Part shown: positions 1-16,518 of the stretch, piece by piece
Numbering within the stretch: position 1 is the stretch's first letter
Layout: the number at the start of each line of letters is the position of its first letter
Source: a virus
Lineage: Duplodnaviria; Heunggongvirae; Uroviricota; Caudoviricetes
Length of the DNA stretch: 16,518 nt
Virus record (IMG/VR): IMGVR_UViG_2563366924_000007
Reading direction: 5' to 3' (one strand)
Program-made: the position numbers and the translations under genes
The notes under the pieces: model-generated
What the model saw: only the letters and a program-made list of their open reading frames with translations
What the model was told of the DNA's origin: nothing
The model's database searches: none

Positions 1-192
1 TCAACGCCTTAATTTATCTGGCTTTCGCCACTGATAGGGAGGCGCTTCCATGCGCTGGCGGTGCCGCTGTTTAGCGGCCAACACCATAGCTGTTTTAGTG
101 CGGATTACCAGCTTATCCTGCCCGTTAAGTTCATGGCCCAATTGACGAGCCATTTCGTCGATCACAGACTCAATTTTCTTGTGTTTGAGCAT
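1..192 (-). CDS. Hypothetical small basic protein downstream of terL (about 63 aa)
   Basis: ORF track 1..198; ATG at 192..190 sits 2 nt after the terL stop; stop TGA at 3..1. No motif recognised. Confidence 0.4.
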   Translation of the reverse strand: MLKHKKIESVIDEMARQLGHELNGQDKLVIRTKTAMVLAAKQRHRQRMEAPPYQWRKPDKLRR

Positions 193-194
193 AT

Positions 195-1856
195 TCAAAT
201 CCCGGTAAATTCGGCAAGTCGCTGCTTATGGCTATCGCTCATATCGAAAGCAAAATCCTCATGCTCAGCCTGGAAGGTGCCGAACGCCATCAGCGCAGAT
301 ACCGCAGGATCTATCTTGTTAGAGGATTTCTTTTTGTTGGGCTTAATGTTGGCGTTAGCGTCGGACTCCATCACCACGTTACCAATCGCCCAGGCCAGAA
401 CCGGATCGCCCCGATGGCGCACCACCTTGCGGTTTACGAACACCTCAAAGGATTTCGCTACCGGACTGAATTTAAGATAGGTTTGCGGGAACGGCTCCAC
501 ATCGAGGCCCGCCCCCTGCAGCTGGGTGCGTAGATGCGTGGCGTTCCACGTATCAAAACCCACCAGCCGAATGTTGAATGTTTCGGCATCACGCAAAATA
601 TCGTCACGGATGCGGTCATAGTCGATACAGTCACCGGGTGTGGTGCGTATCCAGCCCGCTTTCACCCACTGGCGGTAGATGGCGCGGTTTTTGTTGGCGA
701 CGTTAAGCAACTGTGCTTCCGGCAGATAATGACGGGTCAGGAGCCTGATCTCCCTGTCGAACGGGAAAGCGTAGCTCACGCTGGTGATATCGCTGGTAGA
801 GGACAGGTCAAACCCGGCGTAGCACTCCCTTCCGGCCAGATCTTCTTCGGTATAGTCGAGTGCACAGGCATCCCATGCACCGGCACCCATCCACGGCGTG
901 GAGCCCTGACACCAGATATTGAAACGTTTGGTCAGCATTTCCACCCACTGCGACGGTATGCCCCGTGCTTTCTGGATGGTGGATTCCAGTTTCGCCGCGT
1001 CAACGGATACATGCAGGTTAGGGTTGGCCTTGATCCACATTTCCGGCTGTTCAACCTCGCTTTCGTCGTCCAGCTCGTAGATCAGGACAAACAGCGAATC
1101 GTTGCTCTCTTCCCCGGCCAGAATCTGGCAGCAGTAGTCGTAATGCTGTTTGCAGGCGGAGACAACATTACTCCCGGCGGTGGTAATGGCGAACAGAACC
1201 GCCTCAGGACGTGCGCCCATGCCCAGCTCAAGCGCGGAATAAACGCCGTTATCCGGGTGAAGATGGTACTCATCGACAATCGCCAGGCTGGGGTTAGTGC
1301 CCTCAATGGTAGCCGCCTTCGCCGCCAGTGGCTTTAACAGGCTGTTGCTCTTCGGAAAAATGACCTTGTGCGCCTGAATATTGACGCGCTTTTTCAGCGG
1401 TTTTGACAGCAGACACATCTGGCGGGCATCGTCGAACACGATTCGGGCCTGATCCCGGCTCACCGCCGCCGTGTAGATATCCTGCTGGCCCTTCTCCATC
1501 ACCAGAAACCAGTTAGCCAGCATGGCGGCCACAGTGGATTTGGCATTCTTGCGCGGCACCTCAATAAACGCGCTGCTGTACTTCCGGCGGCCTGACTCCC
1601 TGACTTTAAAGCCCAGCAGGTTAGCAAAGGCGAACTGCTGCCACGGCTCCAGCTCGATTGGCTGGCCGCGCAGCGGGCCTTTGACGTGTGGACAGAGCCG
1701 GGAAAAGGCAATAAACCGCTCTACGGTCGCCGTATCGAACTCATAACGGGGGTCATTCAGGTCTGAAAAGTACCTCTCCACGGCCTGTTTTACACGCTTA
1801 CAGGCCGGAATTTCGCCCGTTTTTATCGCGTTTGCGTACTCATTCCAGACGGTCAA
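195..1856 (-). CDS. terL: Phage terminase large subunit
   Basis: 553 aa; P-loop-like segment IEVPRKNAKST, Walker B-like LAIVDEYHL, size and position after terS. Only in-frame start that includes the P-loop is TTG at 1856, preceded by a GAGGAAG Shine-Dalgarno-like sequence. Confidence 0.88.
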   Translation of the reverse strand: MTVWNEYANAIKTGEIPACKRVKQAVERYFSDLNDPRYEFDTATVERFIAFSRLCPHVKGPLRGQPIELEPWQQFAFANLLGFKVRESGRRKYSSAFIEVPRKNAKSTVAAMLANWFLVMEKGQQDIYTAAVSRDQARIVFDDARQMCLLSKPLKKRVNIQAHKVIFPKSNSLLKPLAAKAATIEGTNPSLAIVDEYHLHPDNGVYSALELGMGARPEAVLFAITTAGSNVVSACKQHYDYCCQILAGEESNDSLFVLIYELDDESEVEQPEMWIKANPNLHVSVDAAKLESTIQKARGIPSQWVEMLTKRFNIWCQGSTPWMGAGAWDACALDYTEEDLAGRECYAGFDLSSTSDITSVSYAFPFDREIRLLTRHYLPEAQLLNVANKNRAIYRQWVKAGWIRTTPGDCIDYDRIRDDILRDAETFNIRLVGFDTWNATHLRTQLQGAGLDVEPFPQTYLKFSPVAKSFEVFVNRKVVRHRGDPVLAWAIGNVVMESDANANIKPNKKKSSNKIDPAVSALMAFGTFQAEHEDFAFDMSDSHKQRLAEFTGI

Positions 1857-2196
1857 GCTCGTCTTCCTCTTCCGTTTCTACCGGATTCCGGCGGCGGCTC
1901 ACCGGATCAAAGCCCAGCAGCGACGACATTTTAATCATGATTTTTTCAGCATCGGCCTTTGCACTCAGTGCCGGATTTCGGCTCTCGCCACCCTGGCTGT
2001 TAACAATGCTGAACCCACGGCTGGCAAGGTCTTCCACGGCTTTGCGGTACATCGAATAGTTGACGCAAAAAAGCTCAAGGTTGTTCCAGTCGGCGGGTGT
2101 CAGATCGCCACGCTCGGCCAGTTGCTTCGCTTTCGCTTTCCACTGCTGCGCGGCTAACTCATCAAGGTAAGCTGGCGGTTTTGGTGGTCTTGCCAT
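1840..2196 (-). CDS. terS: Terminase small subunit (P27-like)
   Basis: Translation from ATG at 2196 (MARPPKPPAYLDELAAQQWKAKAKQLAERGDLTP...) resembles P27-family small terminases; the longer track ORF to 2364 is an alternative-start extension. Stop overlaps the terL start. Confidence 0.8.
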   Translation of the reverse strand: MARPPKPPAYLDELAAQQWKAKAKQLAERGDLTPADWNNLELFCVNYSMYRKAVEDLASRGFSIVNSQGGESRNPALSAKADAEKIMIKMSSLLGFDPVSRRRNPVETEEEDELDRLE

Positions 2197-2249
2197 AAAA
2201 ATTTCTCGTTTCCATCGCGTTTTATTTTCAAAAAAATCACCGTGCGTAA

Positions 2250-2320
2250 AAATTTGAGGGGGCGGGCGGTGCCTGGCACCTTGAGGTTTGTCCTGAAAAC
2301 CTCCCCCACCCCGTCCATGC
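2250..2320. other. Candidate cos/packaging site in the HNH-terS intergenic region
   Basis: Perfect 13-bp palindrome GGTGCCTGGCACC (2268-2280) flanked by a G-tract (GAGGGGGCGGGCGG) and a C-tract (CCTCCCCCACCCCGTCC), in a roughly 275-bp non-coding gap just upstream of terS. Confidence 0.3.
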
Positions 2321-2471
2321 GGCCTGTCAGCGGTTGCGGAAGCATTCCCGCAACTCCCGTTCACGCTCGCTCATACGCTGCACAGGCTGGCGCTCATTGC
2401 GTCTGCTTCGCCCCTGCATGAAGCCATCACGGCAGCGCATCAATGATCGGTACAGATTCACCACGTCTTTC

Positions 2472-2915
2472 TCATTCATTTCTGCCCTCATACATCCAGT
2501 CATTGCGATGGGCTGCACGCTCTTCCTGCTCACGGTACAGCCCTGCTTTGCGCTTCGCTTTGGTGGTTGGGTCTTGCTGTGTGGTCTTCTGGTTATGATG
2601 CGCCTGGCATAACGGCTGGTGATTCCACTCAGGCCAGAACAGAACGTCATCACCGCCGTTGATAGGGATGATGTGATCGACAATCTTTGCAGGAACGTAG
2701 AGGCCCAGCTTCTGACACTCAACGCACAGCGGATAGCGCTTAAGGTACTGAGCGCGGTACTTCTCCCATGAGGCTGAATAACCACGGGCGCGACGGTGGC
2801 CGCGTCTGGCATCCTCTGCCCGCCACGCTTCCCGCTTATGCTCGTCACACTTGCCAGACTTCACCCGTTTATTGCATCCCGGCTCTGTGCACCGGCGTAG
2901 TGGTTGCCACGGCAT
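2472..2915 (-). CDS. HNH endonuclease (packaging-associated)
   Basis: Cys/His-rich HNH-type motifs (CVECQKLG, HIIPINGGDD, NHQPLCQAHHNQK); ATG at 2915 overlaps the upstream stop; sits immediately before terS. Confidence 0.85.
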   Translation of the reverse strand: MPWQPLRRCTEPGCNKRVKSGKCDEHKREAWRAEDARRGHRRARGYSASWEKYRAQYLKRYPLCVECQKLGLYVPAKIVDHIIPINGGDDVLFWPEWNHQPLCQAHHNQKTTQQDPTTKAKRKAGLYREQEERAAHRNDWMYEGRNE

Positions 2916-3208
2916 CAGTACACCCCCACATCTCGGTAGACAGACCACAACGCAGAGACAGCCATCGGTATCTCTTTGGCGTCGGTGTCACCAATCATCG
3001 TGCGGTACTCGTACAGCTGAGAGACGTACATCAAACAGCCGATCTTGATAGCCGGGGTGAACTCCAGACCGTTATCAAATCGCTTGCCGATATGCTTCTG
3101 GCAGACCTCCAGCGCAGCTTCGATGTACGCCTGTATCAACGTATCTTCGTAATCATCATCAATACGGCAATGCAGCTTTGCTTCTTCCAGACCGATTAAC
3201 TCACTCAT
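2915..3208 (-). CDS. gp6-like head-tail connector / DNA-packaging protein
   Basis: Translation from ATG at 3208 (MSELIGLEEAKLHCRIDDDYEDTLIQAYIEAALEVCQKHIG...) matches the gp6-like connector pattern; GGAGG Shine-Dalgarno upstream; the track ORF to 3460 is an extension. Confidence 0.75.
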   Translation of the reverse strand: MSELIGLEEAKLHCRIDDDYEDTLIQAYIEAALEVCQKHIGKRFDNGLEFTPAIKIGCLMYVSQLYEYRTMIGDTDAKEIPMAVSALWSVYRDVGVY

Positions 3209-3539
3209 TGAAAATGCCTCCCTTGCACAGCAGCTCAAGCCGGGTGTGATCCACATCAGGAATGACGGCCACGATGCCGTAAACCTGCCCCCGGACGTTT
3301 GGCGAGCGGTACAGAATGCGGTTTGCGGTGGTGATATCGTCGCGGTAGCGCGTCCAGATTCGCACAGTGGCTTCGGAGTAAAGCGCCCCGGAAGACATGC
3401 GCTCACGCCCGCTGATAGCACGAATTTCAGCCCAGACTGAGGCAAGGTCAGCCCATTCATAGATAACCTGACCAGTCGGGTCGCGGTGAGATTCCGACTT
3501 CTGAAAGGTAACGCGGCGTTTCATCTTTCCGGCTCTCAT
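3201..3539 (-). CDS. Head-tail adaptor / head closure protein
   Basis: 112 aa with the pattern typical of this family (VWAEIRAISGRE...IWTRYR...LELLCKG); ATGA overlap with the portal stop. Confidence 0.75.
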   Translation of the reverse strand: MRAGKMKRRVTFQKSESHRDPTGQVIYEWADLASVWAEIRAISGRERMSSGALYSEATVRIWTRYRDDITTANRILYRSPNVRGQVYGIVAVIPDVDHTRLELLCKGGIFNE

Positions 3540-4771
3540 ACGTCACCGTCCTTGCTGTCTTTACTGATCTTCACTTCCTGCTTCCATGCCTGACTGAACT
3601 CGTCACCACCTTCACGCGGCGGCATACCCTCACGCTCACGGGCTTCGTTCGGGTTCATAATCCCGTTCTTGATACCGCGCTCATAAGTGGCGTAACGCTC
3701 GGTAGGTGTGGCACGGAGAAGGTCAGCGGAGTCAAACTCCACCAGATAGCGGGTTCCCGGAACGGGAGAGGCCACCAGCAGCGCGGATTTAATTTGTTGC
3801 TCGAAGTTCGCCAGCCACGGACGCATCGTCATGGTGAGAAATGCGCGGCTCGCCTCACTAAAATTGCTGTAGGTGCTGTTGCTGTATTCCTGCAAGAAGA
3901 TGGGAGAAACGTTAAACATGCGGGCAATGTCTTCAATGGAGAAGCGCCGGGAGGCCAGCCACTCAGCATCCTGATTGCTCATGCCAAGTTGCTTATAGTC
4001 CATGCCACCTTCAAGGATCGGCGTTTTCCCGGCATTTCTGGCACCTTTGTAACGTTCCAGCGCATCCATTGCCTGTTTGCCCTTCACGCTGTCGAGCCAT
4101 TCTTTAGTTACCACTACCCCCGAAGCCATCATCCCATCTTTCATAATGCTGGCACCGTGGCGCTGTTGTGCCAGACCTAACCCCAGCGCCTCACGGCAGA
4201 TGGTGATCGGCGAACGCCCCAGAAAACCATCATCGGTGGAGTAACGCAGGTGCAGAATCTCTTCCTGCAGGTAGGTGCGCACTGCCCCGGTAAACGGTTC
4301 AGTAACGGTGTATTTGTACTTATGCTGGCCGATACGCTCAGGAACAACCGCCCCCGGCGCATACGGATGCAGGGATTGCGGCTGGCCGTCACGGCCCCAC
4401 TGGATCACCGCATAGGCGTTACCATTCAGCAGGCAATGACGCATCATCGTGCGCTTGAACTGGTAAGGCGTCTGACAGTCGTTCGGTTGCTCGTTAAGGA
4501 GAAAATCCACCGGGTGATTGCTTAGCCACTCCCGCGCTTCTCGGCCGTTATCGTTGCGCACGCGGTAGAGGTAGCAGGGCATTGTTGCCACTGCCTCGCT
4601 GATAACTGATATGGCGTTCATGACCGCCGGCAGAGATTCCGCAGTACCGGCAGACACATATTCGCCTGATCCGGTATTTGGAATCCCTGCCATCGCCAGA
4701 AACTCATCAATCGTCATGCTGCGCTGTTCGGATGGCTCAGATTTACGGCCAAAAGGCCAGATATTCCACAT
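3536..4771 (-). CDS. Phage portal protein (HK97-type)
   Basis: 411 aa; position between protease and adaptor; sequence character of HK97-family portals. Confidence 0.88.
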   Translation of the reverse strand: MWNIWPFGRKSEPSEQRSMTIDEFLAMAGIPNTGSGEYVSAGTAESLPAVMNAISVISEAVATMPCYLYRVRNDNGREAREWLSNHPVDFLLNEQPNDCQTPYQFKRTMMRHCLLNGNAYAVIQWGRDGQPQSLHPYAPGAVVPERIGQHKYKYTVTEPFTGAVRTYLQEEILHLRYSTDDGFLGRSPITICREALGLGLAQQRHGASIMKDGMMASGVVVTKEWLDSVKGKQAMDALERYKGARNAGKTPILEGGMDYKQLGMSNQDAEWLASRRFSIEDIARMFNVSPIFLQEYSNSTYSNFSEASRAFLTMTMRPWLANFEQQIKSALLVASPVPGTRYLVEFDSADLLRATPTERYATYERGIKNGIMNPNEAREREGMPPREGGDEFSQAWKQEVKISKDSKDGDV

Positions 4772-4772
4772 A

Positions 4773-5333
4773 TCACAGCCCCGCTAAGTCAGCCCAGCGT
4801 CGGCGGTTATCACCAGCACGGCGCAGTTCAGGATGTTGGGAGAACAGAGAACGGTGCGCAATTTCCACGCCGGACTCAGGGTAAGCAGGCATAGAAGTAA
4901 CGGTGATCTCCCGCAGCTCGGCAGCGGTAACAGTGCGAATATACGGTGTAGGAGTAATATCCCAGGACTCTTTCAGCGCACGGAATCCGAAGCTCATGCC
5001 GGAAATGTCTCCACGCTCCACCAGCTCCAGCACATCATTGCCAAGTTGGGTGTTTGGCGGGGTCAGCTCGAAACGCAGCCCGGTATCATCTTCGGACAAC
5101 ACCAGCGTGCCGGATTTGGTACGCCCCAGCAGTTGGGTATAGTTATGCTCGTACAGTGCACGCACATCGCTACCGGATGCCAGGCTGTCTTTAAACGCCC
5201 CCGGCGCAAACTGCTCGCGGAACTCATCCCAGATCACCTCTGACAGGCTGTTCCAGCGCACGGCATAGCCCACCAGCTTTTTGTTGCTGGCGCTCAGTTC
5301 GGAGGTACGGATTTCAAAATCGATTGTTTTCAT
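4773..5333 (-). CDS. Prohead maturation protease (HK97-type)
   Basis: 186 aa; resembles HK97-family prohead proteases; GGAG Shine-Dalgarno before the ATG at 5333. Confidence 0.85.
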   Translation of the reverse strand: MKTIDFEIRTSELSASNKKLVGYAVRWNSLSEVIWDEFREQFAPGAFKDSLASGSDVRALYEHNYTQLLGRTKSGTLVLSEDDTGLRFELTPPNTQLGNDVLELVERGDISGMSFGFRALKESWDITPTPYIRTVTAAELREITVTSMPAYPESGVEIAHRSLFSQHPELRRAGDNRRRWADLAGL

Positions 5334-5351
5334 TGTTGGACTCCACAGAGG

Positions 5352-5378
5352 GCAAAAAGGGGCCGAAGCCCCTTAAAC
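5352..5378 (-). terminator. Intrinsic terminator-like hairpin between capsid and protease genes
   Basis: On the minus strand GGGGC-uucg-GCCCC followed by UUUUUG. Confidence 0.5.
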
Positions 5379-5384
5379 GTCAGA

Positions 5385-6551
5385 TCAGGAACCGGAACCG
5401 GAAAGCTCAAGCACCTTGATGGCGTTGGAGTCCACCACACCACCGCCTAGGTATTTATCGGTGTGCACCTTGTAGAAACCAGGTTCGGTGATGTTGTCGG
5501 GGCGGGTACGCACGCCAGTGGTGTGATCCACGATGAAGTAACCGCGCTTAAAGTCGCCGACTGCCAGGAACGCTTCACCCGCAGCCGCATCAGGCATGGT
5601 TTCCAGATATTGAACCGGACGGCCAAGGAGGGTATCGGGAGAGTCAGCGACGAGACGATCACGCCAGATGTAATCCCCGTTGCCGTTTTTCAGCTTTTGC
5701 AGCGTAGCGGCAGTGTTGGAGTTCATCACCCATACGGCATTTTTACGGTATTTGGCTTTCAGCTTATACAGCAGGTCGATCAATCCATCAGAGGAAACGG
5801 CAGCAGCTTCCATTTTCTCCAGCGTTCCGAACGGACGGGTTTTATCGCTGGTGGCCGCACGCGGATAGGACAGGAACCCTTTGGATTTTTTATCACCGTC
5901 GCCGTTCACAAAGTCGGTTTCTTCGGTAGCAGTGAAGGTGTCGGTGATTTCGGAAGACAGCCAACCCAGAATATCAACTTCGGAGAAGTCGAGAATTTCC
6001 TGAGTGGTTTTCGGGTAGGCGTAGATCGGGTTGAGTTTGATATCAACGCGCTCCATCTTAGGTGTGCTGGTTTCGGTACGCGCTTCGCCTTCGGTGCCGC
6101 GCTTAACGGTAGTGCCACCCACTGATACCAGCTTCTGGTATTCGTTGGTTTTGGTGGTCTTCACCGTAGCGATGGAGCGCATAACGCTGTCATCCTGCAA
6201 CTGGCGCATGATCTCTTTGTCCAGCTCAGGGATAACGGTATAGCCGCCGTCAGCCTGCACCAACGTGGAGAGAGAGCGGGTATCGCCGGTCATGATGTAG
6301 TGGCGCAGCTCATCGTTGCTTACACCTTTACCTTCAACAGAAGTACCAGGCAGATTGCGCTGATCGTCGGCGACGGCCTCAAGGCGGGTAATTTCAACTT
6401 CAAGCGCATCAGCCTGGGCGCGGAGTTCATCGAACTGCTTGCCCTCTTCATCGTTCAGGCTTCGCTTTTCGCTGTCAGCTTTTTCCAGCATGGAACGCAT
6501 CTGGGTTTTGAGTGCGGCTTTCTGCTGGCGTAATTCAAGTAATTTCTTCAT
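5385..6551 (-). CDS. Major capsid protein (HK97-fold) with N-terminal coiled-coil delta domain
   Basis: From ATG at 6551 (MKKLLELRQQKAALKTQMRSMLEKADSEKR...) a charged coiled-coil N-terminus then an HK97-like capsid body; the track ORF to 6668 adds an implausible N-terminal extension. Confidence 0.88.
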   Translation of the reverse strand: MKKLLELRQQKAALKTQMRSMLEKADSEKRSLNDEEGKQFDELRAQADALEVEITRLEAVADDQRNLPGTSVEGKGVSNDELRHYIMTGDTRSLSTLVQADGGYTVIPELDKEIMRQLQDDSVMRSIATVKTTKTNEYQKLVSVGGTTVKRGTEGEARTETSTPKMERVDIKLNPIYAYPKTTQEILDFSEVDILGWLSSEITDTFTATEETDFVNGDGDKKSKGFLSYPRAATSDKTRPFGTLEKMEAAAVSSDGLIDLLYKLKAKYRKNAVWVMNSNTAATLQKLKNGNGDYIWRDRLVADSPDTLLGRPVQYLETMPDAAAGEAFLAVGDFKRGYFIVDHTTGVRTRPDNITEPGFYKVHTDKYLGGGVVDSNAIKVLELSGSGS

Positions 6552-6575
6552 GGAGTGGTTTCCGTAACAATTAAC

Positions 6576-6672
6576 GTTGAGACGTGAAACCAGCGCTTGG
6601 AGGGATGTCCACCTGGAAAGGAAACCGTCGCAGAACGGGAAAGAACCAGGTGGACAGTGGCGGCTCACGTCT
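6576..6672. promoter_or_regulatory. Nested inverted repeats in the capsid-operon leader/promoter region
   Basis: Perfect 11-bp inverted repeat TGTCCACCTGG (6606-6616) / CCAGGTGGACA (6646-6656) inside an outer 8-bp inverted repeat AGACGTGA (6580-6587) / TCACGTCT (6665-6672). Confidence 0.35.
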
Positions 6673-6813
6673 GAGTGCCACTCTTCAAGATATACATAAT
6701 AATCAATGAGTAAACACCTCTATGTTGTCGCAAATAGCAGCGAAAACAGGAGAACAAATAATTTACAAAGTTTGATAATATGAACGGGAAAAACACCACT
6801 TCTGGGGGATTTT

Positions 6814-7326
6814 ATGGACTTCGATTTTGATGATATGGCATACCCGGATATTTTTTTAATTTCCGGCGAGGAGTTTAAAGGAAGCCGGAACACAGGAAAA
6901 AATCAGGTAGATATCCCGTTTACTGACGAACCGCAAATTGAATTGGGTGATATTCTGATTCAGAAGATTGGAAGCCGCGAGTTAAGCCTTAAAGTTGTCG
7001 ATCTTTCAATATCAAAGAATGGAACGCTGAACGTAGGTACAACGCATCCTCACTTACTTACGTTATCCGTAGAGAATCTTTCTTCCGACGCACACAGGAC
7101 AGCAAAGAGCATGAATACTTTTAATATTGGCTCCGTCAGTGGTGAGCAAGTTCAAATAGGTGAAAGTAATCATATGCTGGTGAATATCAGTATTACTGAA
7201 CTTGTCGAGAAAGTAGCCAAATCTGGCGATCCACAGGCTAAATCAATGTTGAAACAGTTACTGGAAAATAGCACCGTTGCCAGTATCGTTGGCGCTGGCG
7301 CTTCCGCGCTGTTAGGTCTGCTTTAA
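6814..7326 (+). CDS. Hypothetical protein, AT-rich, with C-terminal hydrophobic Gly/Ala-rich tail (170 aa)
   Basis: Clean ORF with a GGGGGA Shine-Dalgarno-like sequence before the ATG; opposite orientation to neighbours; C-terminus VASIVGAGASALLGLL looks like a membrane anchor. No recognised domain. Confidence 0.6.
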   Translation: MDFDFDDMAYPDIFLISGEEFKGSRNTGKNQVDIPFTDEPQIELGDILIQKIGSRELSLKVVDLSISKNGTLNVGTTHPHLLTLSVENLSSDAHRTAKSMNTFNIGSVSGEQVQIGESNHMLVNISITELVEKVAKSGDPQAKSMLKQLLENSTVASIVGAGASALLGLL

Positions 7327-7330
7327 AATA

Positions 7331-7351
7331 TGGCCTGGGAACACCAGGCCA
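7331..7351. terminator. Hairpin between the convergent genes
   Basis: TGGCCTGG-gaaca-CCAGGCCA, perfect 8-bp stem; a U-rich tail follows on the minus-strand transcript. Confidence 0.5.
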
Positions 7352-7372
7352 CTAGCCTACATGGCAGGATGA

Positions 7373-7708
7373 TTATTCTTTATCCAGCCCCCACTGATAG
7401 AAAGCCCAGCTTGCCGTTGATTGTGCGCTATGGATAGCGTTCTCAAGGCCAGAGGTTGGGTACGACAAATCAGCCGCCATCCTCTGTAGAAGATCGAGGT
7501 AAGCGCTGGCGTCTTTCGACAACTCTTGCCCCCCTTCTTCCAGCCCAGACTGGTACGATTCCAGATCAAGTTTTTCAGAAGTGACAAAAGCGCTCAGAGC
7601 CAGAAAATCCGTCACCGTAATCTCATCTTTATTTGAAAGCTCATCAACGGCGCTGTAGAGAAACTTAACATCGCTCATATGCCCGTTATCTTTGCCAATC
7701 AGTTTCAT
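7373..7708 (-). CDS. Hypothetical small acidic protein (111 aa)
   Basis: ATG at 7708 preceded by AAGAGG at good spacing; acidic composition; sits just downstream of the iteron origin. No recognised domain. Confidence 0.6.
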   Translation of the reverse strand: MKLIGKDNGHMSDVKFLYSAVDELSNKDEITVTDFLALSAFVTSEKLDLESYQSGLEEGGQELSKDASAYLDLLQRMAADLSYPTSGLENAIHSAQSTASWAFYQWGLDKE

Positions 7709-7744
7709 TAATGACCTCTTTATTTTTCACGTATATATACAAAA

Positions 7745-8030
7745 CTATGTTGGTTCAGTTAGTTCAGTTGGTTCAATTTGTAAAGATCATTGTTTTATAA
7801 GGATTATTTTCCGATGAGTGAACCAACAAAGCCCCGATTTGAACCAACATTGGGTATTTTCATGTTGGTTCAGCCCATGAGGTTCTAAAATGTTGGTTCA
7901 AACTGCCCGTTTGTTGGTTCAAAACTGATATTTGTTGGTTCAGTGTTGGTTCGTTTTTTTGACATTAAACCCATATAAAACAGCCATATGAACATAACCA
8001 ATAAACACTGAACCAACTGAACCAACATTA
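7745..8030. repeat. Iteron array, putative origin of replication
   Basis: At least 11 copies of TGTTGGTTCA or its reverse complement in four clusters (about 7749-7776, 7819-7849, 7863-7953, 8009-8026) with AT-rich spacers, directly 3' of the replication gene. Confidence 0.7.
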
Positions 8031-8050
8031 ACAACCCTCACATGTGTAAT

Positions 8051-10186
8051 TTATTCTTCTCCATCTTCCGCAACCTGGTGAAGCACATAAACGTTAATTT
8101 GACGCCCATCAATACGCGGGGATTTCTGCTGGTATCCACGCCCGCTGGACGGCTCAGAAAGCAAGCCAGCAGCGGCAAGCACGCGGGCAAACTGCCTGGC
8201 GTTAAAGCCCTGAGCTATCTCCTTCTCAAACGTTGCGGGGAACGTATAGAACACCAGCGGCGCATCATCATGGCTGCTTTTGCGCTTTCGATACCCGGCC
8301 AAATCGCGAATTGGCATACTGGACGGATCATAGGGCAACGGTGCAAAGCGGCTTAAACCGTAGGCATTCAGGAACGCCTCGCACTGCTCGATGATCTGCT
8401 GGTGCTCTTTGTTACCCGTGCCGAACTCTTTCACCCAGGCGTTAAAGCTATGCTGGATAGCGTCACGGCTGGCCTGTTCACTCCATCCGGTGATTGATGC
8501 ACCAGTTACCAGCGCGGCTTCGAGGATTGCAAAACGTTCAGCCACGCGGTGTACCTGCTCACCGTAGTCAGCCGGGATGAGGCCGCGCCAGCGCGTTTGC
8601 GCGTCACGCACCGCCTGTTTAGCCTCCTGCTGGTTAGCCGCCAGCCATTTAACCCACTCACGCCCCGCCGCCCCGTGGTTATCAATCCAGGCTTCTTTCA
8701 GTGCGTCAGCATGAGCCTTGCCGTTTGGCAGACCGTTAAAAGCCGTCGATTTCTCCATAGGGATGTTGAGCAAGCGCACCAGTTGGCCCGCTTTCACTTT
8801 CAGCCCACCAGCAGCCAGGAAGGTTTCAATATCCATTTCCCCGGTGCTGATCGCCACAGTGCGCCAGCGTTTAAGCTCCCGATTGCCGCCCTCTTTGGCT
8901 CCCTGCAACTTTCCGGCACCGTTAAACAGGGTGTAGGCAGACGTAGCAACATCTTTGGCACTGCTGCCCTGTCCTACCTCATCAAGCGGTAACAGGCTGT
9001 CGTTATGCGCCTCCGCTTCGTTTGCTATGCCAAGCGCAGTACCGTACCAGGTAAGCCGCAACGCATCAGGCTCACCCCACAGGCTGCTCGCAATATTGGC
9101 GGTAGTGGTCTTACCGGCGCTCGACTGCTCGAACAAATGGACGCCGAAACCATCAGCCCCCACCAGGCCAATAAGCGGCGCGGATAATGCCGCTGCCACG
9201 CCCAGCATCATGGACGGATTGCCCCCGGCCAGACGGGCGACGGAATCCCGCCAGGTGGCAGCAGTACCAGCAATGGCATACCCGGAAGATGCAGCGCTGC
9301 GACCGTTAAAGAGAATGGGCGTCTCTGGATCACCAATCACTTCACCATCAGGCATGATATATGCGCCGTGATGCCAGCCAGTGGTATGGGTGATAATCCA
9401 TTCCCGATCAGTGCCGCTTTGCTGCAACCAGTCGGCCAGAATCGCCCGGAATGTGCTTTTAGTGGTCACATTCACCCCACCAGCTTTAAGTGAGCGCCAG
9501 CCGTCGCGCTCACCGATATCAGCACAGGGGATCGCCCTGGTAATATCTTCATGGCCACGCGGCGAACGCCAGCGCAAAACAAGATAGCGCTCTGCCCCGT
9601 CACTACCGGAGCCGACCACCTCAAGAGGCGAGCACAGCCACGTTTCGTTATTGATGATCTCGCCACTATCCTTGTCCACCTTTGGCGTGATCCAGTACAG
9701 GCCATCGCTCCGGCTCTCCACGCGGGGTTTGAGTTCATCGCCCGGTTCAGGCTTTGGCTCCCGTTTTTTTACAGGCAGGTTCACCACAATGCTTTCCCCG
9801 CGTTCGGCCTCTTCTTTGAGACGTGGAAGCCTGCCCGTCCAGTCCTCCTTCGGCTGAGGCTCAAACATGCCATTAAACAGCCTGGCCTCTTTCACATCCG
9901 CCAGCGCCAGTTTGGTTGCGATAGTGCTTATCTGCATTTCGGAAAGTTCGCCAGCGCGGATCACACGAACACTGCGACGGCCGTTATCAACAATGTTTAA
10001 CCGTTCCAGTTCCGCAAGTTGCCTTTTACCCAGATAAACAGGCGGTACATCATCCCATGCCCTTTTACCTTCGCTCTCGATCCAGTGCTGCACATGCGAA
10101 TAGGCATCTTCACCCGCAAAGATAATCGCCTCGGTAAATTTATCTTTCGGCAGGAATTTAATGTTCGGGGCATTCTTCATCTTCAT
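8051..10186 (-). CDS. Replication initiator/helicase-like P-loop NTPase (satellite Rep type)
   Basis: 711 aa; Walker A-like SSAGKTTT and Walker B-like LLPLDEVG; adjacent to iterons; start translationally coupled to the upstream small ORF. Confidence 0.7.
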   Translation of the reverse strand: MKMKNAPNIKFLPKDKFTEAIIFAGEDAYSHVQHWIESEGKRAWDDVPPVYLGKRQLAELERLNIVDNGRRSVRVIRAGELSEMQISTIATKLALADVKEARLFNGMFEPQPKEDWTGRLPRLKEEAERGESIVVNLPVKKREPKPEPGDELKPRVESRSDGLYWITPKVDKDSGEIINNETWLCSPLEVVGSGSDGAERYLVLRWRSPRGHEDITRAIPCADIGERDGWRSLKAGGVNVTTKSTFRAILADWLQQSGTDREWIITHTTGWHHGAYIMPDGEVIGDPETPILFNGRSAASSGYAIAGTAATWRDSVARLAGGNPSMMLGVAAALSAPLIGLVGADGFGVHLFEQSSAGKTTTANIASSLWGEPDALRLTWYGTALGIANEAEAHNDSLLPLDEVGQGSSAKDVATSAYTLFNGAGKLQGAKEGGNRELKRWRTVAISTGEMDIETFLAAGGLKVKAGQLVRLLNIPMEKSTAFNGLPNGKAHADALKEAWIDNHGAAGREWVKWLAANQQEAKQAVRDAQTRWRGLIPADYGEQVHRVAERFAILEAALVTGASITGWSEQASRDAIQHSFNAWVKEFGTGNKEHQQIIEQCEAFLNAYGLSRFAPLPYDPSSMPIRDLAGYRKRKSSHDDAPLVFYTFPATFEKEIAQGFNARQFARVLAAAGLLSEPSSGRGYQQKSPRIDGRQINVYVLHQVAEDGEE

Positions 10187-10551
10187 CAGTGCAACACCTT
10201 ATTGGACATATCCGCGCCCAGGTCTTCATGCAGGTACTCAAGGTGGCAGCTTTTCACTATCTGCAACCCCATTTCGTTAATATCGCCATCGTCGGTAAAG
10301 CAGGTCAGCAGAATATCCCGCAAACGCCTTAACCCCTCATCGCGCCCGAATTCTTCAAAGCAGCCAAAAATCATATATTTCATCAATACGTTTTCAGTTA
10401 CGCGCGGCTCCAGCGTGAAGCGATAGCGGGCCATATACTTATCGCTTTCCACCAGCAAGGTTGCCGAACCGGTTTCCGCTATCTGGTGAGCAATACAGGT
10501 TTCGGTCAGTTTGCGGAACAATGGGCCTATCACTTCAAAAATATCGGTCAT
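10186..10551 (-). CDS. Hypothetical protein (121 aa), coupled to rep
   Basis: ATG at 10551 in an ATGA overlap with the upstream stop; its own stop overlaps the rep start. Confidence 0.5.
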   Translation of the reverse strand: MTDIFEVIGPLFRKLTETCIAHQIAETGSATLLVESDKYMARYRFTLEPRVTENVLMKYMIFGCFEEFGRDEGLRRLRDILLTCFTDDGDINEMGLQIVKSCHLEYLHEDLGADMSNKVLH

Positions 10552-10916
10552 TGCGGGATACCTCCGCTCATCTGAAATTTGCCAAGTAATGGGTGATACC
10601 AGTACGCCGATCCGTATTTACGTTTTGCACTACGCAGCACCAGCCGCGCCGCCTCTCTGAATTTCTCATCAGGAGCCACGAACCCGCCTGATTTTAACCG
10701 TACCAGCATTACCCCTGTGTTTTTCGCCAGTTCTTCGGCCTTCTTGGTTGAAATGCCAAACTCCGCCGCCAGCGTAGTAACCGGACTCATACCCGGGGGG
10801 ATTTCGCCACCCTGGCTATCTGTGAGTGATTTGATCTGCAGCTCGAGGTTCAATACCTTCTCCACCAGCAAATCGAGGCGCTTTTCCAGTTCGTTGAATT
10901 TAACGTTACTGATCAT
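10548..10916 (-). CDS. Putative DNA-binding protein with N-terminal coiled coil (about 122 aa)
   Basis: From the internal ATG (MISNVKFNELEKRLDLLVEKVLNLELQIKSL...) with a helix-turn-helix-like segment TTLAAEFGISTKKAEELAKNTG; this start gives an ATGA overlap with the upstream gene. Confidence 0.45.
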   Translation of the reverse strand: MISNVKFNELEKRLDLLVEKVLNLELQIKSLTDSQGGEIPPGMSPVTTLAAEFGISTKKAEELAKNTGVMLVRLKSGGFVAPDEKFREAARLVLRSAKRKYGSAYWYHPLLGKFQMSGGIPQ

Positions 10917-11221
10917 TTGAACACCCCCTGACGCTGCCTGAGCACGAAACTGGCTGTGCAACTGTTCTGCTCCAGAGCCTTAGCTAACCGGGGAAGATTT
11001 CGCAGCGTGTCACCCAATAACATCATGTCGCGGCGTGCTTTTTCGTTGCTGTATTCCTCACTCAGCGATGCCTCAAGCATCAGGTTTCCAATCAGGGTAA
11101 GGGTATTGCTGACAGCGCGTGCTGCCTCGCTACAGACGTCAGAAACCTCAGATAAATCATCATCAGAATGTCTTCTGAAATCTGGCGCGTGCTTTACAAG
11201 TTGATGGTAAATATCACGCAT
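10913..11221 (-). CDS. Hypothetical protein (102 aa)
   Basis: ATG-initiated ORF within the coupled minus-strand operon; no recognised motif. Confidence 0.45.
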   Translation of the reverse strand: MRDIYHQLVKHAPDFRRHSDDDLSEVSDVCSEAARAVSNTLTLIGNLMLEASLSEEYSNEKARRDMMLLGDTLRNLPRLAKALEQNSCTASFVLRQRQGVFK

Positions 11222-11402
11222 GGGTCACCTCACTTGCCGCTTTTAGTTCACGAACGCGGGACAACGACATGCTGATCAGATCCATCGCAACGCTGTACTC
11301 GGTTTCATCATCAAAATTCATATACAGCGATGTTGAGAGCAACGCTTCCAGGCGGCGCAGTTCATCTTCAATGTCAATTTCCGACCATTTGACCTTACGC
11401 AT
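11214..11402 (-). CDS. Hypothetical small acidic protein (62 aa)
   Basis: ATG at 11402; overlaps the stop of the upstream ORF. Confidence 0.4.
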   Translation of the reverse strand: MRKVKWSEIDIEDELRRLEALLSTSLYMNFDDETEYSVAMDLISMSLSRVRELKAASEVTHA

Positions 11403-11607
11403 GGCGCACCTCCATACTCTGAAATGCGTGGAACGGCAGGCGGGCAGCGAAAACGAGGGTTACGCCGGGCATGGTGTCTCGGGCTTCCTGCTCACTGGAT
11501 GCGTTGACGTAGATTACCAACGGCTTTGCGGTTGGGTATCGCTCAGAGGTGAAGAGAAATCTCCATGTAAATTCCGGGCGAGTTTGGGTAGACTGATTGT
11601 CAGCCAT
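11395..11607 (-). CDS. Hypothetical protein (70 aa), first gene of the replication operon
   Basis: Internal ATG at 11607 (MADNQSTQTRPEFTW...) preceded by GAGGT; the longer track ORF to 12099 runs antisense through the RHH gene and is rejected. Confidence 0.4.
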   Translation of the reverse strand: MADNQSTQTRPEFTWRFLFTSERYPTAKPLVIYVNASSEQEARDTMPGVTLVFAARLPFHAFQSMEVRHA

Positions 11608-11637
11608 AACTGTTACCTCACTTAACGGTTTGGTGAG

Positions 11638-11679
11638 ACGCCTCGGTACTGCTCGAACAGTCCGGGGCGTTGTTTTTTT
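11638..11679 (+). terminator. Strong hairpin plus T-tract in the divergent regulatory region
   Basis: ACGCCTCGG ... CCGGGGCGT stem with an inner ACTG/CAGT stem, followed by TGTTTTTTT on the plus strand. Confidence 0.4.
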
Positions 11680-11700
11680 AGATAGCACCGTGTTAAGGTG

Positions 11701-11737
11701 TGTACCTATTAAAGAAAACATTACGCCAATAGGTACG
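11701..11737. promoter_or_regulatory. Candidate operator: 9-bp perfect inverted repeat just upstream of the RHH gene
   Basis: GTACCTATT (11702-11710) and AATAGGTAC (11729-11737) separated by 18 bp, ending 4 bp before the ATG at 11741. Confidence 0.35.
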
Positions 11738-11740
11738 CAC

Positions 11741-11935
11741 ATGTCAACACCCATTAAACGAGATCGGCAACCAAAAGGAGCCGGGAAAGCACCAGCGTTC
11801 CAGATTCGAATCCCCCCCGAACTTAAAGAGCAATTTGAAAAAGAAGCCCAAGCAGAGAGTGTTAGCCTCGCAAATTGGATGAAGGAATTAGGCCGGGAAG
11901 CCCTCCGAAAGAAAGGTATTGAGCCAAAAGGCTGA
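11741..11935 (+). CDS. Arc/CopG-like ribbon-helix-helix DNA-binding protein (64 aa), candidate repressor
   Basis: MSTPIKRDRQPKGAGKAPAFQIRIPPELKEQFEKEAQAESVSLANWMKELGREAL has a beta-strand plus two-helix RHH pattern; divergent from the replication operon. Confidence 0.5.
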   Translation: MSTPIKRDRQPKGAGKAPAFQIRIPPELKEQFEKEAQAESVSLANWMKELGREALRKKGIEPKG

Positions 11936-12032
11936 ATAAAATCAGCGGGCGCAGAATTGCGCTGGCTCATTCTTTGACCACCAGCATTAACCCTGGTATG
12001 CTTAATCTGTTTCGGTTTTTCGTAGTGACATT

Positions 12033-12060
12033 GGCAGCTCTGCAAAGCTGCCTTTGTTTT
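12033..12060 (+). terminator. Intrinsic terminator after the RHH gene
   Basis: GGCAGCT-ctgcaa-AGCTGCC followed by TTTGTTTT; abuts the ant stop codon on the other strand. Confidence 0.55.
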
Positions 12061-12838
12061 ATTCAGCGTCAGCATTCGGCACCTCCGGCAATACACCACC
12101 AGCGATCAGTCTTTTCGTTAACCACTGCTCACCTTTCCCTGTCAGCATCGTTGTGAATGAGGCTCTTACCTCGCCATTCGTTTCATACGTTCCCTGGCGA
12201 ACGGCAAAATAACCGCTATCGATATAACGCTGCATAGGCAGGTTGTGGCGCTGGCCGCCATTGATGAGAATCCCCTGTTGCCTCATCCAGCCGAATAATT
12301 TGATGGGGCCAAGCCCTACGGCTTTGGCATAGTTTGGAATGGAAATCCCCTTACTGATCTCTGCCACGCGATCAGCAAAATCAACTTTTGGCGCAGCGGC
12401 CACCAGCCGGTTTTCAAGTTCGCTTGCCTTTTCGGCAAGATCAGCGGCAAGGCGCAGGGCTTCCGGTAACGTCTGGGGGATATTAGCGGCGGCTTTTGCC
12501 TGGCGTTCGCAGTTGATGAAGTAGCGGCGTACCTCCCGCCCTTTTTCGTTGCGCTCAACCATTGCCAGCTCTTTACCCATATCAATAGTGATCAGGTAGT
12601 CATGTTCCATCTGCTGCCGAGATTTTGCGCTCGCCCGTTTTGGCGTGCTCAAACTTTCAACAATGATGTAATCGACTCCAGTAGTGAAGCCGTACTGGCT
12701 AATACGCCCTTTAATCCAGTTGGTGAAATCACGCCCAACGCCGAGAAACGCATGGAGTTTTTTTGCACTGACCAGCGATACCGTCACGCCGCCAATATTT
12801 CCGGGGTTAACCGGAACCAGCTCATTTAATTTTTGCAT
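12059..12838 (-). CDS. Phage antirepressor (AntA N-terminal plus KilAC C-terminal domain)
   Basis: N-terminal HDYLITIDMGKELAMVERNEKGREVRRYFINCE and a C-terminal KilAC-like region. Confidence 0.8.
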   Translation of the reverse strand: MQKLNELVPVNPGNIGGVTVSLVSAKKLHAFLGVGRDFTNWIKGRISQYGFTTGVDYIIVESLSTPKRASAKSRQQMEHDYLITIDMGKELAMVERNEKGREVRRYFINCERQAKAAANIPQTLPEALRLAADLAEKASELENRLVAAAPKVDFADRVAEISKGISIPNYAKAVGLGPIKLFGWMRQQGILINGGQRHNLPMQRYIDSGYFAVRQGTYETNGEVRASFTTMLTGKGEQWLTKRLIAGGVLPEVPNADAE

Positions 12839-12846
12839 AGCGCCCC

Positions 12847-13131
12847 CTACGCAGGTTTACGGTTGTAAGGGGTATTGACGTTCTCAACAGCAGGTGGATT
12901 GCGAACCCACCAAAGAACATCTGACAGAAGCCATGCGCAACTATTACGGCCAAAGTGGCAGCGTGGCGGGAATTTACCTTCGTTCTCCATATACCAGCGG
13001 GTGGAACGGGAAAGGCTGGTTATTTCGAAGCATTCACTTTCACGAATACGGCGATCAAACTTAATGCCATATTCTGCGAGAATGGTGCGGCGTTGTTCAG
13101 GTGTTGGCGGGGTAAAAAGAGTATTTGACAT
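12847..13131 (-). CDS. alpA: AlpA-family transcriptional regulator / excisionase-like protein
   Basis: HTH segment ITSLSRSTRWYMENEGKFPPRCHFGRNSCAWLLSDVLWWV; strong GGAGG Shine-Dalgarno before the ATG at 13131. Confidence 0.7.
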   Translation of the reverse strand: MSNTLFTPPTPEQRRTILAEYGIKFDRRIRESECFEITSLSRSTRWYMENEGKFPPRCHFGRNSCAWLLSDVLWWVRNPPAVENVNTPYNRKPA

Positions 13132-13235
13132 GCTTCCTCCACTTCACACATTCAGAAGGACACTTTCCTAACTGTTCTTGTGTTGTGGAGGAATATTGAT
13201 ATCTACATCATCTTACTGATACAGAAGAAAAAAAA

Positions 13236-14042
13236 TCATTTCCTACGCCTATTTTTTTGCTCAATCAACCTCTCCCGGATTTCTCTCTCAAACTTTTCCA
13301 ACGAAAAATTTGCAAGATTTTTTTCGAAAAAAGGCCGAATAGTTTCACAGAGTTTCTTTTCTCCGACTGATAGATCAGGGAAAATCGAACCGGCAATTAC
13401 ACTACTGCTTATCCTGTTTCCTGTAATTTTTTGCCAGCAGAACAGGTCAGCATAGGGGAAGATTCCATAACTTATTATCTTCCTTCTGGCTACTTCCCAA
13501 GAATTTATTGATAGTTCATTATTTGGGTCTGGAATATTTAAGGAATTTCGCCATGATGAAAGCAAAGATGATAAGTCTTCAATTAAAAATTCATCAGGAT
13601 AACGTAAATCCAATTTAACAAAGAAATCATCCCCGAAGTTATCAATCAGATTAATACAGTCCAGCAACCCCAAAGTATCAGCATCATCATATTCATCAAC
13701 TACTTTTTTAGAGTGCATTATTTTGAATATATCGTGACGCTGTAAAGGCTCAATCAGCATTGACGAACCAAGCCGTTTACCTGCATTTGAGTTATCTTCC
13801 TGCATATCGGATTGCACGCAATCAACACCAGCAAAAGCATCCTCACTATATTTTCTGTCAGCTACTGGATTAGACATTATTATTTTTAAATCATCTTCAT
13901 CTATCCATTTCTCATAGTCTGCGACCATATAATGACGCATTAATAACTGATTAAAAAACTCTCTATCATCTAATGATTCAAAAGTTTTATATTTCCCTAT
14001 ATCGAAATACTCCGGCAAATCGCTTTTCTTGTTAATTAACAT
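13236..14042 (-). CDS. Hypothetical protein (268 aa), markedly AT-rich, adjacent to the integrase; candidate cargo gene
   Basis: Clean ORF with a GAGGGTG Shine-Dalgarno-like sequence; by eye far more AT-rich than the flanking integrase and alpA; acidic, no recognised catalytic motif. Confidence 0.6.
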   Translation of the reverse strand: MLINKKSDLPEYFDIGKYKTFESLDDREFFNQLLMRHYMVADYEKWIDEDDLKIIMSNPVADRKYSEDAFAGVDCVQSDMQEDNSNAGKRLGSSMLIEPLQRHDIFKIMHSKKVVDEYDDADTLGLLDCINLIDNFGDDFFVKLDLRYPDEFLIEDLSSLLSSWRNSLNIPDPNNELSINSWEVARRKIISYGIFPYADLFCWQKITGNRISSSVIAGSIFPDLSVGEKKLCETIRPFFEKNLANFSLEKFEREIRERLIEQKNRRRK

Positions 14043-14133
14043 ATCGTCACCCTCAACGCCCCTAATAACTTGCGAGCCAGGCGGGTAGGGTTTCCCGCTT
14101 TTCGGTTGGCCGACCTAGACCCGCAATATCAGT

Positions 14134-15360
14134 TTAATCTCTATTCGCTACAGGTAACAGAACAACATTTTGATGATTACCCGCAAGAAGTTCTAAGCGG
14201 TCATACCACTTGTTCAGCGCGTCCAGCTTCTCCGGCAAGTACAGACTACGGTTATAAATCGCCATAACTCCCGGCATTGAATGGCCCAGCAACTGTTCAA
14301 CAACGTGCGGAGCGATACCCATATTATTCATATGCGTTGCAAGCGTTCGCCGTAGATCATGCAATGTCCAAGGTTCAGAATGCCCCAGTTTTTTATAAAC
14401 ACTACGGCCCCACTGGCTAACCGCTTCGCTATTCTTCACAACCCCAAGAAGGTAGCCGGATGATTTTGTTTCATCGTGGAGCATTTCAATAAATGAACGC
14501 ATCGCCTCCGGAACTGGACGCACAATCTTTTCACCGCCTTTACTATGCGCTTTTGGTACTGTCCACATCCACGCCTCCATATCCCATTCGGCCCACTCTG
14601 ACAATCTGGCCTCCTGGGTGCGGCAACCAAACAAAGTAGTGATCCTGAGCAAGTTTGTGTAGTAAGGCAGAAAAACATCGCCGGACGATATAGCAGCCCA
14701 CAATCCCCCAACCTCTTTATCTTTCAGTACACGATCTTTTTTCGCCTGCTTTTTACCAACATCGGGAATACTCAAATCTTCAAGGGCGGTACTGACGGCG
14801 TAACGGCGAACGCGGCAGAATTTCAGAGCCTGCTTACACATCTGGAATACATAACCAGCAGCAACCGGCGTTTTCTTTTTCATCCTGTCAAAGCAGTCAA
14901 GCCAGTAACGGGTTTCGCAGTCAGCGAGCGCCATTTTCCCAATATAAGGGTAAATGTGTTTGCGCAGCTCCGCTTTATGCCGCTCAACGTTCGCACGGTT
15001 TTCTTCCGCATATTCGCGTATCCAGTATTCGATAGCTTCCTGCACCGTGACCGGTTTAAGCGTTTCCTGAGTAGTTAGCGCCAACTGGTGCTTTGGGTCT
15101 TTACCAGAGGCCAGCCACTGACGACATTTATCACGCGAGGAACGGGCCTCTTTGAGACTCATATCAGGGTAGCGCCCCAGAGTCAGCCGATGCAGCTTCT
15201 GCCCGTCGAGTCGGTAAGTAAACACCCAGCTAATGCCACCAGCTTTCGTTACCTTAGCGCTCAACCCGGCACCATCAGCATAAAACTCAATCTTACTGGC
15301 CGGGATGCCATGTAATCCCTTTAACTTCCTGTCGCTCAGTTTGTTAAGTTCGCCAGCCAT
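14134..15360 (-). CDS. int: Tyrosine site-specific integrase (P4-like)
   Basis: 408 aa with catalytic-domain pattern (R in FGCRTQEARL, HDLRRTLATH, LLGHS, Y in AIYNRSLY) and an N-terminal arm-binding-like region. Confidence 0.9.
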   Translation of the reverse strand: MAGELNKLSDRKLKGLHGIPASKIEFYADGAGLSAKVTKAGGISWVFTYRLDGQKLHRLTLGRYPDMSLKEARSSRDKCRQWLASGKDPKHQLALTTQETLKPVTVQEAIEYWIREYAEENRANVERHKAELRKHIYPYIGKMALADCETRYWLDCFDRMKKKTPVAAGYVFQMCKQALKFCRVRRYAVSTALEDLSIPDVGKKQAKKDRVLKDKEVGGLWAAISSGDVFLPYYTNLLRITTLFGCRTQEARLSEWAEWDMEAWMWTVPKAHSKGGEKIVRPVPEAMRSFIEMLHDETKSSGYLLGVVKNSEAVSQWGRSVYKKLGHSEPWTLHDLRRTLATHMNNMGIAPHVVEQLLGHSMPGVMAIYNRSLYLPEKLDALNKWYDRLELLAGNHQNVVLLPVANRD

Positions 15361-15380
15361 AGACCATCACCCAGCCCAAA

Positions 15381-15403
15381 GTGTTTATACAAATGTTTAT
15401 ACA
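15381..15403. repeat. Tandem direct repeat upstream of int
   Basis: TGTTTATACA at 15381-15390 and 15394-15403, in AT-rich DNA between the int start and the element boundary. Confidence 0.3.
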
Positions 15404-15533
15404 GAATTGCTTGCATAATAGCATAAACAACAAAAAGCACTGGAACAATATACAGTTACATTTTCATTTAACTGATTGATTTTAAATAAAATATAAAAAC
15501 CACCGCAAAGCATGAAAACAGCTAATCTGACAG

Positions 15534-15548
15534 TACGGCATGAACTAA
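15534..15548 (+). other. Probable attachment-site core matching the last codons of fis (right junction)
   Basis: TACGGCATGAACTAA encodes Y-G-M-N-stop, the Fis C-terminus, but an in-frame TGA lies two codons upstream, so only the terminal fragment is present; host-like intergenic DNA and yhdJ follow. Confidence 0.35.
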
Positions 15549-15572
15549 TTCAGGTTAGCTAAATGCTTGATT

Positions 15573-15608
15573 AAAAAGGCGCTACTCGGCATGGGGAAGC
15601 GCCTTTTT
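15573..15608 (+). terminator. Intrinsic terminator upstream of yhdJ (probably the fis terminator)
   Basis: AAAAAGGCGC ... GCGCCTTTTT perfect 10-bp stem with a T-tract. Confidence 0.55.
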
Positions 15609-15633
15609 TATAGGTGTCACAAAGGGAGTGACC

Positions 15634-16518
15634 ATGAGAACAGGATGTGAACCGACCCGGTTTGGTAATGAAGCTAAGACCATTATTCACGGTGATGCCC
15701 TTGCCGAACTTAAAAAGCTACCTACTGAAAGCGTCGATCTGATCTTTGCCGACCCACCGTATAACATCGGTAAAAATTTTGATGGTCTGATCGAAGCCTG
15801 GAAAGAAGATCTATTTATCGACTGGCTGTTTGAAGTGATTGCAGAGTGCCACCGCGTTCTGAAAAAGCAGGGCAGCATGTACATTATGAACAGTACGGAA
15901 AACATGCCCTTTATCGATCTCCAGTGCCGCAAGCTTTTTACCATCAAAAGTCGCATCGTCTGGTCATATGACAGTTCTGGAGTACAGGCGAAAAAACACT
16001 ACGGCTCCATGTACGAACCCATCCTGATGATGGTGAAAGACGCAAAGAACTACACATTCAACGGTGATGCTATTCTGGTAGAAGCCAAAACCGGATCGCA
16101 GCGCGCGTTGATCGATTATCGCAAAAATCCTCCACAGCCATACAATCATCAAAAAGTACCGGGTAACGTCTGGGATTTTCCGCGAGTGCGTTATTTAATG
16201 GATGAATATGAGAACCACCCGAAGCAAAAACCGGAAGCCTTACTGAAACGCATTATTCTCGCCTCTTCCAACCCAGGCGATATCGTTCTCGACCCGTTTG
16301 CCGGTAGCTTTACTACCGGTGCCGTAGCCATCGCCAGCGGACGAAAATTCATTGGTATTGAGATCAACAGCGAGTACATCAAAATGGGGCTTCGACGGCT
16401 GGATGTCGCGTCGCATTACTCCGCGGAAGAACTGGCGAAAGTGAAAAAAAGAAAGACGGGCAACCGGTCAAAACGATGCCGGGTTAGCGAAGTTGACCCC
16501 GATCTCATTGCAAAGTAA
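15634..16518 (+). CDS. yhdJ: DNA adenine methyltransferase YhdJ
   Basis: Translation from ATG at 15634 matches my memory of enterobacterial YhdJ (MRTGCEPTRFGNEAKTIIHGDALAELKK...), with the DPPY catalytic motif and FAGSFTTG AdoMet motif; AGGGAG Shine-Dalgarno upstream; the track ORF starts 6 nt earlier at GTG. Confidence 0.85.
   Translation: MRTGCEPTRFGNEAKTIIHGDALAELKKLPTESVDLIFADPPYNIGKNFDGLIEAWKEDLFIDWLFEVIAECHRVLKKQGSMYIMNSTENMPFIDLQCRKLFTIKSRIVWSYDSSGVQAKKHYGSMYEPILMMVKDAKNYTFNGDAILVEAKTGSQRALIDYRKNPPQPYNHQKVPGNVWDFPRVRYLMDEYENHPKQKPEALLKRIILASSNPGDIVLDPFAGSFTTGAVAIASGRKFIGIEINSEYIKMGLRRLDVASHYSAEELAKVKKRKTGNRSKRCRVSEVDPDLIAK

Follow-up and report, generated by a model that had tools for sequence, protein, structure and literature searches.

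An E. coli locus that encodes an integrase, a replicase and a complete HK97-type head raises the question whether it is what is left of a prophage or an intact element of another kind. The window studied here, the whole stretch of DNA of 16,518 nucleotides, had been interpreted from its letters alone as a satellite forming its own capsids. Our analysis makes it highly probable that the stretch holds an intact 15.7-kb capsid-forming phage-inducible chromosomal island (cf-PICI), inserted by a tyrosine integrase at the 3' end of fis in E. coli. Gene content, gene order, intactness, boundaries, origin repeats, and homology and collinearity with EcCIEDL933, the prototype cf-PICI of E. coli O157:H7 EDL933 and a proven functional satellite (Alqurainy et al., 10.1101/2022.09.08.507074), all agree with this reading, and nothing was found to contradict it. 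The earlier interpretation is thereby correct and not new, as the element is a typical member of an abundant family described in 2022-2023.

Gene content of the element

Read on the minus strand, window 1-15611 carries genes for an integrase, AlpA, an AntA/KilAC protein and a DUF927 replicase, followed by iterons and the head and packaging genes. Pfam searches place all genes listed by the sequence-only reading (int, AlpA, antirepressor, Rep, and the head/packaging set) where it had put them. Identities refer to EcCIEDL933, for which NZ_CP008957 1680329-1694760 served as reference locus.

14134..15360, minus: tyrosine integrase with arm-binding domain (Arm-DNA-bind_3 and Phage_integrase; 50% identical to EcCIEDL933 Int)
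14059..14125, minus: int-alpA RNA motif, Rfam RF02996 (58.1 bits; gathering score 35.8)
12847..13131, minus: AlpA regulator/excisionase-type protein (Phage_AlpA E 2e-10; 47% identical to EcCIEDL933 AlpA)
12059..12838, minus: AntA and KilAC antirepressor-type protein (Pfam ANT E 8e-26, AntA E 3e-24)
8051..10186, minus: replicase, DUF927 with Walker A motif (DUF927 E 5e-50; 63% identical to EcCIEDL933 Rep)
7749..8026, no strand assigned: replication origin, 12 iterons GTTGGTTCA, both orientations, directly after rep
5385..6551, minus: major capsid protein (MCP), HK97 fold with N-terminal delta/scaffold domain (Phage_capsid E 5e-68)
4773..5333, minus: HK97-type prohead serine protease S78 (Pfam E 6e-48; 64% identical)
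3536..4771, minus: portal protein (Phage_portal E 1e-95; 79% identical)
3201..3539, minus: head closure/completion protein, the tail-facing adaptor (Phage_HCP E 2e-26; 40% identical)
2915..3208, minus: gp6-like head-tail connector (Phage_connect_1 E 1.5e-10; 64% identical)
2472..2915, minus: HNH endonuclease (Pfam HNH 22.0 bits, cut-off 21.4; 76% identical)
2327..2479, minus: orf50, small conserved gene between HNH and terS (phrog_3173; 42% identical to its counterpart)
1840..2196, minus: small terminase TerS, P27/Terminase_4 family (Pfam E 3e-25; 81% identical)
195..1856, minus: large terminase TerL (TerL_ATPase and TerL_nuclease; 82% identical)

The MCP aligns over its full length with that of EcCIEDL933 (64-65% identical), including the maturation motif and the connector-loop region, and its best PDB match is 9gyi (E 1e-158). 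The iterons, also listed by the sequence-only reading, are real: GTTGGTTCA with at most one mismatch occurs 15 times in the window versus 3.7 expected, a number reached in none of 200 shuffles, and 12 of these 15 copies lie at 7749-8026 with spacings of 9 and 21 nt.

Three lines of evidence agree that tail and lysis genes are absent, as had been claimed. With Pfam applied to every ORF and PHROGs to those without assigned function, no ORF matched tail, baseplate, fibre, holin or endolysin families, and the remaining ORFs matched only PHROGs of unknown function or regulators. On the 19-residue Kyte-Doolittle scale, values of 1.96 (a segment within the 711-residue Rep) and 1.45 (orf170, in its C-terminal tail) stand out; all other proteins of the element reach at most 1.31, so that none of the small proteins looks holin-like. 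As about 91% of the element is coding, there is no room for hidden genes. The cfPICI model of SatelliteFinder defines 11 core components and forbids tails and holins (PMC10085698); all 11 are present here and the forbidden ones are not. Together with the collinearity with EcCIEDL933, these core components support the interpretation as a capsid-forming satellite.

Boundaries at fis and alternative origins

From attL to attR the element measures 15,701 bp.

15534..15611, plus: attR, 78 bp, repeating the 3' end of fis and its terminator without any difference from the unoccupied fis-yhdJ site of K-12
15382..15403, plus: doubled TGTTTATACA motif, candidate integrase arm-type site

Alignment of K-12 attB, attL and attR of ET670, and the window defines attR, so the right end near 15533 assumed by the sequence-only reading is correct; the left att site is outside the window, some 90-167 bp to the left of position 1. 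Window 1-9856 (9,856 nt) is matched at 100% identity by a public contig that extends leftward past position 1, where that reading had located the decisive evidence for an ordinary prophage, i.e., a tail and lysis module. This contig contains no such module there and shows instead 153 bp comprising the element end and attL, then fis, dusB, and prmA. The flanks of three related E. coli genomes were inspected, and each has a matching left junction; the doubled TGTTTATACA motif also borders the inner side of attL in both ET670 and the identical contig. The element is bounded by attL at fis, which lies about 150 bp beyond the last gene, and by attR at yhdJ, and it supplies a replacement fis 3' end and terminator.

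Several other origins have to be weighed. A complete temperate HK97-like siphovirus prophage was rejected, as no gene for a tail tube, tape measure, baseplate/tip, fibre, holin or endolysin was found between the att sites. That the locus is a defective remnant of such a prophage, with tail and lysis modules deleted, would fit the HK97-type families of its head and packaging proteins, and prophage decay is common, but we regard this as extremely unlikely. Of 5,426 complete E. coli genomes, 613 (about 11%) contain this same compact arrangement without tails and in the same size class between att sites, and it is also seen in 486 IMG/VR stretches and in 167 confirmed stretches from species-representative genomes. 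The core genes are all full length, the left half, with its int, alpA, DUF927 rep and iteron origin, is of PICI type and not the immunity and replication region of a lambdoid phage, and the order of MCP, protease and portal genes is unlike that of HK97 phages. Moreover, among sizeable phage records none has an MCP more than 38% identical to this one, the closest being 38-41 kb Pseudomonas phages; higher values come only from small element-sized records, from fragments, or from a copy located terminally in a 106-kb Klebsiella phage record. The homologous EcCIEDL933, finally, is functional as a satellite.

Very unlikely, too, is a cf-PICI by descent that is no longer mobile, i.e., a domesticated or silently decayed copy. 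Promoter evidence was not found, promoter-like sites not being enriched (20 vs 16.1 expected), which would suit such a copy, but no damage is seen in the 11 core ORFs, in attL and attR, in the iteron array or in the conserved block ahead of terS. In addition, an identical TerL, a protein indexed in 41 blocks of the contig collection, is encoded at no fewer than two chromosomal loci that differ in replication module and in the surrounding host genes, suggesting that the packaging module has moved recently. A classical Gram-negative PICI that forms no capsids, or a P4-like satellite remodelling those of its helper, would share int, alpA, an Icd-like gene and the rep/origin architecture, and thousands of PICIs occupy the fis site (PMC10111431). 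Yet in classical Gram-negative PICIs of the EcCICFT073 type DNA is packaged by the TerL of the helper, and portal, connector and adaptor genes are forbidden in their model (PMC10085698); the portal, two head-tail joining proteins and TerL encoded here are exclusion criteria of that model. The capsid-size, regulatory and derepression genes sid, psu, delta and epsilon would be expected in a P4-like satellite; a comparison by family name detects none of them in the Pfam and PHROG hit lists. Gene content refutes this last reading, to which we give practically no credence, and the locus is best described as an intact cf-PICI.

Proposed life cycle and variable cargo

For EcCIEDL933, KpCIDSM30104, and EcCIGN02175, and only for these, AlpA-dependent induction by helper phages and transfer with helper tails have been demonstrated (10.1101/2022.09.08.507074; 10.1101/2025.02.11.637232). 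From the biology of the prototype described in these studies and the homology with EcCIEDL933, the following cycle is proposed for the whole island. A helper phage or spontaneous activation would switch on alpA, and AlpA would promote excision at the 78-bp attL/attR repeats as well as expression of island genes. The DUF927 replicase would then fire the iteron origin at 7749-8026, and the late operon (MCP, protease, portal, head closure, gp6, HNH, orf50, TerS, and TerL) would direct formation of small HK97-fold procapsids. The identity of the MCP to the solved prototype suggests that the island makes its own small T=4 capsids containing only island DNA. An HNH endonuclease is a packaging cofactor in HK97-type cos systems, and concatemers might be cut by TerS, TerL and HNH at a cos site just upstream of terS, a single 15.7-kb unit being packaged per head.

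2220..2312, minus: candidate cos/terminase recognition region between orf50 and terS, with non-coding blocks 2286-2312 and 2220-2273

These blocks are near-invariant among 57 distinct sequences (the window and related loci from Enterobacterales) and adjacent orf50 DNA varies; the non-coding block upstream of terS is also conserved with EcCIEDL933. Conservation and gene position thus suggest a cos role. Head-closure and gp6 proteins would complete a neck that accepts siphovirus tails of the helper phage, which would also provide lysis. The island would therefore build and fill its own small heads and depend on a helper for tails and lysis only. Since the head-closure protein is just 40% identical to that of EcCIEDL933, tail compatibility probably differs and the tail specificity of the prototype is not transferable. 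In relatives with 91-98% identical MCPs, head-closure identity is just 46-51%, which is evidence that this gene has apparently been swapped between otherwise near-identical packaging modules.

The remaining genes are the following.

13236..14042, minus: DUF6387 cargo gene between int and alpA (Pfam E 2e-29; no PADLOC match)
11741..11935, plus: divergent ribbon-helix-helix protein, YlcI/YnfO family (weak RHH_5, HicB, and Arc matches)
11395..11664, minus: Icd-like small protein (RefSeq name of the ET670 homologue; phrog_1743)
10186..11402, minus: orf121, orf122, orf102, and orf62, four small overlapping genes (unknown-function PHROGs only)
7373..7708, minus: orf111 (phrog_7232 only)
6814..7326, plus: orf170, opposite-strand cargo gene in a variable region of low GC
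1..198, minus: orf65 (63-65 residues), after terL, last gene before attL (phrog_7271 E 1e-47)

The ribbon-helix-helix protein is likely a regulator; its family name is taken from RefSeq annotation in relatives, and it is 65% identical to an EcCIEDL933 ORF. orf65 belongs to a PHROG of unknown function, is 37% identical to the post-terL gene of EcCIEDL933, and occupies a variable cargo position filled by other genes in relatives. The Ant/YlcI/Icd cargo set is already published. orf170 is an uncharacterized cargo gene with a predicted neck-protein-like fold.

P4 epsilon inactivates the repressor of P2. The AntA/KilAC antirepressor, encoded directly after alpA, could similarly inactivate repressors of resident prophages, and if so the satellite would trigger its own supply of tails and lysis without waiting for helper induction. 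The predicted N-terminal β-barrel of orf170 resembles phage neck/stopper proteins and its C-terminal tail is hydrophobic; on this structural model, the protein could block head-tail joining of the helper, thereby freeing tails, or be a neck-mimicking defense sensor. Taken jointly, the idea that variable cargo actively manipulates helper phages is speculative and rather unlikely to be right; the published cf-PICI work cited here shows neither antirepressor-type nor orf170-type manipulation.

Relatives and known systems

Relatives also occur in many genera of the Enterobacterales, and cf-PICIs have been reported for 13% of Enterobacteriaceae genomes (PMC10085698). Dozens of Enterobacterales species preserve the gene order of the MCP-to-TerL block (about 6.4 kb) and have int and alpA 6-9 kb upstream of it, and near-identical packaging modules are found in Escherichia, Klebsiella, Enterobacter, Citrobacter, Kosakonia, Kluyvera, and Pluralibacter. 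As a finding the element adds little, cf-PICIs having been defined experimentally in 2022-2023 and being detected automatically by SatelliteFinder; its main value lies in annotation. Correct labelling is important, since by borrowing tails cf-PICIs pass from one genus to another. RefSeq labels are generic (“phage portal protein”, “DUF927 domain-containing protein”), and cf-PICI-like elements are listed as phages in public phage records. For those working on cf-PICIs, the conserved candidate cos block, head-closure swapping, and orf170 may be of use.

EcCIEDL933 is similar in size (15.4-15.5 kb vs 15.7 kb) and identical in gene order from int through the small post-terL gene, all packaging genes being homologous (40-82% amino acid identity), and its iteron origin, with spacings of 9 and 21 nt, also directly follows rep. 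In contrast, EcCIEDL933 is attached at roxA-phoQ instead of the fis 3' end, its iteron is TAACCCGCA instead of GTTGGTTCA, and it carries SSB, PerC, and DUF4222 as cargo, whereas Ant/KilAC, DUF6387, orf170, and orf111 are encoded here; the int-alpA RNA motif present here was not detected there. In the group of the cross-genus cf-PICIs EcCIGN02175 and KpCIDSM30104 (He et al., 10.1101/2025.02.11.637232), the variable positions are the same, namely the flanks of the packaging operon, the region downstream of alpA, and the adaptor/connector genes. By published figures, head closure and connector of EcCIGN02175 are 40% and 61% identical to those of EcCIEDL933 (10.1101/2025.02.11.637232), compared with 40% and 64% here. 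Going by the published description, the 16.4-kb cf-PICIs EFN743 and IsolateF of Enterobacter cloacae (PMC13612085) are alike as well, although their host genus differs. The fis attachment site is already published: a survey mapped 2,642 satellites at fis (Mageeney et al., PMC10111431), and these share the fis 3' end and the downstream yhdJ with our element, but all were handled as regular PICIs and capsid-forming ones were not separated.

Phage HK97 and HNH-dependent cos siphoviruses employ the same head and packaging families (delta-domain MCP, S78, portal, gp6, head closure, HNH, TerS, and TerL), likewise with the candidate cos between HNH and terS. Unlike these phages, the island lacks tail, lysis and lambdoid regulatory genes, its order of MCP, protease and portal is inverted, and its 15.7 kb amount to about one third of a phage genome. 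The gene transfer agent (GTA) of Rhodobacter capsulatus, RcGTA, provides the second-best solved structure for the MCP (E 1e-49) and also matches the portal (E 4e-23), and, like the particles predicted for the island, it is small-headed and of HK97 type. GTAs package random host DNA, encode their own tails, and have no integrase, att sites or origin. The island differs from RcGTA in the opposite sense, as it encodes no tails and possesses an integrase, att sites, and an origin.

Boundaries and gene content of the element

The element is intact and bounded by att sites; it carries a replicase with an adjacent iteron array and a complete head and packaging set, and is devoid of tail and lysis genes. 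Coding is dense from window position 15360 to position 1, with nearly all genes on the minus strand, and the PHROG matches of the other small ORFs are to proteins of unknown function or regulators, nothing else.

Features of the element and its right flank (proteins between attR and position 1 assigned with Pfam; in brackets, identity to EcCIEDL933, the prototype capsid-forming PICI (cf-PICI) of E. coli O157:H7 EDL933)
15628-16518, yhdJ, beyond attR
15534-15611, attR, 78 bp, exact match to the unoccupied fis-yhdJ site in E. coli K-12
14134-15360, minus, tyrosine integrase with arm-binding domain (Int, 50%)
14059-14125, minus, int-alpA RNA motif, Rfam RF02996, between int and the DUF6387 gene
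13236-14042, minus, DUF6387 protein
12847-13131, minus, AlpA (47%)
12059-12838, minus, AntA and KilAC antirepressor-type protein
11741-11935, plus, divergent ribbon-helix-helix protein
8051-10186, minus, DUF927 replicase, 711 aa (Rep, 63%)
7749-8026, iteron array directly downstream of rep, 12 copies in both orientations, spacings of 9 and 21 nt
5385-6551, minus, HK97-family major capsid protein (MCP, 64%; 65% over full length)
4773-5333, minus, S78 prohead protease (64%)
3536-4771, minus, portal (79%)
3201-3539, minus, head completion (head closure) protein (40%)
2915-3208, minus, gp6-like connector (64%)
2472-2915, minus, HNH endonuclease (76%)
1840-2196, minus, small terminase TerS, Terminase_4 (81%)
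195-1856, minus, large terminase TerL (82%)

The attR sequence comprises the final 13 nt of fis and the fis terminator. The left att site lies outside the window and was located in public contigs retrieved with the exact TerL protein as query. In the Logan assembly of run SRR633947, one contig equals window positions 1-9856 at 100%, with zero mismatches and zero gaps, and continues to the left of position 1 with 153 bp holding a diverged copy of the 78-bp site (attL), followed by fis, dusB, prmA, and panF. The element measures 15,701 bp from attL to attR, and it supplies a new 3' end of fis (stop codon TGA, not TAA) and a new terminator. The arrangement fis, element, yhdJ recurs in ET670, KCJ3K291, and 21AR0133, the three related E. 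coli chromosomes (94-96% identical) with examined flanks, and among complete E. coli RefSeq genomes there is no nucleotide match of at least 99%, the best being 94-96%. The 3' end of fis is a satellite hotspot, to which 2,642 satellites have been mapped (PMC10111431). A doubled TGTTTATACA motif, followed by a similar AACAAAAAGCAC..GAACAATA stretch, is located just inside both element ends, beside int and beside attL (window 15382-15403; ET670 locus 5912-5936; SRR633947 contig about 9920-9944), and is likely an arm-type site of the integrase.

The sequence-only reading was to be overturned if a module for tail and lysis functions turned up to the left of position 1; attL and fis lie there in the SRR633947 contig, and extension to this other att junction reveals no tail genes, in agreement with the three related chromosomes. 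Inside the element, neither Pfam nor, for the remaining ORFs, PHROGs detect tail or lysis genes, and called genes cover 91% of positions 1-15533, which therefore leaves no room for an unseen module of either kind. Kyte-Doolittle hydropathy over 19 residues is at most 1.31 in all element proteins except the C-terminal tail of orf170 (1.45) and one segment of Rep, and no small protein has the look of a holin. The SatelliteFinder model for cf-PICIs lists 11 core components as required and tails and holins as forbidden (PMC10085698); all 11 are present and none of the forbidden ones was found. The earlier inventory of integrase, AlpA, antirepressor, Rep with iteron origin, and head and packaging set, free of tail and lysis genes, is confirmed.

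Nine cargo and small proteins gave zero matches with PADLOC. For the cargo protein orf170 (6814-7326, plus strand), no link at the sequence level exists to the element's own head closure protein (hhalign probability 0.05%) or to PDB chains (best E 0.23); its predicted structure, a medium-confidence model with a mean pLDDT of 72, shows a resemblance to neck proteins in fold alone.

Origin, regulatory signals, and a candidate cos site

The iteron origin is real: GTTGGTTCA, allowing one mismatch, occurs 15 times in the window where 3.7 copies are expected, and none of 200 shuffles reaches 15. The origin of EcCIEDL933 is laid out alike, just downstream of rep, but its iteron differs (TAACCCGCA). 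At 58 bits, the int-alpA RNA motif clears its Rfam gathering score of 36. Searches of EcCIEDL933 and of six other related loci gave no hit, so the motif is not a family-wide feature. Scans of the window show enrichment neither for sigma-70 promoters (20 versus 16.1 expected) nor for terminators (12 versus 19.1 expected).

Between orf50 (2327-2479, minus strand) and terS there is a gap of 130 bp with two non-coding blocks, 2286-2312 and 2220-2273, reading GGGGTGGGGG...CAGGACAAAC and GGCACCGCCCGCCCCCTCAAATTTTTACGCACGGTGATTTTTTTGAAAATAAAA on the minus strand. Across many genera, 57 distinct sequences keep both blocks almost unchanged, in contrast to the variable coding DNA beside them. In HNH-dependent systems of the HK97 type, cos occupies this position, and window positions 2220-2312 are a candidate cos/terminase site. 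In its linear form, the record vB_KppS-Ant (16.5 kb; LR881103.1), deposited as a phage and itself a cf-PICI, begins 22 nt ahead of terS, stops shortly past orf50, and lacks about 75 bp of the window's gap; these ends hint at cos ends and are equally compatible with arbitrary linearisation. Contig ends from IMG/VR were discarded as cos evidence, as the 80 loci have predicted prophage boundaries for their ends, with the motif upstream of terS located 0.8-6.9 kb inside.

Distribution and mosaicism

DNA of the element matches 613 of the 5,426 complete E. coli genomes. Searches with the MCP yielded 167 confirmed stretches in species-representative genomes, where copies 91-98% identical occur in Pluralibacter, Kosakonia, Citrobacter, Enterobacter, Kluyvera, and Rahnella, and more distant ones in Pantoea, Erwinia, Serratia, Proteus, Xenorhabdus, Photorhabdus, and Gilliamella. 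In IMG/VR, 486 stretches were found, with 80 loci retained, most of which span an entire contig of 14-19 kb. At the species-representative loci the block from MCP to TerL has a constant order in a span of about 6.4 kb, and int and alpA lie 6-9 kb upstream of it. Among loci L027-L080 (Xenorhabdus and Photorhabdus), several Xenorhabdus genomes are represented by many capsid-module copies, X. innexi, X. anantnagensis, and X. mauleonii having 4-6 separate loci each. Satellite sequence also appears in phage records: the final 16 kb of Klebsiella phage P12620-1 (106 kb; PQ569648.1) are a 95% copy, probably an assembly join, and fragments are present in OR85xxxx and OR84xxxx contigs deposited as Salmonella and E. 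coli phages.

Within this constant frame the head closure gene (3201-3539) is mosaic, with 46-51% identity in six loci (L007, L008, L011, L012, L013, and L025) despite an MCP identity of 91-98%; L010 is the exception among such relatives, with 94%. An adaptor swap has been proposed to change which tails fit (10.1101/2025.02.11.637232), and the mosaic gene fits this idea. Cargo varies in the slot after terL: the window has orf65 there (1-198), KCJ3K291 a DUF3892 gene, 21AR0133 a 192-aa gene with the database annotation 'tail assembly protein', and vB_KppS-Ant a 765-aa gene with the annotation 'tail length tape measure protein'. Two further loci, L176 and L178, encode an identical TerL within a packaging module 90-97% identical in nucleotide sequence. 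This module occupies another chromosomal location, close to mug, rpoD, and dnaG, and is joined to a different replicase (AAA_25/RepA type), and L178 has an extra HNH_3 gene between MCP and protease. The identical TerL at a second site with a different replicase shows modular shuffling between a replication/integration half and a head half.

Alternative origins and relation to EcCIEDL933

EcCIEDL933, a prototype characterised by experiment and placed at 1680329-1694760 of the EDL933 chromosome, has the same gene order as the window: int, an alpA-type regulator, small genes (one Icd-like), DUF927 rep, intergenic origin, and cargo, and then the packaging genes for MCP, protease, portal, head closure, connector, HNH, a small ORF, TerS, TerL, and a last small ORF. 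Packaging genes of other cf-PICIs show 50-90% similarity to those of the prototype (10.1101/2022.09.08.507074), and most identities of the window fall within this range; head closure and two small ORFs lie below it, at 37-42%. The MCPs of the two elements can be aligned through both the maturation-site motif and the region of the 'connector loop', proposed to set T=4 geometry (10.1101/2025.02.11.637232). By sequence, the best solved structure for the MCP is 9gyi, 'Major head protein' (E 1e-158). The next solved capsid is that of the Rhodobacter capsulatus gene transfer agent (6tb9/6tba, E 1e-49), whose portal is also matched by the window's portal, ranked behind two other portal structures. 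Identity to the MCP in sizeable phage records does not exceed 38% (38-41 kb Pseudomonas phages), higher matches being confined to small element-sized records, fragments, or the copy ending the 106-kb Klebsiella phage record.

A decayed prophage remnant would also be without tails, but this origin is very unlikely given a compact layout conserved across genera, a PICI-type left half, an MCP-protease-portal order inverted relative to phages, low similarity to tailed phages, and a homologue, EcCIEDL933, of proven function. Portal, connector proteins, and TerL rule out a classical PICI; a P4-like satellite is ruled out by zero matches to Sid, Psu, or Delta for any ORF among the Pfam and PHROG hits, and a gene transfer agent by the integrase, the att sites, the origin, and the lack of tails. 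That the window holds a cf-PICI copy which has been silently inactivated is unlikely: the identical TerL also occurs at another chromosomal location, next to a different replicase module, which argues for recent mobility.

For a functional cf-PICI, the prototype suggests the following cycle. Helper phage or spontaneous activation would switch on alpA, and the island would then excise and replicate. Its MCP, protease, and portal would build small T=4 heads, into which TerS, TerL, and HNH would cut and package one unit of island DNA. Head closure and gp6 proteins would form the neck accepting tails of a helper siphovirus, possibly after release of tail-less heads, and lysis would come from the helper.

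The element type is already known, and a public assembly already includes 9,856 nt of this exact sequence. A set of AntA/AntB antirepressor, YlcI/YnfO protein, and Icd cargo is listed for cf-PICIs of Enterobacter cloacae (PMC13612085). Collinearity with EcCIEDL933, the full set of 11 cf-PICI components, and att-bounded ends without tail or lysis genes bear out the capsid-forming satellite proposed by the sequence-only reading; the element is a textbook cf-PICI with a known attachment site and known cargo types.

Follow-up and report, generated by a model that had tools for sequence, protein, structure and literature searches.

In phage HK97, the small terminase TerS is a nonamer whose minimal binding site spans positions +15 to +29 of cos, where a specific G:C pair and an adjoining A-tract are needed (PMC11331095). 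Bound TerS stalls the packaging motor at cos, and the HNH protein gp74 stimulates cleavage to leave 10-nt 3′ overhangs, as described in PMC11331095 and PMC9410871; a preliminary description of the DNA studied here had stated that the HNH protein assists HK97 cos cleavage, in agreement with this literature. The ends of Burkholderia phage phi644-2 are 10-base 3′ extensions, with the right end reading 5′-CGCCCGCTTC-3′ (PMC2920897). Phages SfI, P27, SfV and ST64B have homologous packaging genes, and run-off sequencing of SfI virion DNA revealed a 10-nt gap, TGCCCGCCCC, relative to the prophage (PMC3636060). Two preprints on capsid-forming phage-inducible islands (cf-PICIs), including 10.1101/2025.02.11.637232, describe HNH, TerS, TerL and cohesive ends, the position and sequence of cos not being given; in the island KpCIDSM30104, concatemers reportedly form through cohesive cos ends (10.1101/2025.02.11.637232).

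Here we analysed a stretch of DNA of 16,518 nt, hereafter referred to as the window, which contains an island of approximately 16 kb. With a probability of about 0.88, the gap at 2197–2326 holds a cos site that belongs to the island itself and is of the P27/phiE125/HK97 kind, cut with the assistance of an HNH protein into 10-nt 3′ cohesive ends. The preliminary description had proposed an HK97-like module with cos located between HNH and terS, and gene order, homology and the ends of relatives all agree with that placement.

Gene content and the non-coding gap of the packaging module

The genes of interest all lie on the minus strand. Judged by its gene content, which agrees with the cf-PICI definition of 10.1101/2025.02.11.637232, the island is a capsid-forming phage-inducible island of the cf-PICI type. 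The large terminase gene terL (195–1856, minus strand) encodes a 553-residue protein of the HK97 type carrying PF03354 and PF20441, which matches the HK97 TerL structure 6z6d with an E-value of 7e-45. The adjacent terS (1840–2196, minus strand) encodes a 118-residue small terminase of the P27 family (PF05119, E-value 3e-25), sharing 38% identity with phi644-2 TerS (E-value 5e-23) and 33% with phiP27 L35 (E-value 1e-19). On the far side of the gap, the HNH endonuclease gene (2472–2915, minus strand; PF01844) encodes a 147-residue homologue of HK97 gp74, with 40% identity to gp74 (E-value 5e-20), 38% to the phi644-2 HNH protein and 39% to phiP27 L34. Further genes are assigned by Pfam to a head-tail connector, a head-closure protein, a portal, an S78 prohead protease and an HK97-fold capsid protein. 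A 99% identical copy of the island, annotated in RefSeq, resides in E. coli KCJ3K291 as a block of approximately 16 kb between fis and yhdJ; this copy also has an integrase, regulators and a DUF927 replication protein, and is without tail or lysis genes. From Pfam and RefSeq together, the order is capsid, protease, portal, head closure, connector, HNH, a 50-residue ORF, the gap, terS and terL, and the order HNH, gap, terS-terL is the same as in phiP27, phi644-2 and HK97.

The ORF of 50 residues between HNH and cos (2327–2479, minus strand) is arginine-rich and conserved, is annotated by RefSeq in the 99% identical island, and shares its first 8 nt with the end of the HNH gene. An intact copy is present in each of the 110 alignable relatives, where variable columns are distributed 27/19/40 over the three codon positions, i.e., with a third-position excess. 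Its protein finds no match in a Pfam search and shares 42% identity with the EcCIEDL933-type ORF. In EcCIEDL933-type islands the counterpart measures 60–61 residues and has the C-terminus RDRE..ECFRNR in common with it, and in Pasteurella Pmp8 the ORF is missing. The product may be a packaging accessory.

The non-coding gap between this ORF and terS (2197–2326) is 130 bp long, the largest of the capsid-to-terL module, the next largest being 51 bp at 5334–5384. A sizeable non-coding gap had been described for this module; its being the largest stands, but the range given for it, 2197–2471, is about half coding, as it includes most of the ORF at 2327–2479. In gene orientation, the gap reads GGACGGGGTGGGGGAGG TTTTCAGGAC AAACCTCAAGGTGCC AGGCAC CGCCCGCCCC|CTCAAATTTTTACGCACGGTGATTTTTTTGAAAATAAA...ATG(terS), where the vertical line marks the predicted cut. 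The terS frame is open upstream across the cos site (1840–2364, minus strand), and public protein sets contain many "TerS" calls of 165–168 residues that read through cos and look like start-codon errors.

Predicted cohesive ends, placed by homology and by assemblies of relatives

The predicted cosN occupies 2259–2268, reading CGCCCGCCCC 5′ to 3′ on the minus strand and GGGGCGGGCG on the plus strand. Nicks are predicted at 2259|2258 on the minus strand and at 2268|2269 on the plus strand, which would generate 10-nt 3′ overhangs; the end positions, taken from a relative and from homology, could be off by one base. A BLAST search of the gap against a phage collection identified the Stx2e phage P27, the namesake of the TerS family. 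The phiP27 record (AJ298298) annotates a 10-nt "cos-site" at 21806–21815, between the HNH homologue and TerS, and this sequence, CGCCCGCCCC, equals window 2268–2259 at 10 of 10 bases, with flanks, GGGAC and GTCAAATTTTTAC, almost identical to those in the window. The gap aligns gap-free to the mapped or annotated cos sites of phi644-2, phiP27, ST64B and HK97. In phi644-2, whose record has the HNH gene at the opposite end from terS, the joined ends read ...GGGACCGCCCGCTTC|GTCAAATTTTCACGCCCGCGAAAAATGAAATTT, and the junction 35-mer matches the window at 27 of 35 positions, gap-free, only at the cos register; the next best window position reaches 19, and the maxima of 40 shuffled windows range from 19 to 24. 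When the HK97 junction alone was used in an ungapped scan of the window, the true register came second with a 100-mer and was lost with 35–45-mers, so HK97 backs the architecture of the site with no statistically significant sequence match. As in P27/phiE125-type HNH-assisted 3′-cos sites, the segment lies between HNH and terS-terL, is accompanied by a P27-family small terminase (PF05119), is homologous in register with mapped cos ends and, in an 89–92% identical relative, is a 10-bp cohesive segment flanked by unique ends.

That relative, IMGVR_UViG_3300022664_000095, is a metagenome contig of 15,518 bp with 89–92% identity to the island, and BLAST against the window reveals it to be an excised, circularly permuted island opened at cos. 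Its base 1 is window 2258 and its last base is 2269, with 2259–2268 absent. The contig starts with CTCAAATTTTTACGCACGG and ends with ...GGGGTGGGGGAGGTTTTCAGGACAAAACCCAAGCCGCAAGGCAC; its positions 1–2062 align to window 2258–195, 2953–4412 to 15617–14155 (the integrase side) and 11074–15518 to 6697–2269. The stretch 2259–2268 is the sole part of the gap missing from the contig, and the same ten bases are predicted from phi644-2 and P27. Blunt-ending trims 3′ overhangs, while 5′ overhangs get filled in and show at both ends. The ten bases are missing, not duplicated, which fits 3′ cohesive ends, as blunt-ending removes 3′ overhangs; from these missing bases and from the relatives, we deduce that the ends of the present island are probably of 3′ polarity as well. 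Among public contigs, this is the only one with both ends at the site. A first IMG/VR scan with TerS found 80 loci in which the upstream DNA continues throughout, with no ends at the site, and none of the 27 loci from a metagenome scan with the cosB pattern clearly ends there.

A linear assembly of 16,548 bp, vB_KppS-Ant (LR881103), starts 22 bp before terS and ends with ...GGAGGTTTTCAGGAC. On the chromosome of the source strain, K. pneumoniae DSM 30104 (ATCC 13883), the gap is complete, with 69 more bases between the vB_KppS-Ant ends, and the predicted cut splits these 69 absent bases into 31 and 38. Transposase libraries lose a few tens of bases at each end of linear molecules, so a loss of 31 and 38 nt is expected of such a library made from a linear molecule. 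The sequenced DNA was obtained from a K. pneumoniae DSM 30104 lysate and prepared as a Nextera XT library (PMC8006926). In its publication, the record (LR881103.1) was assigned to a new genus of filamentous ssDNA phages; it is packaged KpCIDSM30104 DNA.

Several other public records have breaks, or apparent breaks, near this type of site. At one locus of the cosB-pattern scan, on a 22-kb metagenome contig (JAEHJW020008655.1), the stretch stops at position +3 of the cos core, which may reflect the end of the contig, a scaffold join or a storage boundary. The 106.5-kb record of "Klebsiella phage P12620-1" (PQ569648.1) contains a capsid-forming island segment at 90.6–106.5 kb whose junction with unrelated phage DNA falls precisely on the start of terS and whose other end coincides with the stop codon of the 50-residue ORF; two linear molecules appear to have been merged into a chimeric assembly. 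Single Xenorhabdus genomes can carry many terS-plus-cos modules, for instance six or more in X. kozodoii and five in X. innexi, and several draft contigs of Xenorhabdus and Photorhabdus break within or beside such a module.

Among the known systems, P27, together with SfV/SfI, ST64B and prophage e14, has the same order of HNH, cos, P27-family TerS and TerL. The P27 cos is identical to CGCCCGCCCC of the island, its flanks are nearly identical from −13 to +13 and its G-tract lies at −54 to −42, yet from +14 onward the two diverge, with ACCCGCGAAATTAAAAATTTC in P27 and GCACGGTGATTTTTTTGAAAA in the island. The P27 TerS is only 33% identical to that of the island, and hence its recognition specificity probably differs. 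P27 is moreover a complete phage, whereas the island is tail-less, and the 50-residue ORF between HNH and cos is unannotated in P27. The Burkholderia phages phiE125, phi1026b and phi644-2 have 10-base 3′ extensions, CGCCCGCTTC, that differ from CGCCCGCCCC of the island at three bases; they carry the HNH gene at the right end and a P27-family TerS (38% identical) at the left end, but their A/T tract is of opposite polarity (AAAAAT versus TTTTTTT in the island) and their host is a Betaproteobacterium. HK97 resembles the island in its G-tract at about −55 to −42, ACC|CGCC at the upstream nick, a 10-nt 3′ overhang, ACGC at +12 to +15, a T-run near +23 to +30 and homologous TerL and HNH proteins, and differs from it in the overhang, CGCCGCCAAA, and in gp1, which belongs to another TerS sequence family. 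EcCIEDL933 and KpCIDSM30104 agree with the island in type and gene order; the EcCIEDL933-type gap aligns gap-free, and its overhang would be CGAACGCCTC, four bases off. The cosQ-cosN-cosB arrangement of phage lambda makes a three-part layout plausible here, and lambda packaging likewise starts toward the terminase genes; in contrast to the island, lambda cos has 12-nt 5′ overhangs and is served by the Nu1/gpA terminase without an HNH protein. A lambda-type 5′-cos was rejected for the present site, as TerL and TerS are of other families and the ten bases are missing instead of repeated at the ends.

Conserved parts of the site and the inverted repeat

Conservation was measured on 137 distinct versions of the gap, drawn from IMG/VR, GTDB (one genome per species) and E. 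coli genomes and anchored on the cut. The gap-free alignment holds from E. coli to Proteus, Xenorhabdus, Gilliamella, Aeromonas and Pasteurella. Conservation peaks at +1 to +38 and −10 to −1, where the mean information content is 1.77 bits (+1 to +15), 1.58 bits (+16 to +29), 1.59 bits (+30 to +38) and 1.34 bits (−10 to −1), and the island matches the consensus at every highly conserved position. The most conserved part of the gap, at 1.6–1.8 bits, is a cosB-like recognition block, CTCAAATTTTTACGCACGGTGATTTTTTTGAAAATAAA (2221–2258, +1 to +38, minus strand), in which ACGC at +12 to +15 and the A/T tract keep the register seen in HK97 and phi644-2. Within it, CACGGTGATTTTTTT (2230–2244, +15 to +29) is the likely counterpart of the HK97 minimal TerS site and a putative binding site of the island TerS. 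The HK97 position was transferred by DNA register and conservation alone, because the island TerS has no detectable similarity to gp1: BLAST finds none, and gp1 has no PF05119 match. A phmmer search with the island TerS finds no match among PDB sequences. A structure model of the island TerS, with a modest pLDDT of 66.7, has no Foldseek match in the PDB at an E-value of 0.001 or below; its best TM-scores, 0.47–0.48, are with HK97 TerS chains (8pop), at E-values above 1. An HK97 cos in the strict sense was set aside, the TerS showing no sequence similarity to gp1 and the fold comparison not being significant.

Upstream of the cut, a 15-nt spacer (2275–2289, −31 to −17, minus strand) is of fixed length among the variants compared and of variable sequence; at 0.66 bits it is the lowest within the site, and it contains the terS-distal arm of the inverted repeat discussed below. 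Farther upstream lie a moderately conserved block, TTTTCAGGAC (2290–2299, −41 to −32, minus strand; 0.95 bits), at whose downstream edge the vB_KppS-Ant assembly ends exactly, and the G-tract GGGGTGGGGGAGG (2300–2312, −54 to −42, minus strand), which is conserved at 1.22 bits for −55 to −42; further out, −75 to −56 averages 0.46 bits. The register of the G-tract is unchanged in HK97, phiP27, ST64B, phi644-2 and islands of Enterobacterales, Pasteurellales, Orbales and Aeromonas. It is possibly needed for termination or for docking of HNH or TerL. In every HK97/P27-type site examined, the tract ends at −42 (window 2300–2312; 670–682 in locus L354; the right ends of HK97 and phi644-2). Upstream of a terS of Xenorhabdus hominickii, it has grown to five tandem GGGGTA units, which are telomere-like and have quadruplex potential. 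The spacer, the most variable stretch of the gap, has strongly conserved blocks on both sides, and short inverted repeats recur in it and its equivalents at shifting registers.

The inverted repeat GGTGCCTGGCACC (GGTGCC-T-GGCACC, 2268–2280) has 6-bp perfect arms and a central T. It had been described as a perfect palindrome: the arms are indeed fully complementary, but the 1-nt centre means that it is no strict palindrome. The G-rich tract GAGGGGGCGGGCGG (2256–2269) on its low side, the C-rich tract CCTCCCCCACCCCGTCC (2300–2316) on its high side and A/T tracts at 2229–2236 and 2249–2255 are all present, and the tracts reported in the preliminary description are real parts of the site. As a notable feature, and as the hallmark or centre of the site, the repeat did not hold up. 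Inverted repeats with 6-bp arms and loops of 0–3 nt number 14 in the window, as compared with 15.9 ± 4.3 in shuffles, and 9% of shuffled gaps hold one or more. The full palindrome is found in a subset of relatives only: the arm at 2268–2273 corresponds to the conserved GG(C/A)ACC beside the cut, and the arm at 2275–2280 is variable, lying in the least conserved block among the 137 distinct relatives. The cut falls in the adjacent G-rich tract (plus strand) and only reaches the first base of the repeat. The palindrome is incidental, the cut lying just beside it. A repeat search over 2150–2520 returned short families at chance level, the 6-bp-arm palindrome being below the length threshold of that search. 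Elsewhere in the window, TTTTTTTCGAAAAAA (13318–13332) is the longest A/T palindrome and lies in a regulatory region near divergent small genes.

That the palindrome is itself cosN, cut symmetrically by terminase in the manner of the partial dyad of lambda cosN, is nevertheless suggested by its perfect arms and its position within the gap, and dyad symmetry at −32 to −8 is mildly enriched among relatives: the mean longest stem is 3.54 versus 3.00 ± 0.08 in shuffles, stems of 4 bp or longer occur in 40% of blocks versus 23% in shuffles, and one pair (GGTGCC/GGCACC versus GTTCC/GGAAC) appears compensatory. The kinship of the sequences inflates this enrichment, which is therefore a lead only, and the cohesive bases fall at 2259–2268 according to the contig ends, the cos feature of phiP27 and the ends of phi644-2 alike. 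Given that this segment touches only the first base of the repeat, and that such repeats occur at chance frequency, we regard a palindromic cosN as highly improbable. Equally improbable, in our estimate, is a gap that serves mainly as a transcriptional element of terS-terL, be it a terminator, an attenuator, a promoter or a small RNA, with packaging initiated elsewhere or by headful. In favour of such an element, base pairing of the G-tract with the C-tract on the coding strand could enclose two small hairpins, with a U run after them. The predicted fold of the gap RNA (−38.2 kcal/mol, z = −0.53) is, however, no better than that of shuffles, a consensus scan of 1800–3000 finds no promoter-like or terminator-like site, and the same range has no Rfam match at E-values up to 1. 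The pairing of the two tracts was also set aside as a conserved structure, as any G-run pairs with any C-run. A regulatory role of the gap would not exclude cos function.

Headful packaging is contradicted by defined ends at the site in packaged relatives, and a pac site was rejected: in place of permuted, terminally redundant ends, two independent assemblies of packaged relatives have fixed ends. The site might also be an intact-looking relic in an island that is no longer mobilised, as the function of the island is read here from sequence alone. This is very unlikely, since the packaging and capsid genes are all full length with strong family matches, copies 98–99% identical to the island are carried by unrelated E. 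coli strains, and the site is consensus at its highly conserved positions.

Proposed packaging model and significance for islands and phages

If the gap is the cos site of the island, induction by a helper phage would lead to excision of the island and its replication into concatemers. The P27-family TerS would bind 2258–2221, where ACGC, a brief G/C stretch and seven consecutive T lie in the register of the HK97 TerS site. TerL and the HNH protein would then nick the strands 10 bp apart, the minus strand at 2259|2258 and the plus strand at 2268|2269, to leave the 3′ extension 5′-CGCCCGCCCC-3′; which protein cuts which strand is only suggested by analogy with HK97. Packaging would proceed from 2258 toward terS and terL, over the joined island ends, and through int, the replication genes, the capsid genes and HNH to the next cos, where the upstream G-tract at 2300–2312 may aid termination. 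After injection, the cohesive ends would anneal and the circle would integrate.

A site of this kind is well known, the mechanism is not new, and a cos between hnh and terS is what a specialist expects in a capsid-forming island. Only two parts might be new, namely the G-tract, whose register is constant, and the variable spacer of fixed length, and neither is mentioned in the available portions of the HK97 cos papers. We tentatively propose, while considering it rather doubtful, that HNH-assisted 3′-cos sites have an undescribed third part, consisting of a fixed G-tract at −54 to −42 followed by a dyad-prone spacer of fixed length and free sequence, and that the TerS-binding block of the islands has diverged, which would underlie exclusive packaging. 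The third part would be common to HK97, P27, ST64B, phi644-2 and the capsid-forming islands. If the proposal is true, it could act in termination like lambda cosQ, or as a docking site for the HNH protein. The cohesive bases and the first 13 downstream bases are common to P27 and the island, after which the sequences diverge together with TerS, and this would readily account for a separate packaging specificity; a P27-like cleavage sequence combined with a diverged TerS block would, if the proposal holds, physically explain why island and phage DNA are packaged to the exclusion of each other.

With this site, capsid-forming islands gain a cos predicted to the base. A homologue of the terS-cos segment is found in 534 of 5,426 complete E. 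coli genomes and also occurs across Enterobacterales, Pasteurellales, Orbales and Aeromonas, so that automatic annotation is feasible in hundreds of E. coli genomes. The cos site explains breaks in virion-derived assemblies as well as the over-long TerS calls made by some gene callers. The segment at approximately 2221–2312 is a short candidate fragment for island-specific transduction, and P27 and the island, equal in cleavage sequence and unlike in the downstream block, offer a clear comparison for how terminases tell DNAs apart.

Follow-up and report, generated by a model that had tools for sequence, protein, structure and literature searches.

The two nested inverted repeats that precede the capsid gene of the phage satellite analyzed here are parts of a conserved structured RNA, apparently not described before, with which the message of the capsid operon is predicted to begin. 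This leader combines four helices, strong conservation, the covariation of one base with two alternative partners and a promoter-like element at its upstream end. As two of its conformations exclude each other, and one of them would free the ribosome-binding region, it is most likely a two-state translational switch. We accordingly favor, with a probability of approximately 0.55, a cis-acting 5' RNA that would control translation of the capsid gene and be off by default.

Genomic context and spread of the leader

The window, i.e. the entire stretch of 16,518 nucleotides that was analyzed, is a capsid-forming PICI (cf-PICI) phage satellite. Pfam and Rfam searches recovered the gene order int, int-alpA RNA, AlpA and DUF927 primase, and, on the minus strand, capsid, protease, portal, connectors, TerS and TerL; the RefSeq annotation of an E. 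coli locus 98% identical to the window (L001) matches this arrangement and has the same capsid start. The packaging operon is approximately 6 kb long (Table 1), and its capsid gene shows the weakest Shine-Dalgarno (SD)-antiSD match of the operon genes (-3.5 kcal/mol). The cf-PICIs make their own heads, with the helper phages supplying only tails. The timing of head-gene expression to helper infection, as supposed in the preliminary description, can be regarded as conjecture: published work goes no further than to state that overexpression of alpA promotes reproduction of EcCIEDL933, in a strain used for its purification. This element was not seen as a carrier of the leader among the E. coli matches listed. 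The literature we searched yielded no description of how the cf-PICI head/packaging operon is controlled.

A repeat search recovered both inverted repeats of the preliminary description, namely an 11-nt perfect repeat with 29 nt between its arms and an 8-nt perfect repeat enclosing it. With the capsid gene on the minus strand and its ATG at 6551, they lie 29-121 nt upstream of the capsid start, as had been claimed. Among 2000 dinucleotide-preserving shuffles of the intergenic region (6552-6813), 0.45% contained a perfect repeat of at least 11 nt with a spacer of up to 100 nt, and 17.7% one of at least 8 nt. The inner repeat is unlikely to have arisen by chance; the outer repeat by itself is not significant, its support coming solely from conservation and covariation in relatives. 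The minus-strand RNA of 6552-6700 folds with an energy of -53.9 kcal/mol (z = -5.2), a stability matched by none of 200 shuffles.

A covariance model (R1) built from 49 non-redundant relatives matches the window over its full length (127.5 bits, E 6e-32). The leader exists in approximately 110 distinct versions from at least 16 enterobacterial genera, and was found in at least 120 viral contigs, always directly 5' of the capsid start, and in about 153-172 of 5426 complete E. coli genomes. In a set of contigs with one genome per species it precedes 30 of the 80 capsid homologues. Homologous capsid operons manage with a 40-nt unstructured leader, and capsid expression can therefore do without the element. 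Homologous capsid genes are also preceded by a second leader family, unrelated to this one, in which a 5' segment likewise pairs alternatively with SD-adjacent sequences. In Xenorhabdus members of this second family we considered GGCGGTAG as a possible RfaH ops element and discarded it, as it forms the 5' strand of a hairpin whose pairing is kept via G·U in one locus (L079); the leader in the window has no ops-like sequence. A cmscan of both strands of 6450-6900 against Rfam 15 with permissive filters returned no matching family at E<=10, and no Rfam riboswitch family matched the leader at this threshold. The literature searched contained no paper with the leader sequence and none discussing a capsid leader in PICIs.

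Table 1. Positions of the leader, its paired elements and associated genes in the window
Feature	Position	Strand	Remarks
Conserved upstream box TTTGTAAATTATTTGT	6754-6769	minus	candidate activator site
Predicted -35 element TTTACT	6709-6714	minus	16-nt spacer to -10; conservation
Predicted -10 element TATCTT	6687-6692	minus	ends 5 nt before P1; conservation
Whole capsid-operon leader RNA motif	6549-6681	minus	133 nt, P1 first base to AUG; covariance model R1
P1, 5'-terminal hairpin GUGGC-A-CUCA-GACG-UGAG-CC-GCCAC	6657-6681	minus	25 nt, at predicted transcript start
Long-range 5' arm AGACGUGA (outer repeat)	6665-6672	minus	repeat search; covariation
P2 5' arm (inner repeat, distal arm)	6646-6656	minus	repeat search; covariation; RNAalifold de novo
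P2 3' arm (inner repeat, proximal arm)	6606-6616	minus	repeat search; covariation; RNAalifold de novo
C/U-rich single-stranded linker UCCCUCCAAGCGCU	6592-6605	minus	predicted unpaired
P3 helix, GGUUUC(A)CGU (6582-6591) with ACGGAAACC (6557-6565)	6557-6591	minus	ends 5 nt before AUG
Long-range 3' arm UCACGUCU (outer repeat)	6580-6587	minus	overlaps P3 5' strand
Capsid start codon AUG	6549-6551	minus	RefSeq start in L001; Pfam Phage_capsid
Capsid gene, HK97-type major capsid	5385-6551	minus	Pfam Phage_capsid E 5e-68; RefSeq L001; heads packaging operon
Protease	4773-5333	minus	second in packaging operon; Pfam, RefSeq L001
Portal	3536-4771	minus	after protease in packaging operon; Pfam, RefSeq L001
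TerL	195-1856	minus	packaging operon extends through TerL; Pfam, RefSeq L001
int-alpA RNA (Rfam RF02996)	14059-14125		cmscan; sole Rfam family passing in whole window

Paired elements and their alternatives

In the 49 relatives the nested structure is 92% paired, with double changes at 15 pairs; its covariation score was reached by none of 500 shuffles, and slid controls were 36-42% paired. De novo prediction with RNAalifold recovered P1 and P2, with 12 of 19 pairs compensatory. Mean pairwise identity amounts to 97% in P1 and 99% in the 3' block, as against 55% at third codon positions of the capsid gene. The P1 hairpin consists of an outer stem of 5 bp, an inner stem of 4 bp and a GACG loop, and is asymmetric, its stems being separated by an internal loop of 1 nt versus 2 nt. 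Its sequence is identical in 92 of 99 distinct leaders, all nine pairs are 100% paired, and compensatory double changes are seen at three of them (G1:C25 to A:U, G4:C22 to A:U and A10:U15 to C:G). The preliminary description overlooked this hairpin, which reaches past its right-hand coordinate, as well as the P3 helix adjoining the start codon.

P2 adjoins P1 at a distance of 0-3 nt, the two together spanning approximately 76 nt, and is free to vary in sequence as long as pairing is kept. In the 49 relatives 10 of its 11 pairs show changes on both sides; the arm sequences change completely, their spacing varies from 29 to approximately 50 nt, and in all 49 representatives the segment forms an extended predicted hairpin whose apical part varies. 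The linker that follows is predicted to be unpaired in essentially all of these representatives, and is always pyrimidine-rich and variable in sequence.

P3 covers positions about -6 to -15 before the AUG, including a weak GGA triplet resembling a Shine-Dalgarno sequence, and in the relatives always ends about 3-7 nt before the AUG. Its 3' strand occupies -15 to -7 in the window, with a comparable distance to the AUG in all relatives. Its nine pairs are 97% paired in the 49 relatives; the changes are solely one-sided, with 10 alignment cells becoming U·G or G·U, no double compensatory change was found in this set, and the de novo RNAalifold prediction did not include P3. Opening positions -18 to +12 costs 8.5 kcal/mol (median of the ensemble costs), as against 0.8 kcal/mol in homologous capsid genes with a short leader (p = 1e-13), and these calculations show the ribosome-binding region to be occluded in the predicted ground state.

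The fourth helix corresponds to the outer repeat. Its 5' arm is made up of A10, which is the last base of the P1 5' inner strand, the P1 loop and three bases of the P1 3' inner strand. The eight pairs are 98% paired, and their formation is mutually exclusive with both P3 and the P1 inner stem. U15 has two alternative partners, namely A10 in P1 and, in the long-range helix, A120 (column 120 of alignment A2, equivalent to leader position 97). In a variant lineage all three bases change together (C10, G15 and C120), converting U15:A120 to G:C. Of the distinct sequences, 101 follow this U15 rule in the canonical form and 11 in the variant form, and none is discordant, even though P2 and the 3' region have diverged within the variant group. 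Change of A12 to G, observed in two backgrounds, gives a G·U pair in the long-range helix. A120 is bulged out of P3, so that its covariation has no other explanation; covariation of U15 with both of these partners is the mark of a two-state switch. Further variants were sought in viral contigs with loose patterns, which returned mostly chance matches; the true leaders all fitted the U15 rule. The covariation evidence for the long-range pairing consists of one triple change, probably a single evolutionary event, and two G·U substitutions. The leader displays two of the features expected of a two-state translational riboregulator, i.e. a helix covering the ribosome-binding site and an exclusive alternative pairing with covariation.

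The conformation with P1 and P3 has a calculated energy of -22.1 kcal/mol, versus about -17.3 kcal/mol for the P1 outer stem with the long-range duplex, and the open state is less stable by at least 5 kcal/mol. Based on these observations we propose that transcription would start at or beside the first base of P1 from the TTTACW-16-TATnTT promoter, and that the resulting RNA would fold as P1, P2, the C/U-rich single strand and P3. In this closed state, the predicted thermodynamic ground state and putative off form, P3 would bury the segment before the capsid AUG with its very weak SD-like triplet. In the alternative state the P1 loop and the 3' side of the P1 inner stem would pair with UCACGUCU, thereby opening the inner stem, blocking P3 and freeing the ribosome-binding region. 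We infer that translation is the controlled step, that this is the direction of the switch, and that some trigger exists, which by stabilizing the long-range pairing or destabilizing P1 or P3 would turn translation on. The long-range helix and the P1 outer stem could also coexist as a static pseudoknot, with no switching.

Pairing alone would not require P1 and the 3' block to be nearly invariant, and this excess of conservation implies sequence-specific recognition by a conserved partner. As a tentative extension of the switch, which we regard as rather unlikely, the leader might be a sensor RNA of a novel class, in which P1 together with the 3' block would recognize a small molecule or a conserved protein of the host or the packaging module, binding of which would flip the closed form to the long-range-paired one, allowing the satellite to gate capsid translation after induction. 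We looked for the specific partner of P1 among the early proteins of the satellite and rejected these, since none is universally present among the elements with identical P1: an AlpA homologue (42-100% identity) occurs in 28 of 35 and the primase in 7 of 35, and the two adjacent ORFs in 16 and 20 of 96. The terminase subunits do accompany identical P1, with TerS in 75 of 76 and TerL in 76 of 76 cases (median identities 95% and 93%).

Such co-occurrence of an invariant 25-bp sequence with very conserved TerS and TerL would also fit a packaging (cos) or replication signal located by chance upstream of the capsid gene. We hold this to be very improbable: a DNA signal leaves the P2 covariation, P3 and the fixed position adjacent to the AUG unexplained, and a better cos candidate is available. 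In HNH-dependent systems cos usually lies in the gap between the HNH and terS genes. In the window this gap (2197-2330), which is 4.3 kb away from the leader, contains a conserved G/C-rich stretch and the palindrome GGTGCC-A-GGCACC, with approximately 88% identity across 104 loci.

Promoter-like element and rival readings

A sigma-70-like element of the form TTTACW-16 nt-TATnTT precedes the leader in all 127 distinct upstream regions. The -10 hexamer is conserved as T (100%), A (100%), T (93%), any base, T (98%) and T (100%), and the TTT of the -35 element is 98-99% conserved at a fixed position; in a generic promoter scan the -10 element fell below threshold. This universal conservation supports the earlier suggestion that the head operon has a promoter of its own. 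In 65 of the 127 relatives an intrinsic terminator lies just upstream, and its T-tract doubles as the T's of the -35 element; in the window a divergent gene is present at this position instead. Further upstream, TTTGTAAAT (up to one mismatch) starts 88 or 89 nt before P1 in 110 of 127 distinct relatives. This box also precedes capsid genes with other leader types and occurs once in the window; its repetition at other promoters (e.g. alpA) was considered and found to be not above chance.

Both repeats lie downstream, not upstream, of the promoter-like element. The preliminary description had offered activator sites, repressor sites or an RNA leader as explanations of the repeats, of which the RNA leader is supported, both repeats being base-paired parts of a conserved leader with compensatory changes. 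Sites for a dimeric protein binding palindromes in the DNA, with P1 as a lac-type operator near +13 and a second AGACGTGA 85 bp downstream for looping, are disfavored and in our view distinctly improbable. P1 does occupy +1 to +25 of the predicted promoter, AGACGTGA is present twice in inverted orientation with both copies changing together, and a change in homodimer specificity would also give compensatory changes in a palindrome. Binding sites of this kind are nevertheless disfavored because P1 is asymmetric, the sequence and arm spacing of the inner repeat change as described above, the changes confined to one side of P3 or of the long-range helix permit wobble pairing solely in the capsid-sense RNA, and no early-region protein is universally present with identical P1. 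The strand assignment from wobble pairs is weakly informative: the sense strand has 38 G·U and U·G pairs versus 29 A·C and C·A, and among the 49 sequences the sense orientation of the P2 segment is the more stable one in 31 (p = 0.03), with no significant difference in stability between sense and antisense for the leader as a whole.

If transcription starts as predicted, P1 would begin within 1-2 nt of +1 with essentially no unpaired 5' tail. A 5'-terminal hairpin of this kind stabilizes mRNAs such as ompA, and P2 is a long near-perfect duplex directly adjoining P1. Hence the leader might act constitutively, with the hairpin shielding the late message from 5'-end-dependent decay or with P1/P2 serving as an RNase III site, and no switching. 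Such a function in stability or processing appears unlikely, since a protective hairpin needs only pairing and P1, unlike the pairing-only P2, is conserved well beyond it; such a function would also fail to explain why the P1 loop and the P3 bulge covary and why the ribosome-binding region is occluded.

Three further candidates were examined. An intrinsic terminator or attenuator was rejected, as no helix runs into a U-tract: P1 leads directly into P2, UCCCUCC comes after P2 and ACUCCAUG after P3, and a terminator scan flagged only the small apical hairpin of P2 (6638-6625; tail UUUCCUUUCC), which is unconserved in relatives. A leaderless upstream ORF starting from GUG at leader nucleotide 1 was also dismissed, both its frame and its stop being unconserved (36 codons in the window, and a stop inside P2 in 27 of 49 representatives). 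The search for a trans-acting partner RNA found only chance 9-10-mers complementary to the leader elsewhere in the window.

These findings provide the head/packaging operon with three conserved features, namely a promoter-like element, an upstream box and a constrained leader RNA with two folds. The 25 nucleotides of P1 are better conserved than the coding positions of the capsid across several families of Enterobacterales, including Enterobacteriaceae, Erwiniaceae, Yersiniaceae and Morganellaceae. If the switch model is true, capsid production passes through a post-transcriptional checkpoint not sought so far, and the natural triple covariation offers a ready-made mutational test of it. Should that model prove incorrect, the motif would still be well supported as a candidate RNA family not known before, and it is also a compact marker for this satellite lineage.

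Comparison with known systems

The put RNAs of phage HK022 suppress downstream terminators and pauses via the zinc-binding domain of the RNA polymerase beta' subunit. An analogous role, in which nascent P1 and P2 would bind RNA polymerase to resist pausing or termination across the ~6-kb operon, seems unlikely to much the same degree as a role in message stability. The layouts are alike, both comprising two adjacent stem-loops of ~70-76 nt right after the promoter of a long phage-type operon: putL is ~70 nt with two stem-loops just downstream of PL (PMC9378689), and P1 and P2 extend over ~76 nt from the predicted transcript start. In both, the strong conservation of the sequence points to an interaction with conserved host machinery; the invariance of P1 over at least 16 genera would suit a partner such as RNA polymerase, as would the lack of an early satellite protein co-conserved with P1. 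However, the HK022 immunity region, in which putL and putR lie, resembled the leader neither in sequence nor in structure: the best hit of model R1 in HK022 27.6-30.1 kb with filters off scored 1.7 bits (E 2.2), and blastn of the put region at word size 7 gave only chance matches of 7-12 nt. No convincing intrinsic terminator that would need to be bypassed is predicted inside the operon on the minus strand, and homologous operons have the short unstructured leader. Moreover, the capsid leader reaches as far as the start codon and includes a third helix and an alternative pairing, for which put has no need. A put-like role also leaves the invariant 3' block and P3 next to the AUG, as well as the long-range covariation, unexplained.

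The int-alpA RNA in the same window is likewise a conserved structured RNA of PICI-type elements; it differs from the capsid leader in lying between int and the regulatory genes, in its structure and sequence, and in being represented in Rfam.

The preferred reading, a translational switch, finds its closest parallels in phage and bacterial mRNAs with alternative folds at the ribosome-binding site. The lambda cIII mRNA, from the work of Altuvia, Oppenheim and co-workers in the late 1980s, reportedly adopts two exclusive 5' conformations, with the ribosome-binding site occluded or exposed, which set its translation rate. It resembles the capsid leader as a phage-type mRNA with mutually exclusive 5' folds, one occluding the ribosome-binding region. 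In cIII, however, the coding region takes part in the alternative pairings, and the balance responds to RNase III binding and to temperature, whereas the competing partner in the capsid leader is an invariant 5'-terminal hairpin ~85 nt upstream; the two show no sequence relation. The E. coli rpsO (S15) operator alternates between hairpins and a pseudoknot at the ribosome-binding site, and a protein recognizing one form controls translation. The capsid leader shares the hairpin/pseudoknot-type alternatives at this location and has no sequence similarity to rpsO; the rpsO pseudoknot is the repressed (entrapment) form that includes the SD and AUG, whereas the long-range helix of the capsid leader would free the ribosome-binding region. 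Similarly, in the leader of the MS2 maturation gene, studied in the van Duin laboratory, the 5' end is said to pair over a long distance with the ribosome-binding region. Long-distance pairing of the RNA 5' end would thus govern translation in both cases, closing the SD in MS2 and opening it in the capsid leader. Finally, in tisB, according to what is reported from the Wagner laboratory, ribosomes reach a structured ribosome-binding site by way of a single-stranded standby site upstream of it, next to a 5' stem-loop. The same layout is seen in the C/U-rich linker that separates P2 from P3, and its composition and predicted single-strandedness suggest that it may likewise serve as a standby site.

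The conserved leader of the capsid gene

Both inverted repeats of the preliminary description were recovered as perfect repeats by a repeat search, the inner of 11 nt with arms 29 nt apart and the outer of 8 nt enclosing it. Because the capsid gene lies on the minus strand and has a RefSeq-supported ATG (annotated identically in a 98%-identical E. coli locus), they are situated 29-121 nt upstream of its start, in agreement with the distance first given. In 2000 dinucleotide-preserving shuffles of the intergenic gap between the capsid gene and a divergent 170-aa ORF (6552-6813), repeats of at least 11 nt arose in 0.45% and of at least 8 nt in 17.7%; only the inner repeat, and not the outer, is improbable on its own. 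The RNA folding z-score is -5.2 for the capsid-sense strand and -5.6 for the opposite strand.

An alignment of capsid-upstream regions from four divergent E. coli satellites, and a wider survey that took in 80 capsid homologues (one genome per species) as well as at least 120 viral contigs, uncovered a single conserved module that always lies directly before the capsid ATG. It corresponds to a 133-nt RNA containing helices P1, P2 and P3, with the inner repeat as the closing stem of P2. The outer repeat defines a long-range helix, whose first strand combines A10 (the last base of the P1 5' inner strand), the P1 loop and three bases of the P1 3' inner strand, and whose second strand overlaps the P3 5' strand. 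The module is present in 30 of the 80 genome loci and about 153-172 of 5426 complete E. coli genomes; its genera are Pluralibacter, Kosakonia, Citrobacter, Enterobacter, Kluyvera, Rahnella, Pantoea, Pectobacterium, Leclercia, Erwinia, Winslowiella, Rosenbergiella, Serratia, Providencia, Proteus and Xenorhabdus. A covariance model built on 49 non-redundant leader sequences scored the window at 127.5 bits and had no matches in capsid loci bearing other leader types.

Features of the window (leader positions, marked nt, are in RNA sense on the minus strand of the window, with nt 1 = 6681)
Feature	Position	Strand	Remarks
Integrase	14134-15360	-	
int-alpA RNA	14059-14125	-	Rfam RF02996, full-length, 58.1 bits, E 5e-10
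AlpA	12847-13131	-	
KilAC/AntA antirepressor	12059-12838	-	
DUF927 primase	8051-10186	-	
Second ORF adjoining leader	7373-7708	-	phrog_7232
Divergent 170-aa ORF	6814-7326	+	phrog_5789
Upstream box	6754-6769	-	TTTGTAAATTATTTGT; about 88 nt upstream of P1
Predicted -35	6714-6709	-	TTTACT
Predicted -10	6692-6687	-	TATCTT
Leader	6681-6549	-	
P1	nt 1-25	-	GUGGC-A-CUCA-GACG-UGAG-CC-GCCAC
P2	nt 26-76	-	
Linker	nt 77-90	-	C/U-rich single strand
P3	nt 91-100 with nt 117-125	-	GGUUUC(A)CGU with ACGGAAACC
Long-range helix	nt 10-17 with nt 95-102	-	AGACGUGA with UCACGUCU
AUG	nt 131-133	-	capsid start codon
Inner repeat	6606-6616 / 6646-6656		
Outer repeat	6580-6587 / 6665-6672		
Capsid	5385-6551	-	Pfam Phage_capsid, E 5e-68
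S78 protease	4773-5333	-	
Portal	3536-4771	-	
Head completion and connector proteins	3201-3539 and 2915-3460	-	
HNH-terS gap	2197-2330	-	GGGGTGGGGGAGG ... GGTGCC-A-GGCACC-GCCCGCCCCC
P27-type TerS	1840-2196	-	RefSeq-equivalent start; listed ORF reaches 2364
TerL	195-1856	-	

In a MAFFT alignment of the 49 representatives, 92% of the cells of the nested structure (P1, P2 and P3) are paired, with two-sided changes at 15 pairs; the covariation score was matched by none of 500 column shuffles, and controls in which the partner was slid by 1-3 columns were only 36-42% paired. P1 is 100% paired with 3 compensatory pairs, and P2 is 88% paired with double changes at 10 of 11 pairs, its sequence being almost wholly different among subtypes (UGUCCACCUGG/CCAGGUGGACA versus GCCGCCUGAC/GUCGGGCGGC versus GGCCGUUAAGUC/GAUUUAACGGCC). 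P3 is 97% paired and shows one-sided changes only, mostly to U.G. Unguided RNAalifold recovered P1 and P2 and not P3, and in all 49 leaders the P2 segment, folded alone, forms a long hairpin and leaves a pyrimidine-rich tail unpaired after it. The leader structure is well supported. Its assignment to the capsid-sense strand is mainly based on the promoter, on wobble changes within P3 and on the proximity of the AUG; overall wobble counts, and the stabilities of sense compared with antisense folds, favour this strand only weakly. Regulator-binding sites and an RNA leader had both been proposed for the repeats, and the covarying helices and their place downstream of the predicted promoter speak for the latter. 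DNA operators are disfavoured by the asymmetry of P1, the variable arms and spacing of P2, the wobble-compatible one-sided changes and the lack of a DNA-binding protein co-conserved with the leader. A 10-nt exact direct repeat, GAACGGGAAA on the plus strand (6633-6642 and 6782-6791), which occurs once in apical P2 and once shortly before the divergent ORF, is probably due to chance.

Alternative pairing and access to the capsid start codon

The long-range helix is 98% paired in the 49 representatives. In a variant lineage from Serratia, Leclercia and related viral contigs, P1 takes the form GUGAC-A-CUCC-GACG-GGAG-CC-GUCAC and the downstream block reads UUUCCCGUC. Here the change of nt 15 from U to G is matched by A to C both at nt 10, its P1 partner, and at nt 97 (alignment column 120), its long-range partner; nt 97 is the bulged base of P3, and nothing else would account for its change. 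Among all loci compared, 101 distinct leaders are canonical, 11 are variant and none shows a mixed combination, despite divergence of P2 and the 3' portion inside the variant group. Additionally, nt 12 changed from A to G in two different backgrounds, with the pairing kept as G.U. Since one base cannot hold two partners simultaneously, both pairings must count, and such double covariation is the hallmark of an RNA that can take two competing folds. This two-state character is well supported. The predicted ground state is the closed form, P1 plus P3, with an approximate energy of -22.1 kcal/mol, as compared to about -17.3 kcal/mol, before any pseudoknot penalty, when the P1 outer stem is combined with the long-range duplex. 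Strictly, the covariation could instead reflect a pseudoknot in which the P1 inner stem is open and the outer stem is kept.

In all relatives the P3 3' strand ends a few nucleotides (about 3-7) before the AUG, and of all genes in the operon the capsid gene shows the poorest SD-antiSD match (-3.5 kcal/mol), formed via a GGA within P3. The median ensemble cost of exposing the region from -18 to +12 is 8.5 kcal/mol in the 49 leaders, whereas it is 0.8 kcal/mol in 32 homologous capsid genes with a short A-rich leader (Mann-Whitney p = 1e-13). By taking up the P3 5' strand the long-range helix would free the ribosome-binding region. Because the closed ground state buries this region and the long-range helix frees it, we propose that the leader acts as a translational switch whose default state is off; a trigger is presumed, and a link to helper infection is hypothetical. 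A conserved upstream ORF in the leader was excluded.

An unrelated leader family of about 135 nt, which precedes the ATG of homologous capsid genes, is found in Xenorhabdus and Photorhabdus (loci L032, L051, L052, L060, L066, L069 and L079). Its 5' CAUGUAGG is predicted to pair alternatively with CCUGCAUG or with CCUACAUG beside a GAGG SD, which points to the same logic in unrelated sequence. The GGCGGTAG in this family, although similar to the RfaH ops core, forms one strand of a hairpin and was rejected as such an element. A further, distinct and conserved hairpin, GGCTCACTCTGCCGTGAGCC followed by GAACGG...CTATATATACTAAGGCGGGATAA, occurs in at least 17 distinct viral contigs (including L334, L343, L398, L412 and L415). 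In Xenorhabdus kozodoii (L035, 1441-5108) there are two tandem capsid genes, the first with a short A-rich leader before it and a 147-aa ORF after it, followed by the structured leader (3221-3364, 129.7 bits), the second capsid gene and a protease.

Promoter, gene neighborhood and potential partner

In a comparison of 127 distinct upstream regions, a hexamer at positions 11-6 nt in front of P1 has the composition T (100%) A (100%) T (93%) n T (98%) T (100%), with a TTT(A/T)C(T/A) hexamer 16 nt further upstream; the conservation of this predicted -10/-35 pair supports the earlier expectation that the head operon has its own promoter. The hexamer positions place the predicted start at or within 1-2 nt of the first base of P1, and the 1:25 pair covaries, which suggests that nt 1 belongs to the transcript. 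The associated claim that upstream genes are terminated applies to 65 of the 127 relatives, in which the T's of the -35 also mark the exact end of an intrinsic terminator, about 32 nt ahead of P1 (L023, L071 and L009 among others), that insulates the operon from upstream transcription, but not to the window, which has the divergent ORF instead. The position and invariance of the leader would also suit a put-like antitermination RNA, a proposal that fails because similarity to put was not found, the operon has no predicted terminators and the link to the AUG is left unexplained. In 110 of the 127 regions a box, TTTGTAAAT, is located 88-89 nt ahead of P1; it also precedes capsid genes with other leader types, has no second copy elsewhere in the window, and may serve as an activator site or belong to an upstream promoter.

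The window represents a capsid-forming phage-inducible chromosomal island (cf-PICI) or an element closely related to one. Besides the leader, this satellite has another structured RNA, the int-alpA RNA, immediately downstream of the integrase gene. The two ORFs adjoining the leader belong to PHROG families without assigned function, have no Pfam or PADLOC match and, with homologues in only 20 (6814-7326) and 16 (7373-7708) of 96 related elements, constitute a variable accessory slot. In the cf-PICI papers searched, the flanks of the packaging operon are described as variable, and its promoter and leader are not mentioned. Some satellites appear to be filed as phages: a complete cf-PICI-like segment including the leader (PQ569648.1, 93181-105292; L444) ends the 106.5 kb record of 'Klebsiella phage P12620-1', and the satellite-sized 'Escherichia phage vB_KppS-Ant' (LR881103.1, 16.5 kb) bears a related leader. 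That the leader is itself a cos site is unlikely, given the conserved G/C-rich stretch and palindrome in the HNH-terS gap, the usual location of cos in HNH-dependent systems; this gap, with about 88% identity over 104 related loci, is a likely cos region.

Mean identity among the 49 representatives reaches 97% in P1 and 99% in the GGUUUCACGUC block; in the first 120 nt of the same capsid genes codon positions 1 and 2 are 83.5% identical and position 3 is 55% identical. As P2 shows that pairing needs less conservation, P1 and this block imply a sequence-specific partner or tertiary structure. A purely protective 5' hairpin fits the 5' position only, and clashes with both this constraint and the covariation. 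Among elements with the leader, an AlpA homologue is found in 28/35 (42-100% identity) and the primase in 7/35, the capsid in 150/151, protease in 144/144, portal in 128/130, connector in 76/76, TerS in 75/76 and TerL in 76/76. Because none of the early-region proteins is universal, any such partner would more likely come from the host or from the packaging module than from among the early regulators.

Relationship to known leaders

No Rfam family matches the leader, and a literature search found its sequence in no paper and no paper on such a leader. It shares layout features with HK022 put (PMC9378689). Further such features are common to it and to MS2 long-distance control and the tisB standby site. 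In its predicted mode of action it is most reminiscent of the lambda cIII mRNA and the rpsO operator, which are two-state translational leaders. It is a member of none of these families, and we regard it as a candidate new RNA family that belongs to a familiar type of regulator.

What the first reader, a model, noticed from the sequence alone, without database searches (positions are those of the whole stretch)
6814..7326. Opposite-strand AT-rich gene with a C-terminal membrane-anchor-like tail, inserted before the capsid operon
Seen: the only plus-strand gene in the structural half, AT-rich, ending in VASIVGAGASALLGLL. Inference: a moron-type insertion; candidate membrane-acting effector such as superinfection exclusion or abortive infection.
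Basis: partly seen in the sequence, partly recalled or inferred. Interest (0 to 1): 0.65.

Follow-up and report, generated by a model that had tools for sequence, protein, structure and literature searches.

The report
Satellite cargo gene with RHIM-like motif
The opposite-strand gene is a real, swappable cargo gene of a capsid-forming phage satellite, and its protein joins a variable front domain to a short motif resembling the amyloid "RHIM" switch of animal cell-death pathways and a conserved greasy tail, which makes it a good untested candidate for a new kind of anti-phage suicide switch.

Summary
ORF 6814-7326 (+) encodes 170 aa ending in VASIVGAGASALLGLL. It has 42% GC against 54-56% in its neighbours and evolves under purifying selection (dN/dS 0.08-0.15).

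The window is a capsid-forming PICI (cf-PICI). The gene sits in a hypervariable, opposite-strand cargo slot between the replication origin and the capsid operon. Only 8 of 68 related elements carry it. Others carry a DRT reverse transcriptase, PDC-M18, YopJ, Hcp plus a chitinase, or DUF3775 in the same slot. Relatives also occur in a P2-like prophage accessory region, a lambdoid moron site and a Vibrio defence island.

It matches nothing in Pfam, NCBIfam or PADLOC, and it is not a Tai protein. The protein has three parts:
- a beta-barrel N-domain, replaced by at least 21 unrelated N-regions in relatives;
- a conserved, disordered motif (NIGSVSGxQVQIGxxNxQ) whose profile hits only RHIM amyloid chains in the PDB (best E 3e-4);
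- a near-invariant helical module ending in a weakly hydrophobic 17-residue Gly-zipper tail.

My best reading is an abortive-infection effector switched on by amyloid-like assembly, analogous to E. coli Bab/Agp and fungal HET-S. Its status as cargo is solid. The mechanism is inferred and has not been tested.

The parts
6814..7326 (+). 170-aa cargo gene (phrog_5789 family), including the stop codon
6804..6809 (+). Shine-Dalgarno-like GGGGGA, 4 nt upstream of the ATG
   Evidence: read from the sequence
6841..7092 (+). N-terminal small beta-barrel domain (about residues 10-93). This is the variable 'specificity' part of the family.
7117..7194 (+). Conserved, low-confidence linker carrying the RHIM/BASS-like motif TFNIGSVSGEQVQIGESNHMLVNISI (residues 102-127). 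The VQIGxxN core is at 7150-7170.
   Evidence: invariant Q114, G116, N119; pLDDT 55-57; profile hits only RHIM chains in the PDB; DNA pattern match at 7123-7170
7192..7323 (+). Conserved C-terminal helical module (residues 127-170): amphipathic helices ELVEKVAKSGDPQAKSMLKQLLEN followed by the tail
   Evidence: no PDB or Pfam match
7273..7323 (+). 17-residue Gly/Ala/Ser-rich hydrophobic tail TVASIVGAGASALLGLL (small-xxx-small zipper A156-G160-S164-G168)
   Evidence: near-invariant across genera
6654..6770 (.). Sequence upstream of the capsid operon, conserved at about 79% in cf-PICIs that carry different cargo. It marks the left border of the cargo slot and is a probable regulatory region of the packaging operon.
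7331..7351 (-). Strong hairpin (9 bp stem in the fold) between the convergent genes, followed on the minus strand by UAUUUUAA. It is a likely terminator of the replication-module transcript.
   Evidence: sequence. The consensus scan did not list it.
7373..7708 (-). 111-aa gene (phrog_7232), convergent neighbour. It is not a conserved partner: other carriers of the family have unrelated 82-161 aa genes here.
7745..8040 (.). AT-rich (34.5% GC) iteron field with at least 12 copies of TGTTGGTTCA in both orientations. This is the probable island replication origin and marks the right side of the slot.
8051..10186 (-). DUF927 primase/replication gene of the cf-PICI
5385..6551 (-). HK97-type major capsid gene, first gene of the packaging operon, divergent from the cargo gene
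   Evidence: start read

Best explanation
The gene is accessory cargo of a capsid-forming phage-inducible chromosomal island (cf-PICI). It is carried in a swappable, opposite-strand slot between the island's origin and its capsid operon, so it is probably expressed from the integrated island rather than with the packaging genes.

The protein has three parts:
1. a cytoplasmic beta-barrel domain that differs between relatives, proposed here as the sensor or specificity part;
2. a disordered, strongly conserved motif of about 25 residues with the RHIM core (V-Q-I-G-x-x-N), flanked by Gly-interrupted beta-prone stretches;
3. a near-invariant helical module ending in a weakly hydrophobic glycine-zipper tail.

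Proposed mechanism (inferred, not shown): a phage-derived trigger engages or oligomerises the N-domain. The RHIM-like motifs then stack into an amyloid-like assembly. That assembly concentrates or unsheathes the C-terminal helices, which insert into the inner membrane and collapse it. This would be an abortive-infection outcome that protects the clonal population and the resident satellite. The scheme follows the logic of E. coli Bab/Agp (BASS11), fungal HET-S/HELLP and RIPK3-MLKL, but packed into one small polypeptide with the membrane part C-terminal to the motif.
For: Cargo status:
- The element carries int, alpA, DUF927 pri, capsid, protease, portal, head completion, HNH, terS and terL, and no tail or lysis genes.
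- The slot content differs among 68 related loci, of which only 8 hold this family. Other occupants are DRT RT_UG17 (E=4.7e-161), PDC-M18A/B, YopJ, Hcp plus GH19, and DUF3775.
- The literature identifies 'after pri' as a PICI defence hotspot (PMC11364771).
- Relatives lie in a P2-like prophage accessory region beside a HEPN gene, in a Vibrio island with AIPR, HipA and DUF2971, between Rz and HNH/terS of a lambdoid phage, and in an IS-rich region.

Modularity:
- All invariant residues lie in the motif or the C-module.
- The C-module is fused to at least 21 unrelated N-regions.

Motif:
- 203 of 261 sequences scanned (260 retrieved proteins plus the query) carry [hydrophobic]-Q-[IVLMF]-G-x-x-N.
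- A family-wide motif profile matched only RHIM amyloid chains among 177,635 PDB sequences: RIPK1 E=3.1e-4, RIPK3 E=3.7e-3, a viral RHIM E=0.039.
- A second profile, cut from the unbiased alignment A1, again returned only RIPK3 RHIM chains.
- The full-length and C-module profiles gave no meaningful PDB hits.
- AF2 leaves the motif unstructured, at pLDDT 55-57.
- The Bab BASS11 residues named in the preprint (I87-G88-S89-V90, D99, N100, about 23 aa, Gly breakers) fit the family consensus NIGSV...G(N/D)xN.
- In two cf-PICIs (L020, L029) an adjacent paralogue carries the same motif with a degenerate C-module. A shared motif in adjacent genes is the hallmark of amyloid signalling.

Tail: Gly/Ala/Ser-rich with a small-xxx-small zipper, and nearly identical from Klebsiella to Vibrio.
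Against: - There is no experimental data of any kind for this family.
- No PADLOC, Pfam or NCBIfam match, and Pfam's RHIM model does not detect the motif.
- The unbiased motif profile A6 hits RHIM only at non-significant E-values of 0.5-1.5. The significant result came from segments anchored on the family's own Q-G-N core.
- The window has no second protein with the motif.
- The tail is short and only marginally hydrophobic.
- No convincing promoter was found.
- Neither the N-domain ligand nor whether the protein kills cells is known.
Confidence: 0.42

Rival explanations
1. A constitutive tail-anchored inner-membrane protein that acts as a superinfection-exclusion factor. The C-terminal tail simply anchors the N-domain at the inner face of the membrane, where it blocks genome entry or an early step of incoming phages. 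The conserved linker is only a spacer.
For: C-terminal hydrophobic segment with 0-9 residues after it in relatives. Moron-type position and opposite-strand orientation. Known Sie proteins are small membrane proteins of prophages (general knowledge; cited in PMC11364771).
Against: A passive anchor and spacer would not be the most conserved parts of the protein, yet all invariant residues lie there. The tail is marginal as a stable transmembrane helix. The bulk of the protein is predicted to be cytoplasmic. The RHIM-like profile result is left unexplained.
Confidence: 0.15
2. An anti-defence decoy. Like the viral RHIM proteins M45 and ICP6, which poison host RHIM signalling, the mobile element encodes a BASS/RHIM-like motif. 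This motif co-assembles with host amyloid-signalling Abi systems (Bab/Agp-like) and blocks the cell death that would abort helper-phage and satellite propagation.
For: The motif profile also hits a viral RHIM decoy chain (12kl_B). The carriers are phages and satellites that need the host cell alive until lysis. An E. coli amyloid Abi system exists.
Against: It is also found in a chromosomal Vibrio defence island and an IS-rich region, not only in phage-like elements. The opposite-strand position suggests expression in the lysogenic or integrated state rather than with the lytic genes. A decoy would not need the near-invariant hydrophobic C-module or a variable N-domain.
Confidence: 0.12
3. A satellite-helper interference factor acting on head-tail joining. 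The N-domain mimics a phage head-completion (stopper) protein and sequesters helper heads or neck intermediates at the membrane, leaving tails free for cf-PICI capsids.
Confidence: 0.08
4. A lysogenic-conversion or housekeeping-type small membrane-associated protein unrelated to phage conflict (for example a stress or ribosome-associated tail-anchored protein in the style of ElaB/YqjD), or a conserved element gene with a morphogenetic role.
For: Tail-anchored small proteins with Gly-rich C-terminal helices exist in E. coli (ElaB/YqjD; recalled from general knowledge, not tested). The same slot also carries virulence-type cargo such as YopJ and Hcp.
Against: No Pfam DUF883 or any other match. 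The gene is absent from about 88% of related elements, so it is not a core or morphogenetic gene. Its distribution is confined to mobile-element accessory slots and defence islands.
Confidence: 0.1

Closest known systems
Bab/Agp amyloid-signalling abortive-infection system of E. coli ECOR25 (BASS11 motif; Ibarlosa et al., bioRxiv 10.1101/2024.11.07.622273)
   Same: A short Gly-interrupted, N/Q-rich amyloid-type motif sits next to a small helical module with a terminal hydrophobic helix. It is carried in prophage or defence hotspots of Enterobacteria. The BASS11 residues named in the paper (IGSV, D-N, about 23 aa) fit the family consensus. Two related cf-PICIs have adjacent genes sharing the motif.
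   Different: Here a single polypeptide carries the N-domain, the motif and the membrane module. The hydrophobic helix is at the C-terminus, after the motif, whereas in Bab the Bell domain comes first. There is no TPR-GreAB_C-PIN or NLR partner in the window. No alignment with Bab was possible. Function is untested.
RHIM amyloid motif of RIPK1/RIPK3/ZBP1/TRIF and viral RHIM decoys; fungal PP motif; bacterial BASS3 (Dyrka et al. 2020, 10.1101/2020.01.06.895854)
   Same: Core (I/V)-Q-(I/V/L)-G followed by a conserved Asn. The family motif profile retrieves only RHIM chains from the PDB.
   Different: Pfam's RHIM model does not match. The spacing upstream of the core differs by two residues from RIPK3. 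The hosts are unicellular gamma-proteobacteria and their mobile elements, whereas BASS motifs were reported as specific to multicellular bacteria with NLR partners. Common ancestry cannot be distinguished from convergence.
Fungal HET-S / HELLP (HeLo or HeLo-like pore-forming domain controlled by an amyloid motif)
   Same: Proposed logic only: amyloid folding of a short motif releases a terminal hydrophobic helix that targets the membrane.
   Different: No sequence or fold similarity was detected. The domain order is reversed, and the membrane module is far smaller (about 45 aa).
Tai (tail assembly inhibition) systems of PICIs, prophages and P4-like satellites (He et al. 2024, PMC11364771)
   Same: Same genomic niches (after pri in PICIs, before terS in lambdoid phages) and similar size (170-200 aa). 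Both are single genes missed by PADLOC and DefenseFinder.
   Different: Not homologous. hhalign against TaiEcA (phi80 orf63) and the FSL SP-016 Tai gives probabilities of 1% or less. Tai proteins are all-helical and carry neither the motif nor the tail.
SAR domains and pinholin TMD1, and tail-anchored proteins such as ElaB/YqjD
   Same: Gly/Ala/Ser-rich, weakly hydrophobic terminal helix that could sit in or out of the membrane (composition only).
   Different: No sequence match, and different position and context. The resemblance is recalled from general knowledge and was not tested.

Membership tests
Capsid-forming PICI (the element that carries the gene) | Integrase, AlpA, pri/rep plus its own capsid, protease, portal, head-tail connector, HNH, TerS and TerL; no tail or lysis genes; about 15 kb | tested here: met
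   Inserted between fis and yhdJ in the E. coli copy.
Tai (tail assembly inhibition) | Sequence homology to TaiEcA, TaiPectA and relatives | tested here: not met
   hhalign probability 0.1% against phi80 orf63 and 1% against the FSL SP-016 Tai
Tai (tail assembly inhibition) | Location in the PICI hotspot after pri, or before terS in phages | tested here: met
   PMC11364771
RHIM / RHIM-like amyloid motifs | Core tetrad (I/V)-Q-(I/V/L)-G with flanking conserved Asn, in a non-globular stretch of about 20 aa | tested here: met
   V113-Q-I-G116..N119. Q, G and N are invariant in A1. 203 of 261 scanned sequences carry the pattern. pLDDT 55-57.
RHIM / RHIM-like amyloid motifs | Statistically supported profile similarity to known RHIMs | tested here: inconclusive
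   A3 profile: 10 of 10 PDB hits are RHIM chains, best E=3.1e-4. A6 profile: 4 of 4 hits are RIPK3 but at E 0.5-1.5. The Pfam RHIM model gives no hit.
RHIM / BASS amyloid signalling | The motif actually forms cross-beta fibrils or prion-like foci | not testable with these tools
   Needs peptide fibrillation, ThT, EM or GFP-foci assays
Bacterial amyloid signalling pairs (Bell/NLR, Bab/Agp) | The same motif in the products of two adjacent genes (sensor and effector) | tested here: not met
   In the window only the 170-aa ORF carries the motif. Adjacent motif-bearing paralogues do exist in L020 and L029.
Bacterial amyloid signalling pairs (Bell/NLR, Bab/Agp) | Bell/Babybell helical effector domain; BASS11 motif identity by alignment | not tested
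   The Bab sequence (OWC60847.1) was not retrievable. Only residues named in the text were compared.
Tail-anchored inner-membrane protein | A single C-terminal hydrophobic helix long and hydrophobic enough to span the bilayer | tested here: inconclusive
   17 residues, KD 1.87. The 19-residue window scores 1.45. Hessa sum is +1.4 for 17 aa and +4.3 for 19 aa.
Known anti-phage defence families (PADLOC-DB v2) | HMM match | tested here: not met
   0 families at E<=0.1
Phage head completion protein (Phage_HCP, PF05521) | Sequence or profile similarity; specific fold match | tested here: not met

The most novel reading that the evidence does not exclude
A family of about 170-residue, self-contained 'sensor - RHIM-like amyloid switch - membrane tail' proteins spreads on phage satellites, prophages and defence islands of unicellular gamma-proteobacteria. 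It would act as a one-gene, prion-like abortive-infection device. This would extend RHIM/BASS-type amyloid signalling beyond NLR-linked pairs in multicellular bacteria and would give the smallest known amyloid-controlled cell-death module.
Probability: 0.3. Interest if true: 0.9.

Novelty: new variant of a known kind. Interest (0 to 1): 0.7.

Why it matters
Amyloid-controlled cell death (RHIM in animals, HET-S in fungi) has one experimentally studied bacterial counterpart so far: the two-gene Bab/Agp system, described in a 2024 preprint. Bacterial amyloid signalling motifs were previously reported as restricted to multicellular bacteria with NLR partners.

A one-gene version carried by capsid-forming satellites that move between genera would matter in three ways. 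It would show that such switches are mobile, modular and widespread in enterobacteria, vibrios and pseudomonads. It would offer a very small, tractable model for how amyloid nucleation is coupled to membrane attack. It would also add a new entry to the defence repertoire that current detectors miss.

The survey independently documents that the ori-capsid junction of cf-PICIs is a cargo hotspot holding defence, virulence and competition genes.

Tried and rejected
- **Tai family.** The same niches and size made it the obvious candidate. I fetched phi80 orf63 and the FSL SP-016 Tai, and hhalign shows no similarity.
- **Known domains.** Pfam, NCBIfam and PADLOC give nothing, even at E<=10 on the split halves.
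- **Conserved partner gene.** The 111-aa neighbour is lineage-specific, and other carriers have different small genes there.
- **Retrieving other architectures with the motif, and the Bab sequence.**
  - The motif-profile search of the 5.8-billion-protein set failed: the query was too short, then only 28 candidates were collected.
  - tblastn of a consensus motif against phages and plasmids found only the gene's own family.
  - A degenerate DNA pattern scan of IMG/VR found only the gene's own family. An earlier pattern with a miscounted gap matched nothing.
- **Other attempts.** The afdb50 fold library was unavailable. The Cell 2022 PICI-immunity paper is not held. A reversed-sequence control for the RHIM hit was prepared but dropped, because RHIM-type motifs are pseudo-palindromic and the control would not be clean.

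Full report
**1. The observation**

The window holds an ATG-initiated ORF at 6814-7326 on the + strand, 170 aa long. Its product ends ...ENSTVASIVGAGASALLGLL. A GGGGGA ribosome-binding site lies 4 nt upstream of the start (sequence). The gene has 42.3% GC, against 53.6% for the adjacent capsid gene and 56.2% for the primase gene.

It is a real gene. It has 117 full-length homologues and matches PHROG family phrog_5789 at E=4.9e-97. dN/dS is 0.08 and 0.15 against the E. coli and Pluralibacter copies. In the RefSeq annotation of a 97.7%-identical E. coli copy, it is the only + strand CDS between the primase and terL.

**2. What the window is**

All other genes run on the minus strand, in this order:
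- integrase;
- a DUF6387 gene;
- AlpA;
- an antirepressor;
- small genes;
- a DUF927 primase;
- an HK97-type capsid, a prohead protease, a portal and a head-completion protein;
- HNH, TerS and TerL.

No tail or lysis genes are present. This is the architecture of a capsid-forming PICI, a satellite that builds its own capsids and steals helper-phage tails (10.1101/2025.02.11.637232; PMC13612085). In E. coli ET670 the element lies between fis and yhdJ.

Downstream of the primase gene there is a 34.5%-GC field with at least 12 copies of TGTTGGTTCA in both orientations, which is the probable origin. A 111-aa gene follows, and then a strong hairpin with a U-tract on the minus strand. The cargo gene lies between that hairpin and a roughly 117-bp stretch upstream of the capsid gene. 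This stretch is conserved even in elements that carry other cargo.

**3. The slot is a cargo hotspot**

I fetched 80 loci through the capsid protein from one genome per species. In 68 of them at least 2.5 kb of sequence upstream of the capsid gene was available for inspection. Only 8 carry this family, one of them as a broken copy. The same position, usually on the strand opposite to the capsid gene, holds other cargo in related elements:
- a DRT reverse transcriptase (RT_UG17, E=4.7e-161);
- the PADLOC candidate PDC-M18A/B;
- a YopJ acetyltransferase;
- Hcp plus a GH19 chitinase;
- DUF3775;
- many unknown proteins.

He et al. 2024 showed experimentally that the region after pri is a defence hotspot in PICIs (PMC11364771).

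Outside cf-PICIs the family is found in four other settings:
- a Pseudomonas P2-like prophage accessory region next to a HEPN gene;
- a Vibrio island with AIPR, HipA and DUF2971;
- between Rz and HNH/terS of a lambdoid phage;
- an IS-rich Halomonas region.

A 60%-identical copy occupies the same slot of a different E. coli cf-PICI. In addition, 22 cf-PICI-sized IMG/VR contigs carry the gene divergently from the capsid gene, while their replication modules differ. There is no conserved partner gene.

**4. The protein**

No Pfam, NCBIfam or PADLOC family matches. AlphaFold2 gives three regions:
- a small beta-barrel, residues about 10-93, pLDDT about 85;
- an unstructured stretch, residues about 94-126, pLDDT 55-57;
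- helices from residue 127 to 170.

Every invariant residue of the family alignment lies in the unstructured stretch (Q114, G116, N119) or in the helical module (D139, A142, K143, L150, N152, T154, V155, G160, A161).

An exhaustive HMM search found 313 representatives. Of the 260 retrieved proteins, 143 are built like the query and 65 share only the C-terminal part. Of those 65, the 34 with long N-regions fall into 21 unrelated N-region clusters. The family is therefore a constant C-terminal half joined to interchangeable N-domains.

**5. The tail**

TVASIVGAGASALLGLL is the only hydrophobic segment. It is 17 residues long with a Kyte-Doolittle mean of 1.87. The 19-residue window scores 1.45. 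The unweighted Hessa sum is +1.4 kcal/mol. Nine of the 17 residues are Gly, Ala or Ser, and they form a small-xxx-small zipper (A156-G160-S164-G168).

The tail is nearly identical from Klebsiella to Vibrio, which is unusual for a passive anchor. It is better described as a marginal, possibly switchable membrane helix than as a classic anchor.

**6. The motif**

The conserved stretch reads TFNIGSVSGEQVQIGESNHMLVNISI. Of the 261 sequences scanned (the 260 retrieved proteins plus the query), 203 contain [hydrophobic]-Q-[IVLMF]-G-x-x-N. [quoted passage not shown]

I tested the resemblance with profile searches against all 177,635 distinct PDB sequences:
- A profile of 78 diverse motif segments returned ten hits, all of them RHIM amyloid chains: RIPK1 E=3.1e-4, RIPK3 E=3.7e-3, and a viral RHIM protein E=0.039.
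- A second profile, cut directly from the unbiased alignment A1, returned four hits, all RIPK3 RHIM, but at non-significant E-values of 0.5-1.5.
- As controls, the full-length profile and the C-module profile gave no meaningful hits.
- Pfam's RHIM model does not detect the motif.

The RHIM-like core is thus a fact of the sequence. The statistical support for a wider relationship is moderate.

**7. Link to known biology**

Dyrka et al. described ten bacterial amyloid signalling motifs (BASS). They include the RHIM-like BASS3. The motifs were found in NLR/Bell gene pairs of multicellular bacteria (10.1101/2020.01.06.895854).

Ibarlosa et al. showed that E. coli Bab/Agp is an abortive-infection system. 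In it a sensor (Agp) converts the BASS11 motif of a small membrane-targeting protein (Bab) to an amyloid fold (10.1101/2024.11.07.622273). The text of that paper names Bab residues I87-G88-S89-V90, D99 and N100, a motif of about 23 residues, and glycine beta-breakers. These fit the consensus NIGSV...G(N/D)xN found here. I could not obtain the Bab sequence, so this comparison is an inference and not an alignment.

In two cf-PICIs (L020, L029) the gene is preceded by a paralogue with a different N-domain, the same motif and a degenerate C-module. A shared motif in adjacent genes is the hallmark of amyloid signalling. In the window itself the motif occurs only once.

**8. Mechanism proposed**

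The steps below are inferred and none has been shown. A phage cue engages the N-domain. The RHIM-like motifs then assemble into an amyloid-like stack. The C-terminal helices are concentrated or released and insert into the inner membrane. The cell is disabled before the phage completes its cycle, which protects kin cells and the resident satellite.

What is shown is the cargo status, the modular build, the motif core and the conservation pattern. I give this mechanism about 0.4. I give about 0.7 to the broader statement that the gene is a conflict (anti-phage or anti-defence) cargo gene.

The rivals, detailed in their own section, are:
- a plain membrane-anchored exclusion protein;
- a RHIM-type decoy against host amyloid Abi systems;
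- a head-tail interference factor;
- an unrelated membrane protein.

**9. Tai excluded**

Tai proteins share the niches and the size. However, phi80 TaiEcA and the FSL SP-016 Tai show no similarity to the family.

**10. Verdict**

The gene belongs to an uncharacterised family that standard detectors miss. Its most informative feature is a RHIM/BASS-like motif between a variable domain and a conserved membrane-type tail. This places it closest to amyloid-controlled cell-death effectors, as a new single-polypeptide variant. Experimental tests are simple and are listed under next steps.

Noticed in passing
window 7745-8040: AT-rich (34.5% GC) non-coding stretch just downstream of the DUF927 primase gene, with at least 12 copies of the iteron TGTTGGTTCA in both orientations. 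It is very likely the cf-PICI replication origin.
   Followed up: partly
L009-L012 (E. coli contigs), around 1000-1730 and 16660-17860: A different cf-PICI that carries a 60%-identical copy of the gene is flanked by a TerL_nuclease fragment on one side and a TerL_ATPase fragment plus TerS and HNH on the other. The satellite appears to be integrated inside a prophage large-terminase gene.
   Followed up: no
window 13236-14042 (-): The DUF6387 gene next to the integrase has only 35% GC and a faint AbiEi-like PADLOC hit (E=0.029). It looks like a second accessory cargo slot at the int end of the island.
   Followed up: no
window 6654-6770: A stretch of about 117 bp upstream of the capsid gene is conserved (about 79%) in E. 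coli cf-PICIs whose cargo and replication modules are unrelated. It is probably the promoter or regulatory region of the packaging operon.
   Followed up: partly
window 7331-7351: A 9-bp GC-rich hairpin (-20.8 kcal/mol for the 61-nt context) lies between the convergent 111-aa and 170-aa genes, with a U-tract only on the minus strand. It would terminate the replication-module transcript before the capsid operon. The consensus terminator scan did not list it.
   Followed up: partly
plasmid records CP069874.1 (15,995 bp) and CP018459.1 (16,971 bp); phage record PQ569648.1 92.5-106.5 kb (L003): Two K. pneumoniae 'plasmids' of cf-PICI size carry the gene, and are probably excised circular satellites deposited as plasmids. 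The 106-kb 'Klebsiella phage P12620-1' record ends with a cf-PICI segment, which is probably a chimeric assembly of phage and co-packaged satellite DNA.
   Followed up: no
L020 5015-5779 and L029 5001-5738 (minus strand of those loci): In two cf-PICIs, a 254-aa or 245-aa paralogue with a different N-domain, the same RHIM-like motif and a degenerate or absent hydrophobic tail sits between the 170-aa gene and the capsid gene. This may be a two-component (sensor and effector) version.
   Followed up: partly
L066 1032-1625 (minus strand): In the slot of a Xenorhabdus cf-PICI, a 197-aa protein shares the Vibrio-type N-domain and an N-rich stretch (NVTYNISGANSRVNNHSIDNSINI). It ends in a different hydrophobic tail, which hints at a wider superfamily with exchangeable tails.
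   Followed up: no
L055, L019, L073, L028 (slot upstream of the capsid gene): The same cf-PICI slot carries a DRT UG17 reverse transcriptase and a YopJ-family acetyltransferase (with IS fragments). Hits to PDC-M18A/B and to Hcp plus a GH19 chitinase also appear; the batch scan did not assign those to members, but they are probably the 344+173-aa pair in L019 and the two genes in L028. The hotspot therefore holds virulence or competition cargo as well as defence genes.
   Followed up: partly
phi80 orf63 (L097 1366-1980) and FSL SP-016 Tai (L098 1279-1824): Both Tai proteins contain an R-x4-H stretch (MRNDLAH, IRNARSH) reminiscent of the HEPN Rx4-6H motif. This was seen by eye only.
   Followed up: no

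What the first reader, a model, noticed from the sequence alone, without database searches (positions are those of the whole stretch)
7745..8030. Dense bidirectional iteron array marks the replication origin
Seen: at least 11 copies of TGTTGGTTCA in both orientations, in four clusters separated by AT-rich spacers, directly after the Rep gene. Established: iterons beside the initiator gene are the hallmark of satellite and plasmid origins.
Basis: partly seen in the sequence, partly recalled or inferred. Interest (0 to 1): 0.5.

Follow-up and report, generated by a model that had tools for sequence, protein, structure and literature searches.

The report
Replication origin of a phage satellite
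The repeats are real and are almost certainly the replication origin of a capsid-forming phage satellite island of enterobacteria, where the island's own helicase-initiator binds; this is the expected layout for such islands, so the finding is sound but ordinary.

Summary
Observation confirmed. Twelve copies of GTTGGTTCA (10 exact, 2 with one mismatch), in both orientations, lie at 7748-8027 in the 342-bp gap after the Rep stop codon. About 1 match to the 10-mer is expected by chance in the whole window.

The window is a roughly 15-kb capsid-forming phage-inducible chromosomal island (cf-PICI), placed between fis and yhdJ in a 98%-identical E. coli copy. Rep is a DUF927 helicase homologous to the SaPIbov1 Rep. 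That family is reported to bind iterons placed directly 3' of rep.

In 62 related loci, the iteron sequence tracks the last ~40 residues of Rep (AUC 0.95) better than the helicase core (AUC 0.76). Some Reps with 96-98% identical cores but different C-termini have different iterons.

The layout is stereotyped across at least 12 specificity classes. Arrays have 6 or 12 iterons, in modules of six arranged around a spacer that is AT-rich in both window modules. No DnaA box or IHF site is present.

Novelty: a new member of a known kind, the SaPI/PICI-type origin. Interest is low to moderate. The 6/12 iteron count and the swappable C-terminus/iteron pairs are the most useful extras.

The parts
8051..10186 (-). 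rep: a 711-aa replication initiator-helicase. It has an N-terminal ~130-aa domain of unknown function, a DUF927 AAA+ helicase core (residues ~160-440 and beyond), and a C-terminal ~100-aa putative iteron-recognition domain.
   Evidence: Pfam DUF927 E=4.7e-50. phrog_1139 'DNA primase' E=1e-184. SaPIbov1 Rep 8TCH E=1e-13. NCBIfam Cch1 helicase E=3e-11, below its cut-off. Related C-terminal domains hit Pfam HTH_56 'Cch helix turn helix', best E=2.3e-5.
8009..8027 (-). Proximal module, rep-side cluster: 2 tandem iterons 9 bp apart (8009-8018 AGTTGGTTCA, 8018-8027 TGTTGGTTCA), pointing toward the proximal spacer.
7954..8008 (.). Proximal AT-rich spacer (55 bp, about 72% AT). Its sequence is free to vary among relatives but its length and AT-richness are kept. 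Candidate DNA-melting site.
   Evidence: alignment; stability profile; spacer table
7891..7953 (+). Proximal module, far-side cluster: 4 iterons (7891, 7912, 7933, 7944) spaced 21, 21 and 11 bp apart, which is helical phasing. They point toward the proximal spacer.
7819..7872 (.). Distal module, inner cluster: iterons at 7819-7828 (-), 7840-7849 (-) and 7863-7872 (+).
   Evidence: A ~140-bp insertion in L006 falls between this module and the proximal one, so the two modules are separable.
7776..7818 (.). Distal AT-rich spacer (43 bp, about 76% AT). Its sequence, ATTTGTAAAGAnnnTTGTTTTATAAGG, is conserved and matches the spacer of the 6-iteron minimal origins of relatives. It holds the only GATC in the region (7785). 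Candidate melting site or factor-binding site.
7748..7775 (+). Distal module, outer cluster: 3 tandem iterons 9 bp apart (the middle one degenerate, GTTAGTTCA), pointing toward the distal spacer.
7731..7745 (-). Conserved motif GTTTTGTATATATAC directly beyond the last iteron, 25-30 nt upstream of the start of the next gene. It is conserved across iteron classes whatever gene follows. Its function is unresolved; it may be a promoter -10 element or an unwinding/priming element.
   Evidence: no canonical sigma-70 match
7373..7708 (-). First gene downstream of the origin: 111 aa, phrog_7232, function unknown. It bounds the intergenic region.

Best explanation
The array is the replication origin of a capsid-forming phage-inducible chromosomal island (cf-PICI).

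Proposed mechanism, step by step:
1. After induction, the island's unidirectional operon produces Rep. Rep is a self-loading hexameric DUF927 helicase. (Inferred by homology to SaPIbov1 Rep and Cch.)
2. The C-terminal ~40-100 residues of Rep recognise the 9-10-bp iteron TGTTGGTTCA. This domain is probably a Cch-type winged helix/HTH. (Inferred from co-variation.)
3. Twelve iterons form two six-iteron modules, 7748-7872 and 7891-8027. In each module the iterons on either side point toward an AT-rich spacer of 43-55 bp. Their spacings of 9, 11 and 21 bp put the well-spaced sites on one face of the helix. (Shown by the sequence.)
4. Rep bound on both sides of a spacer distorts and melts it, and Rep rings load onto the opened strands, probably as two hexamers, starting bidirectional unwinding without DnaA. 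(Inferred from SaPI biochemistry. No DnaA box or IHF site is present here.)
5. The copies made are then packaged by the island's own HNH/TerS/TerL into island-made capsids. (Established for cf-PICIs, inferred here.)

Which spacer melts is not known, nor whether both modules fire or one acts as an enhancer.
For: The enrichment is far beyond chance: 11 matches against 1.03 expected, all within 280 bp, and 12 with the 9-mer core.

The array starts 23 nt after the stop of a DUF927 helicase gene. That gene is homologous to SaPIbov1 Rep 8TCH (E=1e-13). SaPI-type Reps are reported to bind iterons directly downstream of rep through a C-terminal winged helix, with at least 2 opposed iterons on each side of an AT-rich centre (PMC9371898, PMC7581432).

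Gram-negative PICIs are described as having the same organisation, and the EcCICFT073 rep-ori segment replicates a temperature-sensitive plasmid (PMC6092414).

The window has the cf-PICI gene set: int, alpA, rep, HK97 capsid, protease, portal, connectors, HNH, TerS and TerL, with no tail genes.

Co-variation: at least 12 iteron classes each pair with a distinct Rep C-terminal sequence. In 1891 locus pairs, sharing an iteron is predicted by identity of the last 40 residues (AUC 0.95) better than by identity of the helicase core (AUC 0.76). The window and L029 have cores 96% identical but iterons GTTGGTTCA and GTGGGTTAC. L037 and L041 have cores 98% identical but iterons GTTGGTTCA and GTTGTCTCA. 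L061 has a core only 58% identical to the window but the same iteron.

Footprint: iterons are invariant while the proximal spacer varies in sequence but keeps its length and AT content.

The layout is conserved. Of 78 loci, 33 have exactly 12 iterons and 14 have exactly 6. The same two peaks appear in 120 IMG/VR contigs. An O157:H7 island of the same gene layout as the published prototype EcCIEDL933, at the phoQ-side site, has the same 12-site layout with the iteron GCGGGTTAT, and its Rep is 63% identical.

The same array follows rep in islands with different downstream genes. There are no DnaA or IHF sites, no Rfam family, and no credible ORF in the gap.
Against: Nothing was tested experimentally for this element. 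Rep binding, melting and origin firing are all inferred.

The fold of the C-terminal domain could not be confirmed. The AlphaFold models had pLDDT of 45-47. A profile search of the PDB found nothing. The window's own C-terminus does not hit Pfam HTH_56 directly.

The window's Rep lacks a recognisable primase, which relatives carry as a fused Zn-ribbon/TOPRIM domain. How synthesis is primed is therefore unknown.

In many relatives the second spacer is GC-rich, so the second module need not be a melting site. The conserved motif next to the outer triple of iterons suggests part of the array may also serve transcription.
Confidence: 0.85

Rival explanations
1. Split function. Only one six-iteron module is the true origin. 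The other module is an accessory Rep-binding element: a replication enhancer like P4 crr, a copy-control or handcuffing site, or an operator through which Rep controls the downstream packaging operon via the adjacent conserved TTTTGnTTATATA motif.
For: Fourteen related loci have only the six-iteron module, so six sites appear to be enough. In type-B arrays the second spacer is GC-rich, 26-42% AT. The two modules can be separated by a ~140-bp insertion, as in L006. The outer iteron triple abuts a motif conserved in all classes, 25-30 nt before the next start codon. P4 has a comparable iteron-bearing crr directly 3' of its alpha gene, required in cis, while initiation occurs elsewhere.
Against: In the window both spacers are AT-rich and among the least stable DNA in the region. 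The promoter scan finds no sigma-70 match on the relevant strand. All twelve iterons are equally well conserved. This is a refinement of the origin reading rather than an alternative to it.
Confidence: 0.3
2. The repeats are a packaging recognition site (cos/pac, TerS-binding repeats) for the island's own terminase.
For: The array lies between the replication and packaging modules. Terminase small subunits often bind repeated sites.
Against: The same array with the same layout follows rep in islands that lack the capsid/terminase module and have unrelated downstream genes (L003, L004, L005). The repeat sequence co-varies with the Rep C-terminus. The packaging module is found in 534 E. coli genomes, but the rep segment matched only 45 and the whole rep-ori segment only 8. 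The two are therefore inherited independently.
Confidence: 0.02
3. The inverted repeats act as a structured single-stranded DNA or RNA element, for example a hairpin origin, a single-strand initiation site or a regulatory RNA, rather than as protein-binding iterons.
For: Folded as single-stranded DNA, the region is much more stable than shuffled sequence (-55.3 kcal/mol, z=-6.6).
Against: That stability follows automatically from having the same 9-mer in both orientations. Tandem direct copies at 9, 11 and 21 bp have no role in a hairpin. No Rfam family reaches its threshold. The repeat tracks the Rep C-terminus, which a purely structural element would not do.
Confidence: 0.02
4. A chance or decaying repeat with no function.
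For: None beyond the general AT-richness of intergenic DNA.
Against: None of 200 shuffles reach the observed count. The sites are invariant across genera while the flanks diverge. The layout recurs in many loci across Enterobacterales and in one Pasteurellaceae locus, L085.
Confidence: 0.01

Closest known systems
SaPI replication origins with their Rep initiator-helicases (SaPIbov1 Rep, PDB 8TCH; SaPI1 and SaPI5 Reps)
   Same: The origin lies immediately downstream of rep. It has 6-12 short iterons in two opposed sets around an AT-rich region. The initiator is itself the replicative helicase. The window Rep core is homologous to SaPIbov1 Rep (E=1e-13) and both are DUF927 proteins (PMC7581432). 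Specificity resides in the C-terminal domain (literature: PMC9371898; here by co-variation).
   Different: The host is Gram-negative. The iterons are longer (9-10 bp against 5-6 bp). There is a fixed grammar of two six-site modules. There is no separate or fused recognisable primase. Binding has not been tested here.
Origins of Gram-negative PICIs, with EcCICFT073 pri-rep-ori as the tested example (Fillol-Salom et al. 2018, PMC6092414)
   Same: The island type and gene order are the same (int, alpA..., rep, ori). Iterons lie directly 3' of rep and flank an AT-rich stretch. The Rep N-terminal ~150 residues are homologous (41% identity, E=4e-30).
   Different: The EcCICFT073 helicase core is of the D5_N/Pox_D5 type, not DUF927. 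Its iteron is TGTCTACC, in a looser arrangement. EcCICFT073 makes no capsid of its own.
rep-ori module of an O157:H7 cf-PICI with the gene layout of the published prototype EcCIEDL933 (seen here in strain ATCC 43890)
   Same: The Rep architecture is the same, at 63% identity. The 12-iteron type-A layout is the same, including the terminal TATATA motif. The capsid-forming packaging module is the same.
   Different: The iteron is GCGGGTTAT rather than GTTGGTTCA, and the Rep C-terminus differs to match. The integration site differs (next to phoQ rather than between fis and yhdJ). Identity of this island with EcCIEDL933 was assumed from serotype and layout and was not checked. The origin was not mapped in the cf-PICI papers I could read (10.1101/2022.09.08.507074).
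Satellite phage P4: alpha primase-helicase with ori and crr
   Same: It is an E. coli satellite. Its iteron-bearing crr lies directly 3' of the initiator-helicase gene and is built of two repeated modules, each with 5 iterons in both orientations. The initiator is also the helicase.
   Different: P4 alpha (Zn-ribbon, TOPRIM, D5_N, Pox_D5) shows no significant similarity to the window Rep (E=0.5). P4 initiates at a separate ori 4.5 kb away. Here all the iterons are in one place. The P4 iteron is TGTTCACC.
Iteron plasmids (pPS10, F, R6K, RK2 type: Rep_3/RepA initiators)
   Same: Repeated initiator-binding sites lie beside the initiator gene, next to an AT-rich unwinding region.
   Different: The plasmid iterons are 17-22 bp tandem direct repeats in one orientation. 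They are bound by a winged-helix initiator that is not a helicase, and they depend on DnaA boxes and on host DnaB loading. Here the iterons are 9-10 bp in both orientations, there is no DnaA box, and the initiator is a helicase.
Origins of viruses with SF3 or MCM-like initiator-helicases (SV40 large T antigen, papillomavirus E1)
   Same: This is a resemblance in mechanism only. Short recognition sites in inverted arrangement nucleate two helicase hexamers that melt adjacent AT-rich DNA (an analogy also drawn in PMC7581432).
   Different: There is no sequence relationship. The DNA-binding domain is N-terminal in those proteins and appears to be C-terminal here.

Membership tests
SaPI/PICI-type rep-ori module | Origin located immediately 3' of the rep gene | tested here: met
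   The array at 7748-8027 ends 23 nt from the rep stop codon at 8051-8053.
SaPI/PICI-type rep-ori module | Multiple short iterons in two opposed sets flanking an AT-rich region (at least 2 on each side) | tested here: met
   Proximal module: 2 iterons, a 55-bp spacer of 72% AT, then 4 iterons. Distal module: 3 iterons, a 43-bp spacer of 76% AT, then 2 iterons plus 1.
SaPI/PICI-type rep-ori module | Initiator is a self-loading helicase of the SaPI Rep families (DUF927/SaPIbov1 type or D5/SaPI5 type) | tested here: met
   Pfam DUF927 E=4.7e-50. phmmer against SaPIbov1 Rep 8TCH E=1e-13. Hexamer formation and helicase activity cannot be tested with these tools.
SaPI/PICI-type rep-ori module | C-terminal winged-helix domain of Rep specifies the iteron | tested here: inconclusive
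   Co-variation strongly supports specificity in the C-terminus (AUC 0.95 against 0.76 for the core; natural swaps). The fold is not confirmed: AF2 pLDDT 45; no PDB profile hit; 5 of 21 related C-terminal domains hit Pfam HTH_56 (best E=2.3e-5), but the window's own does not.
SaPI/PICI-type rep-ori module | Rep-dependent autonomous replication of a cloned rep-ori segment; specific Rep binding to the origin | not testable with these tools
   This needs the plasmid-maintenance assay and the gel shift used for EcCICFT073 and the SaPIs (PMC6092414, PMC9371898).
Capsid-forming PICI (cf-PICI) | A ~15-kb island with int and alpA, transcribed in one direction, integrated at a chromosomal att site | tested here: met
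   int 14134-15360, AlpA 12847-13131, genes almost all on the minus strand. The 98%-identical copy in strain KFu015 lies between fis and yhdJ.
Capsid-forming PICI (cf-PICI) | Encodes its own capsid, protease, portal, head-tail connectors, HNH, TerS and TerL, but no tail or lysis genes | tested here: met
   Pfam hits for all eight functions at 195-6668. No tail or lysis genes appear in the annotated 98%-identical copy.
Capsid-forming PICI (cf-PICI) | Induction by a helper phage and use of helper tails | not testable with these tools
   Experimental property (10.1101/2022.09.08.507074).
P4-like satellite replication system | Alpha-type initiator (Zn-ribbon, TOPRIM, D5_N, Pox_D5) | tested here: not met
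   BLASTP of the window Rep against P4 alpha gives E=0.5. The Pfam architectures differ.
P4-like satellite replication system | Separate ori and crr, both bearing TGTTCACC iterons | tested here: not met
   All iterons lie in one locus. The only other near-matches in the window are three chance-level one-mismatch hits. The iteron sequence is different.
Iteron plasmid origin (Rep_3/RepA type) | 17-22-bp tandem direct iterons, DnaA box(es), and a Rep_3-family initiator that is not a helicase | tested here: not met
   The iterons are 9-10 bp and in both orientations. There is no DnaA box. The initiator is a DUF927 helicase.

The most novel reading that the evidence does not exclude
The number and layout of the sites may encode the stoichiometry of the initiator. 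Arrays in this Rep family come almost only as 6 or 12 iterons, in modules of six around a spacer. Each module could therefore act as a template that positions the six C-terminal DNA-binding domains of one Rep hexamer, with the full origin assembling a double hexamer. Together with at least 12 naturally swapped C-terminus/iteron pairs on nearly identical helicase cores, this would amount to a set of orthogonal, self-loading replicons whose specificity is set by about 40 residues. The conserved terminal TTTTGnTTATATA motif might couple origin occupancy to expression of the packaging genes.
Probability: 0.2. Interest if true: 0.5.

Novelty: new member of a known kind. Interest (0 to 1): 0.25.

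Why it matters
The result locates the origin and the probable specificity determinant of a cf-PICI, a satellite family that spreads between enterobacterial genera. Near-identical Rep proteins are recorded from Salmonella, Klebsiella and Enterobacter.

The practical value lies in the comparative by-products. One is a catalogue of cognate Rep C-terminus/iteron pairs, which predicts which islands can cross-replicate or are incompatible. It also offers orthogonal Rep-ori parts for vectors. The other is the 6-or-12-site rule, which gives a concrete and testable model of how a self-loading helicase is positioned on its origin.

The basic claim, that iterons next to rep mark the origin, is what specialists would expect for a PICI.

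Tried and rejected
1. Structure of Rep. The full-length AlphaFold2 model was poor (mean pLDDT 47.4), and only the N-terminal 130 residues were confident. The model of the C-terminal domain alone was also poor (pLDDT 45.3). A Foldseek search of the full-length model against the PDB gave no match with E<=0.001. The winged-helix claim therefore rests on analogy, on a beta-beta-helix-helix-beta-beta secondary-structure pattern, and on weak Pfam HTH_56 hits in relatives.

2. A profile of 21 C-terminal domains searched against PDB sequences gave nothing significant.

4. Host-factor sites. There is no DnaA box, no IHF consensus, and a single GATC.

5. The promoter and terminator scan found no sigma-70 promoter on the minus strand and no terminator in the gap.

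6. Rfam gave only sub-threshold hits to plant microRNA hairpins, caused by the inverted repeats.

7. ORFs within the gap are all under 50 aa and consist of repeat-derived peptides.

8. Literature searches for the iteron sequence itself returned only unrelated primers and the like.

9. PADLOC found no defence-system hits for the small or accessory genes.

10. The packaging-site, partition-site, attP arm-site and chance readings were considered and rejected, for the reasons given under the rival explanations. There are no par genes, and int lies 6 kb away.

Full report
**Observation.** The sequence at 7740-8030 contains the motif as described. TGTTGGTTCA with up to one mismatch occurs 11 times, all between 7748 and 8027. 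About 1.03 matches are expected in the whole 16.5-kb window, and none of 200 shuffles reached 11. With the 9-mer core GTTGGTTCA there are 12 copies in the array, 10 exact and 2 with one mismatch. The only other near-matches in the window are three scattered one-mismatch hits, which is what chance predicts. The array fills the 342-bp gap (35% GC) between the stop codon of a 711-aa minus-strand gene (8051-10186) and the start of a 111-aa gene (7373-7708). One detail of the description needs correcting. Only two inter-cluster gaps are AT-rich spacers, 7776-7818 and 7954-8008. The middle link is of ordinary composition.

**What the element is.** The window is almost a complete chromosomal island. 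A 98%-identical copy in E. coli KFu015 lies between fis and yhdJ. Reading along the minus strand, it encodes an integrase, an accessory gene, AlpA, a KilAC/AntA antirepressor-like protein, an Icd-like protein, several small unknowns, and Rep. The repeat array follows. After it come two unknowns, then an HK97-type capsid, prohead protease, portal, head completion and connector proteins, HNH, TerS and TerL. There are no tail or lysis genes. This is the gene set of a capsid-forming phage-inducible chromosomal island (cf-PICI; 10.1101/2022.09.08.507074).

**What Rep is.** Rep carries a DUF927 domain (E=4.7e-50). It is homologous to the solved SaPIbov1 replication initiator-helicase 8TCH (E=1e-13), and more weakly to the SCCmec helicase Cch.

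**What is already known about such origins.** In SaPIs the origin lies directly downstream of rep. It consists of 6-12 short iterons with an AT-rich centre and at least two opposed iterons on each side. Rep is a self-loading hexameric helicase whose C-terminal winged helix reads the iterons, apparently as two hexamers (PMC9371898, PMC7581432). [quoted passage not shown] The EcCICFT073 rep-ori segment supported plasmid replication that depended on both rep and ori (PMC6092414). I located that tested origin in CFT073. It has TGTCTACC iterons right after a D5-type Pri-Rep, with an AT-rich stretch between opposed copies.

**Comparative test of the interpretation.** I collected 80 loci encoding relatives of the window Rep, from Enterobacterales and Pasteurellaceae, plus close relatives from E. 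coli. In most of them an array of a locus-specific 8-10-mer starts roughly 20-30 nt after the rep stop codon.

The repeat sequence falls into at least 12 classes. Examples are GTTGGTTCA, GTTGTCTCA, CGTGGTTCA, GTCGGTTCA, GTGGGTTAY, ACGGGTTAT, GTCGGGTA, AGTGTGTCA, GTTGTACCA and TTGGGACTA. Each class goes with its own sequence in the last ~25-40 residues of Rep.

Over 1891 pairs of loci, sharing an iteron is predicted by identity of the last 40 residues with AUC 0.95. Identity of the helicase core gives only AUC 0.76. The clearest cases are natural domain swaps:
- The window Rep and the L029 Rep have cores 96% identical but different C-termini, and their iterons are GTTGGTTCA and GTGGGTTAC.
- L037 and L041 have cores 98% identical, and their iterons are GTTGGTTCA and GTTGTCTCA.
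- L061 has a core only 58% identical to the window but a similar C-terminus, and it has the same iteron.

This pattern is what a cognate protein-DNA recognition pair predicts. It also places the recognition determinant at the C-terminus, as in SaPI Reps.

In an alignment of seven arrays the iterons are invariant. The proximal spacer is free to change in sequence but keeps its length (about 55 bp) and its AT-richness.

The same array follows rep in islands whose downstream genes are unrelated (an SSB gene, PerC, hypotheticals) and which lack the capsid module. The packaging module is found in 534 of 5426 E. coli genomes. The 2.9-kb rep-ori query matched only 45 genomes, and in only 8 of those over at least 80% of its length. 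The array therefore belongs with rep and not with the terminase.

**Anatomy.** Read from the rep stop codon, the window array runs as follows:
- two tandem iterons, 9 bp apart;
- a 55-bp AT-rich spacer;
- four iterons of opposite orientation, spaced 11, 21 and 21 bp;
- one more iterons in that same orientation;
- two iterons in the first orientation, spaced 21 bp;
- a 43-bp AT-rich spacer;
- three tandem iterons of opposite orientation, 9 bp apart.

This gives two modules of six sites each. In each module the sites on the two sides of the spacer point toward it. A ~140-bp insertion in L006 falls exactly between the two modules.

Across the 78 loci analysed, the site count peaks sharply at 12 (33 loci, plus 5 with a distant thirteenth) and at 6 (14 loci). 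Among 120 IMG/VR contigs that contain a tandem iteron pair, the count again peaks at 6 (24 contigs) and at 11-12 (37 contigs).

The six-site minimal origins consist of three tandem iterons, the conserved spacer ATTTGTAAAGAnnnTTGTTTTATAAGG, and three opposed iterons. They are essentially the same sequence as window 7748-7849 read on the + strand. The module far from rep in the window is therefore an inverted copy of the minimal origin.

An O157:H7 cf-PICI has a Rep 63% identical to the window's and shows the same 12-site layout with the iteron GCGGGTTAT. I take this island to represent the published prototype EcCIEDL933, on the basis of serotype and gene layout, without having checked the identity.

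There are no DnaA boxes or IHF consensus sites in the array, no Rfam family, and no credible ORF. The strong predicted single-strand fold (z=-6.6) is an automatic result of having the same 9-mer in both orientations.

**Mechanism.** Three things are shown by the sequence and the comparisons: the sites, their phasing and orientation, and their co-variation with the Rep C-terminus. Two things are inferred by homology: that Rep is a hexameric self-loading helicase, and that its C-terminus is a Cch-type winged helix/HTH. Five of 21 related C-termini hit Pfam HTH_56 with a best E of 2.3e-5, but the window's own does not. Three further steps are inferred from SaPI biochemistry: that Rep bound on both sides of an AT-rich spacer melts it without ATP, that two hexamers load there, and that replication proceeds independently of DnaA. 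I put the probability that this array is the Rep-dependent origin of the island at about 0.85.

Several points stay open. It is not known which spacer opens. It is not known whether the second module is a second loading site or an enhancer or operator. In many relatives its spacer is GC-rich, which favours an accessory role there. Priming is also unexplained, because the window Rep lacks the Zn-ribbon/TOPRIM primase that relatives carry at the N-terminus.

**Comparison with known systems.** The array meets the sequence-testable defining features of a SaPI/PICI-type rep-ori module, and the island meets those of a cf-PICI. It is not a P4-type system. P4 alpha is unrelated in sequence, and P4 splits its iterons between the crr next to alpha and a distant ori. 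The position and two-module build of P4 crr are nevertheless a close functional parallel. It is not a plasmid-type iteron origin either: the iterons are short and in both orientations, there is no DnaA box, and the initiator is a helicase. In mechanism it resembles the origins of viruses whose initiator is also the helicase.

**Verdict.** The feature is a new member of a known kind, and a specialist would expect it at this position in a PICI, so interest is low to moderate (0.25). The points worth keeping are the 6/12-site grammar, the catalogue of swappable C-terminus/iteron pairs, the unexplained conserved motif beside the outer iteron triple, and the N-terminal Rep domain that replaces the primase.

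Noticed in passing
window 9797-10186 (minus strand; Rep residues 1-130): The Rep N-terminus is a separate alpha/beta domain that folds confidently (pLDDT 77-90) and has no Pfam match. It is shared at 41% identity with the N-terminus of the D5-type Pri-Rep of EcCICFT073, so the same domain is fused to two unrelated helicase cores. Close relatives of the window Rep carry a Zn-ribbon/TOPRIM primase in its place. No primase is recognisable anywhere in the window.
   Followed up: partly
window 7731-7745 (minus strand GTTTTGTATATATAC): This motif, directly after the last iteron triple, is conserved across nearly all iteron-specificity classes, including the Actinobacillus locus, and regardless of which gene follows. 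It lies 25-30 nt upstream of the next start codon. The scan does not call it a canonical sigma-70 promoter. It may be a promoter -10 element with Rep sitting on the -35 region, or an unwinding or priming element.
   Followed up: partly
window 7776-7803 (+ strand ATTTGTAAAGATCATTGTTTTATAAGG): This spacer sequence is conserved even between iteron classes, and it is the spacer of the six-iteron minimal origins. In the window this 'minimal origin' module is the one far from rep and is inverted relative to rep. In other layouts it abuts the rep stop codon.
   Followed up: partly
window 13236-14042 (minus strand): A DUF6387 protein of 268 aa sits in the variable slot between int and alpA. The 98%-identical island in strain KFu015 carries a different gene there. 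It has no PADLOC defence hit. It is a candidate accessory or cargo gene.
   Followed up: partly
window 6814-7326 (+ strand): A 170-aa ORF (phrog_5789, function unknown) is the only sizeable gene pointing against the otherwise one-directional island. It is conserved in the close E. coli copies.
   Followed up: no
window 8051-10186; proteins P0001-P0003: Rep proteins 96-99% identical to the window's are recorded from Salmonella enterica, Klebsiella quasipneumoniae and Enterobacter hormaechei. This fits cf-PICIs moving between genera.
   Followed up: no
PQ569648.1 (Klebsiella phage P12620-1), 100769-101110: It is the only record in the phage collection that holds this origin (98% identity). The record is 106.5 kb, and no feature is annotated under the match. 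It is probably a satellite inside, or co-assembled with, a 'phage' record.
   Followed up: no
L006 (about 4330-4470 of the locus), between the two iteron modules: A ~140-bp insertion splits the 12-iteron array exactly between its two six-site modules while leaving both intact.
   Followed up: no
window 195-6668 compared with 7300-10200: The island is a mosaic. Its packaging module has relatives in 534 of 5426 complete E. coli genomes. The rep segment matched only 45, and the whole rep-ori segment only 8. The same rep-ori type also occurs in islands without capsid genes.
   Followed up: partly
window 15628-16518 (+ strand): The right end of the window is the host yhdJ DNA adenine methyltransferase gene. 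The island's right boundary therefore lies between int (which ends at 15360) and 15628. That gap includes the least stable, most AT-rich DNA of the window, around 15460-15500, which is presumably the att region.
   Followed up: no

Follow-up and report, generated by a model that had tools for sequence, protein, structure and literature searches.

What holds the cell-division-inhibitor and replication genes of a phage satellite off, and what could release them on induction? The question is raised by a 133-bp stretch between two opposed genes in the viral DNA analysed here (IMG/VR record IMGVR_UViG_2563366924_000007; the window hereafter means the whole stretch of 16,518 nucleotides). Judging by its gene content, the window is a capsid-forming PICI-like satellite. 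Pfam finds integrase, AlpA, a DUF927 primase, major capsid protein, S78 protease, portal, connector, TerS and TerL, so that int, alpA, primase and a complete capsid and packaging module are present in an island of ~15 kb. No tail genes were found in the part of the island covered, an absence that is valid for this part only because the window ends inside the island's far end. We consider it fairly probable that immunity and control of the element are centred on the 133-bp region, which would combine an RHH repressor, a cis-antisense RNA and eta-like read-through; putative repressor sites and the predicted antisense RNA together seem, on sequence grounds, to hold the cell-division-inhibitor and replication genes off.

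Two opposed genes and the region between them

The region separates an icd-like coding sequence on the minus strand (11395–11607) from an RHH coding sequence on the plus strand (11741–11935). An earlier note on this DNA had described a divergent region of roughly 130 bp flanked by the RHH gene and a 70-aa gene; the flanking genes and the spacing (133 bp between the coding sequences) agree with the sequence, and the genes are indeed opposed, but their promoters are predicted to stand face to face and to overlap, and are not simply divergent. The region is intergenic on the plus strand only, and on the minus strand it lies inside a 226-codon open frame. This layout is widespread in Enterobacterales satellites and not peculiar to the element in the window. 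The module of the predicted antisense RNA described below is conserved at 75–85% identity in 370 of 5426 E. coli genomes and also occurs in more than 120 IMG/VR contigs. All related loci used below were chosen by motif or by icd, and the shuffle and slide controls remove kinship among the sequences only partly.

The 70-aa gene (11395–11607, minus strand) keeps the place at the head of the replication operon that it had been given before, and can now be named: by sequence it is a homologue of P1 Icd and P4 Kil. The NCBIfam model NF033153 (phage_ICD_like) matches its product at 60.8 bits against a cut-off of 25, tblastn aligns it with P1 Icd at 35.5% identity, and it is similar to P4 Kil. Because the first gene is an Icd/Kil homologue, the region corresponds to P1 immI and to the P4 immunity region. 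The homology extends to the icd ribosome-binding region, with a Shine-Dalgarno sequence GAGG at 11619–11616 (minus strand), where AAACCGTTAAGTGAGG in the window matches AAACCTGTTAGTGAGG in P1, and GTTAGTGA within the latter is the annotated C4 target b2. Synonymous sites are fixed at icd codons 2, 5–10 and 14, whereas codons 11 and 16–21 vary freely. Annotation pipelines mis-call this region, producing Icd-like proteins of 97–184 aa that overlap the RHH gene.

The 64-aa product of the plus-strand gene (11741–11935) is a putative repressor whose β-α-α ribbon-helix-helix fold is recognisable both by sequence profile and by structure. It matches the Arc-like family PHROG 228 (E = 4e-8), and a profile built from 29 homologues matches Arc in the PDB (1b28, E = 0.0017), while the Pfam matches are weak (RHH_5, 23.3 bits with a cut-off of 26; HicB, 21.1 bits with a cut-off of 21; Arc, 16.9 bits). 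An AF2 model (pLDDT 68) has an extended N-terminus followed by helices at residues 26–38 and 43–57, and its top Foldseek matches are Arc, CopA, AmrZ and CopG, with a TM-score for Arc of up to 0.8 when normalised by target; the Foldseek E-values are weak because the protein is small. The gene adjoins icd at the same position in 101 of 104 loci.

Putative operator arms, predicted facing promoters and a predicted antisense RNA

Two arms of an inverted repeat form the putative operator. The left arm, GTGTGTACCTATT (11698–11710), overlaps the −10 element and start of the predicted RHH promoter as well as approximately positions +1 to +13 of the predicted icd transcript; the right arm, AATAGGTACGCAC (11728–11740), lies in the spacer of the predicted icd promoter and abuts the RHH start codon. 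The repeat is 13 nt long with one mismatch; within it, a 9-nt core free of mismatches reaches to 11736 and leaves 4 bp to the RHH start codon at 11741, just as the earlier note had it. None of 1000 shuffles reached this length, which places the repeat beyond chance. No further copies of the operator word were found in the window. Across 66 related loci the arms change together, and they change with the residues of the RHH β-strand: AFQIRI is paired with GTACCTAT, MLPIRI with ATGCCTAT, TFQIRI with ACGTACGTAC and PFQFRL with ATGTAATGTGT. Each arm is itself palindromic in some loci (L023, L028).

The promoters that these arms would control are predicted from consensus matches. For the RHH gene we propose an extended −10 element, TGtTAAGGT (11691–11699, plus strand), with a weak −35 element TTGTTT (11670–11675) that overlaps the T tract of the upstream hairpin; TGnTAnnnT recurs at the same place in seven class-A loci (the window, L003, L010, L012, L019, L027 and L030). 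The leftward promoter of icd and the replication operon (11718–11747, minus strand) would consist of the −35 element TTGACA (11747–11742), an 18-nt spacer and the −10 element TAATGT (11723–11718), with a start near 11710 and a −35 element overlapping the RHH ATG. The corresponding ATGTCAA (TTGACAT on the opposite strand) occurs in most class-A loci read, and a TAnnnT −10 element lies 17–18 nt off in L003, L010 and L012. The suggestion that the RHH protein may be the repressor of the element is thus strengthened at sequence level by its likeness to Arc, by the joint change of operator and β-strand, and by the position of the arms on both promoters.

Between icd and the operator lies a hairpin, SL2 (11637–11671, plus strand), followed by UUG and U7 up to 11679, with the seven T residues at 11673–11679. 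It has 14 pairs including one U·G, a bulged U47 and the loop CUCGAA, and its RNAfold energy of −22.1 kcal/mol was matched by no 35-nt window in 300 shuffles of the region. The long GC stem with a T-tract that had been seen on the plus strand at 11638–11679 is therefore present (11637–11679) and beyond chance. A simple consensus scanner reported neither SL2 nor any of the proposed promoters. It accepts only unbulged stems, and hexamers that agree with the consensus in at least 4 of 6 positions; SL2 was missed because of the bulge and stem rules, and comparative data were used instead. SL2 covaries across ~140 related loci. Changes on both sides are seen at five pairs, and 97.9% of cells are paired, compared with ~40% when partners are slid. 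When read on the plus strand, cells with G·U outnumber those with A·C by 50 to 0 in 30 sequences and by 173 to 3 in 113 sequences, and the hairpin is stabler on this strand in 29 of 30 and 94 of 99 relatives. Since the non-Watson-Crick pairs are G·U on the plus strand only, we take the RNA form of SL2 to be that of the plus strand, which also bears the U tract. Some class-B loci (L016, L017 and L021) have a poor U tract 3′ of the hairpin, where termination may be inefficient.

SL2 most likely terminates a cis-antisense RNA of ~80 nt. The predicted RNA (11601–11679, plus strand; ~79 nt, whereas a start near 11580 would give ~100 nt) spans the Shine-Dalgarno sequence and start codon of icd and folds into two clean hairpins (−32.8 kcal/mol, z = −4.07). 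It shares with cis-encoded antisense RNAs a Rho-independent terminator opposite the target strand whose structure is conserved at RNA level. The first hairpin, SL1 (11603–11634), presents a 7-nt loop, CCUCACU (11616–11622), that is the exact complement of the icd Shine-Dalgarno region. SL1 is stabler on the plus strand in 30 of 30 and 97 of 99 loci; because it is almost invariant, with a single covarying pair (UA in 109 sequences, AU in 3), its structure rests on this strand asymmetry and not on covariation. Comparison among loci thus shows a conserved structure and strand for the predicted antisense RNA; from these we infer the transcript itself and its effect on icd.

A candidate promoter for this RNA (11566–11594, plus strand) was found by consensus match inside the first codons of icd, with a weak −35 element TGTAAA (11566–11571), a 17-nt spacer and the −10 element TAGACT (11589–11594); TAAATT (11568–11573) is an alternative −10 element. 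Among 30 loci, positions T1, A2 and T6 of the candidate −10 element are invariant and positions 3–5 variable. This TAnnnT site scores best in 18 of 29 loci and always lies 10 nt before the CAT, and a divergent icd variant, L033, has TTGATC-16-TACACT at the equivalent site. The fixed synonymous sites of icd overlap the candidate promoter. An invariant GAGTTTGGGTA within a putative promoter spacer is unaccounted for by the model proposed here. The proposal that the plus-strand terminator may end an antisense transcript gains weight from the covariation, the plus-strand stability, the G·U excess and the fixed distance of TAnnnT. Two further folds were tried. A third hairpin suggested by RNAalifold, SL0 (11565–11589), was dropped, being invariant, full of G·U pairs and without covariation, and a long fold (11560–11682) pairing icd codons with the terminator was set aside, since it competes with SL1 and SL2 and is without comparative support.

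A long frame through the region and how the parts may work together

On the minus strand, an eta-like frame of 226 codons (11395–12075) is in phase with icd. It starts at an ATG at 12075, 14 nt before the ant stop, behind a Shine-Dalgarno sequence GGAGG (12086–12082), and crosses the RHH gene (in antisense) and the control region before reaching the end of icd, so that the Icd homologue is the 3′ part of a longer frame beginning at the end of the upstream operon. A stop-free run of at least 150 codons is found in 20 of 29 and 85 of 104 loci, and in all 85 the RHH gene lies wholly within the frame. No Pfam domain was found in the extension upstream of icd. We infer a role in anti-termination from openness that is conserved without sequence conservation, together with the P4 precedent, in which translation of a long frame lets late transcription escape immunity (PMC10111431); by this analogy, translation of the eta-like frame may prevent termination in the window.

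The upstream operon (12059–13131, minus strand) comprises alpA (12847–13131; Phage_AlpA, E = 2.4e-10) and ant (12059–12838; AntA plus KilAC), in which Pfam finds ANT (E = 7.8e-26) and AntA (E = 3.4e-24). It would supply read-through transcription into the region. Opposite the first codons of the eta-like frame lies a candidate second promoter-plus-terminator module (11974–12062, written here for the plus strand), which would also be the terminator downstream of RHH, with TTGACC, 17 nt, TGgTATGCT, ~30 nt, a hairpin (12033–12052) and TTTGTTTTAT. Across 30 distinct loci its −35 element and spacer length are invariant, and its stem varies in sequence while complementarity is kept; the G·U strand test is uninformative on this hairpin because all of its pairs are Watson-Crick.

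These parts suggest the following mechanism. The Arc-like RHH protein would bind the two arms (11698–11710 and 11728–11740) on the overlapping, face-to-face promoters, shutting the leftward promoter of icd/kil and the replication genes and autoregulating its own gene, a repression step proposed from the operator comparison above. The plus-strand RNA of ~80 nt would start from the promoter in icd's first codons and stop at 11637–11679. Because SL1 presents its anti-Shine-Dalgarno loop to the icd translation start, leaky icd transcripts would stay untranslated, and by analogy with P1 and P4 their synthesis would stop short of the replication genes. Induction would bring transcription from the helper-activated alpA–ant operon, which would read through the region; ribosomes starting at the ATG at 12075 would translate the eta-like frame over the RHH gene (in antisense), the putative operators and the icd leader, and may shield the transcript from the antisense RNA and from termination.

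Other readings of the same elements have to be weighed against this one. SL2 could be an attenuator, a role that the earlier note had also proposed, in a long RHH mRNA leader, so that transcription from within icd passes it at some frequency into the RHH gene and any antisense effect on icd is a by-product. SL2 does lie upstream of the RHH gene on the same strand, and there are class-B loci with a weak U tract and an RHH gene that begins ~100 nt further on. We nevertheless judge this unlikely, as the seven class-A loci named above have an extended −10 element between terminator and RHH gene, the U7 tract in the window is canonical, and the anti-Shine-Dalgarno loop and its fixed distance to the icd start are kept whichever RHH class follows; an attenuator and a separate antisense RNA are mutually compatible. 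It is quite improbable that the hairpin acts instead on the minus strand, in the icd mRNA leader, as a 5′ stabiliser, an RNase site or a remnant of C4/CI. It would fall in the 5′ UTR of the predicted leftward transcript, at the position that C4/CI occupies in P1 and P4, and the fold of the sense strand, too, is stabler than those of shuffled sequences (z = −3.31), but the non-Watson-Crick positions become C·A mismatches on that strand (sense wobbles in 3 cells against 173), the sense form is the weaker one in 29 of 30 and 94 of 99 loci, there is no U tract in the sense direction, and no C4 or isrK match appears at E ≤ 10.

The proteins and frames can be read differently as well. We give little credence to the view that the small plus-strand gene encodes a HicB-type antitoxin or an accessory protein and that the repeat is bound by AlpA, integrase or a host factor. 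Several homologues are named 'HicB family antitoxin' by NCBI, the Pfam HicB score just reaches its cut-off (21.1 against 21 bits), and the NCBIfam YlcI/YnfO model matches with a score below its cut-off. Yet no HicA toxin partner was found beside the RHH gene, where the sole neighbouring plus-strand ORF (11974–12156, 60 aa) is without family and its neighbourhood is occupied by the second promoter–terminator module; the gene also keeps its position beside icd, the operator sequence tracks the RHH β-strand, and in structure and profile searches alike the protein comes closest to the Arc repressor. Finally, the long minus-strand frame could be a passive shadow of plus-strand genes in a plain divergent intergenic region, given that antisense frames of real genes are often open, that the extension is junk-like in composition and that 19 of 104 loci are without the long frame. 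This seems to us very improbable: the open run extends over sequence that codes for nothing on the plus strand, in the control region and 3′ of RHH, and a conserved Shine-Dalgarno sequence and ATG stand at or just past the point where the upstream gene stops. Stop-free runs in the remaining two frames have a median length of 19 codons and do not exceed 112. Across RHH, synonymous recoding would leave the frame open in 33 of 101 loci, but it is open in 89, and an equivalent is documented in P4 (PMC10111431). The combination of repressor, antisense RNA and read-through remains the reading that we prefer.

Beyond this element, it is possible, and we propose it tentatively, that an immunity module hitherto unrecognised, in which a nested repressor gene is combined with two guard RNAs, occurs in many Gram-negative PICIs, cf-PICIs and related satellites, with the RHH protein as their 'missing' global repressor. 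The repressor gene may be wholly nested antisense in a frame of 150–400 codons that is selected for translation and not for its product, and the eta-like and icd/kil starts may each be guarded by their own cis-antisense RNA (11974–12062 and ~11601–11679, respectively). If true, this would be a protein-plus-antisense substitute for the C4/CI RNA immunity of P1 and P4. As the frame is kept open across an antisense gene and constrains the codon choice of RHH, it would offer a clean natural case of selection for translation itself.

Comparison with known immunity systems

The module order int–alpA–...–primase–capsid, without tail genes, resembles that of the Gram-negative and capsid-forming PICIs EcCICFT073 and EcCIEDL933. 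The gene alpA is a known helper-induced activator of Gram-negative PICIs. The literature covered here on these elements states that their global repressor is unclear and leaves antisense RNA unmentioned. Our searches for an antisense RNA or RHH repressor in PICIs and P4-like elements, and for YlcI/YnfO, returned nothing relevant in a literature that covers few subscription journals, which is weak evidence of absence; within that literature the control module is undescribed for PICIs. The region is a concrete and widespread candidate for this missing layer, with an Arc-like putative repressor and a readable operator code, a predicted antisense RNA aimed at the icd/kil start, and a bypass frame, presumably translated, that would be fed by the helper-induced alpA operon.

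One part of the region recalls phage P22. Its immI region reportedly combines the Arc and Mnt repressors, ant and the sar antisense RNA, the last said to be a cis-antisense RNA of ~69 nt with an intrinsic terminator that covers the ribosome-binding site of the gene it controls. Cis-encoded antisense RNAs with intrinsic terminators include, besides P22 sar, lambda OOP and IS10 RNA-OUT. The window shares with P22 an Arc-type RHH protein, here a putative repressor acting on predicted overlapping promoters, and an antisense RNA, here predicted, that ends in a terminator, and P22 Arc is the best structural and profile match of its RHH protein. The target in P22 is ant, unlike icd here, and P22 is not known to have a nested long frame or a downstream replication operon there; the sequence similarity is limited to the RHH fold, at ~30% identity over 44–49 residues.

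The RNA immunity switches of P1 and P4 follow the same logic as the control proposed for the region in the window, with different parts. Their C4/CI RNAs (Rfam RF01695, clan CL00128) form a family of 87 positions with a long outer stem around two hairpins, upstream of icd/kil on the same strand. With cmscan, P1 and P4 matched C4 at 68.8 and 74.9 bits, and no C4, isrK or other Rfam family was found at the region, either at the gathering threshold in the whole window or at E ≤ 10 in 11300–12150, where matches were at chance level only; C4 likewise gave no match in the relatives L002–L004. We therefore rejected the hairpin as a C4/CI homologue. The complementarity of the SL1 loop to the icd ribosome-binding region supports a role like that of C4, as distinct from membership of the C4 family.

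The window and P1/P7 immI (c4 RNA–icd–ant) have a homologous Icd protein and a homologous icd ribosome-binding region, in which GTGAGG is overlapped by the annotated b2 target. In the predicted RNA, as in the P1 annotation, a loop complementary to the icd site is placed to block icd translation (CCUCACUUAAC in the window, UCACUAAC in P1 C4). An ant gene lies in the same region in both, upstream of icd in the window and downstream in P1. P1 C4 is a processing product of the same transcript, with a2 and b2 as its targets in trans, unlike the RNA predicted in the window, which has no match to the Rfam C4 model; the window also adds a putative protein repressor. As in P4, translated genes of the replication (alpha-type) operon begin with the Kil/Icd homologue, which forms the C-terminal part of a longer frame from the end of an upstream alpA/vis-type operon, with a promoter, predicted here, inside that frame; the part upstream of icd/kil is 156 codons long in the window and ~72 in P4. 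The P4 immunity factor is a sense-strand CI RNA with a seqA/isrK-like partner, neither of which is present in the window; there, the frame encloses an RHH gene on the opposite strand, with putative operators of its own, and the predicted regulatory RNA is a cis-antisense one that would have a separate promoter and an intrinsic terminator. On this view P1, P4 and the element described here have the icd ribosome-binding site as their conserved target, and one regulatory task appears to have three solutions: a trans-acting C4 in P1, the CI RNA in P4 and, as predicted here, a cis-antisense RNA together with an RHH protein.

The divergent genes and their control region

In the window sequence, 133 bp separate the 70-aa gene icd, the first of the replication operon (11395–11607, minus strand; ATG at 11607, Shine-Dalgarno GAGG at 11619..11616), from the divergent 64-aa RHH gene (11741–11935, plus strand). 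This region contains a G+C-rich hairpin on the plus strand (11637–11671; 14 pairs, one U·G, one bulged U, loop CUCGAA), followed by UUG and then T7 ending at 11679. It also contains an inverted repeat with two 13-nt arms that differ by one mismatch (GTGTGTACCTATT, 11698–11710; AATAGGTACGCAC, 11728–11740), with 4 bp between the end of its perfect 9-nt core and the RHH ATG. The hairpin energy was matched by none of 300 shuffles of the region and the inverted-repeat length by none of 1000, confirming that both features, described together with the gene layout and T-tract in an earlier note, are beyond what shuffling produces.

By sequence, the 70-aa gene is an Icd/Kil homologue: its product scores 60.8 bits against NCBIfam phage_ICD_like (cut-off 25), shows likeness to P4 Kil in the pattern MA..T..PEF......P......E..AR.....L..AARLP, and the gene is 35.5% identical to P1 Icd (tblastn). 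In P1 and P4, a C4 or CI immunity RNA lies directly 5' of icd/kil on the same strand. An Rfam search recovered this RNA at 68.8 bits in P1 and 74.9 bits in P4, whereas the window and three relatives gave no match to it even at E ≤ 10, so we rejected membership in the C4/CI RNA family. The icd ribosome-binding region is nevertheless homologous to that of P1 (window AAACCGTTAAGTGAGG, P1 AAACCTGTTAGTGAGG), where GTTAGTGA is annotated as C4 target b2; the target is thus conserved and the regulator is not. Icd codons 1–15 occupy 11565–11606; among 25 diverse loci, synonymous sites are fixed in codons 2, 5–10 and 14 and vary freely in codons 11 and 16–21, which independently supports a role of the nucleotide sequence itself within the coding region. 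The invariant GAGTTTGGGTA at 11580–11590 has a near-copy at 11628–11639 (direct repeat D1), and in the mRNA the two form ACC(C)AAAC boxes flanking the icd start.

A predicted antisense RNA over the icd leader

We compared the region with 26 loci from different Enterobacterales genera found via the Icd protein, several E. coli loci, and more than 120 IMG/VR contigs found via a pattern outside the hairpin. A module of ~115 nt, spanning the A/T tract, hairpin, Shine-Dalgarno and ATG to about codon 15, is conserved between flanks that differ from locus to locus. Of 5426 complete E. coli genomes, 370 carry it, and it is also found in many genera and in the more than 120 IMG/VR contigs. Copies are also seen outside the satellite context, on 65–124-kb plasmids, beside WYL, DUF1819 and DUF1788 genes and IS3 remnants; the copy on E. 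coli plasmid pSTS63-2E-A (L002 2501–2639) is 85% identical to window 11540–11678.

The hairpin is conserved as a structure, with changes on both sides of five pairs and 97.9% of hairpin cells paired, against ~40% with slid partners (30 sequences). On the plus strand, its non-Watson-Crick cells comprise 50 G·U and no A·C in the 30 sequences, and 173 G·U and three A·C in 113 sequences, A·C being the expected plus-strand appearance of a wobble pair on the icd sense strand. Folded singly, this hairpin (SL2) is more stable on the plus strand in 29/30 and 94/99 sequences, and a neighbouring one (SL1) in 30/30 and 97/99. Such strand asymmetry would be expected neither of a DNA-level palindrome nor of a leader element on the icd sense strand; it argues decisively that the hairpin works as RNA on the strand with the trailing U tract. 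U tracts are poor in some loci with a class-B RHH gene, one of two RHH classes that adjoin icd.

The plus strand at 11601–11680 is predicted to fold into two hairpins (−32.8 kcal/mol, z = −4.07). The 7-nt loop of SL1 (11603–11634, plus strand), CCUCACU, is complementary to the Shine-Dalgarno region of icd, and SL2 would be the terminator of an antisense RNA whose existence we infer from these sequences. A candidate antisense −10, TAGACT (11589–11594, plus strand), has T1, A2 and T6 invariant in 30/30 sequences, with positions 3–5 varying. Always 10 nt 5' of CAT, the site at this position is the best-scoring sigma-70 site in 18/29 loci, and locus L033, whose Icd is very dissimilar at the N-terminus, carries TTGATC, 16 nt and TACACT at the same distance. 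The window has a weak −35, TGTAAA. Another candidate −10, TAAATT (11568–11573, plus strand), scores better in seven loci and would give an RNA of ~100 nt.

The Arc-like protein and its putative operator

The 64-aa protein is Arc-like as judged from sequence searches and modelling. It matches PHROG 228 (Arc-like; E = 4e-8) and, weakly, Pfam RHH_5, HicB and Arc; a profile of 29 homologues retrieves P22 Arc from the PDB (E = 0.0017), and its AlphaFold model, with an extended N-terminus and helices at 26–38 and 43–57, has Arc and other RHH proteins as best fold matches. A HicAB toxin-antitoxin pair was ruled out because the toxin is absent. An RHH gene of class A or B lies divergently beside icd in 101 of 104 distinct IMG/VR loci.

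In 66 class-A loci, the inverted repeat abuts the RHH start codon and varies in sequence in parallel with the residues of the β-strand predicted to read the DNA: APAFQIRI occurs with operator arm GTGTGTACCTAT, SPMLPIRI with TGTATATGCCTAT, SPTFQIRI with ACGTACGTACATAA, NPPFQFRL with ATGTAATGTGT, STKKNIRF with GGTACGTACC and TDQYQIRL with TTGTAATTACAA. That the repeat and the β-strand vary together is good, though indirect, support for protein and operator being a cognate pair.

The class-A loci whose sequences were inspected share promoter-like elements at constant positions. The leftward element (11747..11718, minus strand) reads TTGACA, 18 nt, TAATGT, with a predicted start at ~11710, and the complement of its TTGACA forms RHH codons ATG-TCA-A. 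The rightward element (11691–11699, plus strand) is an extended −10, TGtTAAGGT, with a predicted start at ~11706, so the predicted promoters point towards each other, their starts separated by ~5 bp. The spacer of the leftward promoter contains one operator arm, and the other arm lies over both predicted start sites, a geometry from which repression of the icd operon and RHH autoregulation would both follow.

The eta-like frame, the island and a proposed switch

The icd frame is open for 166 codons upstream of icd. An ATG at 12075, preceded by GGAGG and located 14 nt 5' of the ant (antirepressor gene) stop codon, is in phase with icd, giving an eta-like frame of 226 codons (11395–12075, minus strand) that crosses the entire RHH gene in antisense and then the control region, which is therefore not intergenic on the minus strand. 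P4 eta/kil is a nested arrangement of this kind (PMC10111431). The stop-free run over position −150 reaches at least 150 codons in 20/29 genome loci and 85/104 IMG/VR loci (median 296; the long frame is absent in 19/104), compared with a median of 19 and a maximum of 112 codons in the other two frames. It starts where the upstream alpA or ant/Bro gene ends, and in 85/85 loci it wholly contains the RHH gene. The antisense frame across the RHH coding sequence is open in 89/101 loci, against 33 expected from synonymous recoding; at the level of sequence, the eta-like frame constrains RHH codon choice. Its extension has no Pfam domain and no sequence conservation between RHH classes, and what is conserved is its openness, which would mean translation itself.

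Annotation pipelines call 'Icd-like' proteins of 97–184 aa whose upstream extensions span the control region and overlap RHH, among them L034 2196–2750 (E. coli O104:H4 2011C-3493) and proteins P0001, P0003, P0006 and P0025; such calls either are a systematic artefact or have captured the eta-like frame unknowingly. In three related loci (L024, L023, L029), the stop-free frame passes through icd out of phase with it and continues as a fusion into the following gene, forming a 596-aa ORF in L024 (1530–3320). In four others (L009, L012, L016, L033), it ends at most ~13 nt from the icd ATG, a spacing more suggestive of coupling than of fusion.

A second promoter-plus-terminator module (11974–12062, plus strand) lies opposite the start of the eta-like frame, antisense to its first codons, and comprises TTGACC, 17 nt, TGgTATGCT, ~30 variable nt, a hairpin at 12033–12052 and TTTGTTTTAT. 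Across 30 distinct loci, its −35 and spacer length are invariant, and its stem, in which all pairs are Watson-Crick, varies in sequence with complementarity kept. The Shine-Dalgarno and ATG of the eta-like frame are conserved in other loci too (TAAGGGG..ATG GCA CAT AAA ACA AAG). This module may encode another small antisense RNA, or it may be just the RHH terminator with a fortuitous promoter.

By gene content, the island is a capsid-forming PICI. Pfam searches identified an integrase (14134–15360), AlpA (12847–13131), an AntA+KilAC antirepressor (ant, 12059–12838), a DUF927 primase (8051–10186), a DUF6387 protein and a complete capsid/packaging module (major capsid protein, prohead protease, portal, connector, TerS and TerL; 195–6668), with no tail genes in the part of the island covered by the window. 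Between the integrase and DUF6387 genes lies an int-alpA RNA (Rfam RF02996; 14059–14125, minus strand; 58.1 bits, gathering score 35.8). Two ORFs without a Pfam family, 6814–7326 (plus strand, 170 aa; one of just two convincing plus-strand genes of the island) and 7373–7708 (minus strand, 111 aa), occupy the space between the capsid module and the primase module and may be accessory cargo. The island adjoins yhdJ (window 15628–16518 side). E. coli ET670 has a near-identical control region in the same island type at the same chromosomal place, and its yhdJ context continues as yhdU-acrS-acrE; the integration site is therefore fis/yhdJ. In publications on these islands, alpA is presented as an activator that the helper induces, and neither a repressor nor an antisense RNA is mentioned.

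We propose a switch in which the transcripts, binding events and functional effects are all predicted. In the quiescent state, RHH protein on the two operator arms would keep the leftward promoter low, and the antisense RNA would pair with residual icd leader, SL1 loop to Shine-Dalgarno making first contact, blocking icd translation. By analogy with P1 and P4, the untranslated RNA would then be terminated ahead of the replication genes. Rho could load at the pair of ACC(C)AAAC boxes flanking the icd start, which are rich in C and A and poor in G. On induction, the helper would activate alpA, as is known for PICIs, and transcription of the alpA-ant operon would carry on leftward. Translation of the eta-like frame from 12075 would bring ribosomes across the operators and leader, preventing antisense pairing and termination, so that the Icd sequence, replication genes and capsid genes would be expressed.

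Matches to C4 and isrK in some Gram-negative PICIs have been reported, and P4 eta explained (PMC10111431); that work covers a sister arrangement, not the window module, of which we found no description in the searchable literature. The module is common across Enterobacterales genera. It would work like the P1 c4-icd and P4 cI-kil/eta switches, with which it has the Icd/Kil gene and ribosome-binding target in common, and it has the nested genes that structurally define the P4 arrangement. In pairing an Arc-type repressor with a predicted, terminated cis-antisense RNA that covers a ribosome-binding site, it is closest to P22 immI, where Arc/Mnt repressors occur with sar RNA.

Follow-up and report, generated by a model that had tools for sequence, protein, structure and literature searches.

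A probable cf-PICI attR at the last codons of fis, and doubled putative arm sites that covary with the N-terminal domain of the integrase

The window, by which the whole 16,518-bp stretch of DNA under analysis is meant (IMGVR_UViG_2563366924_000007), ends on its right-hand side in chromosomal sequence. At 15534-15548 on the plus strand it reads TACGGCATGAACTAA (TAC GGC ATG AAC TAA), which translates directly as the Fis terminus Tyr-Gly-Met-Asn followed by a stop codon. This orphan fragment, the last four fis codons (YGMN) with the native TAA, equals the annotated fis end at an empty locus (L002). The native intrinsic terminator of fis follows (15570-15611, plus strand) as an inverted repeat (I1) with a T-run that is the same in empty loci. 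A simple terminator scanner with a loop limit of 8 nt missed it and folding was used instead, giving its hairpin (15570-15583 paired with 15598-15611, plus the T-run) a value of -24.2 kcal/mol with z = -3.6. The adenine DNA methyltransferase gene yhdJ comes next (ATG at 15634, running to 16518, plus strand; Pfam N6_N4_Mtase, 1e-63; annotated as yhdJ in E. coli records). It is the chromosomal gene downstream of attB, and the native fis terminator in front of it is now parted from fis by the inserted element. The first 13 bp of the orphan fragment, TACGGCATGAACT (15534-15546, plus strand), form the attachment core or identity block, a perfect direct repeat common to attL, attR and attB. An imperfect inverted repeat, AGCTAATCTGA/TCAGGTTAGCT (15520-15560; pair I3, 11 nt, 91% complementary, 19 nt apart), flanks the core at attR and is of uncertain significance. 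A tRNA scan found no tRNA genes in the window, and therefore the element is not a tRNA-site island.

On the other side of the core, 173 bp away, lies int (14134-15360, minus strand), the gene of a tyrosine integrase of 408 aa. Pfam identifies an N-terminal Arm-DNA-bind_3 domain (residues 8-92, 3e-19) and a C-terminal Phage_integrase domain (2e-16), the catalytic motifs HDLRR, GH and AIY are intact in the translation, and the N-terminal domain matches the solved N-domains of CP4-like integrases (PDB 3ju0, E = 2e-7; 3jtz, 1e-6). The spacer between int and the core (15361-15533) is the P arm and has a G+C content of 31%, against 51% for the window. It contains a doubled site, TGTTTATACA-AA-TGTTTATACA (15382-15403, plus strand), with a period of 12 bp and its centre 147 bp from the core; the tandem repeat that the initial annotation had noticed upstream of int consists of exact TGTTTATACA copies at 15382-15391 and 15394-15403. 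By window-only statistics the repeat is marginal, with three matches at no more than one mismatch against 0.75 expected, a count equalled by 12 of 200 shuffles, and its reality rests on the comparative data given below. A conserved block, AAAAAGCACTGGAACAATATACAG (15432-15455, plus strand), is kept in P arms of two of the site classes described below (A and B) from several genera, and a related block comes after the doubled site in the P' arm; in a natural attP the two arms share it as a direct repeat of 18 nt at 83% (family D3). A match to the IHF consensus (AATCAATCAGTTA, 15469-15481, minus strand), a candidate bending site, lies halfway from the doubled site to the core. Only one other IHF-consensus match occurs in the 16.5 kb window (15560-15572), both being in this region with 0.65 expected, and many related P arms likewise have a match at -66/-65 from the core. 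A sigma-70-like sequence, TTTTCA-17-TATATT (15490-15518, minus strand), could drive int, which is offered as a suggestion only, one such site being found against 1.1 expected by chance. Both the putative IHF site and the promoter are consensus matches at chance-level frequency and are treated as candidates. The AT-rich spacer, the tandem repeat, the last Fis codons with their stop, the terminator and yhdJ thus all lie where the initial annotation had placed them.

Comparison with unoccupied chromosomes places the boundary between element and host at a single base. In a megablast search with 15100-15900, empty fis-yhdJ loci match the window from exactly 15534 (query position 435). The query matched 5,424 of 5,426 complete E. 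coli genomes, and all but 19 of the matches begin exactly at 15534, under annotated fis and yhdJ. With a 421 bp empty-junction probe, the fis-yhdJ junction is uninterrupted in 5,309 of the 5,426 genomes and split into two places in 110, and therefore about 2% of complete E. coli genomes have something at the site. The empty locus L002 reads ...AAAAAATACGGCATGAACTAATTCAGG...terminator...yhdJ, and island-free loci in general run fis straight into yhdJ. The alignment to such loci that had been proposed as a check gives the direct fis-yhdJ joint and a homology start at 15534. The initial annotation had also held that an island-free locus lacking this DNA would speak against integration; that reasoning is inverted, as such a locus supports it.

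The left junction lies outside the window and is provided by a contig (L174; Logan SRR11046350_162) that matches all 16,518 window bases at 100% and spans both junctions. It was found, together with another contig (L009) identical to window 1-5856, by exact-protein look-ups. In L174 the attL core is 168 bp left of window base 1, where an intact fis is present and TACGGCATGAACT is repeated, and the core-to-core distance is 15,701 bp. The intact gene predicted at the far, out-of-window junction is thus seen, as is the direct repeat at the left end, whose absence had been named as the finding that would tell against integration; the exact homology start, the 13 bp repeat and the empty loci together bear out the proposed integration into the fis 3' terminus. 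Directly past the repeat, attL continues into element DNA (GATAGATTTCAGC...) and attR into native DNA (AATTCAGGTTAGC...), and therefore the crossover took place within those 13 bp. The repeat bounds the crossover segment without locating the exact strand-exchange segment, presumably of 6-8 bp. Imperfect likeness of the two element ends extends for about 78 bp, through the terminator. The complete E. coli genomes compared contain no identical element, the best being mosaics at 88-98% identity. Six other E. coli genomes with related elements have the same attL/attR pair, and the order at their left ends is intact fis, TACGGCATGAAC-TGA, the element hairpin terminator, a second TGTTTATACA-NN-TGTTTATACA and the late genes. 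A contiguous natural attP relic in another locus (L011), beside tRNA-Ile2, has the predicted order of P, core and P'. The tyrosine integrase of the element, apparently a heterobivalent enzyme, very probably recombined an attP core TACGGCATGAACT with the identical 13 bp at the end of fis, which splits the gene four codons ahead of its stop; the excised attP would read ...CTGACAG-TACGGCATGAACT-GATAGATTT....

Several further observations concern these junctions. The same TerL and late module also adjoins tRNA-Ile2, mug and rpoD (L011 5900-6900, L013, L014), and buried inside the L011 island are the 5' end of a truncated int and an attP of the fis type that is complete and contiguous, which fits the "complex tandem" of PMC10111431. 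The attR of E. coli FDAARGOS_1283 (L006 18483-18530, compared with L179 150-200) reads TGA, and its polymorphisms are intermediate between the lineage attB (strain S88, with the same YhdJ protein) and the P' arm of the element. This hybrid attR, with its TGA and mixed polymorphisms, is unexplained by one simple crossover and suggests either gene conversion between the two imperfect repeats of about 78 bp or acquisition together with flanking DNA. Just inside the P' doubled site, on the minus strand of L174 about 90-130 bp right of the attL core (and so outside the window) and at L011 5875-5901, the sequence AAAGCACCAG/CTGGTGCTTT forms a hairpin of 10 perfectly paired bp that is accompanied by a T-run. 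It overlaps the block repeated in the P arm and is probably the terminator of the satellite late operon.

The doubled site recurs, with changed sequence and at constant positions, throughout the elements that target fis. Seventeen integrase relatives with 64-99% amino acid identity were taken from species-level genomes of at least 12 genera (Pluralibacter, Enterobacter, Klebsiella, Pectobacterium, Brenneria, Rosenbergiella, Rahnella, Proteus, Serratia, Yersinia, Scandinavium and Erwinia). All 17 have a fis-terminus core upstream of int, at 170-200 bp in 16 and at about 270 bp in the remaining one (L032), and in all 17 a doubled site whose period is 12 bp lies shortly before the start codon of int. 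The sites fall into four classes, A (TGTTTATACA), B (GTACCCCAC), C (GACTACAC) and D (GTGATACAC). In the relatives and in IMG/VR loci the centres of the doubled sites lie at -147 +/- 1.5 in the arm next to int and at +86 +/- 1.5 in the opposite arm, always co-oriented, the sole exception in spacing being a locus (L025) with a tripled motif at -159. Every complete element examined has the same doubled motif in its P' arm too, co-oriented and at +86. Two further classes, GACTGCAC (L181) and TGACAAC (L180), were found at the predicted places in both arms of E. coli occupants fetched later. At least six arm "codes" are therefore seen, all with a 12 bp period and all at -147/+86, and wherever both arms are visible they are concordant (eight elements of class A, two of class B and one of each of the other four classes). 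An IMG/VR scan for the class C pattern, GACTACACNNNNGACTACAC, was unspecific, returning at least 120 stretches, and among the matches listed 15 adjoined a fis core. Searching the literature for the motif string gave unrelated primer sequences only, and the TGTTTATACA repeat as one of two co-oriented doubled sites (-147 and +86) with at least six sequence classes seems to be unreported.

The sequence class of the doubled site follows the N-terminal domain of the integrase. Over residues 1-95 the integrases of class A share at least 73% identity with the window integrase, and over the rest of the protein 63-99%, whereas those of classes B to D reach at most 64% over residues 1-95. One relative (L023) is 79% identical beyond residue 95 and only 61% in the N-terminal domain, and its motif is different. 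The 22 distinct integrase N-termini from 44 loci sort perfectly by doubled-site class. The most informative comparison is between two Proteus elements, L026 of class A and L032 of class B, which have near-identical AlpA proteins, P-arm DNA of 85-100% identity and 92-100% nucleotide identity in int past about codon 62, whereas their versions of a cassette made up of the doubled site and the initial ~190 nt of int cannot be aligned with each other. The class thus appears to track the first ~60 residues of the integrase and not AlpA, which points to integrase arm-type sites. The covariation of class with the N-terminal domain is what would be expected if this domain recognises the doubled site. 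The classes could partly reflect shared ancestry; the cassette swap in Proteus argues otherwise. The N-terminal domain may then bind both doubled sites and so assemble the recombination complex, with a host bending protein probably acting at about -66 from the core.

The doubled TGTTTATACA might instead be bound by AlpA, as excisionase or regulator, or be a mere operator of int. The study of helper-embedded PICIs leaves the binder of their analogous motif open among the integrase arm domains, AlpA and other proteins (PMC10111431), and the P-arm copy, 22-43 bp upstream of the int start codon, is in a possible place for an operator. There is, however, no reason for an operator to recur as the same motif in the P' arm at the fixed position +86, which is 15.5 kb from int in the integrated element. 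Near-identical AlpA proteins accompany different motifs and different integrase N-termini in the Proteus pair, a comparison on which AlpA as the reader of the doubled site was rejected, and the motif of L023 differs along with its N-terminal domain despite the similarity of the rest of its integrase. Recognition by AlpA, or service purely as an operator, is consequently judged unlikely. An autoregulatory role besides arm binding may still belong to the site.

Taking the doubled sites as arm-type sites of the integrase, the Proteus pair raises the question of how arm site and arm domain have moved. Whether the arm-site sequence and the first ~60 integrase residues have been exchanged together as a cassette among fis-terminus integrases, with core specificity fixed, is a proposal whose chances we consider evenly balanced. 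If it is true, the diversity of arm codes could let satellites that compete for one site, or lie in tandem there, assemble their complexes without cross-reaction. Interchangeable pairs of arm site and arm domain on a constant core would offer a clean system, provided by nature, in which to test the reading of arm sites by heterobivalent integrases, and could give orthogonal parts for integrase engineering, a matter of specialist interest. As an addition to what is known of the family, the pairing of arm codes with arm domains is modest and can be tested.

The structure of the left junction bears on what insertion does to fis. Integration swaps the stop codon from TAA to TGA, and in every attL examined (from Escherichia, Proteus and Scandinavium, and from IMG/VR proviruses) the stretch from the core to the P' doubled site contains a stop codon, a GC hairpin and a T-run. 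The P' arm carries a near-copy of the fis terminator and provides the final base in the context of the stop codon, which becomes TGA; the displaced native end (YGMN-TAA with its terminator) stays at attR before yhdJ. Since the element brings both stop and terminator, the Fis protein is unchanged and the transcript still ends at a strong hairpin, so that termination of the fis transcript is probably preserved after insertion. The initial annotation had raised the possibility of effects on the 3' UTR of fis and on its termination. As to the first, the stop codon does differ, as do about 25 nt of 3' UTR between stop and hairpin, the only difference in that region. As to the second, the terminator borne by the window's element is as stable as the native one by folding (-24.0 against -24.2 kcal/mol), and the same Fis accession, WP_000462905.1, is found at occupied and empty loci. 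A material change of fis expression through the altered 3' UTR or termination is improbable on these grounds, although concern about termination is sound in principle and the roughly 25 changed 3' UTR bases may still have some residual effect. The changed stop and intervening nucleotides speak for it, as does the weaker terminator copy predicted in some relatives (L001, for example, at -18.3 kcal/mol); the equal stability of the replacement in the window's element, the identical protein and the presence of a replacement terminator in every attL examined across genera speak against it. This last regularity suggests selection keeping fis termination intact, and the design of the element probably averts the speculated cost to fis expression. 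A host global regulator is left intact by that design, and it is because fis is left intact that the site tolerates insertion.

The body of the element occupies 1-15533 (minus strand), the remaining 168 bp of its left end being outside the window. From the left it begins with a gene for a 63-aa protein (1-192, minus strand, phrog_7271), followed by Pfam-identified genes for TerL (195-1856), TerS (1840-2196), an HNH protein (2472-2915), a head-tail connector (2915-3208), a head completion protein (3201-3539), the portal (3536-4771), the prohead protease (4773-5333) and an HK97-type major capsid protein (5385-6668). A DUF927 primase (8051-10186) and an AntA/KilAC antirepressor (12059-12838), also from Pfam, separate these from an AlpA-family regulator (12847-13131, minus strand; Pfam Phage_AlpA, 2.4e-10), a probable excision or directionality factor, and from a 268-aa DUF6387 protein (13236-14042, minus strand, Pfam). 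All 11 core components of a cf-PICI, according to the SatelliteFinder definition in PMC10085698, are present by Pfam. The tail and holin families that are forbidden in a cf-PICI had no match among the 20 element ORFs compared with Pfam and the 9 compared with PHROGs, small ORFs on the non-coding strand being only partly covered. By gene content the element is a cf-PICI; dependence on a helper, small capsids of its own and the use of helper tails are consistent with its genes. The segment 15361-15627 of the window is thus very probably the attR of an integrated cf-PICI inserted at the last codons of fis. That it is instead an ordinary temperate prophage, complete or decaying, is highly improbable and was rejected on size and gene content, for although its head and packaging module is complete (HK97-type capsid, protease, portal, connector, TerS and TerL) and public annotations use phage product names, it is only 15.7 kb long, shows no tail, tape-measure, lysis or repressor-switch family match among the scanned ORFs, has the gene set of the 11-component cfPICI definition (PMC10085698) and carries AlpA, which matched 462 of 476 model PICIs and 1 of 169 model prophages in a study whose 3,565 surveyed fis islands included no prophage (PMC10111431).

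Other features of the element and of its relatives were noted in passing. In the 91 nt that separate int from the DUF6387 gene lies the int-alpA RNA motif of Rfam (RF02996; 14059-14125, minus strand; 58 bits against a gathering score of 35.8), a known structured RNA that accompanies genes for int and alpA. The position from int to alpA is a cargo slot, filled here by the DUF6387 protein (268 aa); otherwise near-identical elements have there an unrelated protein of 313 aa (L173/L175/L176) or of about 270-310 aa (L004/L006). A second variable cargo slot, from TerL to attL, contains in relatives (L001 4522-4830, L006 2869-3663) a DUF3892 protein, or a "tail assembly protein" with a small ORF. PADLOC defence-system models had no match among the accessory proteins of the window. 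In a metagenome-derived copy (L177 10529-17811) a Mu-like transposable prophage, with a c-repressor-like gene, a MuA-like transposase and a MuB-like AAA protein, lies inside the satellite prohead protease gene. In E. coli S163-2 (L007 15696-16941) IS1 stands in place of everything between the capsid gene and int, that is, of the regulation and replication modules, and this degenerate remnant is still between intact attL and attR. In E. coli OX442407 (L180 19294-28605) the fis site is taken by a different satellite-like island of about 9.6 kb, which carries int as well as genes for an HTH regulator, a VapE primase and a protein of 762 aa annotated as tape measure, and has its own doubled arm motif, TGACAAC. 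The exact 408-aa window integrase occurs in chromosomal contexts with yhdJ (L033, L034, L036) and without it (L035, L037), the neighbours in the latter being a GGDEF-EAL protein and a TetR regulator. A 99% identical integrase is found in Pluralibacter gergoviae (L016), which fits the reported spread of cf-PICIs across genera.

The fis insertion site and the element family are already well documented, and the finding made in the window is a correct rediscovery. Mageeney et al. (2023, NAR Genomics & Bioinformatics) described 2,642 and later 3,565 islands in fis, in Enterobacterales and beyond, with an identity block consensus of TACGGCATGAACTAA that can extend into the terminator, with yhdJ as the usual gene across the island, with no prophages at the site and with AlpA as the signature gene of PICIs; excision was shown experimentally for Kpn47.16.fis of Klebsiella, which excises and replicates within TACGGCATGAACTGATAC (PMC10111431). 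The identity block TACGGCATGAACT(A/G)A is present here at the fis terminus at both island ends (attR 15534-15546, attL in L174, and six related E. coli islands), and the window element is a member of this group, with which it shares the target, yhdJ across the island, the identity block, the integrase clade by attR, and AlpA. The supplementary attR alignment of that study (PMC10111431) holds P-arm sequence equal to window 15483-15533, for example in Cbr7.16.fis. The resemblance to cf-PICIs, with EcCIEDL933 as prototype (PMC10085698), is equally close. The window element is likewise about 15 kb long and has no tail or holin matches, it keeps the canonical order of int, AlpA, primase, capsid, protease, portal, head-tail adaptor, connector, HNH, TerS and TerL, and near-identical copies across several genera, as reported for cf-PICIs, were also found here, helper and tail use being a prediction from its genes.

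For the doubled site the closest parallel comes from helper-embedded PICIs, in which a doubled motif, tgTGTATTGCantgTGTATTGCa, lies 81 and 132 bp away from the centre of attP; this motif is stated to be absent from the attPs of fis PICIs, for which no motif is reported (PMC10111431). The present analysis differs in finding a different motif at analogous positions. Both systems have two co-oriented tandem half-site pairs with a 12 bp period, one pair per arm at rigid distances, and their integrases are close relatives. They differ in that helper-embedded PICIs have tgTGTATTGCantgTGTATTGCa at 81/132 bp and a late-gene target in a prophage, whereas the elements studied here have at least six sequence classes at 86/147 bp and a target in a chromosomal gene.

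The arrangement also belongs to a wider pattern. Heterobivalent tyrosine integrases that use arm-type sites include lambda Int, P4 Int and CP4-57-like integrases. The window integrase likewise combines an N-terminal arm-binding domain with a catalytic domain, and repeated putative arm sites lie on either side of a short core. Also shared with such systems are the AT-rich P arm, in which there is a candidate IHF site, and a gene close by for a small, probable directionality factor. Lambda and HK022 have the same arm specificity and differ in core specificity; in the fis elements, by contrast, core specificity appears to be constant and arm specificity to vary, as judged from sequence. Integration at the 3' end of a gene with provision of a replacement end is also familiar, from phage 21 or e14 at icd and from many islands at tRNA and tmRNA genes. 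As in those cases, attP of the fis element carries a surrogate 3' end, the target gene remains functional and the orphan native end is left at the other junction. The fis element differs in that it replaces four codons only, and what it supplies is mostly non-coding, namely a stop codon, a 3' UTR and a terminator.
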